64,000 nt of DNA from a virus. The notes beneath the pieces are model-generated. The model had not been told where the DNA came from and ran no database searches. It was given only the letters and a program-made list of their open reading frames with translations. Of the stretch, positions 1 through 64,000 are shown piece after piece. Numbering within the stretch: the stretch's first letter is position 1; each line of letters opens with the position of its first letter. The translations under genes were made by a program, and so were the position numbers. The stretch is taken from IMG/VR virus record IMGVR_UViG_3300044846_002555, positions 32,001 through 96,000 of that record; one strand, given 5' to 3'.

Positions 1-2886
1 GAATTCTCGGCGTGTACTAACAGTATTGATAGTATAGTGTTTACAAACACATCTAATTTAGCACCTGAGATTTCTTCAATATTAAACGAACCTTACGAAC
101 AATTCGATGGTAGTATAAGTACGTTGTATACTGATTTCTCTAGACAAATTTTTGACGTAGTTTCAACACCGGCAAAAGAGGATACTTCAATTTATTACTA
201 CGGAGCAATACCAACAAGTGTTTATTCAGGATTAAGTGAGGTGTATACAGGTGAAACAAATGTTTACGAAGTTGATAATGTAAGTGCTAATTTATGTAAT
301 TACTCAGCACCACAAAATGACCCTTGGTATTACTCATTATTTGATAATGTTGGTAATGCCGCTTACACAGGATTTTCATTTTGGTCAGTTGTGACAGGAT
401 TAACATTGACACCTATTATTACAACTACAACGTCTACGTCAACAACAACTACTACAACTGACCCATGTACAACTACAACATCAACATCAACCACTTCAAC
501 AACAACGGCTAGACCTACACATTGTTATACAGGTACATTGATAGGTGTTATTTATGTCTATTCGGGAACCGCATATACTGATTATGATGATTTAGTAATT
601 GCTACATTACGTTCAAGAGGTCTTTCAACATATGGTTTAGATGATGGTCCGGTTTATGAAGTATCAGGTTTAACTGATGTTAGTTTAGATTGTACAGGAA
701 CATATTCAGGTGTAACTAAAAACCCATTTTCAACTTTTGGTGTTAACATCACAAGTAAAGATGGTGACCAATATTTCTTTGAAACATCCTTCTCAAACTC
801 TGACCCTAAATATATAAGTAAAGTATTTGGAGCGTCTAACTTCTCTAAACCAAGAACAGTAGTTCCATTATTTGTTGAAGAAAGATTCCAAGCTTTATTA
901 ACAAATGCTTGGAGAATGGGTTATATTAGAGGTTTAAATTGTGAATTAACCGCTTTACCTGACGCACGTCAAGCAATTGACCCAACATCAATAGCATTTT
1001 ATTTAGAGAAATATCAATCTCCGGTATCACCTTGGGTTGTTTCTGAATTAAGAGGTAATAAAGTTTATAACTTATTTAAATTTACAACTATTGCTGATGG
1101 TGATTCTGCTAACGTTGATATTAAAATATCGTTAGCTAATATGTCATTTAACAACGGTACTTTTGATGTATTGATTAGAGATTTCTTTGATACTGATTCT
1201 GCTCCGGTGGTTCTTGAAAAATATACTAACTGTACAATGAACCCTCAAGATAATTCATTCGTAGGTAAGAAAATTGGTAGTTTAGATGGTGAATATCCAT
1301 TATTATCAAGTTATGTTATGGTTGAGATGAATGAGGATGCTCCGATAGACGCACTTCCTTGTGGATTCTTGGGTTATGATTATAGAGAATATGCTGGTGT
1401 TAGACCACCATTCCCATTAATTAAAGCTAAATACTATTATCCTGGTGAGGTAGTTTATAATCCACCATTTGGTTTAGCATCAGGTGCGGACGATACTACT
1501 ACAAGTGCGGGTGATAATGTAAGAAGAACTTATTTAGGTATCTCTGATACTGAAGGTATTGATGTTGACTTCTTCCAATATAAAGGTAATCAACTTCCTT
1601 TAGATATATGTAACGATACTGAAGGTAATCCTTGGAACTTTAGAACTAGAGGATTCCACATGGATGAAAATGCAACAGGTATTACAATACCTAATGTATT
1701 TGTAACTAGTGGTACACCGGCGTTCTTCTGTGGTGACGCACCATTTACATCAGACCCTGATAACCCTGAAAATCCTTACTATAGAATTTTTGCACGTAAA
1801 TTTACTTTACTTGTTAAAGGAGGTTTTGATGGATGGGATATCTACAGAGAATTTAGAACAAATACTGATAGATTTGTATTAGGTAGAGCAGGTTATTTAA
1901 GAGGAGCTTGTCCAACACCAAGATACCCTACCGCAACAGGTTGGGGGGCATTCAAACAAATTAGTGTAGCGGGTAATACTCAAGATTTTGCGAACACCGA
2001 TTATTACGCTTATTTATTAGGTCAAGAAACATTTGCAAATCCTGAAGCAGTAAACATTAACGTGTTTGTTACACCGGGTATTGATTATGTTAATAACTCT
2101 AATTTAGTTGAAAACGCAATCGATATGATTGAATTTAGTAGAGCAGATTCATTGTACGTTTGTACAACACCTGACTACAATATGTATGTTCCTTCAACAG
2201 GTAATCAATTTGACTTTATTTACCCACAAGAGGCTGTAGATAATTTAGCAAATTCAGGTATTGATTCTAACTACACGGCGACTTACTACCCTTGGGTATT
2301 AATGAGAGATACAGTTAACAATACACAAATTTACTTACCAGCAACTGCTGAGGTAACGAGAAACTTAGCGTTAACAGACAACATCGCTTATCCTTGGTTC
2401 GCAGCTGCGGGTTACACGAGAGGTATTGTAAATGCTGTTAAAGCGAGAATTAAACTGACTCAAGAAAATAGAGATACTCTATATCAAGGTCGTTTAAATC
2501 CAATTGCTACCTTCTCTGATGTTGGAACAGTTATTTGGGGTAACAAAACTCTTCAAATTAGACAATCGGCACTTGATAGAATCAACGTAAGAAGATTATT
2601 ACTTCAAGCTCGTAAATTAATATCTGCTGTTTCTGTTAGATTATTATTCGAACAAAACGATGCTAAAGTAAGACAAGATTTCTTGGATTCTGTTAACCCA
2701 ATATTAGATTCGATTAGAAGAGATAGAGGTCTTTACGATTTCCGTGTAACTGTTTCGTCTGACGCAGCTGATATAGACAGAAATCAAATGACAGGTAAGA
2801 TTTACATCAAACCAACCAAATCGTTAGAATTTATAGACATTACGTTCTATATCACTCCAACAGGTGCATCTTTCGAGAATATATAA
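1..2886 (+). CDS. Contractile tail sheath protein (T4 gp18-like), 5'-truncated by the window
   Basis: Frame is open from base 1, so the start lies upstream. The C-terminus has the sheath motifs YYPW, PWFAAAGYTRG, LYQGRLNPIATF, VIWGNKTL, RINVRRLL, LFEQND and IYIKPTKSLEFI. Confidence 0.95.
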   Translation, partial: EFSACTNSIDSIVFTNTSNLAPEISSILNEPYEQFDGSISTLYTDFSRQIFDVVSTPAKEDTSIYYYGAIPTSVYSGLSEVYTGETNVYEVDNVSANLCNYSAPQNDPWYYSLFDNVGNAAYTGFSFWSVVTGLTLTPIITTTTSTSTTTTTTDPCTTTTSTSTTSTTTARPTHCYTGTLIGVIYVYSGTAYTDYDDLVIATLRSRGLSTYGLDDGPVYEVSGLTDVSLDCTGTYSGVTKNPFSTFGVNITSKDGDQYFFETSFSNSDPKYISKVFGASNFSKPRTVVPLFVEERFQALLTNAWRMGYIRGLNCELTALPDARQAIDPTSIAFYLEKYQSPVSPWVVSELRGNKVYNLFKFTTIADGDSANVDIKISLANMSFNNGTFDVLIRDFFDTDSAPVVLEKYTNCTMNPQDNSFVGKKIGSLDGEYPLLSSYVMVEMNEDAPIDALPCGFLGYDYREYAGVRPPFPLIKAKYYYPGEVVYNPPFGLASGADDTTTSAGDNVRRTYLGISDTEGIDVDFFQYKGNQLPLDICNDTEGNPWNFRTRGFHMDENATGITIPNVFVTSGTPAFFCGDAPFTSDPDNPENPYYRIFARKFTLLVKGGFDGWDIYREFRTNTDRFVLGRAGYLRGACPTPRYPTATGWGAFKQISVAGNTQDFANTDYYAYLLGQETFANPEAVNINVFVTPGIDYVNNSNLVENAIDMIEFSRADSLYVCTTPDYNMYVPSTGNQFDFIYPQEAVDNLANSGIDSNYTATYYPWVLMRDTVNNTQIYLPATAEVTRNLALTDNIAYPWFAAAGYTRGIVNAVKARIKLTQENRDTLYQGRLNPIATFSDVGTVIWGNKTLQIRQSALDRINVRRLLLQARKLISAVSVRLLFEQNDAKVRQDFLDSVNPILDSIRRDRGLYDFRVTVSSDAADIDRNQMTGKIYIKPTKSLEFIDITFYITPTGASFENI
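421..510 (+). repeat. Thr/Ser-rich low-complexity tract inside the sheath gene
   Basis: Translates as TTTTSTSTTTTTTDPCTTTTSTSTTSTTT. Confidence 0.9.
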
Positions 2887-2893
2887 TAAATAA

Positions 2894-2926
2894 AATTATG
2901 ACCCATTGTAATAGTGGGTCATAATT
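2894..2926 (+). terminator. Stem-loop after the sheath gene (terminator or processing/stability hairpin)
   Basis: AATTATGACCCA (2894-2905) pairs with TGGGTCATAATT (2915-2926). There is no clear U-tract. Confidence 0.55.
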
Positions 2927-2942
2927 AAGCCAAATAACAATT

Positions 2943-3764
2943 ATGTTTAATAAAAAAATTTTAAAAGAAGGTATTGACGACGCAGGAGCTCCTGATGAAA
3001 AATACTACGCATTTGATTGGGATGATAACATTGTTACAATGCCAACTAAAATTATTTTAAAAGATGATGAAGGTCGTGAAGTAGGTATGTCTACTGAAGA
3101 TTTTGCGGATTATAGAACGGAGATTGGTAATCAACCATTCGAGTATAATGACCATACTATTGTTGGTTTTGCGGATGAACCTTTCAGATATTTCCGGGAT
3201 AAAGGTGATAAACAATTTATTGTTGACGCTATGTTAGCAAAACCAGGTCCTGCTTGGCCTGATTTCGTTGAAGCAATTAATAATGGGTCAATTTTTTCGA
3301 TTGTTACCGCAAGAGGTCACAACCCTAACGTACTTAAACAAGGTGTTTACAATTATATTGTTTCAAACACAAACGGTATAAATTCTAATGAACTAATTAA
3401 GAATTTAGAAAAATATCGTGATTTGGCGGATGAAGAAGAAATATCTAAATCAGAAATGATAAAAGAATATTTAGATATGTGTCGTTTTTATCCGGTGTCT
3501 TTTGGTGAGGGTTCAGCAACAAATCCGGAAGAAGGTAAAATTAAAGCTTTAAAAGAATTTGTTCAATATGTTAAAGATGTTTCAAAAAGAATTCAGAAAA
3601 AAGCTTTCTTAAAAAACAAAATTAGTAATTATTTTGTACCTAAAGTAGGATTTTCAGATGATGATGTAAGAAATGTGGATGTAGTTAAAAAACATTTTGA
3701 GCAAGACCCAGAAAATATTATTAAAACTTATTCAACAGCAGGAGGAATAAAAAAAGAATATTAA
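2943..3764 (+). CDS. HAD-superfamily hydrolase/phosphatase-like protein
   Basis: Motif I YAFDWDDNI, motif II IVTARG, candidate motif III Lys (EGKIK) and motif IV GFSDDD occur in the expected order. Confidence 0.65.
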   Translation: MFNKKILKEGIDDAGAPDEKYYAFDWDDNIVTMPTKIILKDDEGREVGMSTEDFADYRTEIGNQPFEYNDHTIVGFADEPFRYFRDKGDKQFIVDAMLAKPGPAWPDFVEAINNGSIFSIVTARGHNPNVLKQGVYNYIVSNTNGINSNELIKNLEKYRDLADEEEISKSEMIKEYLDMCRFYPVSFGEGSATNPEEGKIKALKEFVQYVKDVSKRIQKKAFLKNKISNYFVPKVGFSDDDVRNVDVVKKHFEQDPENIIKTYSTAGGIKKEY

Positions 3765-3782
3765 ATAGTTATAATAAATAAG

Positions 3783-3826
3783 AACTAGAAAAACTAGTAA
3801 ATTAAAACTAGTATTAAATAAACTAG
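3783..3826. repeat. Four AACTAG direct repeats in the intergenic region before the tail tube gene
   Basis: AACTAG at 3783, 3792, 3806 and 3821. Confidence 0.7.
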
Positions 3827-3889
3827 ACTGGAAGAGAATGATAATAAATTAAATTCTAAAAGTCAACTAAAATATTTTTTAAATAGTGA

Positions 3890-3896
3890 TATTTAT
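3890..3896 (+). promoter_or_regulatory. TATTTAT leader motif (putative phage late promoter element)
   Basis: The same motif lies on the sense strand upstream of at least 13 genes on both strands. Confidence 0.55.
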
Positions 3897-3936
3897 TAAA
3901 TAAAGATAAAATAAATAAAATTAAAAACAAATTGAA

Positions 3937-4425
3937 ATGGCTGATTTATTAATGAAAATGCCCATACCTTACGAACCTAAAAGACAAAATAGGTTTATAT
4001 TACGTTTTCCTTCAACATTAGGGATTAATGAATGGTTCGTAGAATCGGCAGCAAGACCAAAAATAACAATTAATCCTGTTGCGATTCCATTTTTAAACAC
4101 TGAAACATATGTTGCCGGTCGTTTTACTTGGGGTACAATAAATGTTAAATTCCGTGACCCAATTGGACCTTCTGCGTCTCAGGCACTTATGGAATGGGTA
4201 CGTTTATGTGCAGAATCAGTTACCGGACGTATGGGGTATGCTGCGGGTTATAAAAAGAATGTTGACCTTGAGATGTTAGACCCAACGGGTGTAGTTGTTG
4301 AGAAATGGATATTAGAAGGAACTTTCTTATCTGATGTTAACTTTGATTCGTTGGCGTATAGTACAGACGCTTTAGCGACAATATCAGCGGTATTACGTAT
4401 GGATAGATGTATATTAGTTTACTAA
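3937..4425 (+). CDS. Tail tube protein (T4 gp19-like)
   Basis: 162 aa. It contains EPKRQNRF, YVAGRFTWGTINVKFRD, LMEW, YKKNVDLEMLDPTG and a KW-x-L-x-G-x-F pattern typical of tube proteins, and lies downstream of the sheath. Confidence 0.9.
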   Translation: MADLLMKMPIPYEPKRQNRFILRFPSTLGINEWFVESAARPKITINPVAIPFLNTETYVAGRFTWGTINVKFRDPIGPSASQALMEWVRLCAESVTGRMGYAAGYKKNVDLEMLDPTGVVVEKWILEGTFLSDVNFDSLAYSTDALATISAVLRMDRCILVY

Positions 4426-4450
4426 AAAATACTTTATATTTAAAATTAAG

Positions 4451-4481
4451 AATCCACATATCAAAAATATGTGGATTTTTT
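4451..4481 (+). terminator. Intrinsic terminator after the tail tube gene
   Basis: AATCCACATAT-caaaa-ATATGTGGATT followed by a T run. Confidence 0.75.
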
Positions 4482-4538
4482 ATTAACTATTGATAAAAAA
4501 ACATATACGATTATATTTTATAATAAAAACAAATTTAT

Positions 4539-5294
4539 ATGGACGAAAGTTTAATTAATGCAGCAACAGAAAATTTCACATTACCACATGACGTGGTATC
4601 ATTACCGAGTGGTGGAATTTTTTATAAATCTAAGAAAAAATCGGTTAAAGTAGGTTATTTAACGGCATCTGATGAAAATTATTTGATTGGTGCAATGGCT
4701 GGTAAAGAAAATATTGTATTTACTTTATTAAGAAATAAATTATATGAACATGATTTACGTCCTGAAGAATTAATGGATGGTGATGTTGAAGCAATTTTAA
4801 TCTTTTTAAGAAATACTTCTTTTGGTCCGGAATATACAATTAATTTAATTGACCCAAGTACTAGTAAAACTTTTTCACACACTGTTGTCTTGGATGAATT
4901 AAATATTAAACAATGTAAACATCAACCTGATGAAAATGGTTTTTTTACTACAACATTACCTAAAACAGGTGTAACAATTAAATTAAGACCTACCACTTTT
5001 CATGACACTATTGAGTTGGATAAAATGGTTGAACAATATCCCGTGGGAAGACAAGCGCCAAGAATAACTTGGAAATTACAAAAACAAATTGTTGAGATTG
5101 ATGGTGATAACGATAGAGGTAAAATAGCGATGTTTGTTGATACTTTACCTATTATGGACTCTAAATACATAAGAACTTTTTTAAGAGAAAATGAACCGTC
5201 ATTAGACCTTAAAAGAACTGCAACCGCCCCATCAGGAGAATTGGTATCTTACGAGATAACCTTTGGGGTTGAGTTTTTTCGGCCTTTCTTTTAA
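4539..5294 (+). CDS. Tail/baseplate hub assembly chaperone (T4 gp26-like)
   Basis: It has an N-terminal VSLPSGG.FY, then LTASDE and GDVEAILIFLR..SFGPEY, ends in FF-x-P, and sits between tube and tape measure. Confidence 0.7.
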   Translation: MDESLINAATENFTLPHDVVSLPSGGIFYKSKKKSVKVGYLTASDENYLIGAMAGKENIVFTLLRNKLYEHDLRPEELMDGDVEAILIFLRNTSFGPEYTINLIDPSTSKTFSHTVVLDELNIKQCKHQPDENGFFTTTLPKTGVTIKLRPTTFHDTIELDKMVEQYPVGRQAPRITWKLQKQIVEIDGDNDRGKIAMFVDTLPIMDSKYIRTFLRENEPSLDLKRTATAPSGELVSYEITFGVEFFRPFF

Positions 5295-5436
5295 CTATCG
5301 ACAACTACTAATTGAGGAATATTATTTGATGGCTAAATTTATAAGAACATCATATAGTGACTTCAACGAGATGCCTACTTATGTTAGGAAATTTTTAATA
5401 AACAGAATTCTAGAAGATAATACACCAAAGACCTAA
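5260..5436 (+). CDS. Small overlapping +1-frame ORF, gp51-like chaperone partner (not in ORF track), probably expressed by frameshift
   Basis: The frame is open from 5260 to TAA at 5434-5436 and reads FFGLSFNYRQLLIEEYYLMAKFIRTSYSDFNEMPTYVRKFLINRILEDNTPKT. The MP-x3-R pattern resembles gp51-type proteins. The first ATG is only at 5329. Confidence 0.7.
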   Translation, partial: PLGLSFFGLSFNYRQLLIEEYYLMAKFIRTSYSDFNEMPTYVRKFLINRILEDNTPKT

Positions 5437-5460
5437 ATTAAAATATGTCTTTGGTGTATT
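5419..5460 (+). terminator. 14-bp stem-loop before the tape measure gene
   Basis: AATACACCAAAGAC (5419-5432) pairs with GTCTTTGGTGTATT (5447-5460). The 3' arm runs into tandem TATTTAT motifs (5457-5468). Confidence 0.6.
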
Positions 5461-5481
5461 TATTTATAAAACAAATTTAAT

Positions 5482-7362
5482 ATGCAAGATGCAAGTAGTT
5501 TAGACGCTAGTGGTCAAAAAGGTAAAGATATTCTTGATTCGTTCGGTAAAGCTTTATTAAGTAATTTTCAAACCGAAGCAGTTGGTAAAGTCGTTGCCGA
5601 ACTTGATAAAGGGGCTAGTACCCTTTTAAAACAATTTGGTGTTGGTCAAGAAATGGCTCAAACATTAAGAGCCACTATGGCTGATGCGGTTACTGGTGTT
5701 AGAACTTTAGGTGGGGATATTGATGCGGTTATTAAAACACAAATGGAGGCTTCAAAAGCTTTACAACGAAACGTAATATTATCTGCGGAAGTAAATAAAG
5801 ACCTTTATGCAACAGTGAAAGTAACAGGTCAAGAAGTTGGTACGTTAGTATCAGGATTTAAAGATGTTGGAATTGGTGCGGGACGAGTTGCGGGTGAAAT
5901 GAAAAAAGTTGTTGATATTGCTACTCAGTCAGGTGTAAACGCCGCAGATGTTTCGGCAAAAGTTTTACAAAATATGGATGCCCTAAACAAATATAATTTT
6001 GAAGGAGGAGTATCCGGTTTGGCTAAAATGGCTGCTCAAGCGAGTTTATTAAGAATTGATATGAGTCAAACATTGGCGTTTGCGGAAAAAGTATTTGACC
6101 CGGAAGGGGCTATTGAAATGGCTGCGGCAATGCAAAGATTAGGTGTTTCTCAAAGTAGTTTACTTGACCCACTTAAAATGATGGATTTAGCTCAAAATGA
6201 CCCGGCTGAATTACAAAACCAAATTGCTCAAATGAGTAAACAATTTGTTCAATTAGGTAAAGACGGTAATTTTGAAATTATGCCGGGGGCGAAACGTCAA
6301 ATGAGAGAAATATCCAAAGCGATGGGTATACCTTATGAACAATTGACTAAAATGGCGTTAGGTAGTGCTGAATTAGAGGATAAAATGAGTAAAATTCGTT
6401 TTCCTGATTTACCGGGCTTAGATGAAGATAAGCAAAAAATGATAGCCAATATGGCTGAAATGGGTGCTGGAGGTAAATATGAAGTTCAAGTCAAAGATGA
6501 ACAAACAGGTGAAACTATTACCAAAGCCCTTGACCAATTAAATGAAAAAGATGTTGCAAATCTTGAAAAAATGGCTAATACCGCTCCAAAAACAATGGAG
6601 GAATTAGCTGTTAGTCAATTAAGTGTTACAGAAAAAATGGCTGCGGATATTAAATCATTGGCAGACCAAACAGGTTTAGGGGCTGCAAGAACTAAAGCGA
6701 TGGGTACTGGTATAAATTTTCTTAGAGATACTTCAACCGCAGTTAGAAAAACACTTTCACCAAAAGAGATGAGTACAAAAAATCTTGCGTCATCAATTGA
6801 CTCAGGTATAGATAAAAATTTAGATGTTCTTAAAAGATTAACAGATGGTGAGATAAGTGCTGGTGAGGCAAGAAAAGAAGTTGGGGAAAATTTAAAAAAA
6901 TTAGGGTCATTACTTAATTCTGCTTATGAAACCGGAATGAAAAACGCCCAAATCGAATCTGAAAAAATAAAAAATGATTACCCTGTGATTGACCAACTTA
7001 AAAAACTTTTATCGGGTGATATAAGTAAGATAGAAAGTAATAAGAAACAGGAAACAAATATTACTCAAACAGAAATTAGTAATGTTAGAAATGCCTCAAC
7101 AATTCCTACTAATACATCACAAACAGCAACTAATCCATCTACTGATAGACCAATTGAAATAACATTAAATCACAATATAGATTTAAAAACAACAGGTAAT
7201 GTTGACACTAACCAAATAGTAATGGCTCTTAAAAATACTGACGTTCAACAAGGTATGGTCGGAGCGTTAAAAGAGGCGATGTATAGTAATGGTTTAATGG
7301 CTCCAACCGCAAACAAAACACAATTAATGAATAGTAATATTAGTGCGAGTTCATTAGCATAA
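5482..7362 (+). CDS. Probable tail tape measure protein
   Basis: 626 aa, rich in Ala/Gln/Met/Lys with helical character and no Cys or Trp. It occupies the canonical position after tube and chaperones. Confidence 0.7.
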   Translation: MQDASSLDASGQKGKDILDSFGKALLSNFQTEAVGKVVAELDKGASTLLKQFGVGQEMAQTLRATMADAVTGVRTLGGDIDAVIKTQMEASKALQRNVILSAEVNKDLYATVKVTGQEVGTLVSGFKDVGIGAGRVAGEMKKVVDIATQSGVNAADVSAKVLQNMDALNKYNFEGGVSGLAKMAAQASLLRIDMSQTLAFAEKVFDPEGAIEMAAAMQRLGVSQSSLLDPLKMMDLAQNDPAELQNQIAQMSKQFVQLGKDGNFEIMPGAKRQMREISKAMGIPYEQLTKMALGSAELEDKMSKIRFPDLPGLDEDKQKMIANMAEMGAGGKYEVQVKDEQTGETITKALDQLNEKDVANLEKMANTAPKTMEELAVSQLSVTEKMAADIKSLADQTGLGAARTKAMGTGINFLRDTSTAVRKTLSPKEMSTKNLASSIDSGIDKNLDVLKRLTDGEISAGEARKEVGENLKKLGSLLNSAYETGMKNAQIESEKIKNDYPVIDQLKKLLSGDISKIESNKKQETNITQTEISNVRNASTIPTNTSQTATNPSTDRPIEITLNHNIDLKTTGNVDTNQIVMALKNTDVQQGMVGALKEAMYSNGLMAPTANKTQLMNSNISASSLA

Positions 7363-7399
7363 AATAAAGTACAATCTATTTATAGGTAAATCAGAATAT

Positions 7400-10300
7400 A
7401 TGGCAGAGAGTTCATTATCATTTGCATCCACGTCTTCCTTTAGAAATTCACTAATGGTTAAAAACTTGGCACCTTACAGTGTTCAGGGAGTATATACCCC
7501 ACCTGTGAGTCAAGTTAATTATGAAACAATTTTAAGTGTTAGTAACGTCATTGATTCTCCGGGTGAGTTAATTACTAATGGTTCTTATTCAAATCTATTA
7601 TATCCGTTAAATGAATATGGTCCTGATGGGGGTTATAGTACTCAAATAAATTTCAACGGACCTCCTTTACCTGTCGCTTCAAATCAAGGGGAATACAACC
7701 CAAATGACACTGTTTTAGATTTAGTAAATGAGTTTTTCATTGACGCCGCTTATATTCAAAACAGATATGGACCTCAAGGAAGTTTTAATGATTTAGTAAT
7801 TATTACTGACGTTGAGAATAATAATAAAATTTATCAACCTTATTGGGAGCCACCAAGTTTTGCTCCGTCATCGTATTCACCATATAATATTTTATTATCA
7901 CCAAATCCTATTGGTAGTAATGGATTATTATCTCAAGATTCATTTATTGCAAGATTCGGAGCGTCAGAGTTAAATTCTTTATTGAAAAAAAGAATTGATG
8001 CTGAGTTATTTCAAAATACATTAGGATTAATTAATTTAGAATCTCTACAAGACCCGTTTGAGATTAGTATGATGTTGTCGGGTCAACAACCTTTAGTTTA
8101 TAAAAATTGGAAGATTACCGTACCTGAAAACCCTGTTGTTGCGGCAGCCGACTTCTTAACAAGATTAGCGGGGGCATATTGGCCTGTTTCATTAATACCT
8201 GGTGATTATTTTAACGATAACAACGAAAATAGTCAAACACAACAAACATCAAACGCATTAAACACCGTAAATCAATTAACAGGTGGTTTATTAGGTCCAA
8301 TATTAAACCTTAATAGAAGTGGTTCACAAATATTCTTGGCAAACACCGGTAACGGACAAAGGTCAGTTTTATTTGCAAATATTAATTATAACAGATATCA
8401 ACCATCATATGATAAAGATTATGGTTTATTGTTTGGTGTTGCTCAAGGTTTAGTTAACTTATTAGTTCCAAATATTAATCCGGGTAATGGTACGTTAGTT
8501 GGTGGTTATTATGTTGGTAATAGAACATCAGAGCCGTCTTATATTACCTCACCCCCAAATCAAATACCTGTTAACGCATTTGGTCAACAAGACCCTTCAC
8601 CAGTATATGGTCCATCAGAGATGGGTATATTATATGAAGGTAATGAATCAGCTCTTAGTAATTTTGGTTTAGGAGGAAGGTCTTACAGTGACGGTGGAGG
8701 TATTGACGGTGGATTTGTTTGGGTATCTCCAAAATATAAAGCCAATGCCGGATTCCGTGCGATACCGGGTGGTGGTTCAGGAACAATCGATGAGGATTAT
8801 CAATTGGTTAGTGGAAACATTACAAGAGATGAATCGACAAATATTGAGTTCAAAGAAACTTCCATATTAGACCAAACTCAAAGATTAATTGACTCGGCTG
8901 ATGGTGTTACGGGTGAAGCCCGTTTAAAACACGTTGGTAATGCGATGAATCAAATTAGTAAGGTATTCCACGATGGGTATAAAGAAATTACTAAAGGTTC
9001 TCAAGTTTTATCATATACTGATAATACAACAGGAGGTGATGCCGGTATAGAATATTGTAGGGTTTTTACTAAAGATAATCCGTATTATACTTACAATGAT
9101 TTACAAAAAACAGATGGTATAACTACATCAGGTAGAAGATTTACACATTCTGTTTTAGATAATACATACAATTTAAATATTGTTCCATTAAGAAATCCGG
9201 GGTCAACAAACATTATAGCAAATAATGTTAATGGAACGGGGGGATATGCTAAAAAATATATGTTCTCAATTGAGAACTTAGCTTGGAGAACATCAAGTAG
9301 ACCTGGGTTTACTTATGATGAATTACCTGTTTGTGAGAAAGGTCCAAATGGGGGTAGAGTTATGTGGTTTCCACCTTATGATTTAAAATTTTCAGATAGT
9401 AGTACTGCTAATTGGAATGATACTTCATTTTTAGGTAGACCTGAGCCAATCTATACGTATAAAAATACAAGTAGAAGTGGACAATTAAGTTGGAAGATTA
9501 TTGTGGATAGTCCTTCAGTTATGAATACTATTGTTGAAAAACAATTAAAAGGACAGAGTAAAGAAAGAATTAATTCTATAATCGATTCATTCTTTGCAGG
9601 ATGTGTTAAGTATGACATTTATGAATTAGCGTTAAAATTTAATACTATACCTACAAAAGATTTATATACATATCAAGAGATTTTAAGTAATCCAAGATTA
9701 ACGGATGAAGAGTTAAAGAATGTTAGCGCTAACATTCCGAGAGAAAATTCTGTACCTCAAGGAGGTGCGGGAACACCTGCAGATGCTGCGGTTCAAACTG
9801 CTAATCCGGACACTTCAATTGATGACTTTAAAAAGAATTATTCTCAATTGGCGTTTTATTTTGATAATGATATTCCTGACCCTAAATCACAGGGGGTTGT
9901 ATCATCAGTACCTTATGATGTCACATATTCGGCTTATACCGCACCAACAAACATTACAAAATATGTGGATACCGCAAGTGGAATATTTAACGCTGGTAGT
10001 GTTAATAGAAATGTAAGAGAATTTTTCGATAATATTGTAATATCAAATTTTAATAAAATTGCTAATAATAGTAGTAATTTTATTGTTGATGCTTATAACA
10101 TATTAAAAGAAAAAAAGGGGACTATTAGTATACAAATGGTTGGGTCGGCATCTGCGACCGCTAGTGTACCGTATAATACTAATTTATCTAAACGAAGAAA
10201 TGACTCAGTAATTCAATTTTTAAAAACATATAAAATTGGTGACGCTAATTTAGCTCCATTTTTTGAAGATAAAACATTTCAAATTACATTACAAAGTGGT

Positions 10301-12409
10301 CAAGGTGAACAAATTGTAATTCCTCAAGGTGAGTCAGGTAGTGGTTCTCAAGTTGATTGTAGTAAAAATATTAAATCAAACACAAATACAACAACTTCAA
10401 ATAAAGAGGCTGAAGTGTATTCTACAGATGCTATGGCGTGTAGAAGAGTTAAGATTAGTAGTATTTTAGTAACTCCAACAGTAACAACAACCACAACAAC
10501 CCAAAAAGTTGAAATAGTAACACCTGAAGTTAGTGCAACAACAATTAATACTATTAAACCTGTTCAAACAATTGAAATACAACAAAAATTAAAAGAAGGT
10601 ATTGGAAAACGTATTATTAGACAGTTATTGACAGAATGTGATTATTTTGATGTTATTAAAGAAAGTAATCCTATTCTATATGGTTCTATTGCGGATAAAA
10701 TTAGATTTTTTAATCCTGCATTTCACTCTATGACTCCTGAAGGATTAAATGCTCGATTAACTTTCTTAAATCAATGTGTTAGACCTGGTGAAACGATACC
10801 TGTTATTGGTGTTGATGGTAAACCAAAATATAACGACGCTGTAAATACTGCCTTTGGGGCACCACCGGTTTTAGTATTAAGGATTGGGGATTTTTATAAT
10901 GGTAAAATAATTCCAAAAACAATTTCATTTACATATGAACCATTAATATTAGATATGAATCCTGAAGGTATTGGTATTCAACCAATGATTGCAAATGTTA
11001 ATTTAAGTTTTGATATGATTGGTGGTATGGGATTAGCTAGACCTGTGGAACAACTACAAAATGCGTTATCATTTAATTTCTATGCTAATACTGAAATTTA
11101 TGATGAAAGAGCGACTTGGACTGAAGATACTTCAGCTTTGGACGCTAAATTAGTTCAGTCAATATTAGATGCACAACCACCGGTTACAGTTAATAATGTT
11201 CAAAATGATATTGTTAACGATGGTGGAAATACTATTGGAGACATATTAACAAATATTCCGGTTACTAGTGGTCAAACAGGGGAAATTACCTATATGACTA
11301 TTATGGATAAAATATTAGATTCAACACAAGAATATTATACAAATATCTTAAATCAAAGTGATAGTATTGTCAAATCTTATAATTATGGTGTTTGGCAATT
11401 AATAACACAAGATAGATTATATACTTCCGGAGAAATAAGTTTAAATTCTAGTAGTGTATTGGCACCAATTTACGGTAAACCTGAAGGTGTTGAAACTAAA
11501 GTTGATTCGTTATTTAGTACGTTTATCTCAGATATAAATGCTGACAACCCTACTAATAAAAATTATATCATATCAAGATTAGTTGGTTTTAAATTTACAG
11601 ATGCAACAATTCAAAGAGTTAAGACAAATATGAATCAATATATTAACACGTTAAAAGGTGATTATAGTAGTGGTTTGTTTACTAAAATTCAAGAGATTGT
11701 GGTTTTAGAACAAAATATGGTTCAAATAATTAGAAAGATAAATTTAGTAACAACAAAAACTGATGGTAAAATTTTAGATACGGGTGTTCCTCGTGTTTAT
11801 ACTATTTCAGGAACTACTGAAGTTAATAGTGCTAGTCTTGGGTCTCCATTGGATACGTATATAGAATTATGTGATGATTATCGTTTAGTTGGTGTTAGAT
11901 TAGATGAGTTTAATGTTTTAATGGAAGCTGAAAAAATAATTACAACTGTTACCGTACCGTATGAAGGTCCGGGAGAATTTGAACCAATATCTAAACAATT
12001 TGCTACGGCATCTGTTGAGGATAAACGACAATTCATGGTAATGGCGCAAATATTCAATGATAACAATAAATTAACTGAATTTAAAAACGCTATTATTAGT
12101 GGAGAATTAAAGAATGATAATAAATTAGTTAGAAAATTTAATAATATTTGTGATGATTTTGCGGATTTAACTAAAAAAGAGTTAGTTGCTGAACAAAAAT
12201 TTATTAAAACAATTAGGGATAAAGAATCGTATTCAAAATTTGTAAACCAAACCGCTTATCCTAAAGGTAAGTTAAGAAAGTTTACATACACAACAGTTCC
12301 TGACCCTGCTACCGAGACACAACAAAAAACGGATATTGCTAATTTATATAAAACTGTTAATGTGAATAACGACCCTTTAACTTTTGATGGTAAAATAAAA
12401 TTTGATTAA
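7400..12409 (+). CDS. Large baseplate/tube-initiator-like protein with an inserted OmpA-like peptidoglycan-binding domain
   Basis: Tube-fold-like segments FLGRPEPIYTYKNTSRSGQLSWKIIVD and PPVLVLRIGDFY flank an OmpA-C-like signature GSAS...YNTNLSKRRNDSV...CRRVKI. Confidence 0.6.
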   Translation: MAESSLSFASTSSFRNSLMVKNLAPYSVQGVYTPPVSQVNYETILSVSNVIDSPGELITNGSYSNLLYPLNEYGPDGGYSTQINFNGPPLPVASNQGEYNPNDTVLDLVNEFFIDAAYIQNRYGPQGSFNDLVIITDVENNNKIYQPYWEPPSFAPSSYSPYNILLSPNPIGSNGLLSQDSFIARFGASELNSLLKKRIDAELFQNTLGLINLESLQDPFEISMMLSGQQPLVYKNWKITVPENPVVAAADFLTRLAGAYWPVSLIPGDYFNDNNENSQTQQTSNALNTVNQLTGGLLGPILNLNRSGSQIFLANTGNGQRSVLFANINYNRYQPSYDKDYGLLFGVAQGLVNLLVPNINPGNGTLVGGYYVGNRTSEPSYITSPPNQIPVNAFGQQDPSPVYGPSEMGILYEGNESALSNFGLGGRSYSDGGGIDGGFVWVSPKYKANAGFRAIPGGGSGTIDEDYQLVSGNITRDESTNIEFKETSILDQTQRLIDSADGVTGEARLKHVGNAMNQISKVFHDGYKEITKGSQVLSYTDNTTGGDAGIEYCRVFTKDNPYYTYNDLQKTDGITTSGRRFTHSVLDNTYNLNIVPLRNPGSTNIIANNVNGTGGYAKKYMFSIENLAWRTSSRPGFTYDELPVCEKGPNGGRVMWFPPYDLKFSDSSTANWNDTSFLGRPEPIYTYKNTSRSGQLSWKIIVDSPSVMNTIVEKQLKGQSKERINSIIDSFFAGCVKYDIYELALKFNTIPTKDLYTYQEILSNPRLTDEELKNVSANIPRENSVPQGGAGTPADAAVQTANPDTSIDDFKKNYSQLAFYFDNDIPDPKSQGVVSSVPYDVTYSAYTAPTNITKYVDTASGIFNAGSVNRNVREFFDNIVISNFNKIANNSSNFIVDAYNILKEKKGTISIQMVGSASATASVPYNTNLSKRRNDSVIQFLKTYKIGDANLAPFFEDKTFQITLQSGQGEQIVIPQGESGSGSQVDCSKNIKSNTNTTTSNKEAEVYSTDAMACRRVKISSILVTPTVTTTTTTQKVEIVTPEVSATTINTIKPVQTIEIQQKLKEGIGKRIIRQLLTECDYFDVIKESNPILYGSIADKIRFFNPAFHSMTPEGLNARLTFLNQCVRPGETIPVIGVDGKPKYNDAVNTAFGAPPVLVLRIGDFYNGKIIPKTISFTYEPLILDMNPEGIGIQPMIANVNLSFDMIGGMGLARPVEQLQNALSFNFYANTEIYDERATWTEDTSALDAKLVQSILDAQPPVTVNNVQNDIVNDGGNTIGDILTNIPVTSGQTGEITYMTIMDKILDSTQEYYTNILNQSDSIVKSYNYGVWQLITQDRLYTSGEISLNSSSVLAPIYGKPEGVETKVDSLFSTFISDINADNPTNKNYIISRLVGFKFTDATIQRVKTNMNQYINTLKGDYSSGLFTKIQEIVVLEQNMVQIIRKINLVTTKTDGKILDTGVPRVYTISGTTEVNSASLGSPLDTYIELCDDYRLVGVRLDEFNVLMEAEKIITTVTVPYEGPGEFEPISKQFATASVEDKRQFMVMAQIFNDNNKLTEFKNAIISGELKNDNKLVRKFNNICDDFADLTKKELVAEQKFIKTIRDKESYSKFVNQTAYPKGKLRKFTYTTVPDPATETQQKTDIANLYKTVNVNNDPLTFDGKIKFD

Positions 12410-12411
12410 TT

Positions 12412-12738
12412 ATGGGTACTAAAGATTATTATAATAGATACAATAATTTTATTGTTAATGGACGACAAACAGTTGTTCCATATGTTACTCTGCCAAGTAA
12501 ATCCACAGATAAAAGATATATTTTTAAAGTTGCTCAATCTAGATTAGACAAAGTTTCACAACAATATTATGGGACACCTTTTTTTGGTTGGTTAATATTA
12601 CAAGCAAATCCAATATACGCAGGTCAAGAGTGGAATATCCCTGATGGGGCAATCTTGACAATCCCTTATCCTTTAATTGCTTCATTACAGGATTACAACA
12701 ATGACCTAGAAAATTACTTCTTTTATTATGGTAGATAA
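12412..12738 (+). CDS. LysM-like baseplate wedge protein (T4 gp53 / P2 gpX-like)
   Basis: RLDKVSQQYYG....WLILQANP......IPDGAILTIP. Confidence 0.8.
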   Translation: MGTKDYYNRYNNFIVNGRQTVVPYVTLPSKSTDKRYIFKVAQSRLDKVSQQYYGTPFFGWLILQANPIYAGQEWNIPDGAILTIPYPLIASLQDYNNDLENYFFYYGR

Positions 12739-15700
12739 ATCGGAAAATATATTAGTTGAGTTTGATTATAATAACATATCAATCATTGACCCAAATAAAG
12801 TCATAGATAGTGACGGAAAAGTACAAGAAAGATATGTTAAACAAGAAAATTTAGTGATGTACGCTAATTTAGAGTGTAAAGTATTACCACGTACTAAATT
12901 AGCCCTTGGTGTTGCAAATAACGACCAAGTACAAACAGTTTCAATTGCCAGTATTAATTTTTTAAAACCGGGTGATAAAACATTTTTAGACAATTCATAT
13001 ACTGATGAAATAACAGGTAAAGATACGATTACCGGTAATGGTGTGAATCAGCCAAAACTAACCTCTATTTCAAATCCAAATAAGAGTAGTGATTTTTATA
13101 TTAGACAAACAATTAATTCGGGTGGTAAACAAGCATCTGTTGATAATGGTTTATTAGGTATTACTTCTATTAATATTAGACAAGGTTTAGATTTTTTACC
13201 TTCAATCACCATTGAATTAGAAGATGTTAAAGGTAGAGCGATGTTTGAGGCGGGTGATAATTCACCATATGCGGCATTTTTTAATTTACCTTATCCAATG
13301 TTCCAATTAACTATAAAAGGATTTTATGGTAAGGCTGTTAAATTACAATTAATGTTACAAACGTTTTCATCAAGATATGATACGTCTAATGGTAATTTTA
13401 AAATCAAACTACATTTTTACACATACAAATATACATTATTGAGTGAAGTACCTATGGCGGCGTTGACGGCTGTTCCACATATGTACCAATCTAGAGTTAA
13501 TATACAAACTACTAAAGGTGGGGCTACCAACTTTTCAAATGTTCAGGACTCAATAGTATCAAGAGGTTATCAAAAAGTTAGAGAGTTATATAGTGAATAT
13601 AAATCAAAAGGAATGATACCTGATGATTTTCCGGAAATAACCGTTGTTCAAATGAGAGATAGAATTGAAAATTTTATTAAAAACATTCTAACATCTTTTT
13701 CTCAACAAAATTTAGACCCATTAACTTACGTTGAGGAGTATCAACGATTATTAGGTAATTTGGATAAAGATGTTTATGTTGGGGCGGGAACTTCTTGGTT
13801 TTCCAAATATATGGATACTGAGAATTATTTGGTTATGAAAGGGGTTAATGGTCTTACTGAGGGTAGTAAAGTTTATACATTTAAACGTGAAATAGACACT
13901 CAAACAAAACGAACTGCGGCATTAAGTGAACTACAAGGTATTATTAGTAAGGCAAAAGAAAAAATGGATGAGAATCCTGTTTGTGGTGTGGATGGTAAAT
14001 ACACAATTGATGGTAAAACAAATACTAGTTCAAAATCAACATTTAAAATTACAACAGATATTTTTCCTGTTGAACCAAAATATGGGGATGTAAATGTTTT
14101 AGAAACATATCGACAACGAAAAAAATTATCAACAACACCAAATGCTGAACAACTTAAACAATTTGATAATGAATTGGCGGAACAAGGGGTTTTTAATTCT
14201 TTAGTAATAGTAAATAAAAAAGGTTCGGAAGAAAAAAAATTTCAATATTATATATTTGAAGGGGTTGGTCGATTTGAAGATTTAATCAATCAAATGGGTA
14301 CTAATGTAAAAAAAGCTAAAGAAAATATTCAAGAAGCTTTAACAGAAGCTTTAACTAATTTATTACAAAAGAAAGATAATGGTATTGGGTTTGTTCCAAA
14401 TATCCGAAATGTACTTGCGGTTATTTTTGCAAATGGAGAGGCGTTTTTAAGATTGATGGACGATGTTCACGTTCAAGCTTGGAATTTAAATGACACACAA
14501 ATTAAAGCTAGAAGGAATTCTATTTTAAATCCTGAAACTGCAACTGCTTGTGTGGATAACGTATCTTCAGGAGATAATGAAACATTACCAATATACCCGT
14601 GGCCACAAATGTTAGTTGCAACATCAGGTAAGGATGGGCGTGAAATGTTTGAATTAACTTATCCTGGTGATAAAAACGTAATAAATCAAACGAAGGCGTA
14701 TCAAACAGATTTATGGCCTGAAGTAGAATTTGTGGAAGAATTTATTAGGGCAACAACTCAAACGGTAAAACCACCTGCAGACCCGTTAACAACTGAAAAT
14801 CCCTTAACGGATATTCAACGAGTATCATTGGACGCTATTGAATTTCCAATTAGTAATGCTGTTTATGACAATAAGGAAGAAATAAAATATTTTTATGAAA
14901 TATTTGAAAGAATATTTTTAACATCAAATTATTCAGGTTTATTAAGAAGTAATGGTAATACCCAAGACCAAGATAAAGTTACGGATGTTATTGCTGAGGC
15001 GGAAAGTATTAATATTATTCAAAGTTTATCTAACGATAACCCTTTTATTATTAAAAAATTAAAAGAGTTTGGGATTAATGCGGGTAATTTTGAGGTATTA
15101 ATGAGACACATATCTAATGACGGTACGGGTGAAAGTTGGCAAAATTTTATAAGAGGTATTTTTAATACTTCTTACATTAAAAATAAAGTTAATAATTCTA
15201 GTTATGAATTTTTAAGTCAAAACTTGTTGAACGAAAATAAATCCCAACCATTAGTTTCCCTACCGGGTGAAAATAATGTTGTTAATTTTATCTCAAATTC
15301 AACCTCAAGTAATATTTTTAATTTAACTGATACATACCCATTTACAAATTTTCCTTGGGTTAAAAATGAATTGGCAAATGGGAATTCGATTTCGGATATC
15401 AAATCATCATATAACACAACAAAAGTATTAACGTATAATACTAATAAAAAAATTATATCTAATTTTTTAGATATAACTAATAATAATGATAGAAGACCGT
15501 TTACTAATTTTTTATTTAATGAAATTAAATCACCAATTTATTTCTTTGATTTAAAATTATTTTATGAAAATAGAAGTTTTGATAAACAATTACCAACAGA
15601 AGGTAATTTAAGATATAATGACTATTCAGGGTTAGTTACGAGTAATCAAACCGTTTCAATGTTTAACACACCATATTTTGTTAATTCAATCCAACAAGGT

Positions 15701-18700
15701 GTTAAAAATTTTAGAAATAACGATGAATATCCATTTGTTGCTTCAGCATATTTGTTTTTAAATAGTTTGCCTTTATCTACACTTAGAGAAAAATATAAAA
15801 CTTATTCGTCTAATTCGGCAACTGATTTAGATTATATTTTTGCAACACTTAAGAAATTTGGTGCGGTTCATAAGTTACCATATGCTTGGATATTAAAAAT
15901 TGGTTCTGTTTGGAATAGATATAAAAATTTTGTTGAAACAGGTAAAGATATTTTAGACACGTCATGGTCAGGTTTTAGTTATGTTCATAATTATGACCCG
16001 GTAACCAATTCACCAAGTAAAAATTATAATTTAATAATTAATGGGGCTCAGATGGATATTGTGTTAGAAAAAAACACAACATTAGGTGTTGAAACATCTT
16101 CATTAATTAATACAGGTTTTTACCCATTATTAATTAATGACTTTAATGTATTTTATCAAGGTTTCCAAATATATTCAGGTTACACCGATACAGATATTCA
16201 AAATGGATTTACTTCAGGGGTTACATTAAATTACGTACCTGAAGCAATTATTAATATGCCTGAAGGGTTTGACCCAAATAATCCAAAAAGAGATTTAAGA
16301 GTTATTCCTTGGTCAGTTTATATTACAACATTGGACCAAACTTCTTCATTTATTGTCCCATCTCAAGGTGCGTTAATAAATCAAACAAGTAATGAATGTA
16401 TTACTGAAGAAACTAATCAACTAAAATATGAGATTACCGGTAATACCGCAATGTATAATGGTTCGGTTAGAATGTTTTGGTCAGCACCTAACTATGGGTA
16501 TTTTGATATAGATAAAGTTGTTAAACCAACACCAATAAAATACTTAAAACAAGTATTCAACATTACAGGTGATACCAAACAAGAGAATTTCTCAATTAAC
16601 GGTAAACAAGACCAATACACTGAAATAAGTGAAATATTCTCAGTATTTGAAACAGAGGTTTTAGATAGTTTTGAAACAGAATTTTTAAATTTTTCAAAAT
16701 CAATATATGATTTTGATGATGAGTTTATTTCAAATAGTGATAGCGAAACAACTAAATCGTTTAAAAACTTTCAAATGTTAATGAGAAGTTTGATGAGGAT
16801 TCCAAAAGTGGGGGGGACAAACATTAATACAGAATTAGTTTCTGCGGTTTCGGATTCGCAGTTGAACGTTTTAACTAATATTTTACAGTCATTTTTAAAT
16901 TATGACGTTGTGTTCAAATATGGTAATCCGGCAAACTTTGATAAAAGATTATTTTATACTTTTTCAAATGCGTTAATTGCTGACCCATATACTTGGAGTA
17001 AATATTCGTTCCAAACACCAATTCCATTACCAACATCAGGGGGTACGGTAACATTATCACAATCAATTACAAATTACCCAAATGAATGGAGAGCGTTACA
17101 ATTATATGTTGGTTTTTCGGAGATACCTCAATTACAATATACAAATGATGGTTCATACATTACAGATTTTTTTGTTGATTGTAATATAGATTTTAGTGTT
17201 GAAAATATAAAAACATTCGCACCTATTATTAAAATTTATGCGACTCAAAAATTAAATGATGATACTCTGAATTATAATAAGTTTGTTAATTTAATGAATG
17301 ATTATATTGCAAGTACGGATAAATTCCAAAGTATTATTATTAATAAATTAATGCCTAAATTACAAAAACAATTACCGGATGTTGGTAGTACACCAGATAC
17401 TGCACTTGCGACGGCATTAGAAGGTCCTCAAACAAAATTAGAATATTGGGAGGCGTTTAAAGCGTTAAACGATAAATGGATATCAGGTAATGACTTTAAA
17501 ACTAAAACACTTTTTGAAGATGTTTTATTAATGGATAGAGCGAACAGAAACATTGGGGATAAAGTATTAGTTGATGTTAATAAATTAAAATTTAGATTAA
17601 AAGATATAAACCCTAAAACAAGTATGTTGACTTTTGTTCAAACAATTTTAGTTGAAAATAATTTTGTTGTTATGAACATACCTTCATATGTTAACTTTTA
17701 TAATGTACAAGATGCTGTTAAAAATCCTGTTCCAAAACCAGAGGGGTCTCTTGATTTTGCGAACACGATGTTTGGTACGTTTTTAAATGTTGATTATAGA
17801 AATTCTTCAGCAAAAATGGTGTGTTTTTATGCGGGTAAACCAAGTGAACAACCTGATTTTCAAAACAATGCTAATGTAAGATTTAAAGGTGACTCTTTTG
17901 ATTTAAGACGAGCAAGTGATAATCCATTAATTGAAGACCAAATCGGTAAAACCGATTGGGATAAATCAAATAAAGTTGTTGGGTTTAATGTTGATGTTGG
18001 ACCACAAAGTCAATCAATTTTCCATGGATTCCAAATAGACCAAAGTGCGGGACAAGCTACCGCAGAATCTTTACAACAAACTGATGAGTTAGTTAAACAA
18101 TCTTCAGGTAAAGTTGCTGGTACACAAAATATTTCATTATATAATTTATATAAAAATAGAAGTTATGCTTGTACTGTTTCTATGATGGGTAATGCGATGA
18201 TTCAACCAACTATGTACTTCAATTTAAGACACGTTCCTATGTTCAGTGGTGCTTATATGATACAAGAAGTGAATCATAGTATTGGGCCGGGAACATTTGA
18301 AACGGTTTTCAAAGGAATAAGACAAGCGGTATCAAACTTACCTGAAATAGATAGTTACATTCAAACGTTAAAAACTAATTTATTGACTTCAATTATTGAA
18401 AAAAATAAACAAGACAAACAAGAGGTGATAAAAGAAAGTGCTACAAAAGGGGACAATGTTATTAGTGAAACTAATGATGCTGTTAAAGAAGCAACAAAGA
18501 AAGACGCGACTACTTCAAAAAATTCTTCAGAATGTAAACCAGTAAGTAATTATGAAAAATATAGTAAAGTTGACTCAACAACAACTAAATCTAAATATAA
18601 AGACGCTATTAGTACAATTATTACTCAAACCTCTGACCAAAAATTAAGATATTTAGTGTTTGCAACAATTTATTTAGGGTCATCAAATGGAACTGAATTG

Positions 18701-19615
18701 GAGACAAAAGAAAGCAATTATTCAGGTGTTAATTTATTACAAAATTGGGGTCAAACAGGTCTCTCTTATTTTAATCAACAATTTTATTGTAGTTCAACTG
18801 ATGTACCATACGCAATTTTTTCAGATTTGTCTAAGCATGTTGAGTTTTTAATTGCAAGATTTAGTGGTAAAATTAGTTTATTACCTGATATAACCGCAAA
18901 AGAGATTGTTAAATTTTATACATTATATTTCTCAGCAAATCAAAAAAATATTGATGTATATAACAAATTGGTCCAAGATAATCCGAGTCAAGTAAGTCAG
19001 ATGGAAACTAGTGTTCAACAATCAATTGACCTATTTAAAACTGGTAGTGGAAATCAAAGTGGTAGTTTACCACCTAGTACACCTCCAAAGGCTAATACGG
19101 ATGCTGGGATTTTTGAAAATGCTAAAGCGTTTAGTACGGCTAGTATGCAAAATCTTCAGTATAGTAATGGTCTTCTTACAGGTAATTTTGTTCTTTACTA
19201 TGAAGGTGAATTATTAACCCAAGATTATCCTGCTAAATTATATATTTTGGGTGGTATGGATAAAATTGAAATTTGTAGTTTTACAATAAAACCAACAACA
19301 AATAAAAATGTGGGTTCATTTGTTTCATCACCTAAAGTTATTGAACTTTTAGAGGCGGCTAGAAATGATGAGACGTATAGAATTACTTTTATAGTTAAAG
19401 CGAACGCTTTTCCAAATATTAGTTACGCATTCACGAGAGTTCTTTCACCAATAGATTGTCCTGATGAGGATTTTAAATATCGTCAAATAATTGATGTAGG
19501 TACGTGGGATTCTATTAAAAATGATATTTGTTGTAATTGTTATAGTGAACCTTATACTGGGACACAAATTATTTGGGACGGAAAACCGTGTTCAAAAAAC
19601 GGGACAACATGTTAA
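12728..19615 (+). CDS. Very large baseplate hub-like protein (gp27/gpD-type elements) with possible C-terminal muramidase-like fold
   Basis: 2295 aa following the LysM gene. It has N-terminal LLGITSINI..ITIELEDVKG and late GNAMIQPTMYFNL..VPMFSGAYMIQEVNHSI....FETVFKGIR, which resembles hub C-terminal strands. Confidence 0.6.
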   Translation: MVDKSENILVEFDYNNISIIDPNKVIDSDGKVQERYVKQENLVMYANLECKVLPRTKLALGVANNDQVQTVSIASINFLKPGDKTFLDNSYTDEITGKDTITGNGVNQPKLTSISNPNKSSDFYIRQTINSGGKQASVDNGLLGITSINIRQGLDFLPSITIELEDVKGRAMFEAGDNSPYAAFFNLPYPMFQLTIKGFYGKAVKLQLMLQTFSSRYDTSNGNFKIKLHFYTYKYTLLSEVPMAALTAVPHMYQSRVNIQTTKGGATNFSNVQDSIVSRGYQKVRELYSEYKSKGMIPDDFPEITVVQMRDRIENFIKNILTSFSQQNLDPLTYVEEYQRLLGNLDKDVYVGAGTSWFSKYMDTENYLVMKGVNGLTEGSKVYTFKREIDTQTKRTAALSELQGIISKAKEKMDENPVCGVDGKYTIDGKTNTSSKSTFKITTDIFPVEPKYGDVNVLETYRQRKKLSTTPNAEQLKQFDNELAEQGVFNSLVIVNKKGSEEKKFQYYIFEGVGRFEDLINQMGTNVKKAKENIQEALTEALTNLLQKKDNGIGFVPNIRNVLAVIFANGEAFLRLMDDVHVQAWNLNDTQIKARRNSILNPETATACVDNVSSGDNETLPIYPWPQMLVATSGKDGREMFELTYPGDKNVINQTKAYQTDLWPEVEFVEEFIRATTQTVKPPADPLTTENPLTDIQRVSLDAIEFPISNAVYDNKEEIKYFYEIFERIFLTSNYSGLLRSNGNTQDQDKVTDVIAEAESINIIQSLSNDNPFIIKKLKEFGINAGNFEVLMRHISNDGTGESWQNFIRGIFNTSYIKNKVNNSSYEFLSQNLLNENKSQPLVSLPGENNVVNFISNSTSSNIFNLTDTYPFTNFPWVKNELANGNSISDIKSSYNTTKVLTYNTNKKIISNFLDITNNNDRRPFTNFLFNEIKSPIYFFDLKLFYENRSFDKQLPTEGNLRYNDYSGLVTSNQTVSMFNTPYFVNSIQQGVKNFRNNDEYPFVASAYLFLNSLPLSTLREKYKTYSSNSATDLDYIFATLKKFGAVHKLPYAWILKIGSVWNRYKNFVETGKDILDTSWSGFSYVHNYDPVTNSPSKNYNLIINGAQMDIVLEKNTTLGVETSSLINTGFYPLLINDFNVFYQGFQIYSGYTDTDIQNGFTSGVTLNYVPEAIINMPEGFDPNNPKRDLRVIPWSVYITTLDQTSSFIVPSQGALINQTSNECITEETNQLKYEITGNTAMYNGSVRMFWSAPNYGYFDIDKVVKPTPIKYLKQVFNITGDTKQENFSINGKQDQYTEISEIFSVFETEVLDSFETEFLNFSKSIYDFDDEFISNSDSETTKSFKNFQMLMRSLMRIPKVGGTNINTELVSAVSDSQLNVLTNILQSFLNYDVVFKYGNPANFDKRLFYTFSNALIADPYTWSKYSFQTPIPLPTSGGTVTLSQSITNYPNEWRALQLYVGFSEIPQLQYTNDGSYITDFFVDCNIDFSVENIKTFAPIIKIYATQKLNDDTLNYNKFVNLMNDYIASTDKFQSIIINKLMPKLQKQLPDVGSTPDTALATALEGPQTKLEYWEAFKALNDKWISGNDFKTKTLFEDVLLMDRANRNIGDKVLVDVNKLKFRLKDINPKTSMLTFVQTILVENNFVVMNIPSYVNFYNVQDAVKNPVPKPEGSLDFANTMFGTFLNVDYRNSSAKMVCFYAGKPSEQPDFQNNANVRFKGDSFDLRRASDNPLIEDQIGKTDWDKSNKVVGFNVDVGPQSQSIFHGFQIDQSAGQATAESLQQTDELVKQSSGKVAGTQNISLYNLYKNRSYACTVSMMGNAMIQPTMYFNLRHVPMFSGAYMIQEVNHSIGPGTFETVFKGIRQAVSNLPEIDSYIQTLKTNLLTSIIEKNKQDKQEVIKESATKGDNVISETNDAVKEATKKDATTSKNSSECKPVSNYEKYSKVDSTTTKSKYKDAISTIITQTSDQKLRYLVFATIYLGSSNGTELETKESNYSGVNLLQNWGQTGLSYFNQQFYCSSTDVPYAIFSDLSKHVEFLIARFSGKISLLPDITAKEIVKFYTLYFSANQKNIDVYNKLVQDNPSQVSQMETSVQQSIDLFKTGSGNQSGSLPPSTPPKANTDAGIFENAKAFSTASMQNLQYSNGLLTGNFVLYYEGELLTQDYPAKLYILGGMDKIEICSFTIKPTTNKNVGSFVSSPKVIELLEAARNDETYRITFIVKANAFPNISYAFTRVLSPIDCPDEDFKYRQIIDVGTWDSIKNDICCNCYSEPYTGTQIIWDGKPCSKNGTTC

Positions 19616-19658
19616 ATTAAGTTTTTTCAAAATAAAAGATATTTATAAATAAAAGATT

Positions 19659-19883
19659 ATGGACACAAAATTAATATTAGACAACTATTTAGGTAAAAAT
19701 ACCAGAAGTACCGAAAAAGATTTGGGAGATGGTTCTAAACAAGTATGTGATTTAGACACAGGTGATTGTTATACTATCAGAATGAAAGATGGTTTAATTG
19801 AAAGAGTGGATAACACATTAAACAAAAATAAGAGAATTCAAGTTGAAACTTTAACAGGTGTAAAACAACTATTAAACGGTTAA
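19659..19883 (+). CDS. Hypothetical protein (74 aa)
   Basis: ATG preceded by a TATTTATA motif (19640-19647) and an A-rich leader. It contains a C-x5-C pair. Confidence 0.75.
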   Translation: MDTKLILDNYLGKNTRSTEKDLGDGSKQVCDLDTGDCYTIRMKDGLIERVDNTLNKNKRIQVETLTGVKQLLNG

Positions 19884-19887
19884 TAAC

Positions 19888-20565
19888 ATGAAAAAAATAG
19901 ACAATCAAATTTTAGAAGAAATTGCTAGATATAATTCTATCAATCAATATATTGTTGAACAAGATGCTACGTTACCTCCACCACCAGGTGAAGTTGACCC
20001 AAATGCCGCTCCGGCTCCTGATGCAGGATTAGCCCCTGAAACGGCTCCACCGGCAGACCCAAATGCTGCGACAGTACCACCGGCTCCGGCAGGACCTCAA
20101 CCGGTTGATGTTGCGACTGACCCGGATGTAGAAAAAATTGATGATACAAAATCAGAATCAAAAACTGAGGAAATGGATATTACTGATTTAGTAAAATCGC
20201 AGAAAAAAGTTGAAGAAAAACAAGAAGAATACTTTAGTAACCTATTCCAACATTTAGATAATTTAGAAACTAAATTAGGTGAAATGGATGGTATTATGAC
20301 TAAATTAAATGATTTAGAATCTAAAGTTGAAAAATACAGAGAAAAAACACCTCAAGAAAGATTAGAATTAAGAACACTAGATTCAGGACCTTTCAATCAA
20401 AAATTAAGTCAATTTTTTGATGATAAAGAGGAGGATATGGAAAAAACAGGAAAAAATGAATATATTTTAACTCAAGACGAAGTTGAAGATTATTCCCCAA
20501 ATGAGATTAAAAAAACCTTCAGAAATTTTGAAGACGAAGTAAATCCATTTAGACAAGTAAGATAA
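19888..20565 (+). CDS. Acidic hypothetical protein with Pro/Ala-rich linker and coiled coil
   Basis: 225 aa, with a PPPP/APAP tract followed by the heptad-like LDNLETKLGEMDGIMTKLNDLESKVEK. Confidence 0.75.
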   Translation: MKKIDNQILEEIARYNSINQYIVEQDATLPPPPGEVDPNAAPAPDAGLAPETAPPADPNAATVPPAPAGPQPVDVATDPDVEKIDDTKSESKTEEMDITDLVKSQKKVEEKQEEYFSNLFQHLDNLETKLGEMDGIMTKLNDLESKVEKYREKTPQERLELRTLDSGPFNQKLSQFFDDKEEDMEKTGKNEYILTQDEVEDYSPNEIKKTFRNFEDEVNPFRQVR

Positions 20566-20569
20566 TTTT

Positions 20570-20593
20570 AACGGTCTTCGGACCGTTTTTTTT
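20570..20593 (+). terminator. Intrinsic terminator with a UUCG tetraloop
   Basis: AACGGTC-TTCG-GACCGTT followed by a T run. Confidence 0.9.
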
Positions 20594-20603
20594 ACAAAAC
20601 AAT

Positions 20604-20632
20604 TTGACAAACACACGGCTGACACTTATACT
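20604..20632 (+). promoter_or_regulatory. Host-RNAP-type promoter for the replication block
   Basis: TTGACA (20604-20609), 17-nt spacer, TATACT (20627-20632). It lies just after a terminator and before the SSB gene. Confidence 0.7.
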
Positions 20633-20661
20633 TTTATAAACCTTTAAATATTTTAAACACT

Positions 20662-21516
20662 ATGGCGACAAATTCATTAGACGCAGTTTTGGCTCAATAC
20701 GAGCAATCAAAACAAGGTGGTTCTTCTAACACCTCAAAATTCACACAAGAAGAAAGAATGAAAAAATACTTCGCGGCAATCCTTCAAGACAAGGAAACTC
20801 AAGGGCAACGAAGATTAAGAATCTTACCAACTAAAGATGGTTCTACACCATTTAAAGAAGTTTGGTATCACGAGATTCAAGTAGATGGAAAATTCCAAAA
20901 ATTTTATGACCCGGGAAAAAACGACAACGAACGTTCACCTTTAAATGAGGTTTACGAAGAACTTCGTTCAACCGGAAAAGAATCTGACAAAGAGTTAGCT
21001 AAACAGTACTTATCACGTAAATTTTACATTGTGAAAGTTATTGATAGAGATAACGAGGCGGATGGTGTTAAATTTTGGAGATTTAAACATAACTACAAAA
21101 ACGAGGGTATTTTAGACAAAATTATCCCAATTTGGAGAAATAAAGGTGATATCACAGACCCTTTAACAGGTAGAGATATCATTTTAGAATTGACTAAAGC
21201 AAAAACTCCAAAAGGTGCTTTTTACACAGTAATTCAAACGGTTATGTATGACGATGCAGCTCCTGTTCATGAGGATAAAGCAACTGCTGACGGATGGGTT
21301 AACGATGAGTTAACTTGGGAAGATGTTTACTCTAAAAAACCGGTTGAGTATTTAGAAGCTATCGCAAGAGGTGAAACTCCAAAATGGAATTCTGATAAAG
21401 GTGGTTACGATTATGGTAATTCAGACGAAGATGAAACTTCATTTGGTGGTTCTAAACCATCGGCACCTATTGACCCACAAGCGGATGCCGAAGGGGATGA
21501 GGATATGCCATTCTAA
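20662..21516 (+). CDS. Single-stranded DNA-binding protein (T4 gp32-like)
   Basis: RLRILP, FYIVKVIDR, GDITDPLTGRDI and an acidic C-terminal tail ending DEDMPF. It precedes the recombinase. Confidence 0.8.
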   Translation: MATNSLDAVLAQYEQSKQGGSSNTSKFTQEERMKKYFAAILQDKETQGQRRLRILPTKDGSTPFKEVWYHEIQVDGKFQKFYDPGKNDNERSPLNEVYEELRSTGKESDKELAKQYLSRKFYIVKVIDRDNEADGVKFWRFKHNYKNEGILDKIIPIWRNKGDITDPLTGRDIILELTKAKTPKGAFYTVIQTVMYDDAAPVHEDKATADGWVNDELTWEDVYSKKPVEYLEAIARGETPKWNSDKGGYDYGNSDEDETSFGGSKPSAPIDPQADAEGDEDMPF

Positions 21517-21536
21517 TCAAAAACACTTGGACATAT

Positions 21537-21571
21537 AACTTGGACACTGAGACATACTCGGTGTCCAAGTT
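21537..21571 (+). other. 15-bp intergenic hairpin between SSB and recombinase
   Basis: AACTTGGACACTGAG-acata-CTCGGTGTCCAAGTT, with one G-U pair. Confidence 0.75.
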
Positions 21572-21607
21572 GTCTAAAAAACTAAAAAAATTAAATTAAT
21601 TAGATAT

Positions 21608-22612
21608 ATGGCAATTAAAAAACACGATTTTAAGTCCATTAAGGATAAATTTTCTACATCTGCAAAATACAAACCACAAAGGTTTTTTGACTTAGGTCCT
21701 GACTTTTTGGATGCGGTTGGTATTCCGGGACCAGCAATAGGGCATTTAAATATGTTCTTAGGTCACTCAGACACTGGTAAGACGACTGCTTTAGTAAAAT
21801 GTGCGGTTGATGCTCAGAAAAAACAAATATTACCGGTATTCATTATCACCGAACAAAAATGGTCATTTGAACACGCAAAACTTATGGGTTTTGAATGTGA
21901 AGAAATGGTTGATGAAGAAACAGGTGAATTAGAGTGGGATGGGTTTTATATCTTCAATAATAACTTTGATTATATTGAACAAATTACTGACTACATTAAC
22001 TCTTTATTAGATGCTCAAGAGAAAGGTGAATTAGATTATAGTTTATTATTTTTATGGGATTCTGTTGGTTCAGTTCCTTGTAAAATGACTTACGAAGGTA
22101 AAGGAGGTAAACAACATAACGCAGCGGCTTTAGCTGACAAAATAGGTATGGGTATTAATCAAAGAATATCAGGAAGTCGTAAAGCGGATTCTAAATATGA
22201 GAATACTTTGGTTATTGTTAACCAACCGTGGGTTGAACTTCCGGATAATCCATTTGGACAACCTAAAATTAAAGCTAAAGGTGGTGAAGCAATTTGGTTG
22301 AACTCTTCATTAGTTTTCCGTTTTGGAAATGAAAAAGGTGCAGGAACAACAAAGATTACGGCAACTAAAGATAAGAGAACTATCAAATTTGCGGTAAGAA
22401 CTAAAATCTCCGTAATGAAAAATCATATCAATGGACTTGGTTATGAGGATGGTAAGATTATTGTAACCCCTCATGGATTTTTGGCGGGAAAAGAAACTTC
22501 AGAAGAAAAAGCTTCAATTGAGAAGTACAAAAAAGAATATTCTGAATATTGGAAAAACATTATCGGAACAGATGGTGATTTTGACTTGAAAGAAGTAGAA
22601 GAAAAAGATTAG
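21608..22612 (+). CDS. recA: RecA/UvsX-family recombinase
   Basis: Walker A GHSDTGKTT, IITEQK, Walker B FLWDSVGS, VIVNQ, KGGEAI and KNHING. Confidence 0.9.
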   Translation: MAIKKHDFKSIKDKFSTSAKYKPQRFFDLGPDFLDAVGIPGPAIGHLNMFLGHSDTGKTTALVKCAVDAQKKQILPVFIITEQKWSFEHAKLMGFECEEMVDEETGELEWDGFYIFNNNFDYIEQITDYINSLLDAQEKGELDYSLLFLWDSVGSVPCKMTYEGKGGKQHNAAALADKIGMGINQRISGSRKADSKYENTLVIVNQPWVELPDNPFGQPKIKAKGGEAIWLNSSLVFRFGNEKGAGTTKITATKDKRTIKFAVRTKISVMKNHINGLGYEDGKIIVTPHGFLAGKETSEEKASIEKYKKEYSEYWKNIIGTDGDFDLKEVEEKD

Positions 22613-22633
22613 TAACGAATACAAACAAAACAA

Positions 22634-23638
22634 GTGGTTAAAACCCTATTAGTGGACGGCAATAATTTAGTAAAGATTGGCTTTCACGGAGTAAAAGATT
22701 ATTATCATAATGGAAAACACATAGGTGCCTTATGGCACTTTGTGAATACCATTAGACGATTCATAGATGAACAAAACTTTGATAAAGTTGTTGTTATGTG
22801 GGATGGTGATGATAACTCTTCAACTCGAAAACTTATTTATCCCCAATACAAAGAACAACGTAGAGACAGAGACAACGAGTATAAGTTAGATTCTTTCACT
22901 GAGCAGAAAGAAAGAATCAAACAATACTTGGAGGATTGTTATGTGAGACAAATCAACGTAGATAATAACGAAGCGGATGATTTGATAGCTTACTATTGCC
23001 AAATCTCGGATAACGAACAAAAAACTATTTATTCGGGGGACAAAGACCTTACCCAACTTATTTCAGATAAGGTGTCGGTATATTATCCAAGAACCAAAGA
23101 AACTTATCAATTAGGTAGTAAAATCAAATGTGATATTTACGAATTCCCTCATCAAAATATTAAAACTTATAAAATTTTATCGGGTGATAAATCTGATAAC
23201 ATTGATGGTATTTCAGGTTTAGGAGAGAAAACTCTTATTAAGTTTTTCCCTGAGCTACTTGAAAAACCGGTTTCAATTACCGATATTTTAGAAAAAGCTG
23301 AGAACCTACTTAAAGAAAACAAGAATAATAAAACATTACAAAATTTAATATCGGGTAAAACTAAAAGTGGTGTTCATGGAGAGGAATTTTTTACTATTAA
23401 TGAGAAAATAATAAATCTATCAAATCCGTTAATTACTGATGATGCTAAAGAACTTGTAGAGTTATATTATAGAGAAACGTTAGACCCGGATGGTCGGGGA
23501 CATAGGAATCTTATAAAGATGATGATGGAAGACGGTTTTTTTAAATATCTACCAAAGGGGGATGACGCATGGGTAAATTTTGTTAGACCCTTTATGAAAC
23601 TAACAAGAAAAGAAAAAAGAAATTATAACAACAATTAA
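22634..23638 (+). CDS. 5'-3' exonuclease / flap endonuclease (PolA N-terminal / T4 RNase H-like)
   Basis: LLVDGNN, VVMWDG, YPQYK, EADDLIA, SGDKDLTQL and GDKSDNIDGISGLGEKT (H3TH). GTG start. Confidence 0.92.
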   Translation: MVKTLLVDGNNLVKIGFHGVKDYYHNGKHIGALWHFVNTIRRFIDEQNFDKVVVMWDGDDNSSTRKLIYPQYKEQRRDRDNEYKLDSFTEQKERIKQYLEDCYVRQINVDNNEADDLIAYYCQISDNEQKTIYSGDKDLTQLISDKVSVYYPRTKETYQLGSKIKCDIYEFPHQNIKTYKILSGDKSDNIDGISGLGEKTLIKFFPELLEKPVSITDILEKAENLLKENKNNKTLQNLISGKTKSGVHGEEFFTINEKIINLSNPLITDDAKELVELYYRETLDPDGRGHRNLIKMMMEDGFFKYLPKGDDAWVNFVRPFMKLTRKEKRNYNNN

Positions 23639-23646
23639 TTAAAACT

Positions 23647-24099
23647 ATGAAAGACCAAGAATCGGTAAAATTAGAATTCTTAATGATGGTAAATGATAAC
23701 ATCATTGTACAAAGATTTTTTAACGTGAGAGAGTTTAACAATGAGGCAAAGAACTCATTAGAACTTTATGAATTACTTCGTGAATTTAAAGAAGACATTC
23801 AAACTCAATTATCATTGAAAACAGTAACGTATATGTCTGATAATATGTACGAAATTATTAACAATCCGGCTATTTTGGAAACGTCATATACTGATGGTCC
23901 GGAGTACTTTAACATCTTCATCAAACAAAATGATGTGACAATTTGTCATAGACAAGTGGACGCTAAAGTATACCCTCCAAAGATAAGATACACTGTGGAT
24001 GTACGCCCACACCTAAAAAACTTGTTGATGAACTTGACTGACATTTTTTCATCTAAAAATTTAACAAAAAAATATATGGATGTTACCTTAAGTGTGTAG
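23647..24099 (+). CDS. Hypothetical protein (150 aa)
   Basis: Clean ORF packed between the exonuclease and helicase genes. No recognisable motif. Confidence 0.75.
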   Translation: MKDQESVKLEFLMMVNDNIIVQRFFNVREFNNEAKNSLELYELLREFKEDIQTQLSLKTVTYMSDNMYEIINNPAILETSYTDGPEYFNIFIKQNDVTICHRQVDAKVYPPKIRYTVDVRPHLKNLLMNLTDIFSSKNLTKKYMDVTLSV

Positions 24100-24129
24100 T
24101 ATTTATTAATACACTAAAAGAAAAAATAT

Positions 24130-25512
24130 ATGGCGTCAAACAAAAATTTCGAGTATCTAGGTAGTACCTTTCAGATACAATTATTAAACCAAATCATTAT
24201 TGATAAAGATTTTTCAAGGTCTATCATCGATGTGATTGAAACAAGTTATTTTGAGAATAAATACTTCAAATTAATTATTCAAATGATTAAAGAGTATTAT
24301 ACAAAATACGAACATACACCAACCTTTGACACATTAGAACAAATCACAAAATCTGAGATACAACAACCTCTAGCTGCGAAAATCATTATTGATACCCTTA
24401 ATAAAGTTAAGGAATCCACACTTGAGGGAGCGGAGTTTGTACAAGAAAAATCAATGAAGTTCTGTAAGCAACAGGAGTTACAGAAAGTTATGGTTAAAGC
24501 TCAAAAAATCATCGACACGGGTGAATTTGAAAGTTACGACACATTAGAGGAGATGGTAAGTAAAGCTCTTCAAGTTGGGGAACACGATAAGGGAACAGAA
24601 AGTGTTTTCAGCAATTTAGATGACGTTTTAAACGAAGATTATCGCCATCCGATACCAATGGGTATTCCGGGGATAGATAGGTTATTAAAAGGTGGTTTAG
24701 CTAAAGGTGAAATCGGTGTTGTATTAGCACCAACAGGTGTTGGTAAATCAACTTTACTGACAAAAATCTCAAATCACGCATTTAATTTGGGATACAATGT
24801 TTTACAAATATTCTTTGAGGATAACCCAAAGATTATTCAACGTAAACACATTACGTTATGGACAAAAATCCATCCGGATGAATTGTCTTTAAAAAAGGAT
24901 GAGGTTATGATTAAAGTTCAAGAAATTAAGGAGAGTATGACTAATCAATTGATACTTAAAAAACTTCCATCAGATACTGTAACAATGATGCAAATTAAGA
25001 ATCAAATTAGAAAAATGATTTCTGAAGGAAACAAAATTGATATGGTATTATTGGACTACATTGATTGTGTTGTTCCTGATAAAAACTTGGGTGACGAATG
25101 GAAATCTGAAGGGTCTGTTATGAGAGGATTTGAGGCGATGTGTCATGAACTTGATTTAGTTGGTTGGACAGCAACACAAGGTAACAGAAGTTCAATATCA
25201 TCAGATGTTGTAACTACTGACCAAATGGGTGGTTCAATCAAAAAAGCACAGGTTGGGCACGTAATTATTTCCGTGGCAAAATCTCTACAACAAAAAGAAA
25301 TGAAACTAGCAACGATTGCAATTACTAAATCACGTATTGGTGATGATGGTATTGTCTTTGAAAATTGTAAATTTGACAATGGTATGTTAGAAATTGATAC
25401 AGAAAGTTCGGTGACCTTTTTAGGTCTTGAAGAACAAACTGAAGAAAGAAATAGACAACGAATCAAAGATTTGTTAGAAAAAAGAAAAGAAAAACAACAA
25501 ACACAAAATTAA
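24130..25512 (+). CDS. dnaB: Replicative DNA helicase (DnaB / T4 gp41-like)
   Basis: [13 protein letters not shown], Walker [15 protein letters not shown] and WTATQGNR. Confidence 0.92.
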
Positions 25513-25517
25513 AAAAA

Positions 25518-26468
25518 ATGGAAGAAAAAATATTAAAAGAAAATCCGAACAGATTCGTTATTTTCCCTATTGAACATAATGATATATGGGAATTTTACCA
25601 ACAACATCAAGCAGCGTTTTGGACGGCTGAAGAAGTTGATTTATCCAATGACATTAGAGATTGGGAAAATTTAACAGACAATGAAAGATTCTTTGTTAAG
25701 AATGTATTATCATTTTTCGCAGCATCTGACGGAATCGTTAACGAAAACCTAGCGGAAAATTTCTTAAAAGAAGTACAATATCCTGAAGCTAAGTTCTTCT
25801 ACGGATTCCAACTTATGGCTGAAAATATTCACTCATTAATGTATTCATTATTGATTGACACTTATATTTCAGATGCGGATGAAAAAGATGAATGTTTCCA
25901 CGCGATTGATAAATTACCTGCGGTTCAAAAGAAAGCGAAATGGGCTTTAGATTGGATTGAAAATTCTACTTTCCAAGAAAGATTGGTTGCGTTTGCGGCG
26001 GTTGAAGGTATCTTCTTTTCAGGTTCATTCTGTTCAATTTTTTGGTTAAAATCAAGAGGAATAATGCAAGGTTTATGTAACGCTAATTCACTTATCTTTA
26101 AAGATGAGAACTTACATTGTGATTTTGCAATTCATTTGATTAATAATCACGTTGAGAATAAACCAAGTGAGAAAAGAATTAAAGAAATTTTATTATCAGC
26201 GTTAGAGATTGAAAAAGAATTTATTACTGAATCTATACCAGTATCTTTAATTGGTATGAACTCAAACTTGATGAAACAATATCTTGAATTTGTGACTGAT
26301 GGTTTATTAGTTAAATTTGGATGTAAAAAACAATTTAACGTAGAACAACCATTTAAGTTTATGGAACAAATTGCTGTTGAAACAAAGGGTAACTTCTTTG
26401 AATCAAGAACTATGGAGTACCAAAAAGCTAAATTGGGTGAGTCATTAACATTTACTGAAGATTTTTAA
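25518..26468 (+). CDS. nrdB: Ribonucleotide reductase class Ia beta subunit
   Basis: [31 protein letters not shown] (radical Tyr present), [15 protein letters not shown] and NFFE. Confidence 0.97.
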
Positions 26469-26469
26469 T

Positions 26470-28884
26470 ATGATGTCATTAAAGATAAAAAAAAGAGGGG
26501 GGGACGAAGTTTCGTTCAACCCCCAAAAAATTTATAATAGAGTTAAACGAGCAGCAAGAGGATTAAACGTAAATGCTGATGAGGTATTCATTAAGGTGAT
26601 AACTTCAGTTCCAACAGAGGGTGTTATTACAACCAAAGAGTTGGATAAGTTAGTTTACGAGATTGCGGCGGCATACACCGGAAGTCATCATGACTACTCA
26701 AGATTAGCGTCTTCAGTAGCAATTTCTGCGTACCACAAAGAAACTGATGATAGTTTTTGTAACACAATGCACACATTACACGTTGATGGTATTATTAATG
26801 ATAAGTTAATGGAAACTATTGAAAAATATGGTCCTGAAAATATTGATTCTGTAATTAATCACGAGAATGATTACAATTTTGATTATTTTGCATGGAAATC
26901 ATTACAAGAAATGTATTTGTTAAAAACTCCGGAAGGTAGAGTAATTGAAAGACCACAACATATGTATATGAGGGTGGCTTTATGGGTTACTAAATCATTT
27001 GAACAAGCGGTTGAGTATTACCAATCATTGTCAAACCAACTTATTTCCCCGGCAACACCAATTATGATTAATGCGGGGACTAAAACACCTCAACTAGCGT
27101 CTTGTGTATTGAAATACAATCACGGGGACTCAAGAGAAGGTTTATTACAAACATTAAATGATATTTCAACGTACTCTTCGGATGCTGCGGGAATTGGTTT
27201 ATGTATGTCTAACATTCGTAGTAAAGAAAGTCGTATTAACTCATCAGGAGGATTTGCGGGTGGTTTATTGAAATACCTTAAAATAGTTAACGAATCATTA
27301 CGTTTCTTTAATCAACAAGGAAGAAGACCGGGAAGTGCAGCTATCTACATTGAACCTTGGCATAAGGACATCATTGATTTACTTGAGATTAAAAAGAACA
27401 CGGGTGCTGAAGAGATGAGAGCGAGAGATTTGTTTACATCAATATGGTTACCGGACAACTTTATGGAGGCGGTTAAGAATAATTCTGATTGGTACTTATT
27501 CTGTCCTAACGACATTAAAAAGGCGGGTATCAAACCATTACAGGAAACTTATGGTGAAGAATACGAACATAGTTATAACAGAGCAGTTGAACTAGGTCTT
27601 GGTAAAAAAGTAAAGGCACAAACAATTTGGAATAAAATTATAGAATCTCAAGTTGAAACCGGAGTTCCTTACTTATGTTCAAAAGATAGTGCGAACAGAA
27701 AAACAAACCATCAAAACATTGGGGTGATTAAACAATCTAACCTATGTAATGAGATTTACCAATATACTGATGAGAACACTACTGCAATCTGTACTTTATC
27801 ATCTATGGTATTGAAAAACTTTATTATTAAAGGTGAGTTCGACTTCAAATTACTTTATAATGAGGTTAGAAAGGTTGTTAGAGCACTTAACAAAGTTGTT
27901 GACATTAATAGTTACTCAACTGAACAAGGTAGAAAAGGTGGTTTAGAACAAAGAGCGATAGCTATCGGAACTCAAGGACTTGCTGACGTATTCTATTTAA
28001 TGGATTACATCTTCACATCTGAAGAAGCTCGACAATTAAATAAAGAGATTTTTGAAACCATATACTTTGCGGCAATCACCGAGAGTATGGAATTATGTAA
28101 ATCAGGTGAATATAAACCATACAAATTCTTTAAAGGGTCACCAATGTCAAAAGGTATATTCCAATTTGATATGTGGGGGTTAGATTACGAAGGATTAGGT
28201 AGAATGTGGGATTGGGACTCACTTAAGTTAGAAGTATCCAACCACGGGGTTTGTAACTCGTTATTCACGGCTCAGATGCCGGTTGCATCTTCTGCTAAGA
28301 TTACAGGTTCATTTGAAATGACAGAACCGGCTCACTCGGCATTATTTAATCGTCGTGTAGTTGGGGGTGAAATCTTAATTGTTAATAAATACTTAATTAA
28401 TGATTTTGAAAAAATTGGTATTTGGTCTGAAGATTTGAAAAATGAGATTATAATGAATGAGGGTTCAATTCAAAACATTAACTTTAATCATTATCTTGAT
28501 GTTGAAGATAAAAACTACAACAAGAAAGTTAAGAGAATTGAACATTTAATTCCAAAATACAAAACAATTTGGGAAATATCTCAAAGAGAACTTATTGATA
28601 TGGCTGCTGACAGAGCACCATTCATTGACCAATCACAATCAATGAATATCTATATGTCTAACCCAACATTATCAAAGATTTCATCATCACACTTCCATTC
28701 TTGGGGTAAAGGATTAAAAACTCTTTGTTATTATGTTAGAACTAAAGCAATATCAACCGGAGCAAAACATTTGGCTGTGGATATTTCAAAAGTGGGTCAA
28801 CCAAAACCTATTGAAAAACCAACCGTTGAAATAAATCAAAAACCAAAAGACAGTGAATTTGAGTGTTTTGGGTGTGGTTCTTAA
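26470..28884 (+). CDS. nrdA: Ribonucleotide reductase class Ia alpha subunit with N-terminal ATP cone
   Basis: ERPQHMYMRVA, SPATP, QLASC, SNLCNEI, AICTL, LKTLCYY and C-terminal CFGCGS. Confidence 0.97.
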   Translation: MMSLKIKKRGGDEVSFNPQKIYNRVKRAARGLNVNADEVFIKVITSVPTEGVITTKELDKLVYEIAAAYTGSHHDYSRLASSVAISAYHKETDDSFCNTMHTLHVDGIINDKLMETIEKYGPENIDSVINHENDYNFDYFAWKSLQEMYLLKTPEGRVIERPQHMYMRVALWVTKSFEQAVEYYQSLSNQLISPATPIMINAGTKTPQLASCVLKYNHGDSREGLLQTLNDISTYSSDAAGIGLCMSNIRSKESRINSSGGFAGGLLKYLKIVNESLRFFNQQGRRPGSAAIYIEPWHKDIIDLLEIKKNTGAEEMRARDLFTSIWLPDNFMEAVKNNSDWYLFCPNDIKKAGIKPLQETYGEEYEHSYNRAVELGLGKKVKAQTIWNKIIESQVETGVPYLCSKDSANRKTNHQNIGVIKQSNLCNEIYQYTDENTTAICTLSSMVLKNFIIKGEFDFKLLYNEVRKVVRALNKVVDINSYSTEQGRKGGLEQRAIAIGTQGLADVFYLMDYIFTSEEARQLNKEIFETIYFAAITESMELCKSGEYKPYKFFKGSPMSKGIFQFDMWGLDYEGLGRMWDWDSLKLEVSNHGVCNSLFTAQMPVASSAKITGSFEMTEPAHSALFNRRVVGGEILIVNKYLINDFEKIGIWSEDLKNEIIMNEGSIQNINFNHYLDVEDKNYNKKVKRIEHLIPKYKTIWEISQRELIDMAADRAPFIDQSQSMNIYMSNPTLSKISSSHFHSWGKGLKTLCYYVRTKAISTGAKHLAVDISKVGQPKPIEKPTVEINQKPKDSEFECFGCGS

Positions 28885-28898
28885 TAGAAATAAATATT

Positions 28899-28924
28899 AA
28901 TCACGACTTTGGTCGTGATTTTTT
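28899..28924 (+). terminator. Intrinsic terminator after nrdA
   Basis: AATCACGAC-TTTG-GTCGTGATT followed by a T run. Confidence 0.85.
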
Positions 28925-28971
28925 ATTTTACTCTATTTATAAGAAATAATTACGACACTATATTTATAGAT

Positions 28972-29430
28972 ATGGCAGATGGAAAAACATATGGTATTAA
29001 TTTCCCTTTTAGGGATTCTTATGATGGAAAGTATTTAGACCTTTCCACAGATAGTACTGAAGAAACAAGAACGGACTTAATACATTTATTATTAACTAGA
29101 AAAGGAAGTAGATATTTTTTACCCGATTTTGGTACAAGATTGTATGAATTTATTTTTGAACCATTAGATGGTCCTACATTTTCAGATATTGATGCTGAAA
29201 TTAGAGATGCTGTTGAAGAATACATACCGGGAATAACAATTAAAAATATAAGTATTACTGCGGCATCAGATGGTGAGGAAGATAAAGGTACTTATGTTGA
29301 CCAATATGATACACGTGTTTTTAGAGTACCGGGTATTGGAACTAAAGAACACACTGCGAAAGTAAAAATAGATTATCAAATAAATAATGACGTGTTTAAC
29401 GCTAGTGATTTTGTAATCCTAAATATTTAA
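28972..29430 (+). CDS. Baseplate wedge protein (T4 gp25-like)
   Basis: GINFPF and LLLTRKGSRYFLPDFGTRLYEFIFEP. The start is moved to ATG 28972 because the track start (28909) lies inside the terminator. Confidence 0.9.
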   Translation: MADGKTYGINFPFRDSYDGKYLDLSTDSTEETRTDLIHLLLTRKGSRYFLPDFGTRLYEFIFEPLDGPTFSDIDAEIRDAVEEYIPGITIKNISITAASDGEEDKGTYVDQYDTRVFRVPGIGTKEHTAKVKIDYQINNDVFNASDFVILNI

Positions 29431-29435
29431 AGAAT

Positions 29436-31274
29436 ATGGCAAATAAAAAAATATCGTATACTACGAGAGATTTTCAATCAATTAGAACTGAGTTAATAAA
29501 CTTTACAAGAACTTATTATCCGGATTTAGTTGACAATTTTAATGATGCAAGTGTGTTCTCTGTATTATTAGACCTAAACGCTGCGGTTACCGACAACCTT
29601 CAATTCAACATAGATAGAAGTATTCAAGAGACGGTATTACAGTATGCTCAACAAAGGTCATCAGTATTTAACATTGCCAAAACTTATGGGTTAAAAGTTC
29701 CGGGTCAAAGACCGTCAGTAGCTTTAGTTGATTTTTCAATTACTGTACCGGCTTTTGGTGATAAAGAGGATTTAAGATATTGTGGTATTTTACGTAGAGG
29801 TTCTCAAGTAAGTGGTGCTGGTCAAGTATTTGAAACTGTTTATGATATTGATTTTTCATCACCATCAAATGCGGATGGGTTTCCTAATAGATTAAAAATT
29901 CCAAATTTTGATTCAAACAATAAGTTATTAAATTATACTATTGTAAAACGTGAGACCATTGTTAACGGTATTACTAAAGTTTTCAAGAGAGTTATTACTG
30001 CTAATGACGTAAGACCATTTTTTGAAATATTTTTACCTGAAAAGACCGTATTAGGTGTAACAAGTGTGTTATTGAAAGATGGTACTCAATATGCCAATGT
30101 ACCTTCAAATCAAGAATTTTTAGGTGTTGATAATAGATGGTTTGAAGTTCAAGCTTTAGCTCAAGATAGAGTTTTTATTGAAGACCCAACAAAAGTTTCT
30201 GACAACCCCGGGATTAAAGTAGGTAGATATGTAAATACTGCCACTAAATTTATTACGGAATTTACACCTGAAGGGTTCTTTAAAATGACCTTTGGTGGAG
30301 GTAGTCAATCTGCTGACGAACAATTAAGAGAATTTGCTCGAGATGGTAAACCATTAAATTTATACAAATATTCTAATAACTTTGCGTTAGGTAGCACTTT
30401 AAAACCTAATTCAACCCTATTCGTTCAATATAGGATTGGTGGTGGTACAGGAAGTAATTTAGGTGTTGGAGTTATTACACAAATTGGAACAGTTTCATTC
30501 TTTGTAAATGGTCCGTCTGAATCTGTTAATACTACAGTTGTTAATTCATTAAGATGTAACAACGTAACAGCGGCTATAGGTGGGGCAAATTATCCAACAA
30601 CAGAAGAAGTTAGGAATTTAGTATCGTATAACTTTACGGCTCAAAACAGAGCAGTTACTGTAAATGATTATGAATCAATTATTAGAACAATGCCATCACA
30701 ATTTGGTGCACCGGCTAAAGTTGCAATAACTGAAGAAAACAATAAAATTAAAGTTCAAATGTTATCATATGATGAGACCGGTAGATTAACCGAGATAGTT
30801 TCAAACACATTAAAAAATAATGTGGCGAATTATCTATCAAATTACCGTATGATTAATGATTATGTATCAATTGAAAGTGCAAATGTTATTGACTTAGCTA
30901 TAAATGTTGATGTTGTGTTAGATAATTCACAAAATCAAGGTTCAATTATTTCTCAAGTAATTAATATAATCACAGATTATTTTGACCCGACAAACCAAGA
31001 AATGGGTGAAAATGTTAATGTATCGGAATTAAGAAGATTAGTTCAAAGTGAAAATGGTATTATTTCCGTTTCTGATATGACATTTTTTAATAAAGTTGGT
31101 GGTCAATATTCTTCATCTCAAACATCTCAAAGATATATCGATTCGGAAACAAAACAAATTGAATTAGTTGATGATACAATTTTTGCCGAACCAAGACAAG
31201 TGTATCAAGTTAGATATCCAAACAAAGATATCAATGTGAGAGTTAAAAATATTAAAACGGTTAATTTCTCTTAG
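29436..31274 (+). CDS. Baseplate wedge protein (T4 gp6 / baseplate J-like)
   Basis: YTTRDFQSIRTEL, YRIGGG..SN, AIGG...TTEEVR and QNRAVTVNDYE. It follows gp25. Confidence 0.9.
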   Translation: MANKKISYTTRDFQSIRTELINFTRTYYPDLVDNFNDASVFSVLLDLNAAVTDNLQFNIDRSIQETVLQYAQQRSSVFNIAKTYGLKVPGQRPSVALVDFSITVPAFGDKEDLRYCGILRRGSQVSGAGQVFETVYDIDFSSPSNADGFPNRLKIPNFDSNNKLLNYTIVKRETIVNGITKVFKRVITANDVRPFFEIFLPEKTVLGVTSVLLKDGTQYANVPSNQEFLGVDNRWFEVQALAQDRVFIEDPTKVSDNPGIKVGRYVNTATKFITEFTPEGFFKMTFGGGSQSADEQLREFARDGKPLNLYKYSNNFALGSTLKPNSTLFVQYRIGGGTGSNLGVGVITQIGTVSFFVNGPSESVNTTVVNSLRCNNVTAAIGGANYPTTEEVRNLVSYNFTAQNRAVTVNDYESIIRTMPSQFGAPAKVAITEENNKIKVQMLSYDETGRLTEIVSNTLKNNVANYLSNYRMINDYVSIESANVIDLAINVDVVLDNSQNQGSIISQVINIITDYFDPTNQEMGENVNVSELRRLVQSENGIISVSDMTFFNKVGGQYSSSQTSQRYIDSETKQIELVDDTIFAEPRQVYQVRYPNKDINVRVKNIKTVNFS

Positions 31275-31345
31275 CAATTTATTTTAAAATTTATTGAATT
31301 ATCTTTTGAAAATAGTATATAAACTATTTATTAAAAAAGATTATT

Positions 31346-34300
31346 ATGTCCAATTCATTTAGAATACGTACAGAGCCGGGTGTTGACAAATCACTTAACG
31401 TCTTGATAGACCAAGAATTTGAGTATTTAGAAATATTATCTCTAAAATTATTACAAAGTCAAATATACACTAGACAATGCTCTGATTACGGGGTTATTGT
31501 TGGTAGGGTAAGTGTGAACAATGGTTTTGGTATTCCAAATGCTAAAGTTTCTGTGTTTATACCTTTAGACACAAATGACGAACTTAATCCGGTTACTTCT
31601 GATTTATATCCGTATAAAACATTAACAGATTTGAATGAAGATGGTTATAGATATAATCTACTACCATATGTTAAATCTCATAGTGGACATAATCCAACAG
31701 GAACTTTTTTTAATCGGGAGGATGTTTTAACCGACCCAACTTTAATACAGGTATATGACAAATACTTCAAATACTCTACAGTAACAAACTCTAGCGGTGA
31801 CTATATGATTTTTGGTGTACCAACCGGAAGTCAAACAGTTGTTGTTGATATTGACTTATCAGATATTGGGGAATTCTCATTATCACCCCAAGATTTGATA
31901 AGAATGGGTCTTGCAACGCCAGCTCAAGTTGCGGGTATAAATTTTAAATCTTCTACAAATTTAAATTCGTTACCTCAAATTATTAATTTTAATAGAACTA
32001 TTGAGGTTGAGCCGTTATGGGGTCAACCTGAAATATGTAATTTGGGTATAACAAGAACTGATTTTGATTTATCTAAAGAATCCGGTATTGATATTAGACC
32101 AACATCCATCTTTATGGGTTCGATTGTTTCAAGTAACGATGACGAAGCCCTTCCAAGAAATTGTAAACCCCGACTTAAATCCGGTTCACAATGTACTTTA
32201 GTGACCGGTCCGGGAGAAATATTGGCTATAAGACAAACTATTTTTTTAGACGCTCAAGGTAAACCAATTTTAGAGACAGTGGATTTAGAAGAGGGTGGTC
32301 AAGTTATTGATGATAATGGTGCGTGGTTAGTAGATGTCCCAATGAATTTGGATTATTTAATAACTAATGAGTTTGGTGAACAAGTTATATCTGATGACCC
32401 TAAAAAAGGTATTCCAACTAAAGGTAAATATCGTTTCAAAGTTAAATGGAATCAATCACCATCAATATCAGAACCTGTTAGAAGAGGGTATTTTTTAGTA
32501 CCAAATGTTAAAGAACATGGTTGGACTAATAGTGGTTCAAACCCAAACGCAACACTTAAAAAAAAGTCATACGCGTTTAGTTTAGATTGGGATGATTATG
32601 TTGATTTTCAATCGGCAATAGATTGTACAGATACGTTTTATTTAATGCAATATAATAAAGTTTATACTGTCTCTCAATTAGTTGACCAATATAGAAAAGG
32701 TTATTTAAATACACAATTTATAGGTATTAAAAATATTTTAGATGAATCTTGTGAAAGTGAAAATAACAAGTTCCCAACAAATGATGGTGTTTTTAGGTTT
32801 GACTTAATTTATTTTTTATTTTGGATTATGTTATTTTTATTCAGACCGGTTTTTATATCATTAATACCTGTTATTCATATTCTTTGGTTTGTTCTTAAAA
32901 TTTTAGCATTACTTTTAACAGTGATTATCGCTATTATTATGACAGTTGTTATTTTAATTTGTAATATTTTATATGGTATTGTAAGTGTTTTGGCTAATTT
33001 ACCTAATTGGTTAGGTGGTAAAACATTTAAAAAATGGAAAGATAAATTGGATTGTCCTACTTTTGCGGATTTAAATAAAATGATAAAGGATATTAATGAA
33101 TTTCCTGATAAATTAAAAAACATTAAAATACCTAATTTATCATATCCTGAATGTTCATTTTGTGATTGTGGGGATAACAGTAATTTACCTAAAGATGAAC
33201 CGGGTGTGGAACAGTTAGCGGTAGATACTGAAGATGTTACACAATATGAAGGGGTTGGTACGTCGTTACTAACACCATTTCAAATTTCTTCACAATATGG
33301 TAATAAACCTAGCTATTCAGGAACATCAGGTAACCCTGGTATTTATAGCTCAGATTCTAACTATCAGTTTATGTTTGCGGGGCAATCTTTAGGGTTTACT
33401 GAACAGGAAACTTTAACGGTTTCTACTAGAGTACCTGAAATGGTGATATCTACAAATAATGATGAGAATACCGCGGCTAGTGGTACATCAGAACCTGATT
33501 CACCAGAGTTTGCATATTTCACATCAAGTTTAACTATACCTGAAAGATTAAATTTATTTAACACCAAGGCAAAATATTTTAATGAAAGTCCTAGTAATCC
33601 GGGAGGTGGTGTTAATAGAATTAAAGTAACATTTCAACCGAATTTGAATAATCCATTAACTAAATTTCACTATGATAATGTAATCGCGATTGTTTGTACA
33701 CCAAATGCTACTAATTTAGAACCTGGTACCATGTTGTCTTTCCAAGATTTTGCACTATCAAAAGATAAAAATGTTATTAATACCGGAACAACATTAAATG
33801 AGTATGGTACAAATACCATTACAGGTACGACAATAAATAGTGGGTCAACAACTAATCCCGGAACAATAAAAATTAACTATGCGAATCCGAATGGTTCGGG
33901 TAATATGCCTACAGAGGTAGAATATCAAATTGTTACTTTTTCAGGTGACCCTAAATATGCTAGATTCCCTATGGATGTTGAATATTTTCAAGTTATTACA
34001 GGTATGACTTATTCTGAATATAGCGGAATGTGTAATAGTAACACGGCTTCATCACCTAATGATTGGAATAGTAATAATTCATTTAATAATAGGTTTTTAA
34101 GTAACGATATGAGATTTTATCGTATAACTCAATTTCAAACTGATGATACAGTAAGTGGGTTTCCTTGTGGTAGACCATTATCTTGGGATACTACTGAAAG
34201 GTTTTTTTCTCCTGTCGAGTATTATAAATCAATTGAGAAACAAAGAGTCATATTTTTAGTTAGAGGTGTTGACCCTAATTCATCTAGAACTAAAGTTCAA

Positions 34301-36706
34301 TATGATTTAAGTCGATTATTTGGTTATAATTTTGGTAATTCATCAACAATAATAACAGGTAATAATTATAAATTAAATTACCCAATTCAAGGTACTTTAA
34401 ATTGTGTTAATCATATTACCACAAGTAATTTAACATCTAATTTTTATTTTAATTCGTTTCGTTTTGAACCATCTATAACACCACCTCCACCAACAGTTCT
34501 ACCACCACTACCACCATTACCTGAAACGTTTGGTTTTAGTTCGTTCACGAGTAATCTACATACATTTTATTCTAATCTAGATTCGACAAATGGTAGTTTT
34601 ACTCCCGGACAAGGGGCTCTACCATTGTCGTCAGTCACATTACCATCATCTTCCCCAATTAAAGTGGTTAATGATTACATAAATAATTCTCCACCACCAT
34701 TTTCATTTTCGGATGGAACACAAGGTTGGAATGGGTTTATTGTTGAGTGGGATATTCAGTATACTCGTCTTGTTAATTGTGTTGGGCCTTTTACTAAACT
34801 TTATAATAGAAGGGCCGGTACTGAAAATGTGTCACCAACTGATAATAGAGGTTACTATCCTGGTGAGATTGTTGAGGGTGGTTCAATGTTTTATCAAAGA
34901 TTAAATATAAACCAAGCCATATCGCCAGACCCACTTTTACTTGATAATGTTTACTACGCACCAAAATATCCAAGCTCGGGAACAACACCTGCAGAAATTA
35001 CGGCAGCGTCTTTAATTTTTAATTTAAATAGTACGAATCAAACTAAAATAGTGATGAGGTCGGATAGATTACCGACTTCAACATTAGTTCAGAATAATTT
35101 AGGTAATAGTTTTCCGTTACATACAAATAGTAATTTTGTAATCTTTGTTGTGACTGATGATGGTGCGACTATTAATCAAAGTGTTGGTGGGACGGGGTCA
35201 TCAAGTGTATTTGTGGGAGAAGCAGGTGCTTTTGCTCCTGAACCAATTGTTGGCCCGGATGCTGAACCAGAGCTTGTTAATCAAATTTTAAAGTCATTTA
35301 ATTGTGGCGATATGGCACCGTTAGGTTGTTATTATAGTGATGAACCTTCTCCGGGTAAATATAATTTAAAAATATACGATAAAGGAAATCCTTGTTGGAG
35401 TTTTGGTTCCGGTAAAGTTAAGTTTGACGGTGGTTGCTATATATTGATTACTCAACCAATACTTTCTTTATTATCGGGTCAAGATTTTCAAGTAGTGTTT
35501 GAATGGACAAATAGGATTCAAGTAATGTTTGGTGCGTGTAGAAACGTATTTTCACATTTATTTACGAACAATTGGATTAATGGGGTTCTTTATCCTTTTT
35601 CATTTTCTAATGATATTGTTTTCAATAGTCAAAATCGACCTGTGAGTAGAATTTGTAGTGAAAATATTTATTTTGACCAAGATACCAATAATTTTTATTA
35701 TAGAAGTAGTCCTTGGAATGATAGTACTTCTGAATTTGTTGGTATGGATAGACCAGAACCGAATCCTATTATAAGTGGTATATTTGGTGGTTATGGAGGT
35801 AATTTAAAAAATTTAAAATATCCAACAACTATCATGGATTTAGGTCCAAGAAACTTATATATACAAGAATTGGTCATGTCTGATGATTTTGATGGGTATG
35901 TTGCTAATCGATTAAATACGTCAAGTTATGGTGATGTTTCTGAATTATTAAATCTTTTAATTATTACAAGATTAGCTAGTCCCGGATTTTTGGAAAGAAT
36001 TGGGGTAACTAATGTCGGTATCCTATCATTTTTCAGTAGAACTAAACTTATGATTGATGGTGATTACGCTCAAATGATTGCAATTAATTCTGAATTATCG
36101 GTGGCGCCGTTCCAATCGTTAAATTATCCTGACAATCCTGCTGGACAGCAAAACCCAATATATTATAACCCGTCAAGTGATATTAATAAGGTGGTGTTTG
36201 GTGTTTTCTTTTCTTCAGATACTCAAACGCGAGATTTTATATCACCAAAAAGAACGATTATTGACCCTGATGGGATTGCGAATCAACCGTGTACTTTTAG
36301 TTATTTTTCGGTATTCACTCAAACGGTTCCATTTTATCAATGGAATATAAAACCAGATGACACCAATAGTATTTTTGGGTCTCAAAAAAATGGGTGGTAT
36401 ACTAATCCAATAAACAATCCGGCATTTTTTAATTATCCTTATCAATTGTTAGACAGAATTGAACCTTCATCAAGATATATGAGAACATCTCAAAGTCCTG
36501 AAAACAAATACTTTAAAGGTTATATTTATTCTGTTTATCCTGATGGAACATTAAATCCGGAGTTTAACTCTATTGAATCAAATTCATACGATGACAGATT
36601 GTTTAATACCGGAGCTCCGTTTTATTTTTATTTTGGATTGAAAAAAGGTAAATCGGCATTTGATAGATTCACAACTAAATGGTTAGATACAACAACAACA
36701 TTATAA
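31346..36706 (+). CDS. Large putative virion protein with an N-terminal carboxypeptidase-regulatory-like beta-sandwich and an internal hydrophobic segment
   Basis: 1786 aa in the baseplate cluster. It contains GRVSVNNGFGIPNAKVSVF..TNSSGDYMIFGVPTG and a roughly 65-aa hydrophobic stretch. Confidence 0.6.
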   Translation: MSNSFRIRTEPGVDKSLNVLIDQEFEYLEILSLKLLQSQIYTRQCSDYGVIVGRVSVNNGFGIPNAKVSVFIPLDTNDELNPVTSDLYPYKTLTDLNEDGYRYNLLPYVKSHSGHNPTGTFFNREDVLTDPTLIQVYDKYFKYSTVTNSSGDYMIFGVPTGSQTVVVDIDLSDIGEFSLSPQDLIRMGLATPAQVAGINFKSSTNLNSLPQIINFNRTIEVEPLWGQPEICNLGITRTDFDLSKESGIDIRPTSIFMGSIVSSNDDEALPRNCKPRLKSGSQCTLVTGPGEILAIRQTIFLDAQGKPILETVDLEEGGQVIDDNGAWLVDVPMNLDYLITNEFGEQVISDDPKKGIPTKGKYRFKVKWNQSPSISEPVRRGYFLVPNVKEHGWTNSGSNPNATLKKKSYAFSLDWDDYVDFQSAIDCTDTFYLMQYNKVYTVSQLVDQYRKGYLNTQFIGIKNILDESCESENNKFPTNDGVFRFDLIYFLFWIMLFLFRPVFISLIPVIHILWFVLKILALLLTVIIAIIMTVVILICNILYGIVSVLANLPNWLGGKTFKKWKDKLDCPTFADLNKMIKDINEFPDKLKNIKIPNLSYPECSFCDCGDNSNLPKDEPGVEQLAVDTEDVTQYEGVGTSLLTPFQISSQYGNKPSYSGTSGNPGIYSSDSNYQFMFAGQSLGFTEQETLTVSTRVPEMVISTNNDENTAASGTSEPDSPEFAYFTSSLTIPERLNLFNTKAKYFNESPSNPGGGVNRIKVTFQPNLNNPLTKFHYDNVIAIVCTPNATNLEPGTMLSFQDFALSKDKNVINTGTTLNEYGTNTITGTTINSGSTTNPGTIKINYANPNGSGNMPTEVEYQIVTFSGDPKYARFPMDVEYFQVITGMTYSEYSGMCNSNTASSPNDWNSNNSFNNRFLSNDMRFYRITQFQTDDTVSGFPCGRPLSWDTTERFFSPVEYYKSIEKQRVIFLVRGVDPNSSRTKVQYDLSRLFGYNFGNSSTIITGNNYKLNYPIQGTLNCVNHITTSNLTSNFYFNSFRFEPSITPPPPTVLPPLPPLPETFGFSSFTSNLHTFYSNLDSTNGSFTPGQGALPLSSVTLPSSSPIKVVNDYINNSPPPFSFSDGTQGWNGFIVEWDIQYTRLVNCVGPFTKLYNRRAGTENVSPTDNRGYYPGEIVEGGSMFYQRLNINQAISPDPLLLDNVYYAPKYPSSGTTPAEITAASLIFNLNSTNQTKIVMRSDRLPTSTLVQNNLGNSFPLHTNSNFVIFVVTDDGATINQSVGGTGSSSVFVGEAGAFAPEPIVGPDAEPELVNQILKSFNCGDMAPLGCYYSDEPSPGKYNLKIYDKGNPCWSFGSGKVKFDGGCYILITQPILSLLSGQDFQVVFEWTNRIQVMFGACRNVFSHLFTNNWINGVLYPFSFSNDIVFNSQNRPVSRICSENIYFDQDTNNFYYRSSPWNDSTSEFVGMDRPEPNPIISGIFGGYGGNLKNLKYPTTIMDLGPRNLYIQELVMSDDFDGYVANRLNTSSYGDVSELLNLLIITRLASPGFLERIGVTNVGILSFFSRTKLMIDGDYAQMIAINSELSVAPFQSLNYPDNPAGQQNPIYYNPSSDINKVVFGVFFSSDTQTRDFISPKRTIIDPDGIANQPCTFSYFSVFTQTVPFYQWNIKPDDTNSIFGSQKNGWYTNPINNPAFFNYPYQLLDRIEPSSRYMRTSQSPENKYFKGYIYSVYPDGTLNPEFNSIESNSYDDRLFNTGAPFYFYFGLKKGKSAFDRFTTKWLDTTTTL

Positions 36707-36707
36707 T

Positions 36708-38570
36708 ATGGGAAATAGAATTGATACTAGAGTAATTTTAGGTTCTTTACGATATAAATCGGCACCGGACACCAATCTGATGTTCAATGTTCCATTAGTT
36801 CAAACCGCTCAAATAAATGTTGAATTTGATAGGAATATTGATGTTAGTTTGGAACAAGTGTTTGATGATGAAAGACAAAAATCTGACATATTTAGACCTA
36901 CCTGTAAATTTTCATTATTATTTAATAATTCATATACAGGTAGTACGGATTACATGCCATTTGAAAATAATCTGTATTATGTTAATGAAGCTCAAGCGGC
37001 TGCGGATAATTGTACCCCAACTGGTATAAATCCAAGTGTTATTTGGTCAGGATTTCCACAATATAATGAATTTGATTTCATTAGAACTGATTACAATGTT
37101 CCGGGTTATACTCAACCACCATATAATCATTTGACGTTTGTAAGCAAAAGTGCTTCAACATATAATTGGACACATTATGTTAGTTATCCATTTGAAAATG
37201 ATTATCAAAAACAATTAAACGCAATTATAAAAATACCTTCAATTTCAAACGCTGTTACATTAGATTGGGTTGCTTCAGATGGTATTCCTTTTGTGGTTGA
37301 AAATGATGATACAACAGTATACAACGGAAGAGGGATTATTAAATGTATATGTCCGATGAAACACGGATTAATACCGGGAGAATTTGTTAAATTAAATTTT
37401 AATTATAATGGGGTTGATACTTTTGAAGTATATAGTTTAGGTGATGGAAAATACGAAAGTGATTTATATGTTTTTAACATTTTTAATGTTGGGTTTACAG
37501 GAACAACATTTACTACAGGAACAGAAGGGACGTTTAAACGAATTATAAACAGTGATAACCCAAGTGATACTATCTCAACATATTATGTTAGAAGACATAA
37601 AATTTTAACAAACCCTGATAATGCGATTTTAGTAAATGCGGGATTTGACCAAAATATTTTTGGCGTTAAGAAAAAATATGAAAGTAGTGGTTTTACACCT
37701 AACAGAATTGCTAGAGTTTCAATAAAGGAAGGTGCTCAATCTTACACATTATCATTTGATAAAGACGTTAAAATTAATGATTTAATTGATAATCAAAAAA
37801 GACCTTTAACTGAATTATTTTTTACAACAATTTGGAAAGGTTATTTTGGTTATACGTTTGGTAGGTTAATTGGACCGGGATTGGGTTATCAGGGTATGAA
37901 GTTTGGTTATGATTTTAATTTACCTTTAAATCCCCAAACTAAATTACCTTCATATTGGTGGAGTGAACTAAATAATAATTCGGATACAAACATTCCAATA
38001 GATACCTATGTGAATACAACGTTAGGACCAAATGGTTTACCATTGGCTCAATATAATGGAGTACCAATAGTTTTCACATATAATAGGTCTTTAAAGGAAG
38101 GTGATACTTTAGATGGTGATTATTGTGAGTGGAATAATTTTGAACAAACAGAAAGAGTTATATCTAATTTATATCATAAGATAACGTATAACGCAAAAGT
38201 ATTTAATATTGGAAGACCAACTAGTTCAACAGGTTATCGTATGTCTTTGGACAATCCTTACGGGTATTATTATCAACCACATAATAGTTTAACTATTAGA
38301 CAATTCTCAGATTACATTGAGGAGGGAGATAAGAAAAATGTGGTGGATGTTCCTAATTATGCGTATTACTCTCCAAGTAAAGATACTTTTTTATGGAAGG
38401 ATTTATATAGTTACGGATTTATTGATTCTAATAATATTGGGGTTAATTATCCATTTTTAAATGGGTCTCATTACCCTTATACAAATATTATTTTTAGAAT
38501 AATACCTGAAGGTACTAATTATAATGAACAGACAATAACCGCAGAACCAATAATAGACGATTGTGAGTAA
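36708..38570 (+). CDS. Putative structural protein (620 aa)
   Basis: Tightly packed ORF in the baseplate cluster, rich in aromatic residues and Asn. Confidence 0.6.
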   Translation: MGNRIDTRVILGSLRYKSAPDTNLMFNVPLVQTAQINVEFDRNIDVSLEQVFDDERQKSDIFRPTCKFSLLFNNSYTGSTDYMPFENNLYYVNEAQAAADNCTPTGINPSVIWSGFPQYNEFDFIRTDYNVPGYTQPPYNHLTFVSKSASTYNWTHYVSYPFENDYQKQLNAIIKIPSISNAVTLDWVASDGIPFVVENDDTTVYNGRGIIKCICPMKHGLIPGEFVKLNFNYNGVDTFEVYSLGDGKYESDLYVFNIFNVGFTGTTFTTGTEGTFKRIINSDNPSDTISTYYVRRHKILTNPDNAILVNAGFDQNIFGVKKKYESSGFTPNRIARVSIKEGAQSYTLSFDKDVKINDLIDNQKRPLTELFFTTIWKGYFGYTFGRLIGPGLGYQGMKFGYDFNLPLNPQTKLPSYWWSELNNNSDTNIPIDTYVNTTLGPNGLPLAQYNGVPIVFTYNRSLKEGDTLDGDYCEWNNFEQTERVISNLYHKITYNAKVFNIGRPTSSTGYRMSLDNPYGYYYQPHNSLTIRQFSDYIEEGDKKNVVDVPNYAYYSPSKDTFLWKDLYSYGFIDSNNIGVNYPFLNGSHYPYTNIIFRIIPEGTNYNEQTITAEPIIDDCE

Positions 38571-39363
38571 TAAATTTAGATTTGTAATCCCAAATGATGA
38601 ACAGTACATTCTTTTACCGATTGAACTGAAGTGGGATATGTATGGACAAGAAGATAGTATTGAACTTTATGAGGAAGATGTTATCAAGGATATCATTGGT
38701 GTTGCTGAAGATTTTGAGTTATTGAGATTTTCACATAAACCATATGATAATGATACAAAAACAGATGTTAAATATGATTTTCATTTCTATAGTGGTAATG
38801 TTAATAATGTTACGACCGCAACAAGTAATGATTGGGTGAATAGTTATTTACCTGAAGGATTTGATAAGAGTGAAATATATTATTATGAAAAACCTTTTAC
38901 CAAGTCATTCTTTAAATTGGATTTCTATGATACAATGGATGGTAAATCACAAACTAATTATTTCACAATAATTATCCCTGTTCAACAGGGGTTTACGGAA
39001 TTGGTTACATTATCTCCTTACATTCCGGATGTTTTAATTAAACGTCCATCTTACAAATTAGATTTTGTTGGTGATAAGGAAGGTTTTTTCATTTATTGGT
39101 TAAAGAATATTAAGTTTTATAATTTAACTACTTTTTATATGAGTGCTAAATTTTTTGATGGTAAGTTAGGTGTGTTTGTTAAAATGATGAAAGTACCTCA
39201 ATCATCACCATTGATTCCAAGTGCTTTCGAGTTTGAATCAAAGTATTTTTATTATAAAGTTAATTTAGATTATGTTAATAAAACATATGAGATTTTAGAT
39301 GAGTTAAATGTTAGAGTAGGAACAACTAGTTCCATAAAATGGTATGAATATATAAATCCATAA
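38563..39363 (+). CDS. Putative structural protein (266 aa)
   Basis: GTG start overlapping the upstream gene. Its stop overlaps the next ATG (TAATG). Confidence 0.6.
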   Translation: MSNKFRFVIPNDEQYILLPIELKWDMYGQEDSIELYEEDVIKDIIGVAEDFELLRFSHKPYDNDTKTDVKYDFHFYSGNVNNVTTATSNDWVNSYLPEGFDKSEIYYYEKPFTKSFFKLDFYDTMDGKSQTNYFTIIIPVQQGFTELVTLSPYIPDVLIKRPSYKLDFVGDKEGFFIYWLKNIKFYNLTTFYMSAKFFDGKLGVFVKMMKVPQSSPLIPSAFEFESKYFYYKVNLDYVNKTYEILDELNVRVGTTSSIKWYEYINP

Positions 39364-40589
39364 TGAGTGCAAATACTTATCGTATAAGAATATCTCCTGA
39401 AGTAATTAATGGTGATGTTTTTAAAATTAGTTATATCGGAGACCCGTATCTTGAACAACAAAAAATACCATTTTGTTGTGATATCTATACTCGTGAGGTG
39501 ACCAAGTATATTGATGGGAATGCTTATGTATATTCGTCAATGACTCAAATATTAACAGGTGCGACAGGAACAACCGCGACTTCTAATATTTCAAAAGCAA
39601 CACTCAAACGAGGTACATCATTATTAACAGGAATGACTATTCCAATATTAATAACTGAAAATACTGTGGACGTTGGATATTATTCTGTATTTGATGGTAT
39701 GATTGTTCAACAAGAAGTTATGACTAACTTTTTATTTTCGGCTAATACCGCATTCCCCTATACGTACAATTTTTATAATACTTCAGATGTTGAATTTAAA
39801 AAATATTTAGAGTTTTCATCTTATGAAATAGATTGGGGTGATGGAACACCAAAACAAACGGTTACAAATGTCAGTCCTAATTTTTATTCGCATCCATACT
39901 CACAATCCGGTGAATTTACGATTAGTATGTCAGGTATGAGTCCGTGGGGTTCTAATGTGGTAAAGAAAACGGTTACAGTACCATTTACTAATACGACTAT
40001 ATTAGACCCAAAAGGTACGACTTGTTTTACTCCAATGGGTGGTAGTTGGTCGGCAACACCAATTTGTTATGACTTTATTTATAGTGGTGATACGAGTTGT
40101 GAAACTTATCAAAGTGGTATTAATCCTTATTTAACCGTACCATTAGTTGTTAGTGGATACACTCAATCAACTGTATCGGATTTAAGAGTTTATGGTAACA
40201 AATCTACTTTAGTTGATGGATATTATAAGATTGGTGTTCAAATAACAGGCACAACAGGTGTTGTTGGAACATATTGGGGGGGAAGTGCAAACGGTAATCA
40301 ATTATACACCGGGTATACAATAAATGGAGTTGATTACTATGATTATAGTGATGGAACAACACTCTTTGTGGTTAGTGGTGTAACACCGATAGACACGGTA
40401 TGTGAACCAATTGTAAAAAATGAGGCATTATTAAATGTAATTGATGAGCCGGAAGTTCAATCCAATGTGTTCATTGAACGGGGAAAAGTTTCTGGATTTG
40501 AATCAATGGAACGATTAGGTGAAGTAGATAATTTGGGTGACCTTGAAAAATATGGGTATAAGTTTTTTAATATAATTAAAATTGATTAA
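39363..40589 (+). CDS. Putative structural protein with a PKD-like domain
   Basis: YEIDWGDGT....SHPYSQSGEFTISMSG matches the PKD W-x-x-GDG / H-x-Y pattern. Confidence 0.65.
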   Translation: MSANTYRIRISPEVINGDVFKISYIGDPYLEQQKIPFCCDIYTREVTKYIDGNAYVYSSMTQILTGATGTTATSNISKATLKRGTSLLTGMTIPILITENTVDVGYYSVFDGMIVQQEVMTNFLFSANTAFPYTYNFYNTSDVEFKKYLEFSSYEIDWGDGTPKQTVTNVSPNFYSHPYSQSGEFTISMSGMSPWGSNVVKKTVTVPFTNTTILDPKGTTCFTPMGGSWSATPICYDFIYSGDTSCETYQSGINPYLTVPLVVSGYTQSTVSDLRVYGNKSTLVDGYYKIGVQITGTTGVVGTYWGGSANGNQLYTGYTINGVDYYDYSDGTTLFVVSGVTPIDTVCEPIVKNEALLNVIDEPEVQSNVFIERGKVSGFESMERLGEVDNLGDLEKYGYKFFNIIKID

Positions 40590-40664
40590 AAACATAAATT
40601 TGATATTTATCAATATGAAACAAAAAAACACTAAAAATAATAAATTAATTAAAAAAGAAATATA

Positions 40665-41582
40665 ATGGCGACTGGCACCTATGGAACTATAAGACCCGCA
40701 GATGTATCACCCGAAGATGTGGACATCATTCTTAATTATACACCATCAAGAGATGAAACAGATAATTTTGTATTAACAAAGTTAGATGCGGTATCTATAT
40801 TGAGACCTTATTTTAATAATTCACAGACAAATCCTTCAAGTCCTAACCCTAATGTAGAAATATTAGGTGGGTTATACAATTTAAGATTGCCTGCGGAACA
40901 ATTTAACCAATTAGGTATCTACACCTTATACATAAGACCTGCGGAGATTAGAACGAGTATATTAGATTGTGGTGTGTTATCATCATTACCTAACGTAAAA
41001 GGACTTGTTATTGATTTAAATAATGTTCCAAGTCAATTTAGAAATAAATTTGTTAATCAAGGTTTAGTTGGTTTTAGAATTGAGTATTTAAACTCTGATG
41101 GAACAAAAATACCTAATTTTTTTAGAATTGTAACATCATCATTCTTTTGTGAACCGGTTGTACAAAATTTAACAAATACTTCACAAAAAGCAATTAGATA
41201 TAGATATACTGATAACAATACAAATTTAATCTTTTGTACTGTTTCTCCGTCGTCATCTCCGACAAACAAACCAAATGCGACCCCATATATTGGGCAGCCA
41301 AATCAAACTATTATAATGTCTAATACCTTCTTTAATCCGATAACACTTGATATTGAGATTGCAGACCAAGATTTCTCAACATTGGCAATTGCTCTTTATG
41401 GTAATCAAACTAAATCTATGGATGATGGTATTTACACTATTTACGACGCGAATAACAACATTTACCAACAATATAATCTATACGAAATTAGAGACCAATT
41501 TAATACGTTATTATATGAAGTTAGACAAAATAGAGGTGATAATATTGATTTTAGTAAAAACTTTACAAACATAACTGAATAA
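40665..41582 (+). CDS. Putative structural protein (305 aa)
   Basis: Preceded by TATTTAT (40604-40610) and an A-rich leader, and coupled to the next gene. Confidence 0.6.
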   Translation: MATGTYGTIRPADVSPEDVDIILNYTPSRDETDNFVLTKLDAVSILRPYFNNSQTNPSSPNPNVEILGGLYNLRLPAEQFNQLGIYTLYIRPAEIRTSILDCGVLSSLPNVKGLVIDLNNVPSQFRNKFVNQGLVGFRIEYLNSDGTKIPNFFRIVTSSFFCEPVVQNLTNTSQKAIRYRYTDNNTNLIFCTVSPSSSPTNKPNATPYIGQPNQTIIMSNTFFNPITLDIEIADQDFSTLAIALYGNQTKSMDDGIYTIYDANNNIYQQYNLYEIRDQFNTLLYEVRQNRGDNIDFSKNFTNITE

Positions 41583-44500
41583 TGGCATTACAAAAATTTA
41601 CATGTCCTCCACAAGGTCCATCCGGTGCAAGTTCATTCTCTGATGATTTAGTTGGTTTCCAACTAGTTACGGGGGGTGGTTTGACACAGGGTAATTTTGA
41701 ATTTGCGACTTCTTTTAACGAAAAGACAAATAGAAAGTTTAACACAGGTACATTCTCCGACCCAATCAGTTTAGAAGGGTTAGGATTAGAGAGTACACTT
41801 CAGTCAAGAACTATATTTGAAAATAACTTTAAAGTTTATCCAAATTTTGATTTAAGTCAAATTACTAATTTTACTCAATACGGGTCTTTAGTGAAAAGAT
41901 TATCCACAGCAGTTGAAACAATCATCGCAAAATTCCCTGCGGCGCTTGAAGCAACCCTTATGGGTGAGAACTATATTAAAGGAGAAACGGCAACAAATAT
42001 AAGTTATAATGAGATTGACAATATTACTAGTTTTGATTTAGATGTCGCTCGTTTAAGGAATCCTTTTGCGATTGATTTTACTATTAACTCAACTAGAAAC
42101 CTTGAATTAAAAGAGATTCAGGTATCTTCGCTTAGAGATATGACGGTTCAATACGCTAATTATAGTTTATATTATAATGGTAATGGATATAATGTAACTG
42201 CGATTATTCCAACAACATCGATGACATCGGGGACTTTAAACATAAGTGTTAGTGGTCATCCATTTCCATTTCAAACAGTTACTTTTGATGATTTAGTTAT
42301 TAGACCAAATGATTATGAGGTTAATAGAATTTTCAATGAACATTTAGATGAGGTTGAAAATTTTCTTTTAAATAGAAATGTTACACCAAAATACACTGCG
42401 AGTTTTAATGTGCCAAGAGACGCTGAAGATGGAACATATTTTTCTTCACAGGAATTTATAACATTCCCATTAAATGGTTCTTGGAATTTAGATATTGTAA
42501 CAAATGCGTTCACCAATTATTTAGTTCAATTAAATGATATTGGTGTATCAATGGATGAGTATAAAACCAACATTGTTGCAAGATTTTTAACTACCGGTGC
42601 GTTCCAAGAGTTTGACACAATAGGTCAAAAAATGGAAAAGGTATTACAAATTTACGGTAGAAGTTTTGACGAAACAAATAAATTCATAAGTGCGTTAGCG
42701 TTTATGAACTCAGTTCATTATAACCCTGGTGATGATATCCCATCTCAGTTACTTAAAAACTTAGCGCAAACATTAGGTTGGCAAACAAATATGTCACCTG
42801 TATCTACAGATGATTTTTTAAGTTCAGTTTTTGGTCAAACAAATACTGATAGGTCTCAATATCCGGGTATTTCAGATGCTACAACACCTGATGAGTTAAA
42901 TTATCAATATTATAGAAACTTAATATTAAACTCGGCATATTTGTTTAAATCAAAAGGTACAAGAAAATCAATTGAAACGTTAATGGCTTTAATTGGTGCC
43001 CCTGACGCTTTAGTTGAATTTAACGAATACATTTATTTAGCTGACCAAAGAATTAATGTTAATCAATTCAACACACAGTTTGCTCAAATATCAGGTGGTA
43101 CGTATACTCAAGAACTACCAACACTTGAGGCGGGTAATACATATAGATTAAGAGATATTGAATATACTGGTTTTACAACAACCACAGTAATTAAAGATGT
43201 TAATATAACTAAAGACGAGTATCCAATGGATGATTTAGGATTTCCTAAAGCACCACCAAATACTGAGGATTTTTTCTTTGAAAAAGGTAGTGGTTGGTTT
43301 GAACAAACACCAAAACATAGAGCTCCTGAAGAAGTAAGTTTTACTAATAGTGTATTTACAGGTGCAAATCCTAATTATCAAACAGTTCTAACACCATATA
43401 GTTATGGTCAAGAATATTTTAATAGGTTTAGAGATTTTCCTTTTATGACTTTAGGGTATAATCTAACTCAAACTATTGATAATAATAAAAGTTGGGTTGA
43501 TACCGAAGTTGGACTACGTTCAAATTTAGAAGGTGGATACAACGCAAGATATTTTACAACAAACGATGCGTTAGTTCTTAATGCCAAAAATACCGATTTA
43601 TTTTTGAATCCGGCTCAAGGTCTTTCATATGATGTATGGACTATGTCAAGGGAATATAATTTCCCAATACCAAATGAAGGTTTAAATTATATTCAACCAA
43701 CATATTGTGACCCGAATCCGGTATCTAATTATCCAATGAGAGGTGGTGTGGATTGGACAGAAATAAATCCACAACCAAAACGTAAGACATTCTTTGAGTT
43801 TGCTCAAACATTTTGGAAAAACATGATTAATGTTAGAAATAGACAATTCTCAACTGACGGTAAAACAATGGGGTATCCAACCCTTCAGTCAATTTATTGG
43901 AAATATTTAGACGCTCAAAAATTAGCCGGAGTACCGGATGGTAGTTTCAACTATACTAATATGATTGAGTATGTAGATGGAATGGGTGATTATTGGGTGA
44001 GATTAGTTGAACAAATGGTTCCAGCAAGTACAATATGGAATACGGGTGTTAAATATGAAAACTCTATCTTTCATAGACAAAAATTTGTTTGGAGAAGACA
44101 AGAAGGTTGTCAATTAATACCAGTTCCTTGTAACCCATGTTCAATGGTTAGTAACCTTTACACTTATGACTGTGATGTTCAGTCAGTACAATGTTCTATC
44201 TATCCATGGCAAACTAATCCTCTATTGACAGAATTTAGTGCGGTGTTAGGATATCTGTTAACTAATTATTTGGAGCCACAAGGTTATGAGTTAGATGATT
44301 GTAAACTGAATACTTTAAAAAGTACTTGGTATGTGGTGTTAAGTTTAGATGATGTTGAAATAGTTCAAAATCAATTCTTTACAGGTACAGGATATACAAA
44401 CACTGATTTGAGTTCACCAACAACGGCTCAATGGAACACCGCATTAGAAACTGCATTAAATGGTTTAGATTTGTACGGTTATGAGTATATTTTAAATGAT

Positions 44501-44599
44501 ACTGACGTTATTGTTTATAACTCAATTTGTTCAGTAAATGATACGGGAATCAATTTTAAATTGAATGTTGGAATAAATTTTGAAATTTTATGTAATTAA
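41582..44599 (+). CDS. Baseplate wedge protein with a P2 gpI / T4 gp7-like core
   Basis: [11 protein letters not shown]....[30 protein letters not shown], the KGT signature of gpI/gp7-like proteins. Confidence 0.65.
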
Positions 44600-47500
44600 T
44601 GGCTTGTAGTTTATCATATGTATTAACGAGTTTATCGGGAGATTGTACTAATTCTAATTTAGGTGGGTTTAGTATTGATATAACAGGAACCGCACCGGAT
44701 TATAGTATTCAGTGGGTTAGTCCTGCGTTAGGGACTATTGTATTAGGTGCCGGTGTTACAGGTTATACCGCAACAACACTGTCGGCGGGAACATATTCAT
44801 TTAATATCCTTGATTCATGTTCACCTACTATGACTTCATTACCGGTTAATATTAATATTTCTAGTGGTACATGTGCAAGTATTGTTGGGATATCAAACAC
44901 GACGTGTAATAACAATAATGGGGTATTAACAGGGCAAACTTCTAATCTTTATGGTATAAGTACGTTTAGTTTATATAATACCTTAACAGGTTTTATTACT
45001 TCAGGGGTATCATTTACTAATAATTATATTTTTAATGATTTATCTCCGGGTATATACTACGTTAATGCTGACGATGGTGGTGGATGTAGTGGTCAGAGTG
45101 AAACAACTATTATTCAACCTTCGACAAATATTACGTGGGGATTTTATACTGTAATGGATTCCGGATGTGGTAATGTTGATTCGGGAAAAATATATGTAAC
45201 AGGTCTTACCGGTAATCCACCATTTACTTATTTATGGTCAAATGGTGAAACAACAGATTTTATTACGGGTTTAACTGCGGGTGTTTATTCCGTAGTGATA
45301 ACAGATAGTTTAGGATGTACACAATCACAAAGTGCGACTGTGACAGAAGTTGACCCATTAGGATTTGGTGAATTTAGTGTGATACCTCCAACATGTTTTA
45401 ATAGTGATGGTCAAGTAACTCTTGTAATTACGGGAGGTACTGGTCCATATTATTATTCAGCATCGACAGGGGTGGTAGCAGTTTCTTTTAGTTCGTCTCA
45501 AACATTTTATAATATTGGTGGTGGACCATTTGCTGTTGAAGTTACTGACGCGGCTTTATGTAAAATAACTCCAACAACAACAATTATACCTCCAAACGGG
45601 TTTAATATTGTAAGTATAACAACAACTAATTCAAATTGTGGTAATCGTGATGGTAAAATAAATATTGAGGTAAGTGGTGGTGCAGTTCCTTTTACTTATA
45701 CTTTAACAGATTCTTTAGGTAATAGTATTATTGACCCTACTAATTTTAGAAGTTGGGCTTTTCCTAATTTAGCGTCGGGGACTTATACTTTAACTATTTC
45801 AGATAATGGGGGTTGCACTTATGTTAGTTCACCTATTTCTATAAATAATGTTCCTTTATTTACGTTTACTGCAGATACTACCGGTACAACCTGTAATTTA
45901 AATAATGGTTATGTTGCCATTACAGTATCAGGTGGTACACCGCCTTACACATATACCGTTGGGGGTGAATTTTCTTATGAATCTATTCAAACACCATTAA
46001 GTGCTTATACTTTTAATAATTTATATTATGGAGATTATTCGTTAGAAATAACAGAATCAACTCCTGGTGTTATTTGTAAGCAAACAGGTAGTTTTGAAAT
46101 AGAAACATCAAATAATGTTGATTTTATGTTATCAGGTACTAACGCTAACAATGGTAATGATGGAACAGTTTCTGCATATATTACAAATGGAATACCACCA
46201 TTCACATTATTATGGAGTAATAACGTAAATGGTCAAACAGGGTATTATTTAAGTAATTTAAGTGCCGGAACATACAGTTTACAAGTAACCGATAGTGAAG
46301 GATGTGTTAAAAATAGAGAGGTAACTATAGACGGATTTGATTCAATATCGTCGTTTCAAACGTTTAATATTTGTGATAGTGAATTTGAAAACATTGGTGA
46401 GTTAGTTAAAAAAGGACCTAAACAAATGTTGAATGAAGGGTATTATGATTTAACATCCGGATACACAAATTGTATACTTAATCAAGCGGTATTCAATATT
46501 GTCGCAACAATTGGAGTTATTACTAATATTTCACAATTTTATGTCAGTACCGCATTAAATGATTTCCCAACAGATAATGAATATTTTGACGCTTTAGTTG
46601 CGTTACTAAAAACTTTTGACCAAGTTGCTCAAGTTAATATTGACCCATTAAATAATGGGATTCAAGTGATTGCAAAATGTGAAGAACAATATTTGGTAGC
46701 AACTGATGTAACTGTTGATATGTTTATTGAATATAATATTTCTTGTCAATATTGTAGTTTACCACCAACATTAACTCCAACGTCAACACCAACACAGACA
46801 CCAACACCTACTAACACACCAACACCTGGTCAATCGCCAAGTCCAACACCTACTCAAACAATGACACCAACGCCTACTCAAACAATAACCCCAACAATGA
46901 CTAAAACTCCAACACCTACACCAACATTAACACCTACACCAACATCTAGTTCGGCTCAATTATGGTATTTATATTCGTCTTGTTTATTAGTGGATGGAGA
47001 GTCACAAGTTATCTTACAACCAATATTAGTATTACCGACATTAACTATTGGTGACGTGTTTGTTTTCAATGTACCGGATAGTAAACCTGAATGTTGGTCA
47101 TTAATTAATACTTATAATGGTTTACCATCATCAATTCCGTTTGGTGCTTTAGTATTTAATACTAATTATTTCACATCAGTATCTAACACTATTTACCCAT
47201 TTAATGAAGGTAGAGAATGTGATGAATGTCAAGAAGGTATAAATAATATTGAACCAATAACTAATAATTTTTTAGTTACAGTATATAAATCTAATTGTAA
47301 CATAACAAATATTTCACCACCATTTTACTTTTCTAATGATTCTACATTCCCAATTGATATTAGTAGTCCATTTGTTGGTGTACATTCAGGTTTTAATGGT
47401 GATTTATCCATAACCGTTGTTAGTACATTAAATCAAAGTCAATGTGTTTCCTTGATTGTAGATGGTGTAACTTATTTATCACCACAAACAATAACATTTA

Positions 47501-47601
47501 ACTATCTTGAACCTCAAACTCAAGTTGTTGAGTTTTTAAATGTAAATATATCTGAGAATTCTACATTTGAAATTAATCTGACCGGAGGGTCTTGTTTATA
47601 A
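44599..47601 (+). CDS. SprB-repeat, Cys-rich putative virion adhesin with a PT-repeat linker
   Basis: Repeated G-x-I-x-V-x-x-GG-x-x-P-Y/F-x-Y..L-x-x-G-x-Y-x-x-x-V-x-D-x-x-GC units. PT tract at about 46762-46950. Confidence 0.7.
46762..46950 (+). repeat. Pro-Thr mucin-like repeat
   Basis: [63 protein letters not shown]. Confidence 0.9.
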
Positions 47602-47602
47602 T

Positions 47603-47638
47603 AAAAAACCCCCTCGTTAAAAGGGGGTTATTTTTTTT
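47603..47638. terminator. Bidirectional terminator between convergent gene blocks
   Basis: A run, AACCCCCT-cgttaaa-AGGGGGTT, T run, at the +/- strand junction. Confidence 0.8.
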
Positions 47639-48236
47639 ACCATATTTTTTCTTGTTTCATATGACCTATAACACAACAGTAAGCATCTGTTTGGTCAAAA
47701 TTTTCTTTTTTCAGGGTATTGTTTCTTGTATATAACCAAGTGATTTGAGGTTCTTTTTTGGCTATTAAATCCCATATAATCATTTTCTTGTCAATGTCTT
47801 TAGGAAGTCCTCCGAATAGTACGTATTTACCTTTATCATTTAATTGAGTTAACTCCGGAAAGGCGAATTTACGAGAATTGTATGTTGATATAAAATCAGG
47901 TACGACACCTAATACATCATATATCTCTTTAGTAACTAAAGTATTGAACCTTAATAAAGTTTGAACTGTGTAAACATTGTTTGAGTTCAATAAAGGTTCT
48001 TCAATAATAACTTTAGTAATACCCATGTCTTTATATTCTAAAAGTTTAGTTCTAAAGATTTGACCTTTTAGAAGTAATTCTTTTATTTTATTTTCTTCTT
48101 TTGGTTTTGGAACGGGTGATATATGAGTTAATTCAAGTAGTTGTTGACTTTGTATATCAAATAACGCCCAACCAATTGTTTTTGTACTCACATCTAATCC
48201 TAAAACTTTAGGACTTTCTTTAAGTGTTTTTTTCAT
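47637..48236 (-). CDS. ruvC: RuvC-like Holliday junction resolvase
   Basis: VLGLDVSTKTIGW, VIIEEP and DQTDAY supply the D/E/D-x-x-D catalytic set. Confidence 0.8.
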   Translation of the reverse strand: MKKTLKESPKVLGLDVSTKTIGWALFDIQSQQLLELTHISPVPKPKEENKIKELLLKGQIFRTKLLEYKDMGITKVIIEEPLLNSNNVYTVQTLLRFNTLVTKEIYDVLGVVPDFISTYNSRKFAFPELTQLNDKGKYVLFGGLPKDIDKKMIIWDLIAKKEPQITWLYTRNNTLKKENFDQTDAYCCVIGHMKQEKIW

Positions 48237-48242
48237 AATTTA

Positions 48243-50732
48243 TTAGAAATCAAATTTAACCAAAAACTGTTGAATCCCTTGTCTTAACACAGGAGATTGT
48301 AGCTTTGATACAATCATAAGATTCATATCAGAATCGTAAAGCCCAATTTCAGTAATATATGAACTTGTTCCTTTAGTCCATGTAGGGTTTGATGTTGATT
48401 GAAACTCTGCTTGACCAAGATTAATCTTATATTTCATTTCATAAATGGTTGCTTCAATATCCGTTTCTAATGAACCGTAGAAATAATATTCATCACCAAA
48501 ATTTAATGAAGGTGAAGTTGTATTATTATCTACTAATGGAATGAATAGATTTAAGTTATAATCATCAGCCGCTGCATAGTTTTCTTCAGTGATTGTAAAT
48601 GTTGTTCCTGTTAAACTATCTACGGTTAAATAACCATTGATTGTGGTTGCACTTATTTGAGGTGTAAAATCAATTATTTTCCAATCATTCGGGTCAGGTC
48701 TACCTGTACCAATTACTTTTTGACAAATAACTTGGAATGTGTCAGCGTAAAACCCTGTTATTAAGTCACAGGAAGGACACAGAGTCGTTGTTGTTGTCGT
48801 TGTGGTAGTTGTGGTTGGAATTAACGTTGGTTGGTTTAAACAAGGGAATTCAGCTCCAAATCTAATTGAAACGTTTTGTTCAGTTAAACCTCCACAAGAA
48901 ATGTTTGGTCCTTGAATTTTGGTGTAGTAATTACAATGTAATGAATTCGTAAAAATATCGGTATTACTAAATCTATAAGTTACGTACATATATTCAGTGT
49001 CCGCTGTTAATATACCGTTAACTGTTGGTTGATTATTCTCAACCACACAAGTGTTAGGTGTTGTTAGACCAACTTTAGGTGCGGGTAATGTCCAGTTACG
49101 ATTTGACTTGTAAGACATTGCTGCGATAATCTCCTCATCATCAATTATAATAATTTGTGAATCAGGGAACACTTTACCAACTCTACTTGGTAACCCGTTA
49201 CTATTTGGATGGGTGTCCCAAAGTTGATAATATCTAATACCCGGCATATTCATATCCGTATTTTTAGTAGAATATAAATACTCAACTTCAAATAATGGAC
49301 TTCCTTCATCAGTTAAGTCATCAAAACCCGGTGGGTCAACCCAAAAAGTTTCACCTTTACAACATTCAGGATTTTTATGCCACATTAACCAAGGTAAATG
49401 TAATCTAAAGTTACGAGCTTCACCCGTTGTATCTGTAGGATTATTAGGGTCGTAAGGTTCAAAGGCAAATTTCTCACCATAGAAGAAATCAATTGATTGA
49501 TTAGTATAGTGAATAATAGCAATAGCTTTTTGCTCACTTGGTTGAACAACAACTTGTTCATCAAATGAATTATAATAATAAACAACACTTGTATCGGTTT
49601 GTCCACTATCTGACATATATCCAAAATATTCTTTACTACCTAAATAAGACGCTGAACCAAAATATTGATAACCTTTATAAAATGAATCATACAACCCAGC
49701 AGGATTTTCCGACCAAGGAATATTCATATTCCAAATTTTAACATCGGACTCGTCTGTACTACATAAAGATTCAAAATTAATAACATTTTGATTCCAATGA
49801 GAACTTGGTGTAACACTATCGTATATTGTAGTCATATTTGGTGGGTATACTAATACTCTAGCAAAACATCCACTTGAAAAGTTTGAAAAATCAGGTGTTG
49901 GTCTGTCTAATGTATAATGACCTAAACAAATATCCACAATTTTATAAGTTAATATCGGATAACAACTACTCATTGACATCTCACAGTTAGGTGGAGTCGG
50001 AGTCGGAGGTAATGGTGTTGTACAACAAGTTGAGGAAGGTGTTGGTGTAGGTGTAGGTGACTCACATAAATAAGTTGTTTGAGTTGGTGTTGGTGTAGGG
50101 GTTGGTGAAGAATCTATTGATGGTGTTACTGTTGGAGTTGGGGTTGATGTTGGTGTTACACCTGGTTCACAATAACAATTATATTCTCCTTGACCATCAT
50201 AATATATTGTAACAAAATCACCAATCATTGGTAATCTTACAATATTTGAATTACACCCTGAATATACTAATTGAATAACACTACCACCTGTTAATGTAGA
50301 CATATCTACAAGATAGTTAGAGTTAATTGTATATTGGCTATTTGTTAACGCACTCCAATTAATTGTAGTTGCGGTTGTATTACCTGTAAAAAATCCTCTC
50401 ATAGCCGCTCTATTATATACAGTTTGAGGAACTGACGCCATATAAGGGATTCCATATGTATTACCGGTTATTCCGTCAACATAATATGGATATTTAACAT
50501 TTTGTTTGTTAGATTCAGGTTTACCTGTTGAATTTTGAGCATTAAACGCTGGCTCAAGAATTTTTGTTGAGGTTTGATTATAAGGTGTTCCGGTTAATGT
50601 ATTATAAGACACTTCACTATCACCTACTTGAAAATAAGATATGTTAAAACTACCTTCTGATAGTTTTTGTCTTGCAGTATCGGTTAGTCTTGTACTAAGT
50701 AAACCTTGTGTATTTTTTAATATGTATCCCAT
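48243..50732 (-). CDS. Tail-collar/fibre-attachment-like structural protein with PT and Thr tracts
   Basis: N-terminal LTDTARQKLSEG.FNISYFQVGDSE and C-terminal ITEIGLYD....MIVSKL resemble phage tail-collar fibre domains. It contains TPTPTP tracts. Confidence 0.6.
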   Translation of the reverse strand: MGYILKNTQGLLSTRLTDTARQKLSEGSFNISYFQVGDSEVSYNTLTGTPYNQTSTKILEPAFNAQNSTGKPESNKQNVKYPYYVDGITGNTYGIPYMASVPQTVYNRAAMRGFFTGNTTATTINWSALTNSQYTINSNYLVDMSTLTGGSVIQLVYSGCNSNIVRLPMIGDFVTIYYDGQGEYNCYCEPGVTPTSTPTPTVTPSIDSSPTPTPTPTQTTYLCESPTPTPTPSSTCCTTPLPPTPTPPNCEMSMSSCYPILTYKIVDICLGHYTLDRPTPDFSNFSSGCFARVLVYPPNMTTIYDSVTPSSHWNQNVINFESLCSTDESDVKIWNMNIPWSENPAGLYDSFYKGYQYFGSASYLGSKEYFGYMSDSGQTDTSVVYYYNSFDEQVVVQPSEQKAIAIIHYTNQSIDFFYGEKFAFEPYDPNNPTDTTGEARNFRLHLPWLMWHKNPECCKGETFWVDPPGFDDLTDEGSPLFEVEYLYSTKNTDMNMPGIRYYQLWDTHPNSNGLPSRVGKVFPDSQIIIIDDEEIIAAMSYKSNRNWTLPAPKVGLTTPNTCVVENNQPTVNGILTADTEYMYVTYRFSNTDIFTNSLHCNYYTKIQGPNISCGGLTEQNVSIRFGAEFPCLNQPTLIPTTTTTTTTTTTLCPSCDLITGFYADTFQVICQKVIGTGRPDPNDWKIIDFTPQISATTINGYLTVDSLTGTTFTITEENYAAADDYNLNLFIPLVDNNTTSPSLNFGDEYYFYGSLETDIEATIYEMKYKINLGQAEFQSTSNPTWTKGTSSYITEIGLYDSDMNLMIVSKLQSPVLRQGIQQFLVKFDF

Positions 50733-50762
50733 GTGATATAAATATTCTTATTTTTTTTATTT

Positions 50763-51788
50763 TTAATTGACACTTATTATTTCTACTCTACAACATCCAC
50801 AACCACTAATACTAGCGTTACCAATTGAGAATAAATCCTGACTTGATGTGTAAGTACAAGGTGTTAATGGGTCGTTTTGTGTTATTGTCGTTGTTGTGTT
50901 TAATATAATATTGTCTGAAGACGTAAAATTTAACGAATTCCAACTTTCGGTATAATAATCTAAATAATTAACTAAATTTTGGCAACCTTGTATTGGATTA
51001 TAATCAGTGTTAGTTGTTGTTAAACCACTTGTTGTTAGTGGAATAGAAACATTATTTTTAGATAATATAGTATTAGTCGTTAAAGTTGCTGTGGTAGCGC
51101 TTGGTGAATAATAAAAAGTGTTATAATGTAATATGTTAAAATTAACCGTAATACCACTTGGTAATGCCGGAATTACACTAAAAGTTGTTGTGTATTGTTT
51201 AGTTAATGTTGTATTTGTGTTAACTGGATTTGTTATTGTTGTATTTAATTTTAATTGATATAATGTCGGAGGTGCCGGCGCATTCAATGTCACGTTATTA
51301 CTATTAGTATTACCACTCGAATCAATAACCTTAACACTATATATTCCTGAACACAAATTAGTAAATGTTGGGGAATTAAAATATGTAATACCATTATCAA
51401 TTGAGTATTGATAAGGTGGATAACCTCCCGACGCGGATACCATTAAATTACCATCACACGTACAAATTGGTTGATTAACACTAAAAGTCAATGAGTTAAC
51501 TCCTAATGGGTTACAAACCCCTTCATTTACTACCACAGTCCCGTTGGCTCCTAATATATACCAAGAGTTAAGCGGGGGTACTGATGATGGTAATGAAGAA
51601 AACATCAAATAAGATAAATTACCACCTGTTAGTTTCCATTTATTAATAGAAGTGTCCCAAGTGATTAAATAAGTATAATCGTCTGACACCCATTGATTGT
51701 AATCATTAGAATCAACACCATAAGGGTTAAAATGTATTTGTAAATTATCTATACTTGAATTTAAACAAAAATTATATTCTATTTCCAT
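50763..51788 (-). CDS. SprB-repeat-containing Thr/Asn-rich putative virion protein
   Basis: DGNLMVSASGGYPPYQYSIDNG..FTNLCSGIYSVKVIDS. The likelier start is ATG 51788, 2 nt after the upstream stop; the track uses 51815. Confidence 0.6.
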   Translation of the reverse strand: MEIEYNFCLNSSIDNLQIHFNPYGVDSNDYNQWVSDDYTYLITWDTSINKWKLTGGNLSYLMFSSLPSSVPPLNSWYILGANGTVVVNEGVCNPLGVNSLTFSVNQPICTCDGNLMVSASGGYPPYQYSIDNGITYFNSPTFTNLCSGIYSVKVIDSSGNTNSNNVTLNAPAPPTLYQLKLNTTITNPVNTNTTLTKQYTTTFSVIPALPSGITVNFNILHYNTFYYSPSATTATLTTNTILSKNNVSIPLTTSGLTTTNTDYNPIQGCQNLVNYLDYYTESWNSLNFTSSDNIILNTTTTITQNDPLTPCTYTSSQDLFSIGNASISGCGCCRVEIISVN

Positions 51789-51790
51789 AA

Positions 51791-52351
51791 TTAAGTTGTT
51801 GAAGTTAATTGACATATAGTACTTGCTGTAAAATCACCCCAATAATCAACAACAGTCACAGGATAAGAACCAACAGGTAAATTCATAACCGCGGGGCTAA
51901 TATTCCCTAATACAGGACCACCCCAAATATATTTATAAGGTGGTGTACCACCGGTTATTGAGACAGATACTCTACCATCATTTGATGTTGGGGTTGTTGG
52001 GTTAATCGAATCACACTCAATTGTCATTGGGAATACCGTTATTACATCACATTCATTAGATTGAATAAAAGTAATTGCTGGTTGTGGTGGAGGTGGGGGA
52101 AAACAACTATAAGCATTTTCAATACAATCAGAGCAATCGGGATATAATACGACACTTCCATTTCCCGCATCATATATTAATGACCCGGAAAGTATTGGTC
52201 CTTGTATTAGAGTTGCACATCCACTGAATGAAGGTATTGTTATTGAATAAACACTACCTAAAATCGGGAAAGGTAAAGTAAGGTCATTTACTCCGAAAAA
52301 ATTATCGGATTCATCAAATTTTTCGCAACATTTTTTAAAATAATATATCAT
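51791..52351 (-). CDS. SprB-repeat-containing protein (186 aa)
   Basis: DGRVSVSITGGTPPYKYIW...LPVGSYPVTVVD. TATTTATA lies upstream at 52373-52380. Confidence 0.65.
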   Translation of the reverse strand: MIYYFKKCCEKFDESDNFFGVNDLTLPFPILGSVYSITIPSFSGCATLIQGPILSGSLIYDAGNGSVVLYPDCSDCIENAYSCFPPPPPQPAITFIQSNECDVITVFPMTIECDSINPTTPTSNDGRVSVSITGGTPPYKYIWGGPVLGNISPAVMNLPVGSYPVTVVDYWGDFTASTICQLTSTT

Positions 52352-52371
52352 TATAATTTGTTTCAGTTATA

Positions 52372-53352
52372 CTATAAATAATCCTTTATTTGTTTTTTCA
52401 CCAAAGATTTCATAACTTCCACATATTTTTTTGTTGAACTTTGAGAACTTACATAATCAAAAAAGTTAATATCCTCTTTTAATTTATCTAATGGGTTAAT
52501 ATTAATAAAATCTCCTTTATAAAATTTATCTTGTTTTTGGTTACCGGTTACTCCTGCCATATGAAGAATTGGTTTATCTTCATATATTTTTATTGAGTCA
52601 GTTGCCCATGAAAATTCAAACTCGGGTGTAATTCTTGTCTCAATTCCGTGTAACCATAAGTTCCATAATAATGACCACATTTCTGCGGTCCAAAATTGAA
52701 TTTCACCGGGACTTATTGGGAATCTTCTTTGATAATCTAACATTTGGTCATATAGTGGAACACAATCTGCATAAATTTTTTCCCATAATAACCAATCGGT
52801 GTTTTTAATTAGGTATTGACCACCACCTGAATTTTCTTGATTACATTCGATACATTCGACTGAAACACCAATAACATCAGCCATTTCGTTAAGTAATTGA
52901 CCTTTACCGGATGTAGGGTGAGCACTTTCATAACGATTACAACAATCCATAATATAATTATATCCGATATAACCTATGGTATCGGATAAGTAAGTAATAT
53001 CGTCATTAATTAAACTATCAAAATTTGGTAATTTTCTAAATATAATATCAGAGTCGTGTAAGAAAAAACATTTACCATATTCAGGAAAATCTTTTAACCA
53101 TTTTGAAATTAAAAAAGGTTTAACTGTTGGTATATAATGTTTTTGAGGTCTATCGTCAATATAATGATGTACGTTAACACCCGTATCTTTTAATTTTAAA
53201 GATTCTTCAGTTGGTTTACCATCTTCACTTATTATTCCAAGTAATACGTGTATTTGATTTGGGGGGACACCATGTTCAATAAAGTTATGTATATATACCA
53301 TTATTTGCCAATGGAAATATGGTACATCAGGTTGAGCTGTAACAAAAATCAT
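52372..53352 (-). CDS. GT-A glycosyltransferase resembling peptidyl O-glycosyltransferases (GT96 SGT1 / GT95 HPAT-like)
   Basis: Motifs PYFHWQ, YIPTVKP....KWL, FFLHDSDIIF (DxD), WTAEMW and ILH occur in the same order as YFDWQ, YPAINKP..HWL, LDADM, WISEMY and H of the plant enzymes, as recalled from memory. Confidence 0.7.
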   Translation of the reverse strand: MIFVTAQPDVPYFHWQIMVYIHNFIEHGVPPNQIHVLLGIISEDGKPTEESLKLKDTGVNVHHYIDDRPQKHYIPTVKPFLISKWLKDFPEYGKCFFLHDSDIIFRKLPNFDSLINDDITYLSDTIGYIGYNYIMDCCNRYESAHPTSGKGQLLNEMADVIGVSVECIECNQENSGGGQYLIKNTDWLLWEKIYADCVPLYDQMLDYQRRFPISPGEIQFWTAEMWSLLWNLWLHGIETRITPEFEFSWATDSIKIYEDKPILHMAGVTGNQKQDKFYKGDFININPLDKLKEDINFFDYVSSQSSTKKYVEVMKSLVKKQIKDYL

Positions 53353-53430
53353 AATAATTAAAACGTTTTTAATTAAATATAAATGACAATCAAATGTAAT
53401 AAATGGTAAAGATGATGATATTTATATAAT

Positions 53431-53601
53431 ATGAAACTGATTAGAACAATATCAAATTTGGTTACAGAATCTAAAAGAATTTACGAAGAGGCCTGTGAAA
53501 AAGGTGTCAACGAAAAAGAATTAGATAGATTAGAAAAAAACTACAATGAATCTTTAAAACTTTTAAAGTTGTACGAAGGTTTAGGTAAAAAAACGGAATA
53601 A
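53431..53601 (+). CDS. Small hypothetical protein (56 aa, below the ORF track cutoff)
   Basis: MKLIRTISNLVTESKRIYEEACEKGVNEKELDRLEKNYNESLKLLKLYEGLGKKTE. TATTTATA sits at 53421-53428, and the ORF fills the gap to the converging gene. Confidence 0.7.
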   Translation: MKLIRTISNLVTESKRIYEEACEKGVNEKELDRLEKNYNESLKLLKLYEGLGKKTE

Positions 53602-53603
53602 TA

Positions 53604-56600
53604 TTACGTTCCGTAAACTATTTCAATACCTTCAATGTGTATAGTCCATCTTAAAGTTTCTCCAACAACACCGGTTACCTGTATGTCTAAAGCGTCATTA
53701 GTATCGTCAGCGGTAATTGCAACGTCATAAGATGAGTTAGTTTCTACATCAGTACCAATAGTTGATACAGTACCGATTAAAGAAGTTACTCCACCTACAT
53801 TCTTAATCGCAACTTTTCTTATATAGTGAGCTCCTCCTGAACCATCTGATTTAATACCACCAATATTTACTGTAACAAACATTGCAGTTCCTGCAATTAC
53901 GGATATAAGTTGAGTTGTTCCATCTAAAAATATATTAACTGGTGTCGCATTTGTTGTTTTATTTCTACCAACTAAGTCAATTTGTTGTGATGTTCCTTTT
54001 ATTAAACCATTAAAACTACCTGAAGAAAAAGACCTTTGACCGAAACGAGGTGCACATGATAATGTTCCACCAAGAATTGATGAATAACAACCTGTGGTAG
54101 TGTTGCCACAACCTCCACCAATAAATGAATGGGTACCACATGAAATATTTGATATACCACCAACAATTGCCGAACAACCACTAAACACGACATTTCCATT
54201 ACCACCACCAACAAAAGAACCTGATGAACAAACCCCATTTACGTTTCCACCAACAATTACAGATAGGGTTGTACTTGATAATGCGGGTGTTGCAATACAG
54301 TTTGATTGACCACCACCAATAAAGTTAGAATCACCATGAGTTCTATTTGACATACCGCTAACAATTGCTGAGTATCCATATACCCATTGGCATGTAATAC
54401 AGTTTCCATTACCCCCACCTATAAATGAAAAACTTAAACGAGTTGTATTATTATTACCCCCACCAATAAATGAAGAGTTTCCTATAGTAATATTACAATA
54501 ACCACCACCAATTGTTGAACATCCCCCACTTGAATTATTCTTTTGACCACCACCAATTGTTGAAGTATCTCCTGATGAGATATTATTATATCCACCACTG
54601 ATTGTTGAAGTGGCTCCTGATAAACGGTTTTTAGCTCCACCTCCAATTGTTGATATTCTACCACATATCACATTACTATAACCACCACTAATTGTTGTGA
54701 AATAACATGATGATGATGTATTATCACAACCACCGGCAATTACCGAACAATTTCCACAAGCGCGATTTTTATATCCACCACCAATTGTTGAGGTAGCACC
54801 GGATGAGACATTACATCTACCACCAACAACAGTTGACCAACTACCTGAAGATAAATTACAAACCCCACCACCAATTGTTGAACACGCCCCTGATGCGATG
54901 TTTCTATAACCTCCACTTATTGTTGATAATTTACCCGCATTAAATGTACAAGTTGGACTAGTCGTTACAGCTCCTGTTGTAAAGTTAAATGTTCCTCCAC
55001 TAGTATTATTAAAAATACCACCACCGATAGTTGTACCTAAAGAACAACATTCGTTATTTGGTGATTGTATTCTATTATTAAGACCACCACCAATTGTTGA
55101 AAATCTTGCATTTATTATGTTAATACAACCACCACCAATTGTTGAAGTATAACCTGAAGAATTATTATTACTACCACCACCAACAGTTCCAAGTATTCCG
55201 TAGACACGATTGTCAATACCACCCCCAATTGTTCCACCATCACCAAAAATTCTTTGTGATTGACCACCACTAATCGTTGCTCCTAAACAATACACAACAT
55301 TTAATGCACCTCCTCCAATGGTTGAAGTATTTCCGCTGATTACATTATCAATTCCACCCCCAATGAATGAATCACTACCCGATACACTATTAGACCTACC
55401 ACCACCAATTATTGAACATAAACCTGATGCGGTATTCTTACAGCCACCACCAACAAATGAACAATTTCCTGATGCGGTATTACAAAAACCACCTAAAATT
55501 GATGACCTTAAACCTGATGCGGTATTACATTGACCACCACTTACTGTTGAATAATTACATGATGATATATTTTTAAAACCACCACCAATTGTTGAACAAA
55601 CCCCTATGGCTTGATTACAAATTCCTCCGGCAATTGTTGAAGTAGTTCCTGTTGCGATATTATTACATCCTCCCCCAATTGTTGAACTATTACCCACAAC
55701 AAAATTTTTACAACCACCACCAATAAATGAATGGGTACTTGTTATAGTATTTTGACTACCACCAACAATACTTGAAGTGGCTCCTGATACTGTATTACCA
55801 ATACCTCCACCAATAAATCCTTGACAAAATCCACCTGAACTTGTTGTAAAATTTCGTAAAAATGGTTGTGAGGAAGAAAAAGGACTCACAGAGACAGTTG
55901 CACCACTAACATACAAGTTTGTATATGGTGAGGAATATGTTTGTCCTGTAATAACTACGTTTCTACTACATCCGAAGTTATCATATGTTAATAAAAGGTC
56001 GTTTACGCTAAATGATGATAATTGATTCCCGAACAATTGTAATGTACAAGTATTTGCGGAATATGAACTTATTAGTTGAGAATTGCCTATAAAGTTTAAT
56101 GTTCCACCTCCAATTATAGAATGTCTTGCGTAACTTACGTTAACGCTTCCACCCCCAATAACACCAAATTCTAACACAACTTTATTATTATTACCACTTA
56201 CAATACCACCACCATAAGAACATTGAGCCAAACAGTTACCACATCCTCCTAAAATTGCTGCTCTAACTCCATATGTTTTATTAGCTGTTCCACCGGCTAT
56301 AACACCATCTTCACCAACACCTGTTGTTCCTGATATTAAGTTACCTCTACCTCCACCAATAAATCCGAATTCGTTACATATTTTATTATTTGTTCCACCT
56401 GCGATTACTGAATTTGATGGGTTCATTGTATTACTAGTTATACAATTGTAAAAACCACCACCTATTGTAGAATATGTTCCACAAACGAGATTAAGTCTAC
56501 CACCGGCAATTGTTGAGTTATTACAACATGTTGTATTACAACAACCACCACCAACAAATGAAAAACATCCTGATGATGTATTTCCTAATCCACCACCAAT

Positions 56601-58775
56601 AAATGAACAAGCACCACATGCACAATTTGATATACCACCACCAATCGTTGAATGACTTCCACATGATATATTAGACTCACCACCACCAATTGTTGAGTAA
56701 TTACAATATGTTCTATTATACGAACCTCCGGCTATTGTTGAACAATTACCGTAAGTGCAATTGTGATTACCGCCACCAATAAATGAATTATAACCTGACG
56801 ATAAATTATTAGTACCATTACCAATAAATGAGTATTGACCACTAGCGACATTATAACTTCCCGCCCCAATAAATGACGAATAATTACTTGATGTATTACT
56901 TGAACCACCACCTATAAAAGATTTAATACCGCTAGCAGTATTTTGTTGACCTCCAACAACACTTGACGCATTTCCACTTGCGGTGTTTAATACTCCCGCT
57001 CCAATAAACGAGCCGTATGAACCACTTGCGTTATTACAATAACCCCCACCGATAAATGACCAATTTCCTGTTGATGTATTTTTACAACCACCACCAATAA
57101 ATGAATGTGTTCCTCCACTAACTATATTTTGTCGTCCACCAACCACAACTGAAAAATCTGTTGTTGCAGAGTTTGATAAACCACCTAATACTGCACTACA
57201 ATTTCCTGATGCAAGATTACTAACACCACATCTAACAGATGAGTTAACGCCTGTTCCTGTAATGATTACGGCTGATGAACCACCTCCACCACCGGCAATA
57301 GGTACTAAAAGTCCATTTGTACTAACTCCAACATAACAACCACTACAAGTACTCATAGAAGTAATAATCATGTCGTTAACAAATGTCGTACAATCTCTAT
57401 TTGATGTTATATTTGAACCAATAATGAAAGATTCATTATTTGAAACCGTATTATTCACACCTCCGGCTATAAAACTTCCAACACCAATGGCGTTATTTGT
57501 TCCACCACCAACTATTGATGAAAGAACACCACTTGCGGTATTTGAACCAAACGAATTCCCACCACCACCTACAAATGAACGATATCCTGATGCGGTATTA
57601 CCGCAACCTCCACCAACAAAAGAACCATCACACGACGCGGTATTCTTACTACCACCACCAATTGTTGAGGTAGTACCTGATGCTATATTACAAAAACCAC
57701 CACCTATTGTTGAATCATTACCTGATGATATGTTAATACGTCCACCACCAATGAATGAACAAGTTCCTGATATTGAATTACATTGACCACCGGCAATTGT
57801 TGATTTATCACCACAAACGGTATTTGATTGACCACCTCCAATAGTTGAACTATCACAATAAGCTTTATTACCACCACCTCCGGCAATTGTTGAGTTGTTG
57901 GATAAGGCTTGATTACAATAACCACCACCAACGGTTGCGTCACCATTATTTGGATATGGTCCGGTAACACAAGCTATATTATATCCACCACCTGCAATAG
58001 TATTTCTTGGTCCGACAACAAGATTACAACAACCACCACCTATTGTTGATGTATTTCCTGATATTCTATTTAAATGACCACCACCAATAAATGAATGAGT
58101 TCCTCCGCTAATAACGTTTTGACAACCTCCACCAATTGTTGCTCCGGATGTTGTTAATATGTTACAAAATCCACCACTTATAGTTGAATCATTATTTGAT
58201 ACCGTATTACAACGACCACCTCCAATTATTGAGCAACAACCCGATACGACATTACAATAACCACCACCAATTGATGAAATAAATCCTGAAACCTCATTTC
58301 TACATCCACCACCAATAATTGAGGCATTCCCTGACGCAGTATTTCTAGTACCACCACCAACAGTTGAAGCGAAACTTCCTGATATATTACAACGACCACC
58401 ACTTATTGTTGAATAACAACCTGCGTTATTATTTTTATAACCACCACCAATTAATGAATGTGTTCCACCACTAACTATATTTTGTCGTCCACCAACAACC
58501 ATTGAATAATTTGTTGTTGCTGAATTTGATAACCCTCCTAACGCGCCGGAATTATTACCACATGCTAGATTATTAACATCTCTTCTAATTGATGAGTTAA
58601 CACCTGTTCCACTTACAATTACAACAAATGGTGAACCACTAATTGCTTCGTCAATTGTTGATTTATATGATGAACCTGCAGGATTCTGAGTCGGGTTATT
58701 AGTATCAACAATGTGAATTAATGTTTGATTAGTTGTAAACCCTGATGGTGAATATGTTCTTTGAGTTAAAATCAT
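53604..58775 (-). CDS. Gly/Cys-rich 14-residue-repeat fibre/adhesin (beta-roll, YadA-head-like)
   Basis: 1723 aa, mostly S-[TF]-I-G-G-G-x-x-N-x-x-S-G-x units in three blocks, with a non-repetitive C-terminal beta domain. Confidence 0.7.
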   Translation of the reverse strand: MILTQRTYSPSGFTTNQTLIHIVDTNNPTQNPAGSSYKSTIDEAISGSPFVVIVSGTGVNSSIRRDVNNLACGNNSGALGGLSNSATTNYSMVVGGRQNIVSGGTHSLIGGGYKNNNAGCYSTISGGRCNISGSFASTVGGGTRNTASGNASIIGGGCRNEVSGFISSIGGGYCNVVSGCCSIIGGGRCNTVSNNDSTISGGFCNILTTSGATIGGGCQNVISGGTHSFIGGGHLNRISGNTSTIGGGCCNLVVGPRNTIAGGGYNIACVTGPYPNNGDATVGGGYCNQALSNNSTIAGGGGNKAYCDSSTIGGGQSNTVCGDKSTIAGGQCNSISGTCSFIGGGRINISSGNDSTIGGGFCNIASGTTSTIGGGSKNTASCDGSFVGGGCGNTASGYRSFVGGGGNSFGSNTASGVLSSIVGGGTNNAIGVGSFIAGGVNNTVSNNESFIIGSNITSNRDCTTFVNDMIITSMSTCSGCYVGVSTNGLLVPIAGGGGGSSAVIITGTGVNSSVRCGVSNLASGNCSAVLGGLSNSATTDFSVVVGGRQNIVSGGTHSFIGGGCKNTSTGNWSFIGGGYCNNASGSYGSFIGAGVLNTASGNASSVVGGQQNTASGIKSFIGGGSSNTSSNYSSFIGAGSYNVASGQYSFIGNGTNNLSSGYNSFIGGGNHNCTYGNCSTIAGGSYNRTYCNYSTIGGGESNISCGSHSTIGGGISNCACGACSFIGGGLGNTSSGCFSFVGGGCCNTTCCNNSTIAGGRLNLVCGTYSTIGGGFYNCITSNTMNPSNSVIAGGTNNKICNEFGFIGGGRGNLISGTTGVGEDGVIAGGTANKTYGVRAAILGGCGNCLAQCSYGGGIVSGNNNKVVLEFGVIGGGSVNVSYARHSIIGGGTLNFIGNSQLISSYSANTCTLQLFGNQLSSFSVNDLLLTYDNFGCSRNVVITGQTYSSPYTNLYVSGATVSVSPFSSSQPFLRNFTTSSGGFCQGFIGGGIGNTVSGATSSIVGGSQNTITSTHSFIGGGCKNFVVGNSSTIGGGCNNIATGTTSTIAGGICNQAIGVCSTIGGGFKNISSCNYSTVSGGQCNTASGLRSSILGGFCNTASGNCSFVGGGCKNTASGLCSIIGGGRSNSVSGSDSFIGGGIDNVISGNTSTIGGGALNVVYCLGATISGGQSQRIFGDGGTIGGGIDNRVYGILGTVGGGSNNNSSGYTSTIGGGCINIINARFSTIGGGLNNRIQSPNNECCSLGTTIGGGIFNNTSGGTFNFTTGAVTTSPTCTFNAGKLSTISGGYRNIASGACSTIGGGVCNLSSGSWSTVVGGRCNVSSGATSTIGGGYKNRACGNCSVIAGGCDNTSSSCYFTTISGGYSNVICGRISTIGGGAKNRLSGATSTISGGYNNISSGDTSTIGGGQKNNSSGGCSTIGGGYCNITIGNSSFIGGGNNNTTRLSFSFIGGGNGNCITCQWVYGYSAIVSGMSNRTHGDSNFIGGGQSNCIATPALSSTTLSVIVGGNVNGVCSSGSFVGGGNGNVVFSGCSAIVGGISNISCGTHSFIGGGCGNTTTGCYSSILGGTLSCAPRFGQRSFSSGSFNGLIKGTSQQIDLVGRNKTTNATPVNIFLDGTTQLISVIAGTAMFVTVNIGGIKSDGSGGAHYIRKVAIKNVGGVTSLIGTVSTIGTDVETNSSYDVAITADDTNDALDIQVTGVVGETLRWTIHIEGIEIVYGT

Positions 58776-58805
58776 TGGTTTTTGTTTTATACTATAAATA
58801 GTTCA

Positions 58806-59111
58806 TTATTGGAAATCGAATATCTCAAAGTCCATAAATTCAAAATATTCGTAATCTTGGAATTGTTTTGGAACTGGTGGTAATAAGTTACAATATACCA
58901 CTTCAAATCTTTCACAACCATCCCCATAAATAACTTTAATACCTACTGCGGCAACATTATTAAATTGTGGAGGTAAGACAATAACATTATCCGGAGGTAC
59001 TGATGTAACAATTGTTGCAATTAATATACATTGGTTACCATAAACATCACACGCATAAATTGTATACGGGAAGTTTGAACCTGTAATTGATTGTATGTTA
59101 ATTGCTGTCAT
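58806..59111 (-). CDS. Small beta-rich hypothetical protein (paralog of 62247-62462)
   Basis: I..ITG..P..IY.CD....I.TI......PP......IKVI....CE pattern shared with the 71-aa ORF. Confidence 0.7.
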   Translation of the reverse strand: MTAINIQSITGSNFPYTIYACDVYGNQCILIATIVTSVPPDNVIVLPPQFNNVAAVGIKVIYGDGCERFEVVYCNLLPPVPKQFQDYEYFEFMDFEIFDFQ

Positions 59112-59114
59112 ATG

Positions 59115-61319
59115 TTAAAAAGCGTATGATGGGTTAAATGATGTAACTACCCCATTAACAACTGTTACCGCTGTAACGGGATAGTTTGATGTGGTTATTG
59201 CACCATTAACAATTATATTTGAGTTGATTGTGAAAGTGTTACTTGTAACTCCTTGTGTCACTTCAAAGTCATAAAGAGTTACCTCTTGACGTTTAGATTG
59301 ACCTGATGATAATGTTCGTCCTTTAGAACTGTAATCACATGTTTGTGATGATAATGAGGGTATTTGTATATATGGTGAACTATTACCCGAAAAAGGGATG
59401 GTTGAATTATATGTGTCACAAAAATTGTAAAAACCATAAACCCTATATTTTGGATTATTTTGTGATACTAAATTTATATAACTATATTTAGCAAAAGGGT
59501 CAATATATCTTGAACCGGTATTATTGGTTAATACTCTATTATTACTTGTGGCAATTGATGAATTATTAATATTAGTTACAATAGAATTTGTAACAAATTC
59601 ACAACCAACATCACAATTTGTAAAATTTAAATTATTTTGAATTGTTGGCATTGTTATTTTTAAGGTATAGTTATTAGAGGTCTCACCTGTTTCTACAATA
59701 CTTGAAAAGTGGATATTATAAGTCAATTCCTCAATATTATCACCACAAGGTTGATTATTTGGTGTGTTAGGTATTGAAAGTATTGCGTATTGATAATAAA
59801 GAATATTTGTTGAGTCATTAATCCATCCAGACGATGATTTTTTCGATTCATAAGATGATTTATATGCGATTAAATCACTTAAATTACTAAAAGTCATATT
59901 AATAACACCTTCTACTGATGGACCTGGTATATTTTTTATAAATGAAATAGTATTTGTGTTTTGAAGTGAGCAAGAGATTTGTCCACCAATCGGTTGTAGG
60001 TTACATTGAACATAGTTTGTAGTTGTGTAAGCCTCGCGAGTTATTAATGAAGTTGTATTATTACAGAAAACTTGTTCAAAATTATTATTAATATTTACTG
60101 ATGTTTCTGTTGCCATATACTTATAAATGTCAGAGTTTGTAATTGCGGATGTGGTACATCCTGATAGATTAAATTTAATAGTGTTTAGACCACAAGAAGC
60201 AGGGATGTTTATAATAGATGAAGTATCTATTTTATATGGGCTGTTTAAATAATCATCTAAACATAATGAACAATCAAAAGTATCTAAACAAGTAAAATAA
60301 AAATCCCAATTGGTTTGTTGATTATTTGGATTCGGAATCACTTCTAAAATTAAATAATCGCCAGGATTTCTAGATAATGATGTTAATGAAGTCACTTTAG
60401 ATAAATAAGTACTATCTGGAATCCCGGAATTAATAAATGAACGCGTTGATGCTGATTTAGGTAATGTTAATAAATTTAAATTTGTAACGGTATCAACACC
60501 TATCGTTATAAATTCTAAAATAATTGGTTCACTATATGATGAACCATAAAAAGTGATTTTAAGAGTGTCAGGGACATTATTACCTTTAAACTTCCATGCA
60601 AAATAATCAGTTGTTGCTGATAATTCAAATGTTGAATTTATTGCTAATGGGATTACACCTGCCGCGGCACCGGCAAAATTAACTCTATGAGTATAATCCC
60701 CCTCTTCAGTTCCATTATCACATCTAAATGGTGCAACATTAACAGTTATTGCGTTAAAACAATCTAACTCGGCTTGTATATAATTAGTACCACCTGTTTG
60801 AGAGAAATTAAGACCATCTAATTTAACTTTATCGATTATTGGAATATAATTTCCGGCTGGTTGCATTAGATTGGATAGTGGGTGTGTATTTTCGTAGGGT
60901 GAAAATTCACTACCATAACCTGATGTAAACGCTAATTGATTAGGGTTATCAGGTCCGTACCAAAATATTCTATAATCAGATATTGTGTTTTGACAGCTAC
61001 CGGTTAATTCTCCCGCAACTATTACTCCAACAGTATTAGTTTCATAATCCTCAAATCCTAATTCACACGTTTCACATAAATCGTTAGATAATATATCAAT
61101 AGTAACACAACATTTTGATAATGTATCAATAATTTTAATAATTGTTGTCCCGTCAGGTACATTACCCATAATGTATGGACAGTTGTTAAATAATTGAGAA
61201 TAAGTTACGTTTGATTGGAACTCATTAAAAAATTGGTCAACATTAGAATAAATGTTGAATAACCCTCCTAATGGTATTGTACCGGAATTTGTTAAACAAG
61301 TTGATGCTGAAAATGACAT
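59115..61319 (-). CDS. Cys/Asn/Thr-rich putative virion protein (734 aa)
   Basis: Long ORF in the minus-strand structural cluster. No catalytic motif recognised. Confidence 0.6.
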   Translation of the reverse strand: MSFSASTCLTNSGTIPLGGLFNIYSNVDQFFNEFQSNVTYSQLFNNCPYIMGNVPDGTTIIKIIDTLSKCCVTIDILSNDLCETCELGFEDYETNTVGVIVAGELTGSCQNTISDYRIFWYGPDNPNQLAFTSGYGSEFSPYENTHPLSNLMQPAGNYIPIIDKVKLDGLNFSQTGGTNYIQAELDCFNAITVNVAPFRCDNGTEEGDYTHRVNFAGAAAGVIPLAINSTFELSATTDYFAWKFKGNNVPDTLKITFYGSSYSEPIILEFITIGVDTVTNLNLLTLPKSASTRSFINSGIPDSTYLSKVTSLTSLSRNPGDYLILEVIPNPNNQQTNWDFYFTCLDTFDCSLCLDDYLNSPYKIDTSSIINIPASCGLNTIKFNLSGCTTSAITNSDIYKYMATETSVNINNNFEQVFCNNTTSLITREAYTTTNYVQCNLQPIGGQISCSLQNTNTISFIKNIPGPSVEGVINMTFSNLSDLIAYKSSYESKKSSSGWINDSTNILYYQYAILSIPNTPNNQPCGDNIEELTYNIHFSSIVETGETSNNYTLKITMPTIQNNLNFTNCDVGCEFVTNSIVTNINNSSIATSNNRVLTNNTGSRYIDPFAKYSYINLVSQNNPKYRVYGFYNFCDTYNSTIPFSGNSSPYIQIPSLSSQTCDYSSKGRTLSSGQSKRQEVTLYDFEVTQGVTSNTFTINSNIIVNGAITTSNYPVTAVTVVNGVVTSFNPSYAF

Positions 61320-61333
61320 ATATATTTTAAATT

Positions 61334-62245
61334 TTAAGTTTTAGTATAAGCATAACCTTCTAATCCACAAGTAGTGATACATTCTGAAGGCATTCCTGAT
61401 GGAGTTACTGTTGGTGTCGGTGATGGTGTTGGTACAATTGATTCAGAACAGAAAATACAATCCGCACCTATTTGACTTCCATAAGGTCCAATTAGTAATG
61501 TAATGTTATCAATACCAATTGTGTTATTATTTATACCCATATAACTGATACAAATAATTTCACCATTAACATTCGCTTGATAAACTTCAAATTGTGTGAT
61601 AGTATTACCGGTAGGTGTTATAATTTGATTAGTTGTGAATAACATCTTACCTGTACCATAACACTCTTGGAATTGATAACTATAAGGACATACTATATTG
61701 TCGTCTATAGTGTTAAATGTTACCCCACCTTCAAAAGTACAATCACGACTAATCACCGGTGACGATGATGGTGTTATTGTTGGAGTTGGAGTTGGTGTTG
61801 GTGACACACTTTGAATTGTTGCGCTTATAATAACATTACATAAGTTAGTTGGTGTCGGAGTTGGTGTTGGTGTTGAGGTTGTTGTTGGAGTTGGAGTAGG
61901 TGTAGGTGTTGCGGGAAAATCACAATCAAAAATAGCTGAAAAATTTAAACTTGAACAATTTTGAGTTGGACTAGGTGTGGGTGTTGGACACGCTCCACTT
62001 GAGAAATAAACATCATCTAAATCCGGACATGGGTTAAAACAAGGTGACTGACCTGATAAATCACAAGTTCCGTCTAAAGCGGTTGATAAACACCATTGAG
62101 TTGACCCTGTGTTATAATAAATAAATAATCCATTTGTTTGACCGGTCCAATATAGTTCGGAGTTATGTGTCCCGGCACTAAAATAGATATCATCAAATGT
62201 TGGGTAACCAGTGTTTGAAAGGCAATATATTGAACTACACGGCAT
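61334..62245 (-). CDS. Cys-rich protein with several Pro-Thr tracts (303 aa)
   Basis: PTPTPSPT, PATPTPTPTPTTTSTPTPTPTPT, SPTPTPTPTITPSSSP and PTPSPTPTVTPS. Confidence 0.7.
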   Translation of the reverse strand: MPCSSIYCLSNTGYPTFDDIYFSAGTHNSELYWTGQTNGLFIYYNTGSTQWCLSTALDGTCDLSGQSPCFNPCPDLDDVYFSSGACPTPTPSPTQNCSSLNFSAIFDCDFPATPTPTPTPTTTSTPTPTPTPTNLCNVIISATIQSVSPTPTPTPTITPSSSPVISRDCTFEGGVTFNTIDDNIVCPYSYQFQECYGTGKMLFTTNQIITPTGNTITQFEVYQANVNGEIICISYMGINNNTIGIDNITLLIGPYGSQIGADCIFCSESIVPTPSPTPTVTPSGMPSECITTCGLEGYAYTKT

Positions 62246-62246
62246 A

Positions 62247-62462
62247 TTATAATGTTAAATTTAAAATTGATTCACAATTATTGTCATCAATAACTTTTAT
62301 GTTAAAAGATGTTAACGAACTCCAAATAGGTGGTATTGTTACATTATATGGAAACGTTGAAATTGTGTCTATATATATTGATAAAGTAATAGGGTTATCG
62401 CATAGATACACTTGAAAAGGCGATGCTCCGGTAATATTACTTATAGTTATTTGTGTGCTCAT
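62247..62462 (-). CDS. Small hypothetical protein (71 aa), first gene of the minus-strand block
   Basis: ATG at 62462, with sense-strand TATTTAT at 62480-62486. Confidence 0.7.
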   Translation of the reverse strand: MSTQITISNITGASPFQVYLCDNPITLSIYIDTISTFPYNVTIPPIWSSLTSFNIKVIDDNNCESILNLTL

Positions 62463-62512
62463 TTCTTTAGGTTATCTCAATAAATATAATGGGAATGAAA
62501 AACTTGTGAAGA

Positions 62513-62543
62513 TTGACAGTTATATTATTTTTTCTTATCTTTG
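62513..62543 (+). promoter_or_regulatory. Bacteroidota-type promoter upstream of primase
   Basis: TTG(ACA) at 62513 and TATCTTTG (TAnnTTTG) at 62536-62543, 20 nt after the TTG. Confidence 0.65.
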
Positions 62544-62547
62544 CTGT

Positions 62548-63447
62548 ATGTCAGATGATGCGGAAATTTTATTAGAAATACTACACGATATTCTTGGAGA
62601 TGAAAAACTCCACTATGAATCAAAAGGTCAAATATCTTTTGACTGTCCGATATGCGATGAAGACCAACATAAAGGAAACCTCGAGGTAAATTACTTTGAA
62701 CACGTATATAAGTGTTGGAGTTGTGGTGATGAGAATAACACAAAAGGCCCTCTTGGTAAACTTATAGATAACTTTGGAGACAAGAAACAAAAGAAAATAT
62801 ATAACTTACTTCAACCTGAAAACCATAAACCAAAAGAGAAACGTAAGGATTATTTAAAGTTACCGACAGGATTTACATTATTTAAAGATAGTAGTTTGGT
62901 TTATCCGGTTCGTCGTCAAGCTTACAATTACCTTAAACAACGTGGTATTACTGATGAGATTATTGAGAAGTATGGTATTGGGTTCTGTGATACGGGAGCA
63001 TTCTCGGGTAGAATTATTATACCGTCTTATGATAATAAGGGTGTTTTAAATTATTTTATTGCAAGAAGTTGGGACCCAAACTCAAGGGCAAAATATAAAA
63101 ATCCTGAAGCGTCCAAAGATGAGATAATATTTTTTGAGAACACAATAAATTGGAATGAAGATATCCATCTTTGTGAAGGTGCGTTTGATGCTATATTCCT
63201 ACCTAATAGTATTGCTATGTTAGGGAAACATATGTCCGAGTTATTACTTAACACGTTGTATGAGAAAGCTAATGGTAATATAATTATATGTCTCGATTCA
63301 GATGCTTGGGCAGATGCTGTTAAGTTATACCACAATTTAAATGGTGGTAGATTATATGGTAAGGTTAAAATAATAAAATTAACGGGTGATGCTGATGTTG
63401 CCGATTTAAGGGGTAACATCAGTGATTACTATTATAAAATGAAATAG
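62548..63447 (+). CDS. dnaG: DNA primase (DnaG-like, zinc finger plus TOPRIM)
   Basis: CPIC..CWSC zinc finger, YLKQRGI, GRIIIP, KYKNP, CEGAFD and CLDSD. The start is reassigned to ATG 62548, downstream of the promoter. Confidence 0.9.
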   Translation: MSDDAEILLEILHDILGDEKLHYESKGQISFDCPICDEDQHKGNLEVNYFEHVYKCWSCGDENNTKGPLGKLIDNFGDKKQKKIYNLLQPENHKPKEKRKDYLKLPTGFTLFKDSSLVYPVRRQAYNYLKQRGITDEIIEKYGIGFCDTGAFSGRIIIPSYDNKGVLNYFIARSWDPNSRAKYKNPEASKDEIIFFENTINWNEDIHLCEGAFDAIFLPNSIAMLGKHMSELLLNTLYEKANGNIIICLDSDAWADAVKLYHNLNGGRLYGKVKIIKLTGDADVADLRGNISDYYYKMK

Positions 63448-64000
63448 ATGATTGATTTAAATGAAGTTGCAAAAGAAATAAGAGGGTTATTAGATAAACG
63501 AAGAGAAGAACTTGAACTAACATTCGTTGAGGACACCCACACTTATTATATGAAGGATGAGACCGGAGTTATTAGAAGTGATTATCCATCAGTTAGTAAG
63601 GTAATGAAATACTTCTATGAAGAGTTTGATACTGAAGGGATATCATTCAAGAAAGCCAAAGGTGACGTGTTTGTCCAACAACAATTATTAGATGAGTGGA
63701 AAGCTGCTGGGGATTATTCAACTAATATGGGTAGTAGGGTTCACTATATGTTAGAGAAGAAAACCATTGAAATGTTTGGAAATTACAAAGAAGTAAGACA
63801 ACCAATATTTGAATGTGACTTCACCCAAATATTAAAAGGTGATAGTATGATATCTGCCGGAACAGCATACTTAAACCTTATGATTGAGAGAGGTGCGGTG
63901 TTATTAGATACTGAGATTGTATTGGGTGACCCTGAATTAAAATATACCGGGCAACCCGATAAGGTATGGTTGATAATGAATAAGGAACAAACCGAGTTTG
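63448..64000 (+). CDS. PD-(D/E)XK exonuclease-like protein, 3'-truncated by the window (not in ORF track)
   Basis: ATG directly after the primase stop. The frame is open to the window end and reads ..FVEDTHTYY..YPSVSKV..EW..GSRVH..LE..TEIVL..YTGQPD. Confidence 0.75.
   Translation, partial: MIDLNEVAKEIRGLLDKRREELELTFVEDTHTYYMKDETGVIRSDYPSVSKVMKYFYEEFDTEGISFKKAKGDVFVQQQLLDEWKAAGDYSTNMGSRVHYMLEKKTIEMFGNYKEVRQPIFECDFTQILKGDSMISAGTAYLNLMIERGAVLLDTEIVLGDPELKYTGQPDKVWLIMNKEQTEF

What the first reader, a model, noticed from the sequence alone, without database searches (positions are those of the whole stretch)
1..62245. Recurring [S/T]-G-x-T tetrapeptide in structural but not replication proteins: a possible modification sequon
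Seen: the sheath has TGET, TGLT, SGLT, SGVT and TGIT. The hub has SGYT, SGVT, TGNT, TGDT and SGGT. The 408-aa PKD protein has TGAT, TGTT (twice), TGMT, SGDT, SGYT, TGYT and SGVT. There are many more in the 1786, 1000, 829, 303 and 1723-aa proteins, plus [S/T]-A-x-T variants (SATT, SANT, SAST). Across SSB, RecA, exonuclease, DnaB, NrdAB and primase I see only three (TGKT, which is the Walker A, SGKT and TGFT). Inference: a short motif scattered through unrelated virion folds behaves like an enzyme recognition sequon, perhaps for the neighbouring glycosyltransferase. It differs from the Bacteroidota host sequon D-[S/T]-[A/I/L/V/M/T].
Basis: partly seen in the sequence, partly recalled or inferred. 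Interest (0 to 1): 0.78.

Follow-up and report, generated by a model that had tools for sequence, protein, structure and literature searches.

The report
Over-represented Ser/Thr-Gly-x-Thr motif in phage virion proteins
The tail, baseplate and fibre proteins of this large phage carry about three times more copies of the four-residue motif Ser/Thr-Gly-x-Thr than chance predicts, and the same genome encodes a bacterial-type protein sugar-transferase, so the motif may mark sugar attachment sites, although an ordinary beta-strand-end structural motif explains the data about as well.

Summary
In the 27 structural ORFs, [ST]GxT occurs 73 times against 25.8 expected (z about 9.5). Local shuffles give the same result. 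Without the four repeat proteins it is 43 against 13.7. The other 115 ORFs of the fragment sit at 0.97x. The reverse and permuted motifs are not enriched, so this is a true three-position motif: S/T, then G (or A), then T at +3, usually after a hydrophobic residue.

The two hydroxyl residues are more conserved in orthologues than other S/T (0.81 and 0.83 against 0.58). The motif is also enriched in non-homologous proteins of a complete 318-kb relative and of a very distant megaphage, LR756501. T4 and three other large phages lack it.

No glycosyltransferase next to the motif-bearing genes could be verified. However, 17-30 kb upstream of the window the genome carries a glycan cluster that includes a clear TibC/Aah-type protein O-heptosyltransferase.

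Against a sequon:
- Two other phages with that enzyme lack the motif.
- Bacterial SprB adhesins show 2.4x.
- The sites lie in or at the ends of beta-strands.

I put a structural strand-end motif at about 0.45 and an O-glycosylation acceptor at about 0.38. The scan had already noted the TibC-like gene elsewhere on this genome.

The parts
1..2886 (+). Tail sheath, 5'-truncated by the window (full ORF 1108 aa in the genome). It has 5 [ST]GxT against 1.2 expected, all in the N-terminal, non-core part (residues 83-559 of the window ORF).
   Evidence: PHROG 23 tail sheath, E=3e-48 on residues 670-959; counts; contexts.
12728..19615 (+). 2295-aa baseplate or hub-region protein with 5 sites against 1.5 expected.
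   Evidence: No PHROG hit. The orthologue in G001 has 6 against 1.5.
31346..36706 (+). 1786-aa structural protein with 5 sites against 1.6 expected.
   Evidence: Sites 826 and 885 are kept in relaxed form in 95-97% of orthologues.
36708..38570 (+). 620-aa structural protein with 3 sites against 0.5 expected.
39363..40589 (+). 408-aa protein with a central PKD-like domain, the densest carrier: 8 [ST]GxT against 0.9 expected (Poisson p=5e-6), plus 2 [ST]AxT.
   Evidence: Six sites are kept in at least 34 of 49 homologues. The family as a whole is at 7.1x. AF2 gives pLDDT 67 and a PKD fold with TMt 0.71-0.77.
41582..44599 (+). 1005-aa structural protein with 3 sites against 1.0 expected.
44599..47601 (+). 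1000-aa SprB-repeat protein with 8 sites against 3.0 expected. Several sites are the SprB consensus phi-[ST]-G-G-T-x-P-Y.
   Evidence: Pfam SprB, E=1e-21; contexts.
48243..50732 (-). 829-aa structural protein with Pro-Thr linkers; 4 sites against 1.4 expected.
50763..52351 (-). Two small ORFs of 350 and 186 aa with sub-threshold SprB matches; 3 and 1 sites.
52372..53352 (-). It is unverified and carries no motif.
   Evidence: PHROG 4417, unknown function. No Pfam or PDB hit. Atlas neighbours carry HPAT on 10% of members. Invariant H-D-x-D stretch in 27 homologues.
53604..58775 (-). 1723-aa Gly-rich protein made of 15-residue repeats, S-[TF]-I-G-G-G-x-x-N-x-[AV]-S-G-x-x. It has 18 [ST]GxT against 8.3 expected, as a by-product of the repeat. 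It is the likeliest substrate of the TibC-like enzyme.
   Evidence: Sequence; counts. A paralogous 455-aa repeat protein lies beside the glycosyltransferase cluster, and a 1876-aa one does so in G001.
59115..62245 (-). 734-aa and 303-aa structural proteins with 3 sites each, against about 1.0 expected each.
   Evidence: The 734-aa protein is the only motif-rich ORF with a BLAST match in LR756501.
20662..28884 (+). Replication and nucleotide-metabolism block used as contrast (SSB, UvsX-like, exonuclease, DnaB-like, NrdB, NrdA). It has 2 sites, TGKT (a Walker A) and SGKT.

Best explanation
phi-[ST]-[GA]-x-T is a real, selected short motif of the outward-facing beta-rich parts of the virion. These parts are the sheath insertions, hub, fibres, SprB- and PKD-type modules and, in the complete relative, the capsid protein.

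The most likely reading, by a small margin, is structural. A beta-strand ends in a hydrophobic residue. A Ser/Thr and a small residue (Gly or Ala) then make a tight turn or bulge, and a Thr two residues on re-enters the sheet, so that both hydroxyls cap the turn.

It is abundant here because this phage lineage builds its peripheral virion proteins from the same kind of Ig-like beta-sandwich modules as the surface adhesins of Bacteroidota, its probable hosts.

Shown: the enrichment, the order specificity, the conservation and the strand context. Inferred: the turn geometry and the reason for the abundance.

This reading does not exclude that the same exposed strand-end hydroxyls are also glycosylated (see the first rival).
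For: - Strand periodicity upstream: hydrophobic residues at -1 (60%) and -3 (53%) against a 35% background. In the 408-aa family the -1 residue is mostly L/I/Y/V/F and x is mostly L/Y/F/I.
- In the AF2 model (pLDDT 70-83 around them), sites 126, 264, 295, 316 and 338 lie inside or at the C-terminal end of beta-strands.
- Sites are positionally conserved in orthologues of 54-66% identity.
- The motif is part of the SprB repeat consensus. Bacterial SprB adhesins from five Bacteroidota genomes show 273 against 112 (2.44x, reverse 1.04x), and still about 1.6x without the consensus copies. Their neighbouring genes show 1.08x.
- TGxT is also the top-ranked pattern in Flavobacterium phage immuto, which lacks the TibC-like gene.
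- Two phages that have the TibC-like gene, Mel-JY01 and LR756504, show no enrichment.
- Described TibC/Aah sites are serines, not threonines (PMC4358343). Here Thr is as common as Ser at position 1.
Against: - A purely structural turn should tolerate Val or Ile at +3 and Ser at +3, yet [ST]GxV is 0.60x, [ST]GxI 0.63x and [ST]GxS 0.73x.
- The motif Gly is no more conserved than other Gly (0.75 against 0.71), while both hydroxyls are.
- Distant family members carry up to 14 copies in 390 aa, with turnover of positions and head-to-tail arrays such as TGITTGIT and, in LR756501, SGLTTGTTTGITSGVT. These cannot each be a strand end.
- Cellular PKD-repeat giants that match the same profile show 1.04x.
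- T4 structural proteins show 1.26x.
- The motif-rich ORFs of LR756501 are not homologous to those of this phage.
Confidence: 0.45

Rival explanations
1. The motif is an acceptor site for phage-encoded cytoplasmic O-glycosylation of virion proteins. A strand-end Ser/Thr followed by a small residue is presented to a glycosyltransferase. The initiating enzyme would be the TibC/Aah-type O-heptosyltransferase or the GT4-family enzyme of the same cluster. The other transferases, O-methyltransferases and the sulfotransferase with its APS kinase would then extend and decorate the glycan. The Gly-rich 15-residue-repeat fibres would be the classical TibC-type substrates, and the dispersed [ST]GxT sites a second class.
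For: - Genome ORF 5311-6483 matches TibC (PDB 4rap) at E=3e-54 over residues 84-383. The catalytic Asp-110 and Cys-339/342/358/370 are conserved (residue roles from PMC4358343).
- The 13-kb cluster also holds GT9, GT4, GT2 and GT34-like genes, a 1038-aa GT4+GT9+FkbM fusion, three further methyltransferases, a sulfotransferase and an APS kinase.
- A Gly-rich repeat fibre lies beside the cluster in this genome and in G001, as autotransporters lie beside TibC/Aah-type genes.
- Known TibA sites are S-G-G and S-A-A after a strand, which parallels the G/A at position 2.
- TibC/Aah-type enzymes act in the cytoplasm, where virions assemble (established knowledge of the family).
- The hydroxyls are preferentially conserved. 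There are tandem arrays and positional turnover.
- The enrichment is confined to virion proteins: 2.81x against 0.97x.
- Enrichment arises independently in non-homologous ORFs of LR756501. That phage shares the TibC-like gene, the GT4 (47% identity) and an FkbM methyltransferase, and has 13 GT1/GT2 hits.
- Across 7 genomes, enrichment tracks the number of GT hits. This is my own rank comparison with small n, not corrected for genome size or relatedness.
Against: - There is no direct evidence of modification.
- Mel-JY01 and LR756504 have the TibC-like gene but show 1.2-1.3x.
- Bacterial SprB adhesins are enriched without any phage enzyme.
- Thr at position 1 does not fit the Ser-only specificity reported for TibC/Aah.
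- No heptose-nucleotide synthesis genes were seen in the cluster.
- The sites model as beta-strand residues.
- The motif is not depleted from non-virion proteins.
Confidence: 0.38
2. The motif serves another function at the virion surface. Examples are contact with host surface glycans, ordered-water or ice-binding-like Thr arrays, or recognition by a host enzyme or a chaperone.
For: Thr or Asn is frequent at +5, giving T-x-T faces. TxT is 1.49x overall. The Gly-rich protein has a weak match to a grass antifreeze beta-roll (E=8e-4, below the cut-off).
Against: Nothing specific supports any of these functions. The motif occurs in sheath, hub and capsid proteins as well as in fibres.
Confidence: 0.12
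3. The enrichment is an artefact of amino-acid composition, internal repeats or shared ancestry of the proteins.
For: 18 of the 73 sites come from one repeat protein and about 5 from SprB repeats. Family-wide counts such as 7.1x count inherited sites many times.
Against: - Global and local shuffles give 25-26 expected.
- After repeat removal the count is 43 against 13.7.
- The reverse and permuted motifs are at or below 1.
- Non-homologous proteins in G001 and LR756501 repeat the effect.
Confidence: 0.03

Closest known systems
Bacterial autotransporter heptosyltransferases (TibC, Aah) and their acceptor sites in TibA and AIDA-I
   Same: The genome encodes a clear TibC homologue with the catalytic Asp and the four iron-finger Cys. 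It sits beside a Gly-rich beta-repeat protein. Known acceptor serines are followed by small residues (S-G-G, S-A-A) at strand ends of a beta-helix (PMC4358343).
   Different: The enzyme is in a phage, not beside an autotransporter. The motif needs Thr at +3 and takes Thr as often as Ser at position 1. Two other phages with the enzyme lack the motif. No sugar-donor pathway was identified.
SprB repeat (PF13573) of Bacteroidota gliding-motility adhesins
   Same: The consensus contains phi-[ST]-G-G-T-x-P-Y. The 1000-aa phage protein is a member (E=1e-21). Bacterial SprB proteins are enriched 2.4x for [ST]GxT.
   Different: Most phage sites lie in proteins with no SprB match and lack the P-Y continuation. 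x is any non-basic residue rather than Gly.
Virion glycosylation in mycobacteriophages (Freeman et al. 2023, cited in PMC12619734)
   Same: Phage-encoded glycosyltransferases modify structural proteins.
   Different: In those phages the glycans sit on C-terminal Ser/Thr-rich tails of capsid and tail-tube subunits, and no tetrapeptide sequon has been described. That summary rests on the citing paper's text; I did not read the original.
General O-glycosylation sequon of Bacteroidota, D-[ST]-[AILVMT]
   Same: It is a three-residue Ser/Thr sequon in the probable host phylum.
   Different: It is a periplasmic system. That sequon is not enriched in these virion proteins (60 against 58.9).

Membership tests
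BAHT family (TibC/Aah), for genome ORF 5311-6483 outside the window | Sequence homology to the TibC catalytic GT-B/GT9 core | tested here: met
   PDB 4rap TibC, E=3e-54, query residues 84-383 against TibC 67-381. Pfam Glyco_transf_9 at 29.6 bits, above the cut-off of 22.
BAHT family (TibC/Aah) | Iron-finger with four Cys (TibC C339, C342, C358, C370) | tested here: met
   All four aligned positions are Cys in the phage protein (alignment; residue numbers from PMC4358343).
BAHT family (TibC/Aah) | Catalytic base Asp-110 | tested here: met
   The aligned motif is G-D in the phage protein. The D110A crystal variant 4rb4 shows G-A at that position.
BAHT family (TibC/Aah) | Gene adjacent to a beta-helical repeat substrate | tested here: met
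   A 455-aa protein of 15-residue Gly-rich repeats lies at genome 237-1604, beside the cluster. In G001 a 1876-aa paralogue abuts the cluster. It is not an autotransporter.
BAHT family (TibC/Aah) | Heptosyl transfer to Ser of the substrate; dodecameric ring | not testable with these tools
   Needs biochemistry. No heptose-nucleotide genes were seen among the 12 cluster ORFs scanned.
Protein glycosylation sequon (as a class) | Over-represented in candidate substrates and not in other proteins, beyond composition | tested here: met
   2.81x against 0.97x. Shuffles and permuted motifs.
Protein glycosylation sequon (as a class) | Acceptor hydroxyl under stronger constraint than other Ser/Thr | tested here: met
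   0.81 and 0.83 against 0.58, p<=1e-4. A structural role predicts the same.
Protein glycosylation sequon (as a class) | Sites solvent-exposed on the folded protein | tested here: inconclusive
   The model gives only secondary structure. Five sites are in or at the end of strands and three lie in regions with pLDDT below 50. Periodicity suggests the Ser/Thr faces away from the core.
Protein glycosylation sequon (as a class) | Co-occurrence with one particular transferase across genomes | tested here: inconclusive
   The TibC-like gene is present in 2 of 2 motif-rich lineages but also in 2 of 5 motif-poor genomes. The GT4 is in 2 of 2 and 0 of 5, on very few genomes and among 6 ORFs with that profile.
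Protein glycosylation sequon (as a class) | Mass shift at the site | not testable with these tools
   Needs mass spectrometry of virions.
   Pfam gives no hit at 1e-3. The profile does pick up PKD-repeat giants over positions 112-205. The model matches PKD1 domains with TMt 0.71-0.77 and rmsd about 3 A. The W-G-D-G...H-T-Y...G-x-Y signature is present.
Glycosyltransferase, for the 326-aa ORF 52372-53352 | Match to a glycosyltransferase family by sequence or fold | tested here: not met
   No Pfam family above threshold in it or in 26 homologues; the best is Nucleotid_trans, E=0.097, in one member. No PDB hit by sequence or by profile. The only leads are Atlas HPAT on 10% of one neighbouring cluster and an invariant H-D-x-D.

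The most novel reading that the evidence does not exclude
[ST]-[GA]-x-T is the acceptor sequon of a phage-encoded cytoplasmic O-glycosylation system. The system would comprise a TibC-type or GT4 initiating enzyme, extending transferases, O-methyltransferases and a PAPS-dependent sulfotransferase. It would coat the tail, baseplate, fibres and capsid of a widespread freshwater lineage of roughly 300-kb Bacteroidota-type jumbo phages, and independently at least one 735-kb megaphage, with decorated glycans.
Probability: 0.35. Interest if true: 0.85.

Novelty: new variant of a known kind. Interest (0 to 1): 0.6.

Why it matters
Virion glycosylation is documented for only a few phages, and no defined sequon is known for it. 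This case offers a sharply defined, countable candidate site. It has dozens of copies per virion protein set and is conserved across at least 200 metagenomic relatives. It sits in a genome with a recognisable protein O-glycosyltransferase of a family so far described only for bacterial autotransporters. In a library of 50,697 phage records, that family matched only four.

If the motif is modified, it gives a direct handle on how large phages shield or tune their surfaces, and a new sequon for glycoengineering. If it is not, it is a compact structural signature of Bacteroidota-type beta-modules that motif-based glycosite predictions need to discount. One mass-spectrometry experiment decides between the two.

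Tried and rejected
- **First AF2 run.** The 408-aa protein with 46 close homologues failed (pLDDT 42.7). A second run with 52 more diverse sequences reached 67.4. It yields only secondary structure, so burial could not be measured.
- **DNA-level cause.** Rejected, because codons at the motif follow the background.
- **Local S/T/G-rich composition.** Rejected by shuffles in windows of 10-40 residues.
- **Host sequon D-[ST]-[AILVMT] and N-x-[ST].** Neither is enriched.
- **A simple link between the TibC-like gene and motif enrichment.** Rejected by Mel-JY01 and LR756504.
- **Capsid and portal in this record.** Absent because the record is only about 46% complete. I used the complete relative G001 instead.
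- **Genomic context of motif-free homologues (P0148, P0162, P0259).** Five fragments carrying P0231-like genes had no TibC-like match, but they are only 12-26% complete.
- **crAssphage control.** Accession NC_024711 is not in the phage collection.
- **Mel-JY01 repeat ORF beside its TibC-like domain.** It is a Pro/Glu/Val repeat as annotated and unrelated to the Gly-rich fibres here.


Full report
**What the window is.** The 64-kb window is bases 32001-96000 of a 142,859-bp IMG/VR virus record. CheckV rates the record 46% complete. A relative with 89-94% protein identity, G001, is 318,164 bp and rated 100% complete. The phage is therefore a jumbo myovirus of roughly 300 kb.

The window holds:
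- sheath, tube and hub genes and very large baseplate proteins;
- a replication and nucleotide block with SSB, UvsX-like, exonuclease, DnaB-like, NrdB and NrdA genes;
- baseplate wedge genes;
- a long run of unannotated large proteins on both strands.

The nearest isolated phages are only 30-36% identical in the sheath: Flavobacterium phage immuto and Microcystis phage Mel-JY01. NrdA is closest (42-45%) to Bacteroidota genomes. This fits a Bacteroidota host but does not prove it.

**The observation.**
- In the 27 structural ORFs (17,496 aa), [ST]GxT occurs 73 times against 25.8 expected from shuffling each protein. That is z about 9.5, and no shuffle reaches 73.
- Shuffling within windows of 40, 20 or 10 residues gives the same expectation, so local S/T/G-rich patches are not the cause.
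- Eighteen sites belong to the 15-residue repeat of the 1723-aa Gly-rich protein, and about five to SprB repeats.
- Without those four proteins the count is 43 against 13.7. None of 2000 shuffles reaches it, and TGxT ranks third of 3677 gapped patterns, behind only Pro-Thr linker patterns.
- The motif is order-specific. The reverse TxG[ST] is 0.70x, [ST]GxS 0.73x, G[ST]xT 0.39x, [ST]GxV 0.60x and NGxT 0.70x. The pair terms are only about 1.1x.
- Position 2 accepts Ala (2.35x). The x position is never K, R, P, H or W.
- Codon usage at the sites equals the background.
The sound contrast is the structural block at 2.81x against the other 115 ORFs of the fragment at 0.97x.

**Anatomy of the motif.**
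- The residue before the motif is hydrophobic in 60% of sites, and the residue at -3 in 53%, against a 35% background. Thr or Asn is common at +5. This is the signature of a beta-strand that ends at the Ser/Thr.
- In the 408-aa protein family, six of the eight sites are kept in at least 34 of 49 homologues, with S/T exchange at position 1 and G/A exchange at position 2.
- Across six proteins and orthologues below 80% identity, the motif's two hydroxyl positions stay Ser/Thr in 81% and 83% of sequences, against 58% for other Ser/Thr (p<=1e-4). The motif Gly is no more conserved than other Gly, 0.75 against 0.71.
- A second AF2 model (pLDDT 67) confirms a central PKD-like domain (TMt 0.71-0.77 to solved PKD1 domains). 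It places sites 126, 264, 295, 316 and 338 inside or at the C-terminal end of strands. Sites 65, 68 and 89 fall in unreliable regions.
- Burial cannot be computed from what the tool returns.

**Replication outside the window.**
- In G001, ORFs with no homologue in this fragment are also enriched (55 against 25.2). They include the gp23-like capsid protein (3 against 0.64) and three ORFs next to the glycan cluster (25 against 3.8), all in the same phi-[ST]-G-x-T context.
- In 121 representatives of the 408-aa family (at most 50% mutual identity) the motif occurs 407 times against 57 expected, and [ST]AxT 109 against 23. The reverse motif is 1.03x. Cellular PKD-repeat giants that match the same profile show 1.04x.
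- Some family members carry 14 copies in 390 residues, at positions not shared with the query, and head-to-tail pairs such as TGITTGIT. These family counts include inherited sites and are not independent events.

**Comparison across phages** (ORFs of at least 150 aa with under 12% Gly):

| Genome | TibC-like gene | [ST]GxT obs/exp |
|---|---|---|
| This fragment | yes | 2.42 |
| G001 | yes | 2.30 |
| LR756501 (735 kb) | yes | 2.87 |
| Mel-JY01 | yes | 1.34 |
| LR756504 | yes | 1.20 |
| LR756508 | no | 1.39 |
| Flavobacterium phage immuto | no | 1.64 |
| T4 | no | 1.25 |

- The reverse motif is 0.93-1.40 in every genome.
- LR756501 shares only 16 ORFs with this fragment by tblastn. Yet eleven of its ORFs are individually significant, and all but one have no BLAST match to this lineage. 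TGxT and SGxT rank 3rd and 6th of 7277 patterns there. One ORF holds the array SGLTTGTTTGITSGVT.
- In immuto, TGxT is the top pattern but SGxT is not enriched.
- T4 structural proteins alone give 18 against 14.3.

**The enzymes.** No window ORF matches a glycosyltransferase family.
It is PHROG 4417 (unknown function) and very conserved, with 1416 homologues.
- It has no Pfam or PDB match by sequence or by profile.
- The only leads are an invariant H-D-x-D stretch and an Atlas neighbour cluster in which 10% of members carry HPAT.

Upstream of the window, at genome 1.6-14.6 kb, lies a minus-strand cluster:
- a GT9-like ORF, an APS kinase, a sulfotransferase and an FkbM methyltransferase;
- a 390-aa TibC homologue;
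- a SAM methyltransferase, a GT4, an unknown ORF, a GT34-like ORF and a GT2;
- a 1038-aa GT4+GT9+FkbM fusion and another methyltransferase.

The 390-aa ORF matches TibC (PDB 4rap) at E=3e-54. It keeps the catalytic Asp-110 and all four iron-finger cysteines (roles from PMC4358343).

Homologues of this enzyme occur in only 4 of 50,697 phage records. They occur in at least 204 IMG/VR contigs, including contigs that also carry the 408-aa gene. A Gly-rich 15-residue-repeat protein flanks the cluster in both genomes. This echoes the pairing of TibC/Aah-type genes with beta-helical autotransporters. The mapped TibA sites are serines followed by small residues, QN-S-GGAV and NT-S-AAVSGT, and threonines were not modified.

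**Weighing the two readings.** The sequon reading is supported by:
- the strict need for hydroxyls at positions 1 and 4, with Val and Ile disfavoured at +3;
- the preferential conservation of the hydroxyls;
- positional turnover and tandem arrays;
- the restriction to virion proteins;
- the independent rise in LR756501;
- the presence of a cytoplasmic protein O-glycosyltransferase with a rich decorating cluster.

Among ORFs of this fragment with a tblastn match in LR756501, six match in no motif-poor genome. The only glycan-related ones are the 322-aa GT4 (47% identity), the FkbM methyltransferase and the 186-aa Methyltransf_24 ORF, which has no match in G001. GT1 plus GT2 hits number 13 in LR756501, 5 in Mel-JY01, 4 in immuto, 2 in LR756508 and 1 in LR756504.

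Against the sequon reading:
- The TibC-like gene alone does not predict the motif.
- Thr at position 1 does not fit the known specificity of that family.
- The sites are strand residues in the model.
- Bacterial SprB adhesins from five Bacteroidota genomes are enriched 2.44x. One third of those sites are the SprB consensus and the rest are at about 1.6x. Their neighbouring genes are at 1.08x.

A baseline of 1.6-2.4x therefore exists in this class of beta-repeat surface proteins without any phage enzyme. I cannot separate the readings with sequence tools. I give the structural strand-end motif 0.45, the O-glycosylation acceptor 0.38, another surface function 0.12 and artefact 0.03. The first two readings are not exclusive, because TibC/Aah enzymes are reported to recognise a strand-loop-strand element.

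**Novelty and limits.** I found no paper in the held library that describes a TibC/Aah-type gene in a phage, or this tetrapeptide. A 2025 paper on aquatic 'moraphages' of Bacteroidota reports four core glycosyltransferase families (PMC12619734). Whether this phage belongs to that lineage was not checked. All ORF sets were called by a simple longest-ORF rule.

Noticed in passing
genome 1639-14561 (L083), minus strand, 17-30 kb upstream of the window start: A 13-kb glycan cluster. It holds GT9-like, APS kinase, sulfotransferase, FkbM methyltransferase, TibC/Aah-type O-heptosyltransferase homologue, SAM methyltransferase, GT4, GT34-like and GT2 genes, a 1038-aa GT4+GT9+FkbM fusion and a Methyltransf_24 gene. 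It implies methylated and sulfated glycans made by a phage.
   Followed up: partly
window 53604-58775 (-) and genome 237-1604 (L083): Two Gly-rich proteins built from 15-residue repeats, S-[TF]-I-G-G-G-x-x-N-x-[AV]-S-G-x-x. They resemble trimeric-adhesin head or AIDA-type beta-roll repeats. One flanks the glycosyltransferase cluster here and in G001.
   Followed up: partly
window 48243-50732 (-), genome 14670-15560 and other ORFs: Long Pro-Thr linkers. PTxT occurs 51 times against 8.5 expected in the window, and 151 against 20 in G001. This is a mucin-like signal separate from the tetrapeptide.
   Followed up: no
window 52372-53352 (-): A 326-aa ORF (PHROG 4417) with enzyme-like conservation: 67-98% identity in 120 listed homologues and an invariant H-D-x-D. 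It matches no known family. It is a candidate GT-A enzyme that needs a fold prediction.
   Followed up: partly
genome 25050-26588 (L084:9050-10588, -): A 512-aa ORF with complete Fe/Mn superoxide dismutase N- and C-terminal domains (E=3e-22 and 3e-39), fused to about 280 further residues. Also present in G001 and, weakly, in LR756501.
   Followed up: no
window 47637-48236 (-): A 199-aa ORF with a weak RuvC-like resolvase match (PHROG 159, E=4.5e-5), sitting between fibre genes on the opposite strand.
   Followed up: no
LR756501.1 125000-126130 (-), within L257: A 376-aa ORF of a 735-kb megaphage with four head-to-tail motif copies, SGLTTGTTTGITSGVT. That genome has 13 GT1/GT2 matches, and its TibC-like domain lies inside a 743-aa ORF.
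   Followed up: partly
Mel-JY01 PP395634.1 4750-8430 (L088): The TibC-like domain of this isolated cyanophage is the C-terminal part of a 1226-aa protein annotated only as 'methyltransferase FkbM'. The record's annotation misses the protein glycosyltransferase.
   Followed up: no
window 39363-40589 (+) family, profile positions 112-205: The PKD-like core of the 408-aa protein matches giant cellular proteins of 2000-4000 aa with up to 38 repeats (P0124, P0134, P0135). The phage module was probably drawn from host-type adhesins.
   Followed up: no

Follow-up and report, generated by a model that had tools for sequence, protein, structure and literature searches.

What does a glycosyltransferase encoded among the structural genes of a large, uncultured aquatic phage act upon? 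The question is raised by a 64,000-nt stretch of a virus genome (positions 32,001–96,000 of IMG/VR record IMGVR_UViG_3300044846_002555; hereafter the window, in whose numbering coordinates are given unless stated otherwise), where a minus-strand gene at 52372–53352 encodes a 326-aa protein amid genes with proline-threonine (Pro-Thr) and threonine tracts. A preliminary description of this locus regarded the protein as an enzyme of the plant SGT1/HPAT type, with which the phage would O-glycosylate its own tail, baseplate and fibre proteins. The best explanation of the locus as a whole, to which we give a probability of roughly 0.65 on the basis of sequences and structure models, is that a cytoplasmic GT-A enzyme glycosylates the threonine runs of the phage's own structural proteins.

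The reading frame of the gene is open, and its product is a predicted soluble GT-A protein. All four motifs that had been quoted for it are present in the translation: PYFHWQ at residues 11–16, YIPTVKPFLISKWL at residues 73–86, HDSD at residues 99–102 (H99-D100-S101-D102) and WTAEMW at residues 221–226. An alignment of 54 relatives with 31–56% identity shows no variation at W15, Y73, D100, D102, Q219 and M225 and a conservation of 90% or more at P8, Y12, W221 and W226, and because of this conservation the motifs are, as judged from the alignment, not chance strings. The two aspartates of the DxD metal and nucleotide-sugar motif, D100 and D102, are invariant in two further alignments of 139 and 84 relatives as well, and H264, invariant or near-invariant in the family, is likely the third metal ligand. 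The protein belongs over its full length to phrog_4417 (profile positions 1–291 of 293 against residues 1–317, E 2.8e-68), which is an uncharacterised phage protein family; tblastn with the enzyme matches 77 phage records, and among clusters formed at 50% identity the matching representatives number 813. A search with hmmscan returned no Pfam family, Glyco_transf_8 included, for the enzyme at E <= 1, and neither the enzyme nor its 54 relatives have a Pfam glycosyltransferase match that would place them in CAZy GT8 by sequence.

The AlphaFold2 model (pLDDT 97.9) consists of one compact globular domain, a single Rossmann-like alpha/beta/alpha domain like those of solved GT-A enzymes, that starts straight with the first Rossmann strand; inspection of sequence and model revealed neither a signal peptide nor a membrane segment. 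Foldseek matched the model to 288 PDB chains at E <= 0.001, almost all glycosyltransferases among the matches listed, and VIA-align to 115 chains at Z >= 8. Among solved folds the top scores belong to glycogenin (Z 15.2), Toxoplasma Skp1 GlaT1 (14.8), Neisseria LgtC (14.3), pneumococcal GlyE (13.8) and the catalytic domain of UGGT (13.7); XXYLT1 and WbbM are also among the matches, and the PBCV-1 capsid glycosyltransferase A64R reaches Z 11.3. The DxD GT-A core of the preliminary description is thus supported by the model, by its matches to GT-A enzymes and by the invariant D100 and D102, and the fold appears nearest to retaining enzymes of the GT8/GT24 type. These align with the model over 214–247 residues, share with it the DxD motif and a C-terminal histidine, and several of them are cytoplasmic enzymes whose substrates are proteins or protein-linked glycans. 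Their sequence identity to the enzyme is, however, just 6–13% and their TM-scores only 0.45–0.51, and by sequence the enzyme is a family apart, no member of GT8, its likeness being at the level of the fold only. The fold leaves the acceptor unfixed, because the nearest solved folds include glycan extenders and lipo-oligosaccharide enzymes (LgtC, WbbM).

Sequence searches did not establish the likeness to plant enzymes. The plant and algal HPAT (GT95, PF23452) and SGT1 (peptidyl-serine alpha-galactosyltransferase, GT96) share with the phage enzyme the chemistry proposed for it, direct sugar transfer onto a hydroxyl group of a peptide within a low-complexity tract rich in Pro, Ser or Thr, but hmmscan of the enzyme gave no match to the Pfam HPAT model at E <= 1 and only one of the 54 relatives touches it, at E 0.09. 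Searched for PF23452 at E <= 10, this genome by itself gave no hit, and neither did the 14 control genomes; a profile search of long proteins did not find plant SGT1. The one lead towards the plant family comes from the ESM-Atlas, where 19 of the 30 nearest named clusters have PF23452; in the single cluster with a share shown, 10% of the members have it. On sequence grounds kinship to SGT1/HPAT is unproven. Long relatives of the enzyme are fused to GT7C, GT2, GT60-like, O-FucT, GT6 or GT25 domains, or to methyltransferase, radical-SAM or galactose-binding domains.

Which proteins, then, carry tracts that could be acceptors? On the plus strand the window begins within the tail sheath gene (phrog_23, E 3e-48), which runs off the window start and ends at 2886; its N-terminal extension holds a Thr/Ser-rich insert (421–504) with a six-Thr run at 442–459, and the sheath is the only tagged protein in the window with a certain virion role. 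A second six-Thr run (10484–10501, plus strand) lies in a 1669-aa ORF between the baseplate hub and a wedge gene. The plus-strand block forms a baseplate and fibre operon; wedge proteins resembling gp25 and gp6 are encoded upstream, and the last gene (44599–47601, plus strand) encodes a 1000-aa protein that contains five SprB repeats and has its Pro-Thr tract at residues 720–786 (46756–46956). This operon and the minus-strand enzyme block converge at a bidirectional terminator-like hairpin (47607–47629). An ORF at 48243–50732 on the minus strand encodes an 829-aa protein with both types of tract, a Pro-Thr tract at residues 190–249 (49986–50165) and an 11-Thr run at residues 640–650 (48783–48815) that is a predicted glycosylation tag. 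On the same strand are a 350-aa ORF (50763–51815), whose matches to an SprB repeat (E 1.7e-4) and to the Hoc-like head-decoration family phrog_2973 (E 0.0064) are both below curated cut-offs, and a 186-aa SprB-repeat ORF (51791–52351) directly downstream of the enzyme gene. The latter corresponds to the N-terminal 180 residues of a protein that, in a 99%-identical relative, is 750 aa long and runs on into some 100 aa of Pro-Thr tract. The enzyme gene is immediately preceded upstream by a 1723-aa fibre-like repeat ORF (53604–58775, minus strand) with weak beta-roll and UspA1 repeat matches; the window has a strong negative GC skew at 54–58 kb, in the region of this ORF. Farther on, a 303-aa Cys-rich ORF (61334–62245, minus strand), for which Pfam and phrog profiles gave no family match, has Pro-Thr tracts at residues 110–164 (61754–61918) and 271–284 (61394–61435).

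Pro-Thr tracts are thus found in all three ORFs, at 44599, 48243 and 61334, for which the preliminary description had reported them. Its view of the block as virion genes stands for the plus-strand operon, whereas the minus-strand ORFs have no family match other than the SprB repeats and the weak Hoc-like one. Runs of at least five threonines number eight, in six ORFs of the whole 143-kb record, where composition predicts 0.07, an excess over chance of about 100-fold. The 829-aa protein is, from its sequence, the best candidate acceptor adjoining the enzyme: it has homologues in 441 viral contigs and is present throughout the sampled relatives, and about 59% of its columns outside the tracts are conserved in a 28-sequence alignment. 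Its structure model is poor (pLDDT 49.5), and the tracts fall in low-confidence segments.

Among relatives of this phage, the Thr run of the 829-aa protein and an enzyme gene within 10 kb occur together in 35 cases, the gene alone in 5, the run alone in none and neither in 15 (Fisher p 1.3e-9, with counts inflated by shared ancestry, just three to five independent contrasts and a sign test that is not significant). All 15 relatives lacking the enzyme thus have an 829-aa homologue without a Thr run, and the run itself varies in length and copy number among relatives. The state of the gene changes at least five times on the tree, and every gene-less row is without the run. Two complete gene-less relatives (322 and 257 kb) have no enzyme homologue anywhere; their hits to a Thr-run codon pattern number 2 and 0, against 10–15 in relatives with the gene, a count whose control is noisy. 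Pro-Thr tracts do not track the gene in this lineage (p 0.30), and Pro-Thr repeats at the 190–249 site of the 829-aa protein also occur in relatives without the enzyme. Because Pro-Thr persists without the enzyme while Thr runs co-vary with it, Thr-only runs, such as residues 640–650 of the 829-aa protein and the sheath insert, are the likely acceptors in this lineage rather than Pro-Thr linkers. The idea that the phage O-glycosylates its own virion proteins accordingly gained from the co-occurrence check proposed with it, in the form of the Thr-only runs; the Pro-Thr tracts as the feature to be tracked did not survive that check.

The same pairing is found far outside this lineage. In Clostridium phage phiCTP1, Lactobacillus phage iLp84 and Enterococcus phage VPE25 a homologue lies within the head or tail module beside proteins that end in Thr runs, and in Chryseobacterium phage MA9V-3 it is unannotated and directly follows two ORFs with Thr/Ser runs of 34 and 74 aa. 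The enzymes of these phages and of the aquatic lineage are only about 35% identical. In iLp84, which has the gene, the capsid protein ends in seven threonines and a tail protein likewise in seven; the 98%-identical capsid proteins of iLp1308 and CL2, which do not have it, end in IPKP and GSGTGA. Across 70 viral contigs of the Lactobacillus casei group, capsid Thr tail and gene are both present in 37 and both absent from 33 with none discordant, counts that are inflated by shared ancestry and concern a tail and a gene that are adjacent and could move as one cassette. The tail-protein tag of this group lies 3 kb from the enzyme gene, across four conserved genes, and it too follows the gene (both 33, neither 18, discordant 4; similarly inflated). 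A third, VPE25-like lineage points in the same direction, four with and three without. A phage glycosyltransferase accompanied by Ser/Thr-rich tags on virion proteins, as in a virion-glycosylation system of the mycobacteriophage type, is found both in the relatives and in this genome, with its sheath insert and Thr runs. These comparisons support a tie between the enzyme family and Thr-rich tags on structural proteins in several unrelated phage groups, and because the two appear and disappear together, phages with the enzyme probably sugar-coat their own particles.

Whether the enzyme starts a glycan or extends one has to be weighed against the other glycosylation genes of the genome, of which it is one accessory part. 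The same genome has an 18-kb cluster of glycosyl-, methyl- and sulfotransferases, which includes, outside the window and directly after a Pro-Thr-rich ORF, a GT60-like gene (Pfam PF11397, E 5.6e-71; G000 15626–16873). It is this partner, and not the window enzyme, that resembles the GT60 polypeptide alpha-GlcNAc transferases of the Dictyostelium Gnt1 and Trypanosoma cruzi mucin types, and it may serve the Pro-Thr tracts. The GT60-like or a host enzyme could also place the first sugar on threonine and leave the window enzyme to extend it, as GlaT1 does on Skp1 and GlyE on serine-rich-repeat proteins. Such a role would agree with the pure extenders GlaT1, GlyE, LgtC and XXYLT1 among the nearest folds, with the fusion of relatives to domains of the GT60-like and O-FucT families, which start glycans on polypeptides, and with the GT60-like gene and many other transferases of the genome. 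We nevertheless consider it rather unlikely. A search for GT2 and GT60-like genes found neither in iLp84, phiCTP1, VPE25 or MA9V-3, which is consistent with an enzyme that adds the first sugar itself, and the best fold match, glycogenin, initiates a chain as well as lengthening it. The GT60-like enzyme is moreover present in five of five relatives checked, including ones that have neither the window enzyme nor Thr runs, and so it does not explain the Thr-run pairing.

Other acceptors would separate the enzyme from the Thr runs altogether. It might modify an envelope glycan of the host (LPS, teichoic acid or capsule), for instance to block superinfection or change serotype, with the Thr runs as unrelated flexible linkers; LgtC and WbbM indeed act on lipo-oligosaccharide and O-antigen, and the upstream cluster of the genome holds GT9-like and HtrL/YibB-like families, which are known from LPS core synthesis. 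Against this stand a Thr-tail co-variation without exception, or almost so, at two separate sites and across three lineages, a gene position within head and tail modules and not lysogeny modules, and a compact globular enzyme in which inspection showed no signal peptide or membrane segment. The gene also occurs in phages of Gram-positive bacteria and of the Gram-negative Chryseobacterium alike, and we know of no envelope glycan that these hosts share; an envelope target thus seems improbable. Glycosylation of modified bases in phage DNA for restriction evasion is the least credible reading, even though phage glycosyltransferases are classically DNA-modifying and DNA modification is the default role given for those of related large aquatic phages (PMC12619734). 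The 143-kb record, 46% of the genome, contains no gene of the thymidylate-synthase or dCMP-hydroxymethylase family, no hydroxymethylase is annotated in the flanks or complete gene tables of the 34–59 kb phages examined, and both the structural-module location and the Thr-tail pairing would be left without explanation. Mere co-inheritance of gene and runs in the sampled lineages, with something else as the acceptor, is suggested by the few independent contrasts, by the capsid tail that adjoins the gene in the Lactobacillus group and by the five relatives that have the gene and no run in the 829-aa neighbour. It too is improbable in view of the recurrence of the pairing in Lactobacillus, Enterococcus, Clostridium and Chryseobacterium phages and the aquatic lineage with such divergent enzymes, of the tail-protein tag that tracks the gene from beyond four conserved genes, and of the excess of Thr runs in this genome.

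Under the preferred reading, glycosylation of the phage's own Thr runs, a cytoplasmic, metal-dependent and probably retaining GT-A glycosyltransferase would transfer a sugar from a nucleotide-sugar donor directly to the side-chain hydroxyls of threonines in structural proteins, before or during virion assembly, and the surface of the particle would thereby display these stretches as short mucin-like glycopeptides. Candidates for the acceptor in the large myovirus studied here are the 11-Thr run in the 829-aa protein, the sheath's Thr/Ser insert and the Thr run of the 1669-aa baseplate-region protein, and the enzyme would be an accessory addition to the larger toolkit; acceptor, attachment, donor and effect on the virion are what we infer from the pairing and the fold.

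To our knowledge, mycobacteriophages are the only tailed phages whose virions have been demonstrated to be glycosylated, and their enzyme family differs from phrog_4417, which has no Pfam model. Glycosyltransferases of the mycobacteriophages Che8, Corndog and Myrna have been proposed to decorate the phages' own structural proteins, with glycans at the C-termini of capsid and tail-tube subunits, according to the summary that PMC12619734 gives of Freeman et al. 2023 (Cell Host Microbe 31:1216). This C-terminal site is also where relatives of the window enzyme pair with Thr tails. The systems differ in their hosts, Actinobacteria there and Firmicutes, Bacteroidota-type hosts and those of large aquatic phages for the present family, and in the tag, which here is a pure Thr run and lies internally in the sheath and fibre-like proteins of the window rather than at the C-terminus. 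The preliminary description knew of no link between this enzyme type and virion glycosylation, and we likewise found no paper that makes it for phrog_4417 or describes the pairing of enzyme and Thr runs, and no experimental data on virion glycans for any member of the family.

A broader picture can be offered only tentatively, and we hold it to be possible but doubtful: a minimal, portable O-glycosylation system in phages of many bacterial phyla, composed of one soluble enzyme and a poly-Thr tag that any surface protein can be given, which in the aquatic jumbo-phage lineage stands beside a second, universal system, a GT60-like enzyme acting on Pro-Thr tracts with the 18-kb set elaborating the glycan, to give two kinds of mucin-like glycopeptide with modified sugars. 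The hypothesis of virion glycosylation lends itself to a direct test, since the family includes several cultured phages for which near-twins without the gene exist. If it is true, an enzyme with so simple a recognition tag as a Thr run would be useful for producing defined O-glycoproteins in the cytoplasm of bacteria. Sugar-coated particles would then be common in large aquatic phages and in those that infect lactic acid bacteria, enterococci, staphylococci, clostridia and Bacteroidota, and this would bear on how cryo-EM and mass measurements of capsid and tail proteins are read, on the recognition of phages by the immune system and mucus, and on the biology of dairy and therapeutic phages.

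The 326-amino-acid protein encoded at 52372-53352 on the minus strand carries all of the motifs that the preliminary description had read there (PYFHWQ, HDSD, YIPTVKPFLISKWL and WTAEMW), and their key residues are invariant or nearly so across 54 relatives of 31–56% identity. It matches, over its full length, the uncharacterised phage family phrog_4417 (E 2.8e-68), and its relatives number 1374 in a 90%-clustered database, with 813 cluster representatives at 50% identity. Pfam gave no match for the enzyme and no glycosyltransferase family for the 54 relatives, and a sequence search of all PDB chains, made with the enzyme and with the 54-sequence profile, returned nothing relevant. An AlphaFold2 model built from the 54-sequence alignment (pLDDT 97.9) was placed by Foldseek and by an independent aligner among the retaining GT-A enzymes of the GT8/GT24 type, with matches to glycogenin (Z 15.2), the Skp1 alpha-galactosyltransferase GlaT1 (14.8), LgtC (14.3), pneumococcal GlyE (13.8) and the catalytic domain of UGGT (13.7), and also to WbbM and LARGE1. 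Against the model, A64R, a capsid glycosyltransferase of a chlorovirus, reaches Z 11.3. In a library of viral structures only two proteins come close, both uncharacterised and from phages, and viral GT8-like proteins rank next. Residues D100 and D102 are the same in all relatives and H264 in nearly all, and they fit the DxD-plus-His metal site of GT8 enzymes. The model is a single compact globular domain whose first Rossmann strand lies at its very start, and no signal peptide or membrane segment was seen by inspection. We are confident that the enzyme is a soluble nucleotide-sugar transferase.

The kinship with plant SGT1/HPAT that had been proposed for this protein was not confirmed: the enzyme has no match to the Pfam HPAT model (PF23452), and only 1 of the 54 relatives is touched by it, at E 0.09. 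The HPAT and DUF7164 (PF23741) models run on this genome alone found no match, which is weak evidence as the controls were equally silent, and a profile search for plant SGT1 among longer proteins recovered 18 fused forms, all microbial or viral, and 0 plant proteins. In the ESM Atlas, PF23452 is attached to 19 of the 30 nearest named clusters (to 10% of the members in the one cluster where a share is displayed) and DUF7164 to another 6. The chemistry proposed for the enzyme may well be like that of plant HPAT/SGT1.

The enzyme family is found by tblastn in 77 deposited phage genomes, and the hosts are mostly Lactobacillus, Enterococcus, Staphylococcus, Lactococcus and Clostridium, with one Chryseobacterium phage. 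In phiCTP1, iLp84 and VPE25 the gene is located in the head or tail module, and Thr runs occur on proteins near it in all four phages examined. C-terminal Thr tails are found in phiCTP1 (small head protein and tail tube), in the Lactobacillus phage iLp84 (capsid and tail proteins) and in VPE25 (tail protein); in Chryseobacterium phage MA9V-3 two ORFs directly upstream of the gene have Thr/Ser runs of 34 and 74 residues. In iLp84 the small protein preceding the enzyme gene also contains a 58-residue Thr tract; this 125-amino-acid product (5620-5997 of the iLp84 locus, L003) is annotated as ‘major tail protein’, and its position is occupied by a different 59-amino-acid protein in iLp1308 and CL2. 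The latter two phages have the same module as iLp84, with a capsid protein 98% identical, and are without the enzyme gene; their capsid and tail proteins have no Thr run at the end. Among 70 viral contigs with an iLp84-type capsid protein and sufficient flanking DNA, capsid Thr tail and enzyme gene are both present in 37 and both absent in 33, with 0 discordant cases. The Thr tail of the tail protein, which lies 3 kb away with four conserved genes between, tracks the enzyme gene in 51 of 55 loci, and a small third set based on the VPE25 tail protein is in line with this (4 with, 3 without).

In the record under study, runs of at least five Thr number 8, in 6 ORFs, vs 0.07 expected from composition, and one of them is in the tail sheath, which is certainly part of the virion. 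Long Pro-Thr tracts were indeed present in the three ORFs for which they had been described (44599-47601 on the plus strand, 48243-50732 and 61334-62245 on the minus strand), one of which also has a run of eleven Thr. A 281-amino-acid Cys-rich ORF upstream of the window (G000:C1:19591-20436 of the whole record; L167:1591-2436), situated between an 18-kb cluster of sugar genes and the gene for a family B DNA polymerase, has three runs of 6–7 Thr with CC/CPC motifs between them. At least one Thr/Pro-rich ORF lies within 10 kb of the enzyme gene in 75 of 80 viral contigs of the same lineage (enzyme 55–99% identical), and the other 5 contigs end early on the downstream side.

A second count was anchored on the conserved 829-amino-acid protein of ORF 48243-50732, with duplicates removed and the enzyme gene scored nearby. 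A run of at least five Thr in this protein occurs together with the gene in 35 cases and without it in 0, while 5 have the gene only and 15 have neither (Fisher p 1.3e-9). The Pro-Thr repeats of the same protein, scored in the same order (38/13/2/2), show no association with the gene (p 0.30). On the tree of the 829-amino-acid protein there are at least 5 changes of enzyme-gene state and every gene-less row is without a Thr run; the tree offers only 3–5 independent contrasts, and a sign test is not significant. The absence of the gene in such relatives is real, and no homologue was found anywhere in two complete ones of 322 and 257 kb. Matches to a six-Thr codon pattern number 2 and 0 in these two vs 10–15 in three gene-carrying relatives, in a comparison whose control is noisy. 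Because the Thr runs co-vary with the gene and the Pro-Thr repeats do not, the feature tied to the enzyme is the Thr-only run, and the Pro-Thr linker, which the preliminary description had stressed, does not hold as its partner in this lineage.

These pairings suggest an enzyme that glycosylates Thr runs on virion proteins, and several other explanations have to be weighed. An enzyme directed at the host envelope is improbable and one that glycosylates phage DNA hardly credible, as both leave the position of the gene and its pairing with Thr runs unexplained. The gene and the Thr runs could also have been purely co-inherited, which we consider about as improbable as action on the envelope; this is hard to sustain where the pairing spans five host groups and enzymes only 35% identical. 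The main alternative, unlikely and still deserving more weight than the others, is that the enzyme lengthens a glycan instead of starting it. The fusion partners of multi-domain relatives of the enzyme are almost exclusively other sugar enzymes, the domains being GT7C, GT2, GT60-like, O-fucosyltransferase, GT6, GT25, methyltransferase, radical-SAM/SPASM and galactose-binding (Pfam scan of the 84 long ones among 139 aligned representatives). In three metagenome relatives the enzyme domain is joined to radical-SAM/SPASM (P0279), to a methyltransferase (P0278) and to GT1+FkbM+GT2 (P0281; 1915 amino acids, 63% identical), and these fusions point to the construction of modified sugars on one and the same acceptor. 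None of the four deposited phages examined has a GT2 or GT60-like gene, the two families searched, and this is consistent with an enzyme able to work alone.

Glycosylation of the Thr runs would have a precedent in its logic. In the literature that we found (PMC12619734), phage virion glycosylation is reported for mycobacteriophages only, and literature searches brought up no account of the phrog_4417 family or of phage proteins tagged with poly-threonine. The pairing of enzyme and Thr run follows the mycobacteriophage logic; what is new is its enzyme family, the kind of tag and the range of hosts.

The window (bases 32001-96000) comes from a viral record of 142,859 bases with 46% completeness (CheckV) and a GC content of ~32%, and near-identical relatives are contigs of 290–322 kb. 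Its source is a large myovirus with genes for the sheath and tube of the tail, the baseplate hub and gp25-like and gp6-like wedge proteins, and also for ribonucleotide reductase, a primase, a DnaB-like helicase and a UvsX-like recombinase. It looks similar to a published lineage of large aquatic phages that has several glycosyltransferases in its core gene set and hosts predicted to be Bacteroidota (PMC12619734). The enzyme gene is within a 15-kb minus-strand block (62.4 to 47.6 kb) that meets the baseplate/fibre operon convergently at a bidirectional terminator-like hairpin (47607-47629); a promoter scan stayed at shuffled level (91 found vs 89.6 expected) and was uninformative on transcription units. 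Its neighbours include small SprB-repeat proteins, the 829-amino-acid protein, whose structure model (pLDDT 49.5, 28-sequence alignment) was too poor for a fold search, and, at the end of the block beside the terminator, a 199-amino-acid ORF (47637-48236) with a weak match to RuvC-like Holliday-junction resolvases. Another neighbour, a 1723-amino-acid repeat protein (53604-58775), is probably a long fibre; it has weak matches to beta-roll and UspA1 repeats, a GC content of 37% vs ~32% elsewhere and a GC skew near -0.3. The cassette directly downstream of the enzyme gene is variable (50763-52351 vs L006:11002-13254 in a 99%-identical relative): the relative has a 750-amino-acid protein that contains a ~100-residue Pro-Thr tract and is rich in repeats in its C-terminal part, and the window has only the first 180 residues of this protein, as a 186-amino-acid ORF directly followed by one of 350 amino acids.

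Upstream of the window, a dense 18-kb cluster of sugar genes (G000:C1:1639-19544, L166; 1.6-19.5 kb of the genome) encodes GT1, GT34-like and GT2 proteins, three GT9-like proteins, an HtrL/YibB-like protein, four methyltransferases (two of them FkbM-type), a sulfotransferase and a 1038-amino-acid fusion of GT1, GT9 and FkbM domains. It also holds the gene of a GT60-like enzyme (PF11397, E 5.6e-71; G000 15626-16873). Beyond the cluster, a 512-amino-acid minus-strand ORF (G000:C1:25050-26588; L167:7050-8588) comprises a complete Fe/Mn superoxide dismutase, matched by both Pfam domains (E 3e-39 and 3e-22), and ~280 further residues. PF11397 is the Skp1 hydroxyproline GlcNAc-transferase family, and CAZy GT60 also includes the polypeptide alpha-GlcNAc transferases of trypanosomes, which initiate mucin-type glycans at Thr. 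A 296-amino-acid ORF consisting largely of Pro-Thr repeats directly precedes the GT60-like gene (G000:C1:14670-16873, L166), which is kept in 5 of 5 relatives tested, whether or not they have the window's enzyme. We infer that this lineage has a universal glycosylation system, whose acceptors may be the Pro-Thr tracts, and that an accessory system for the Thr runs is provided by the window's enzyme.
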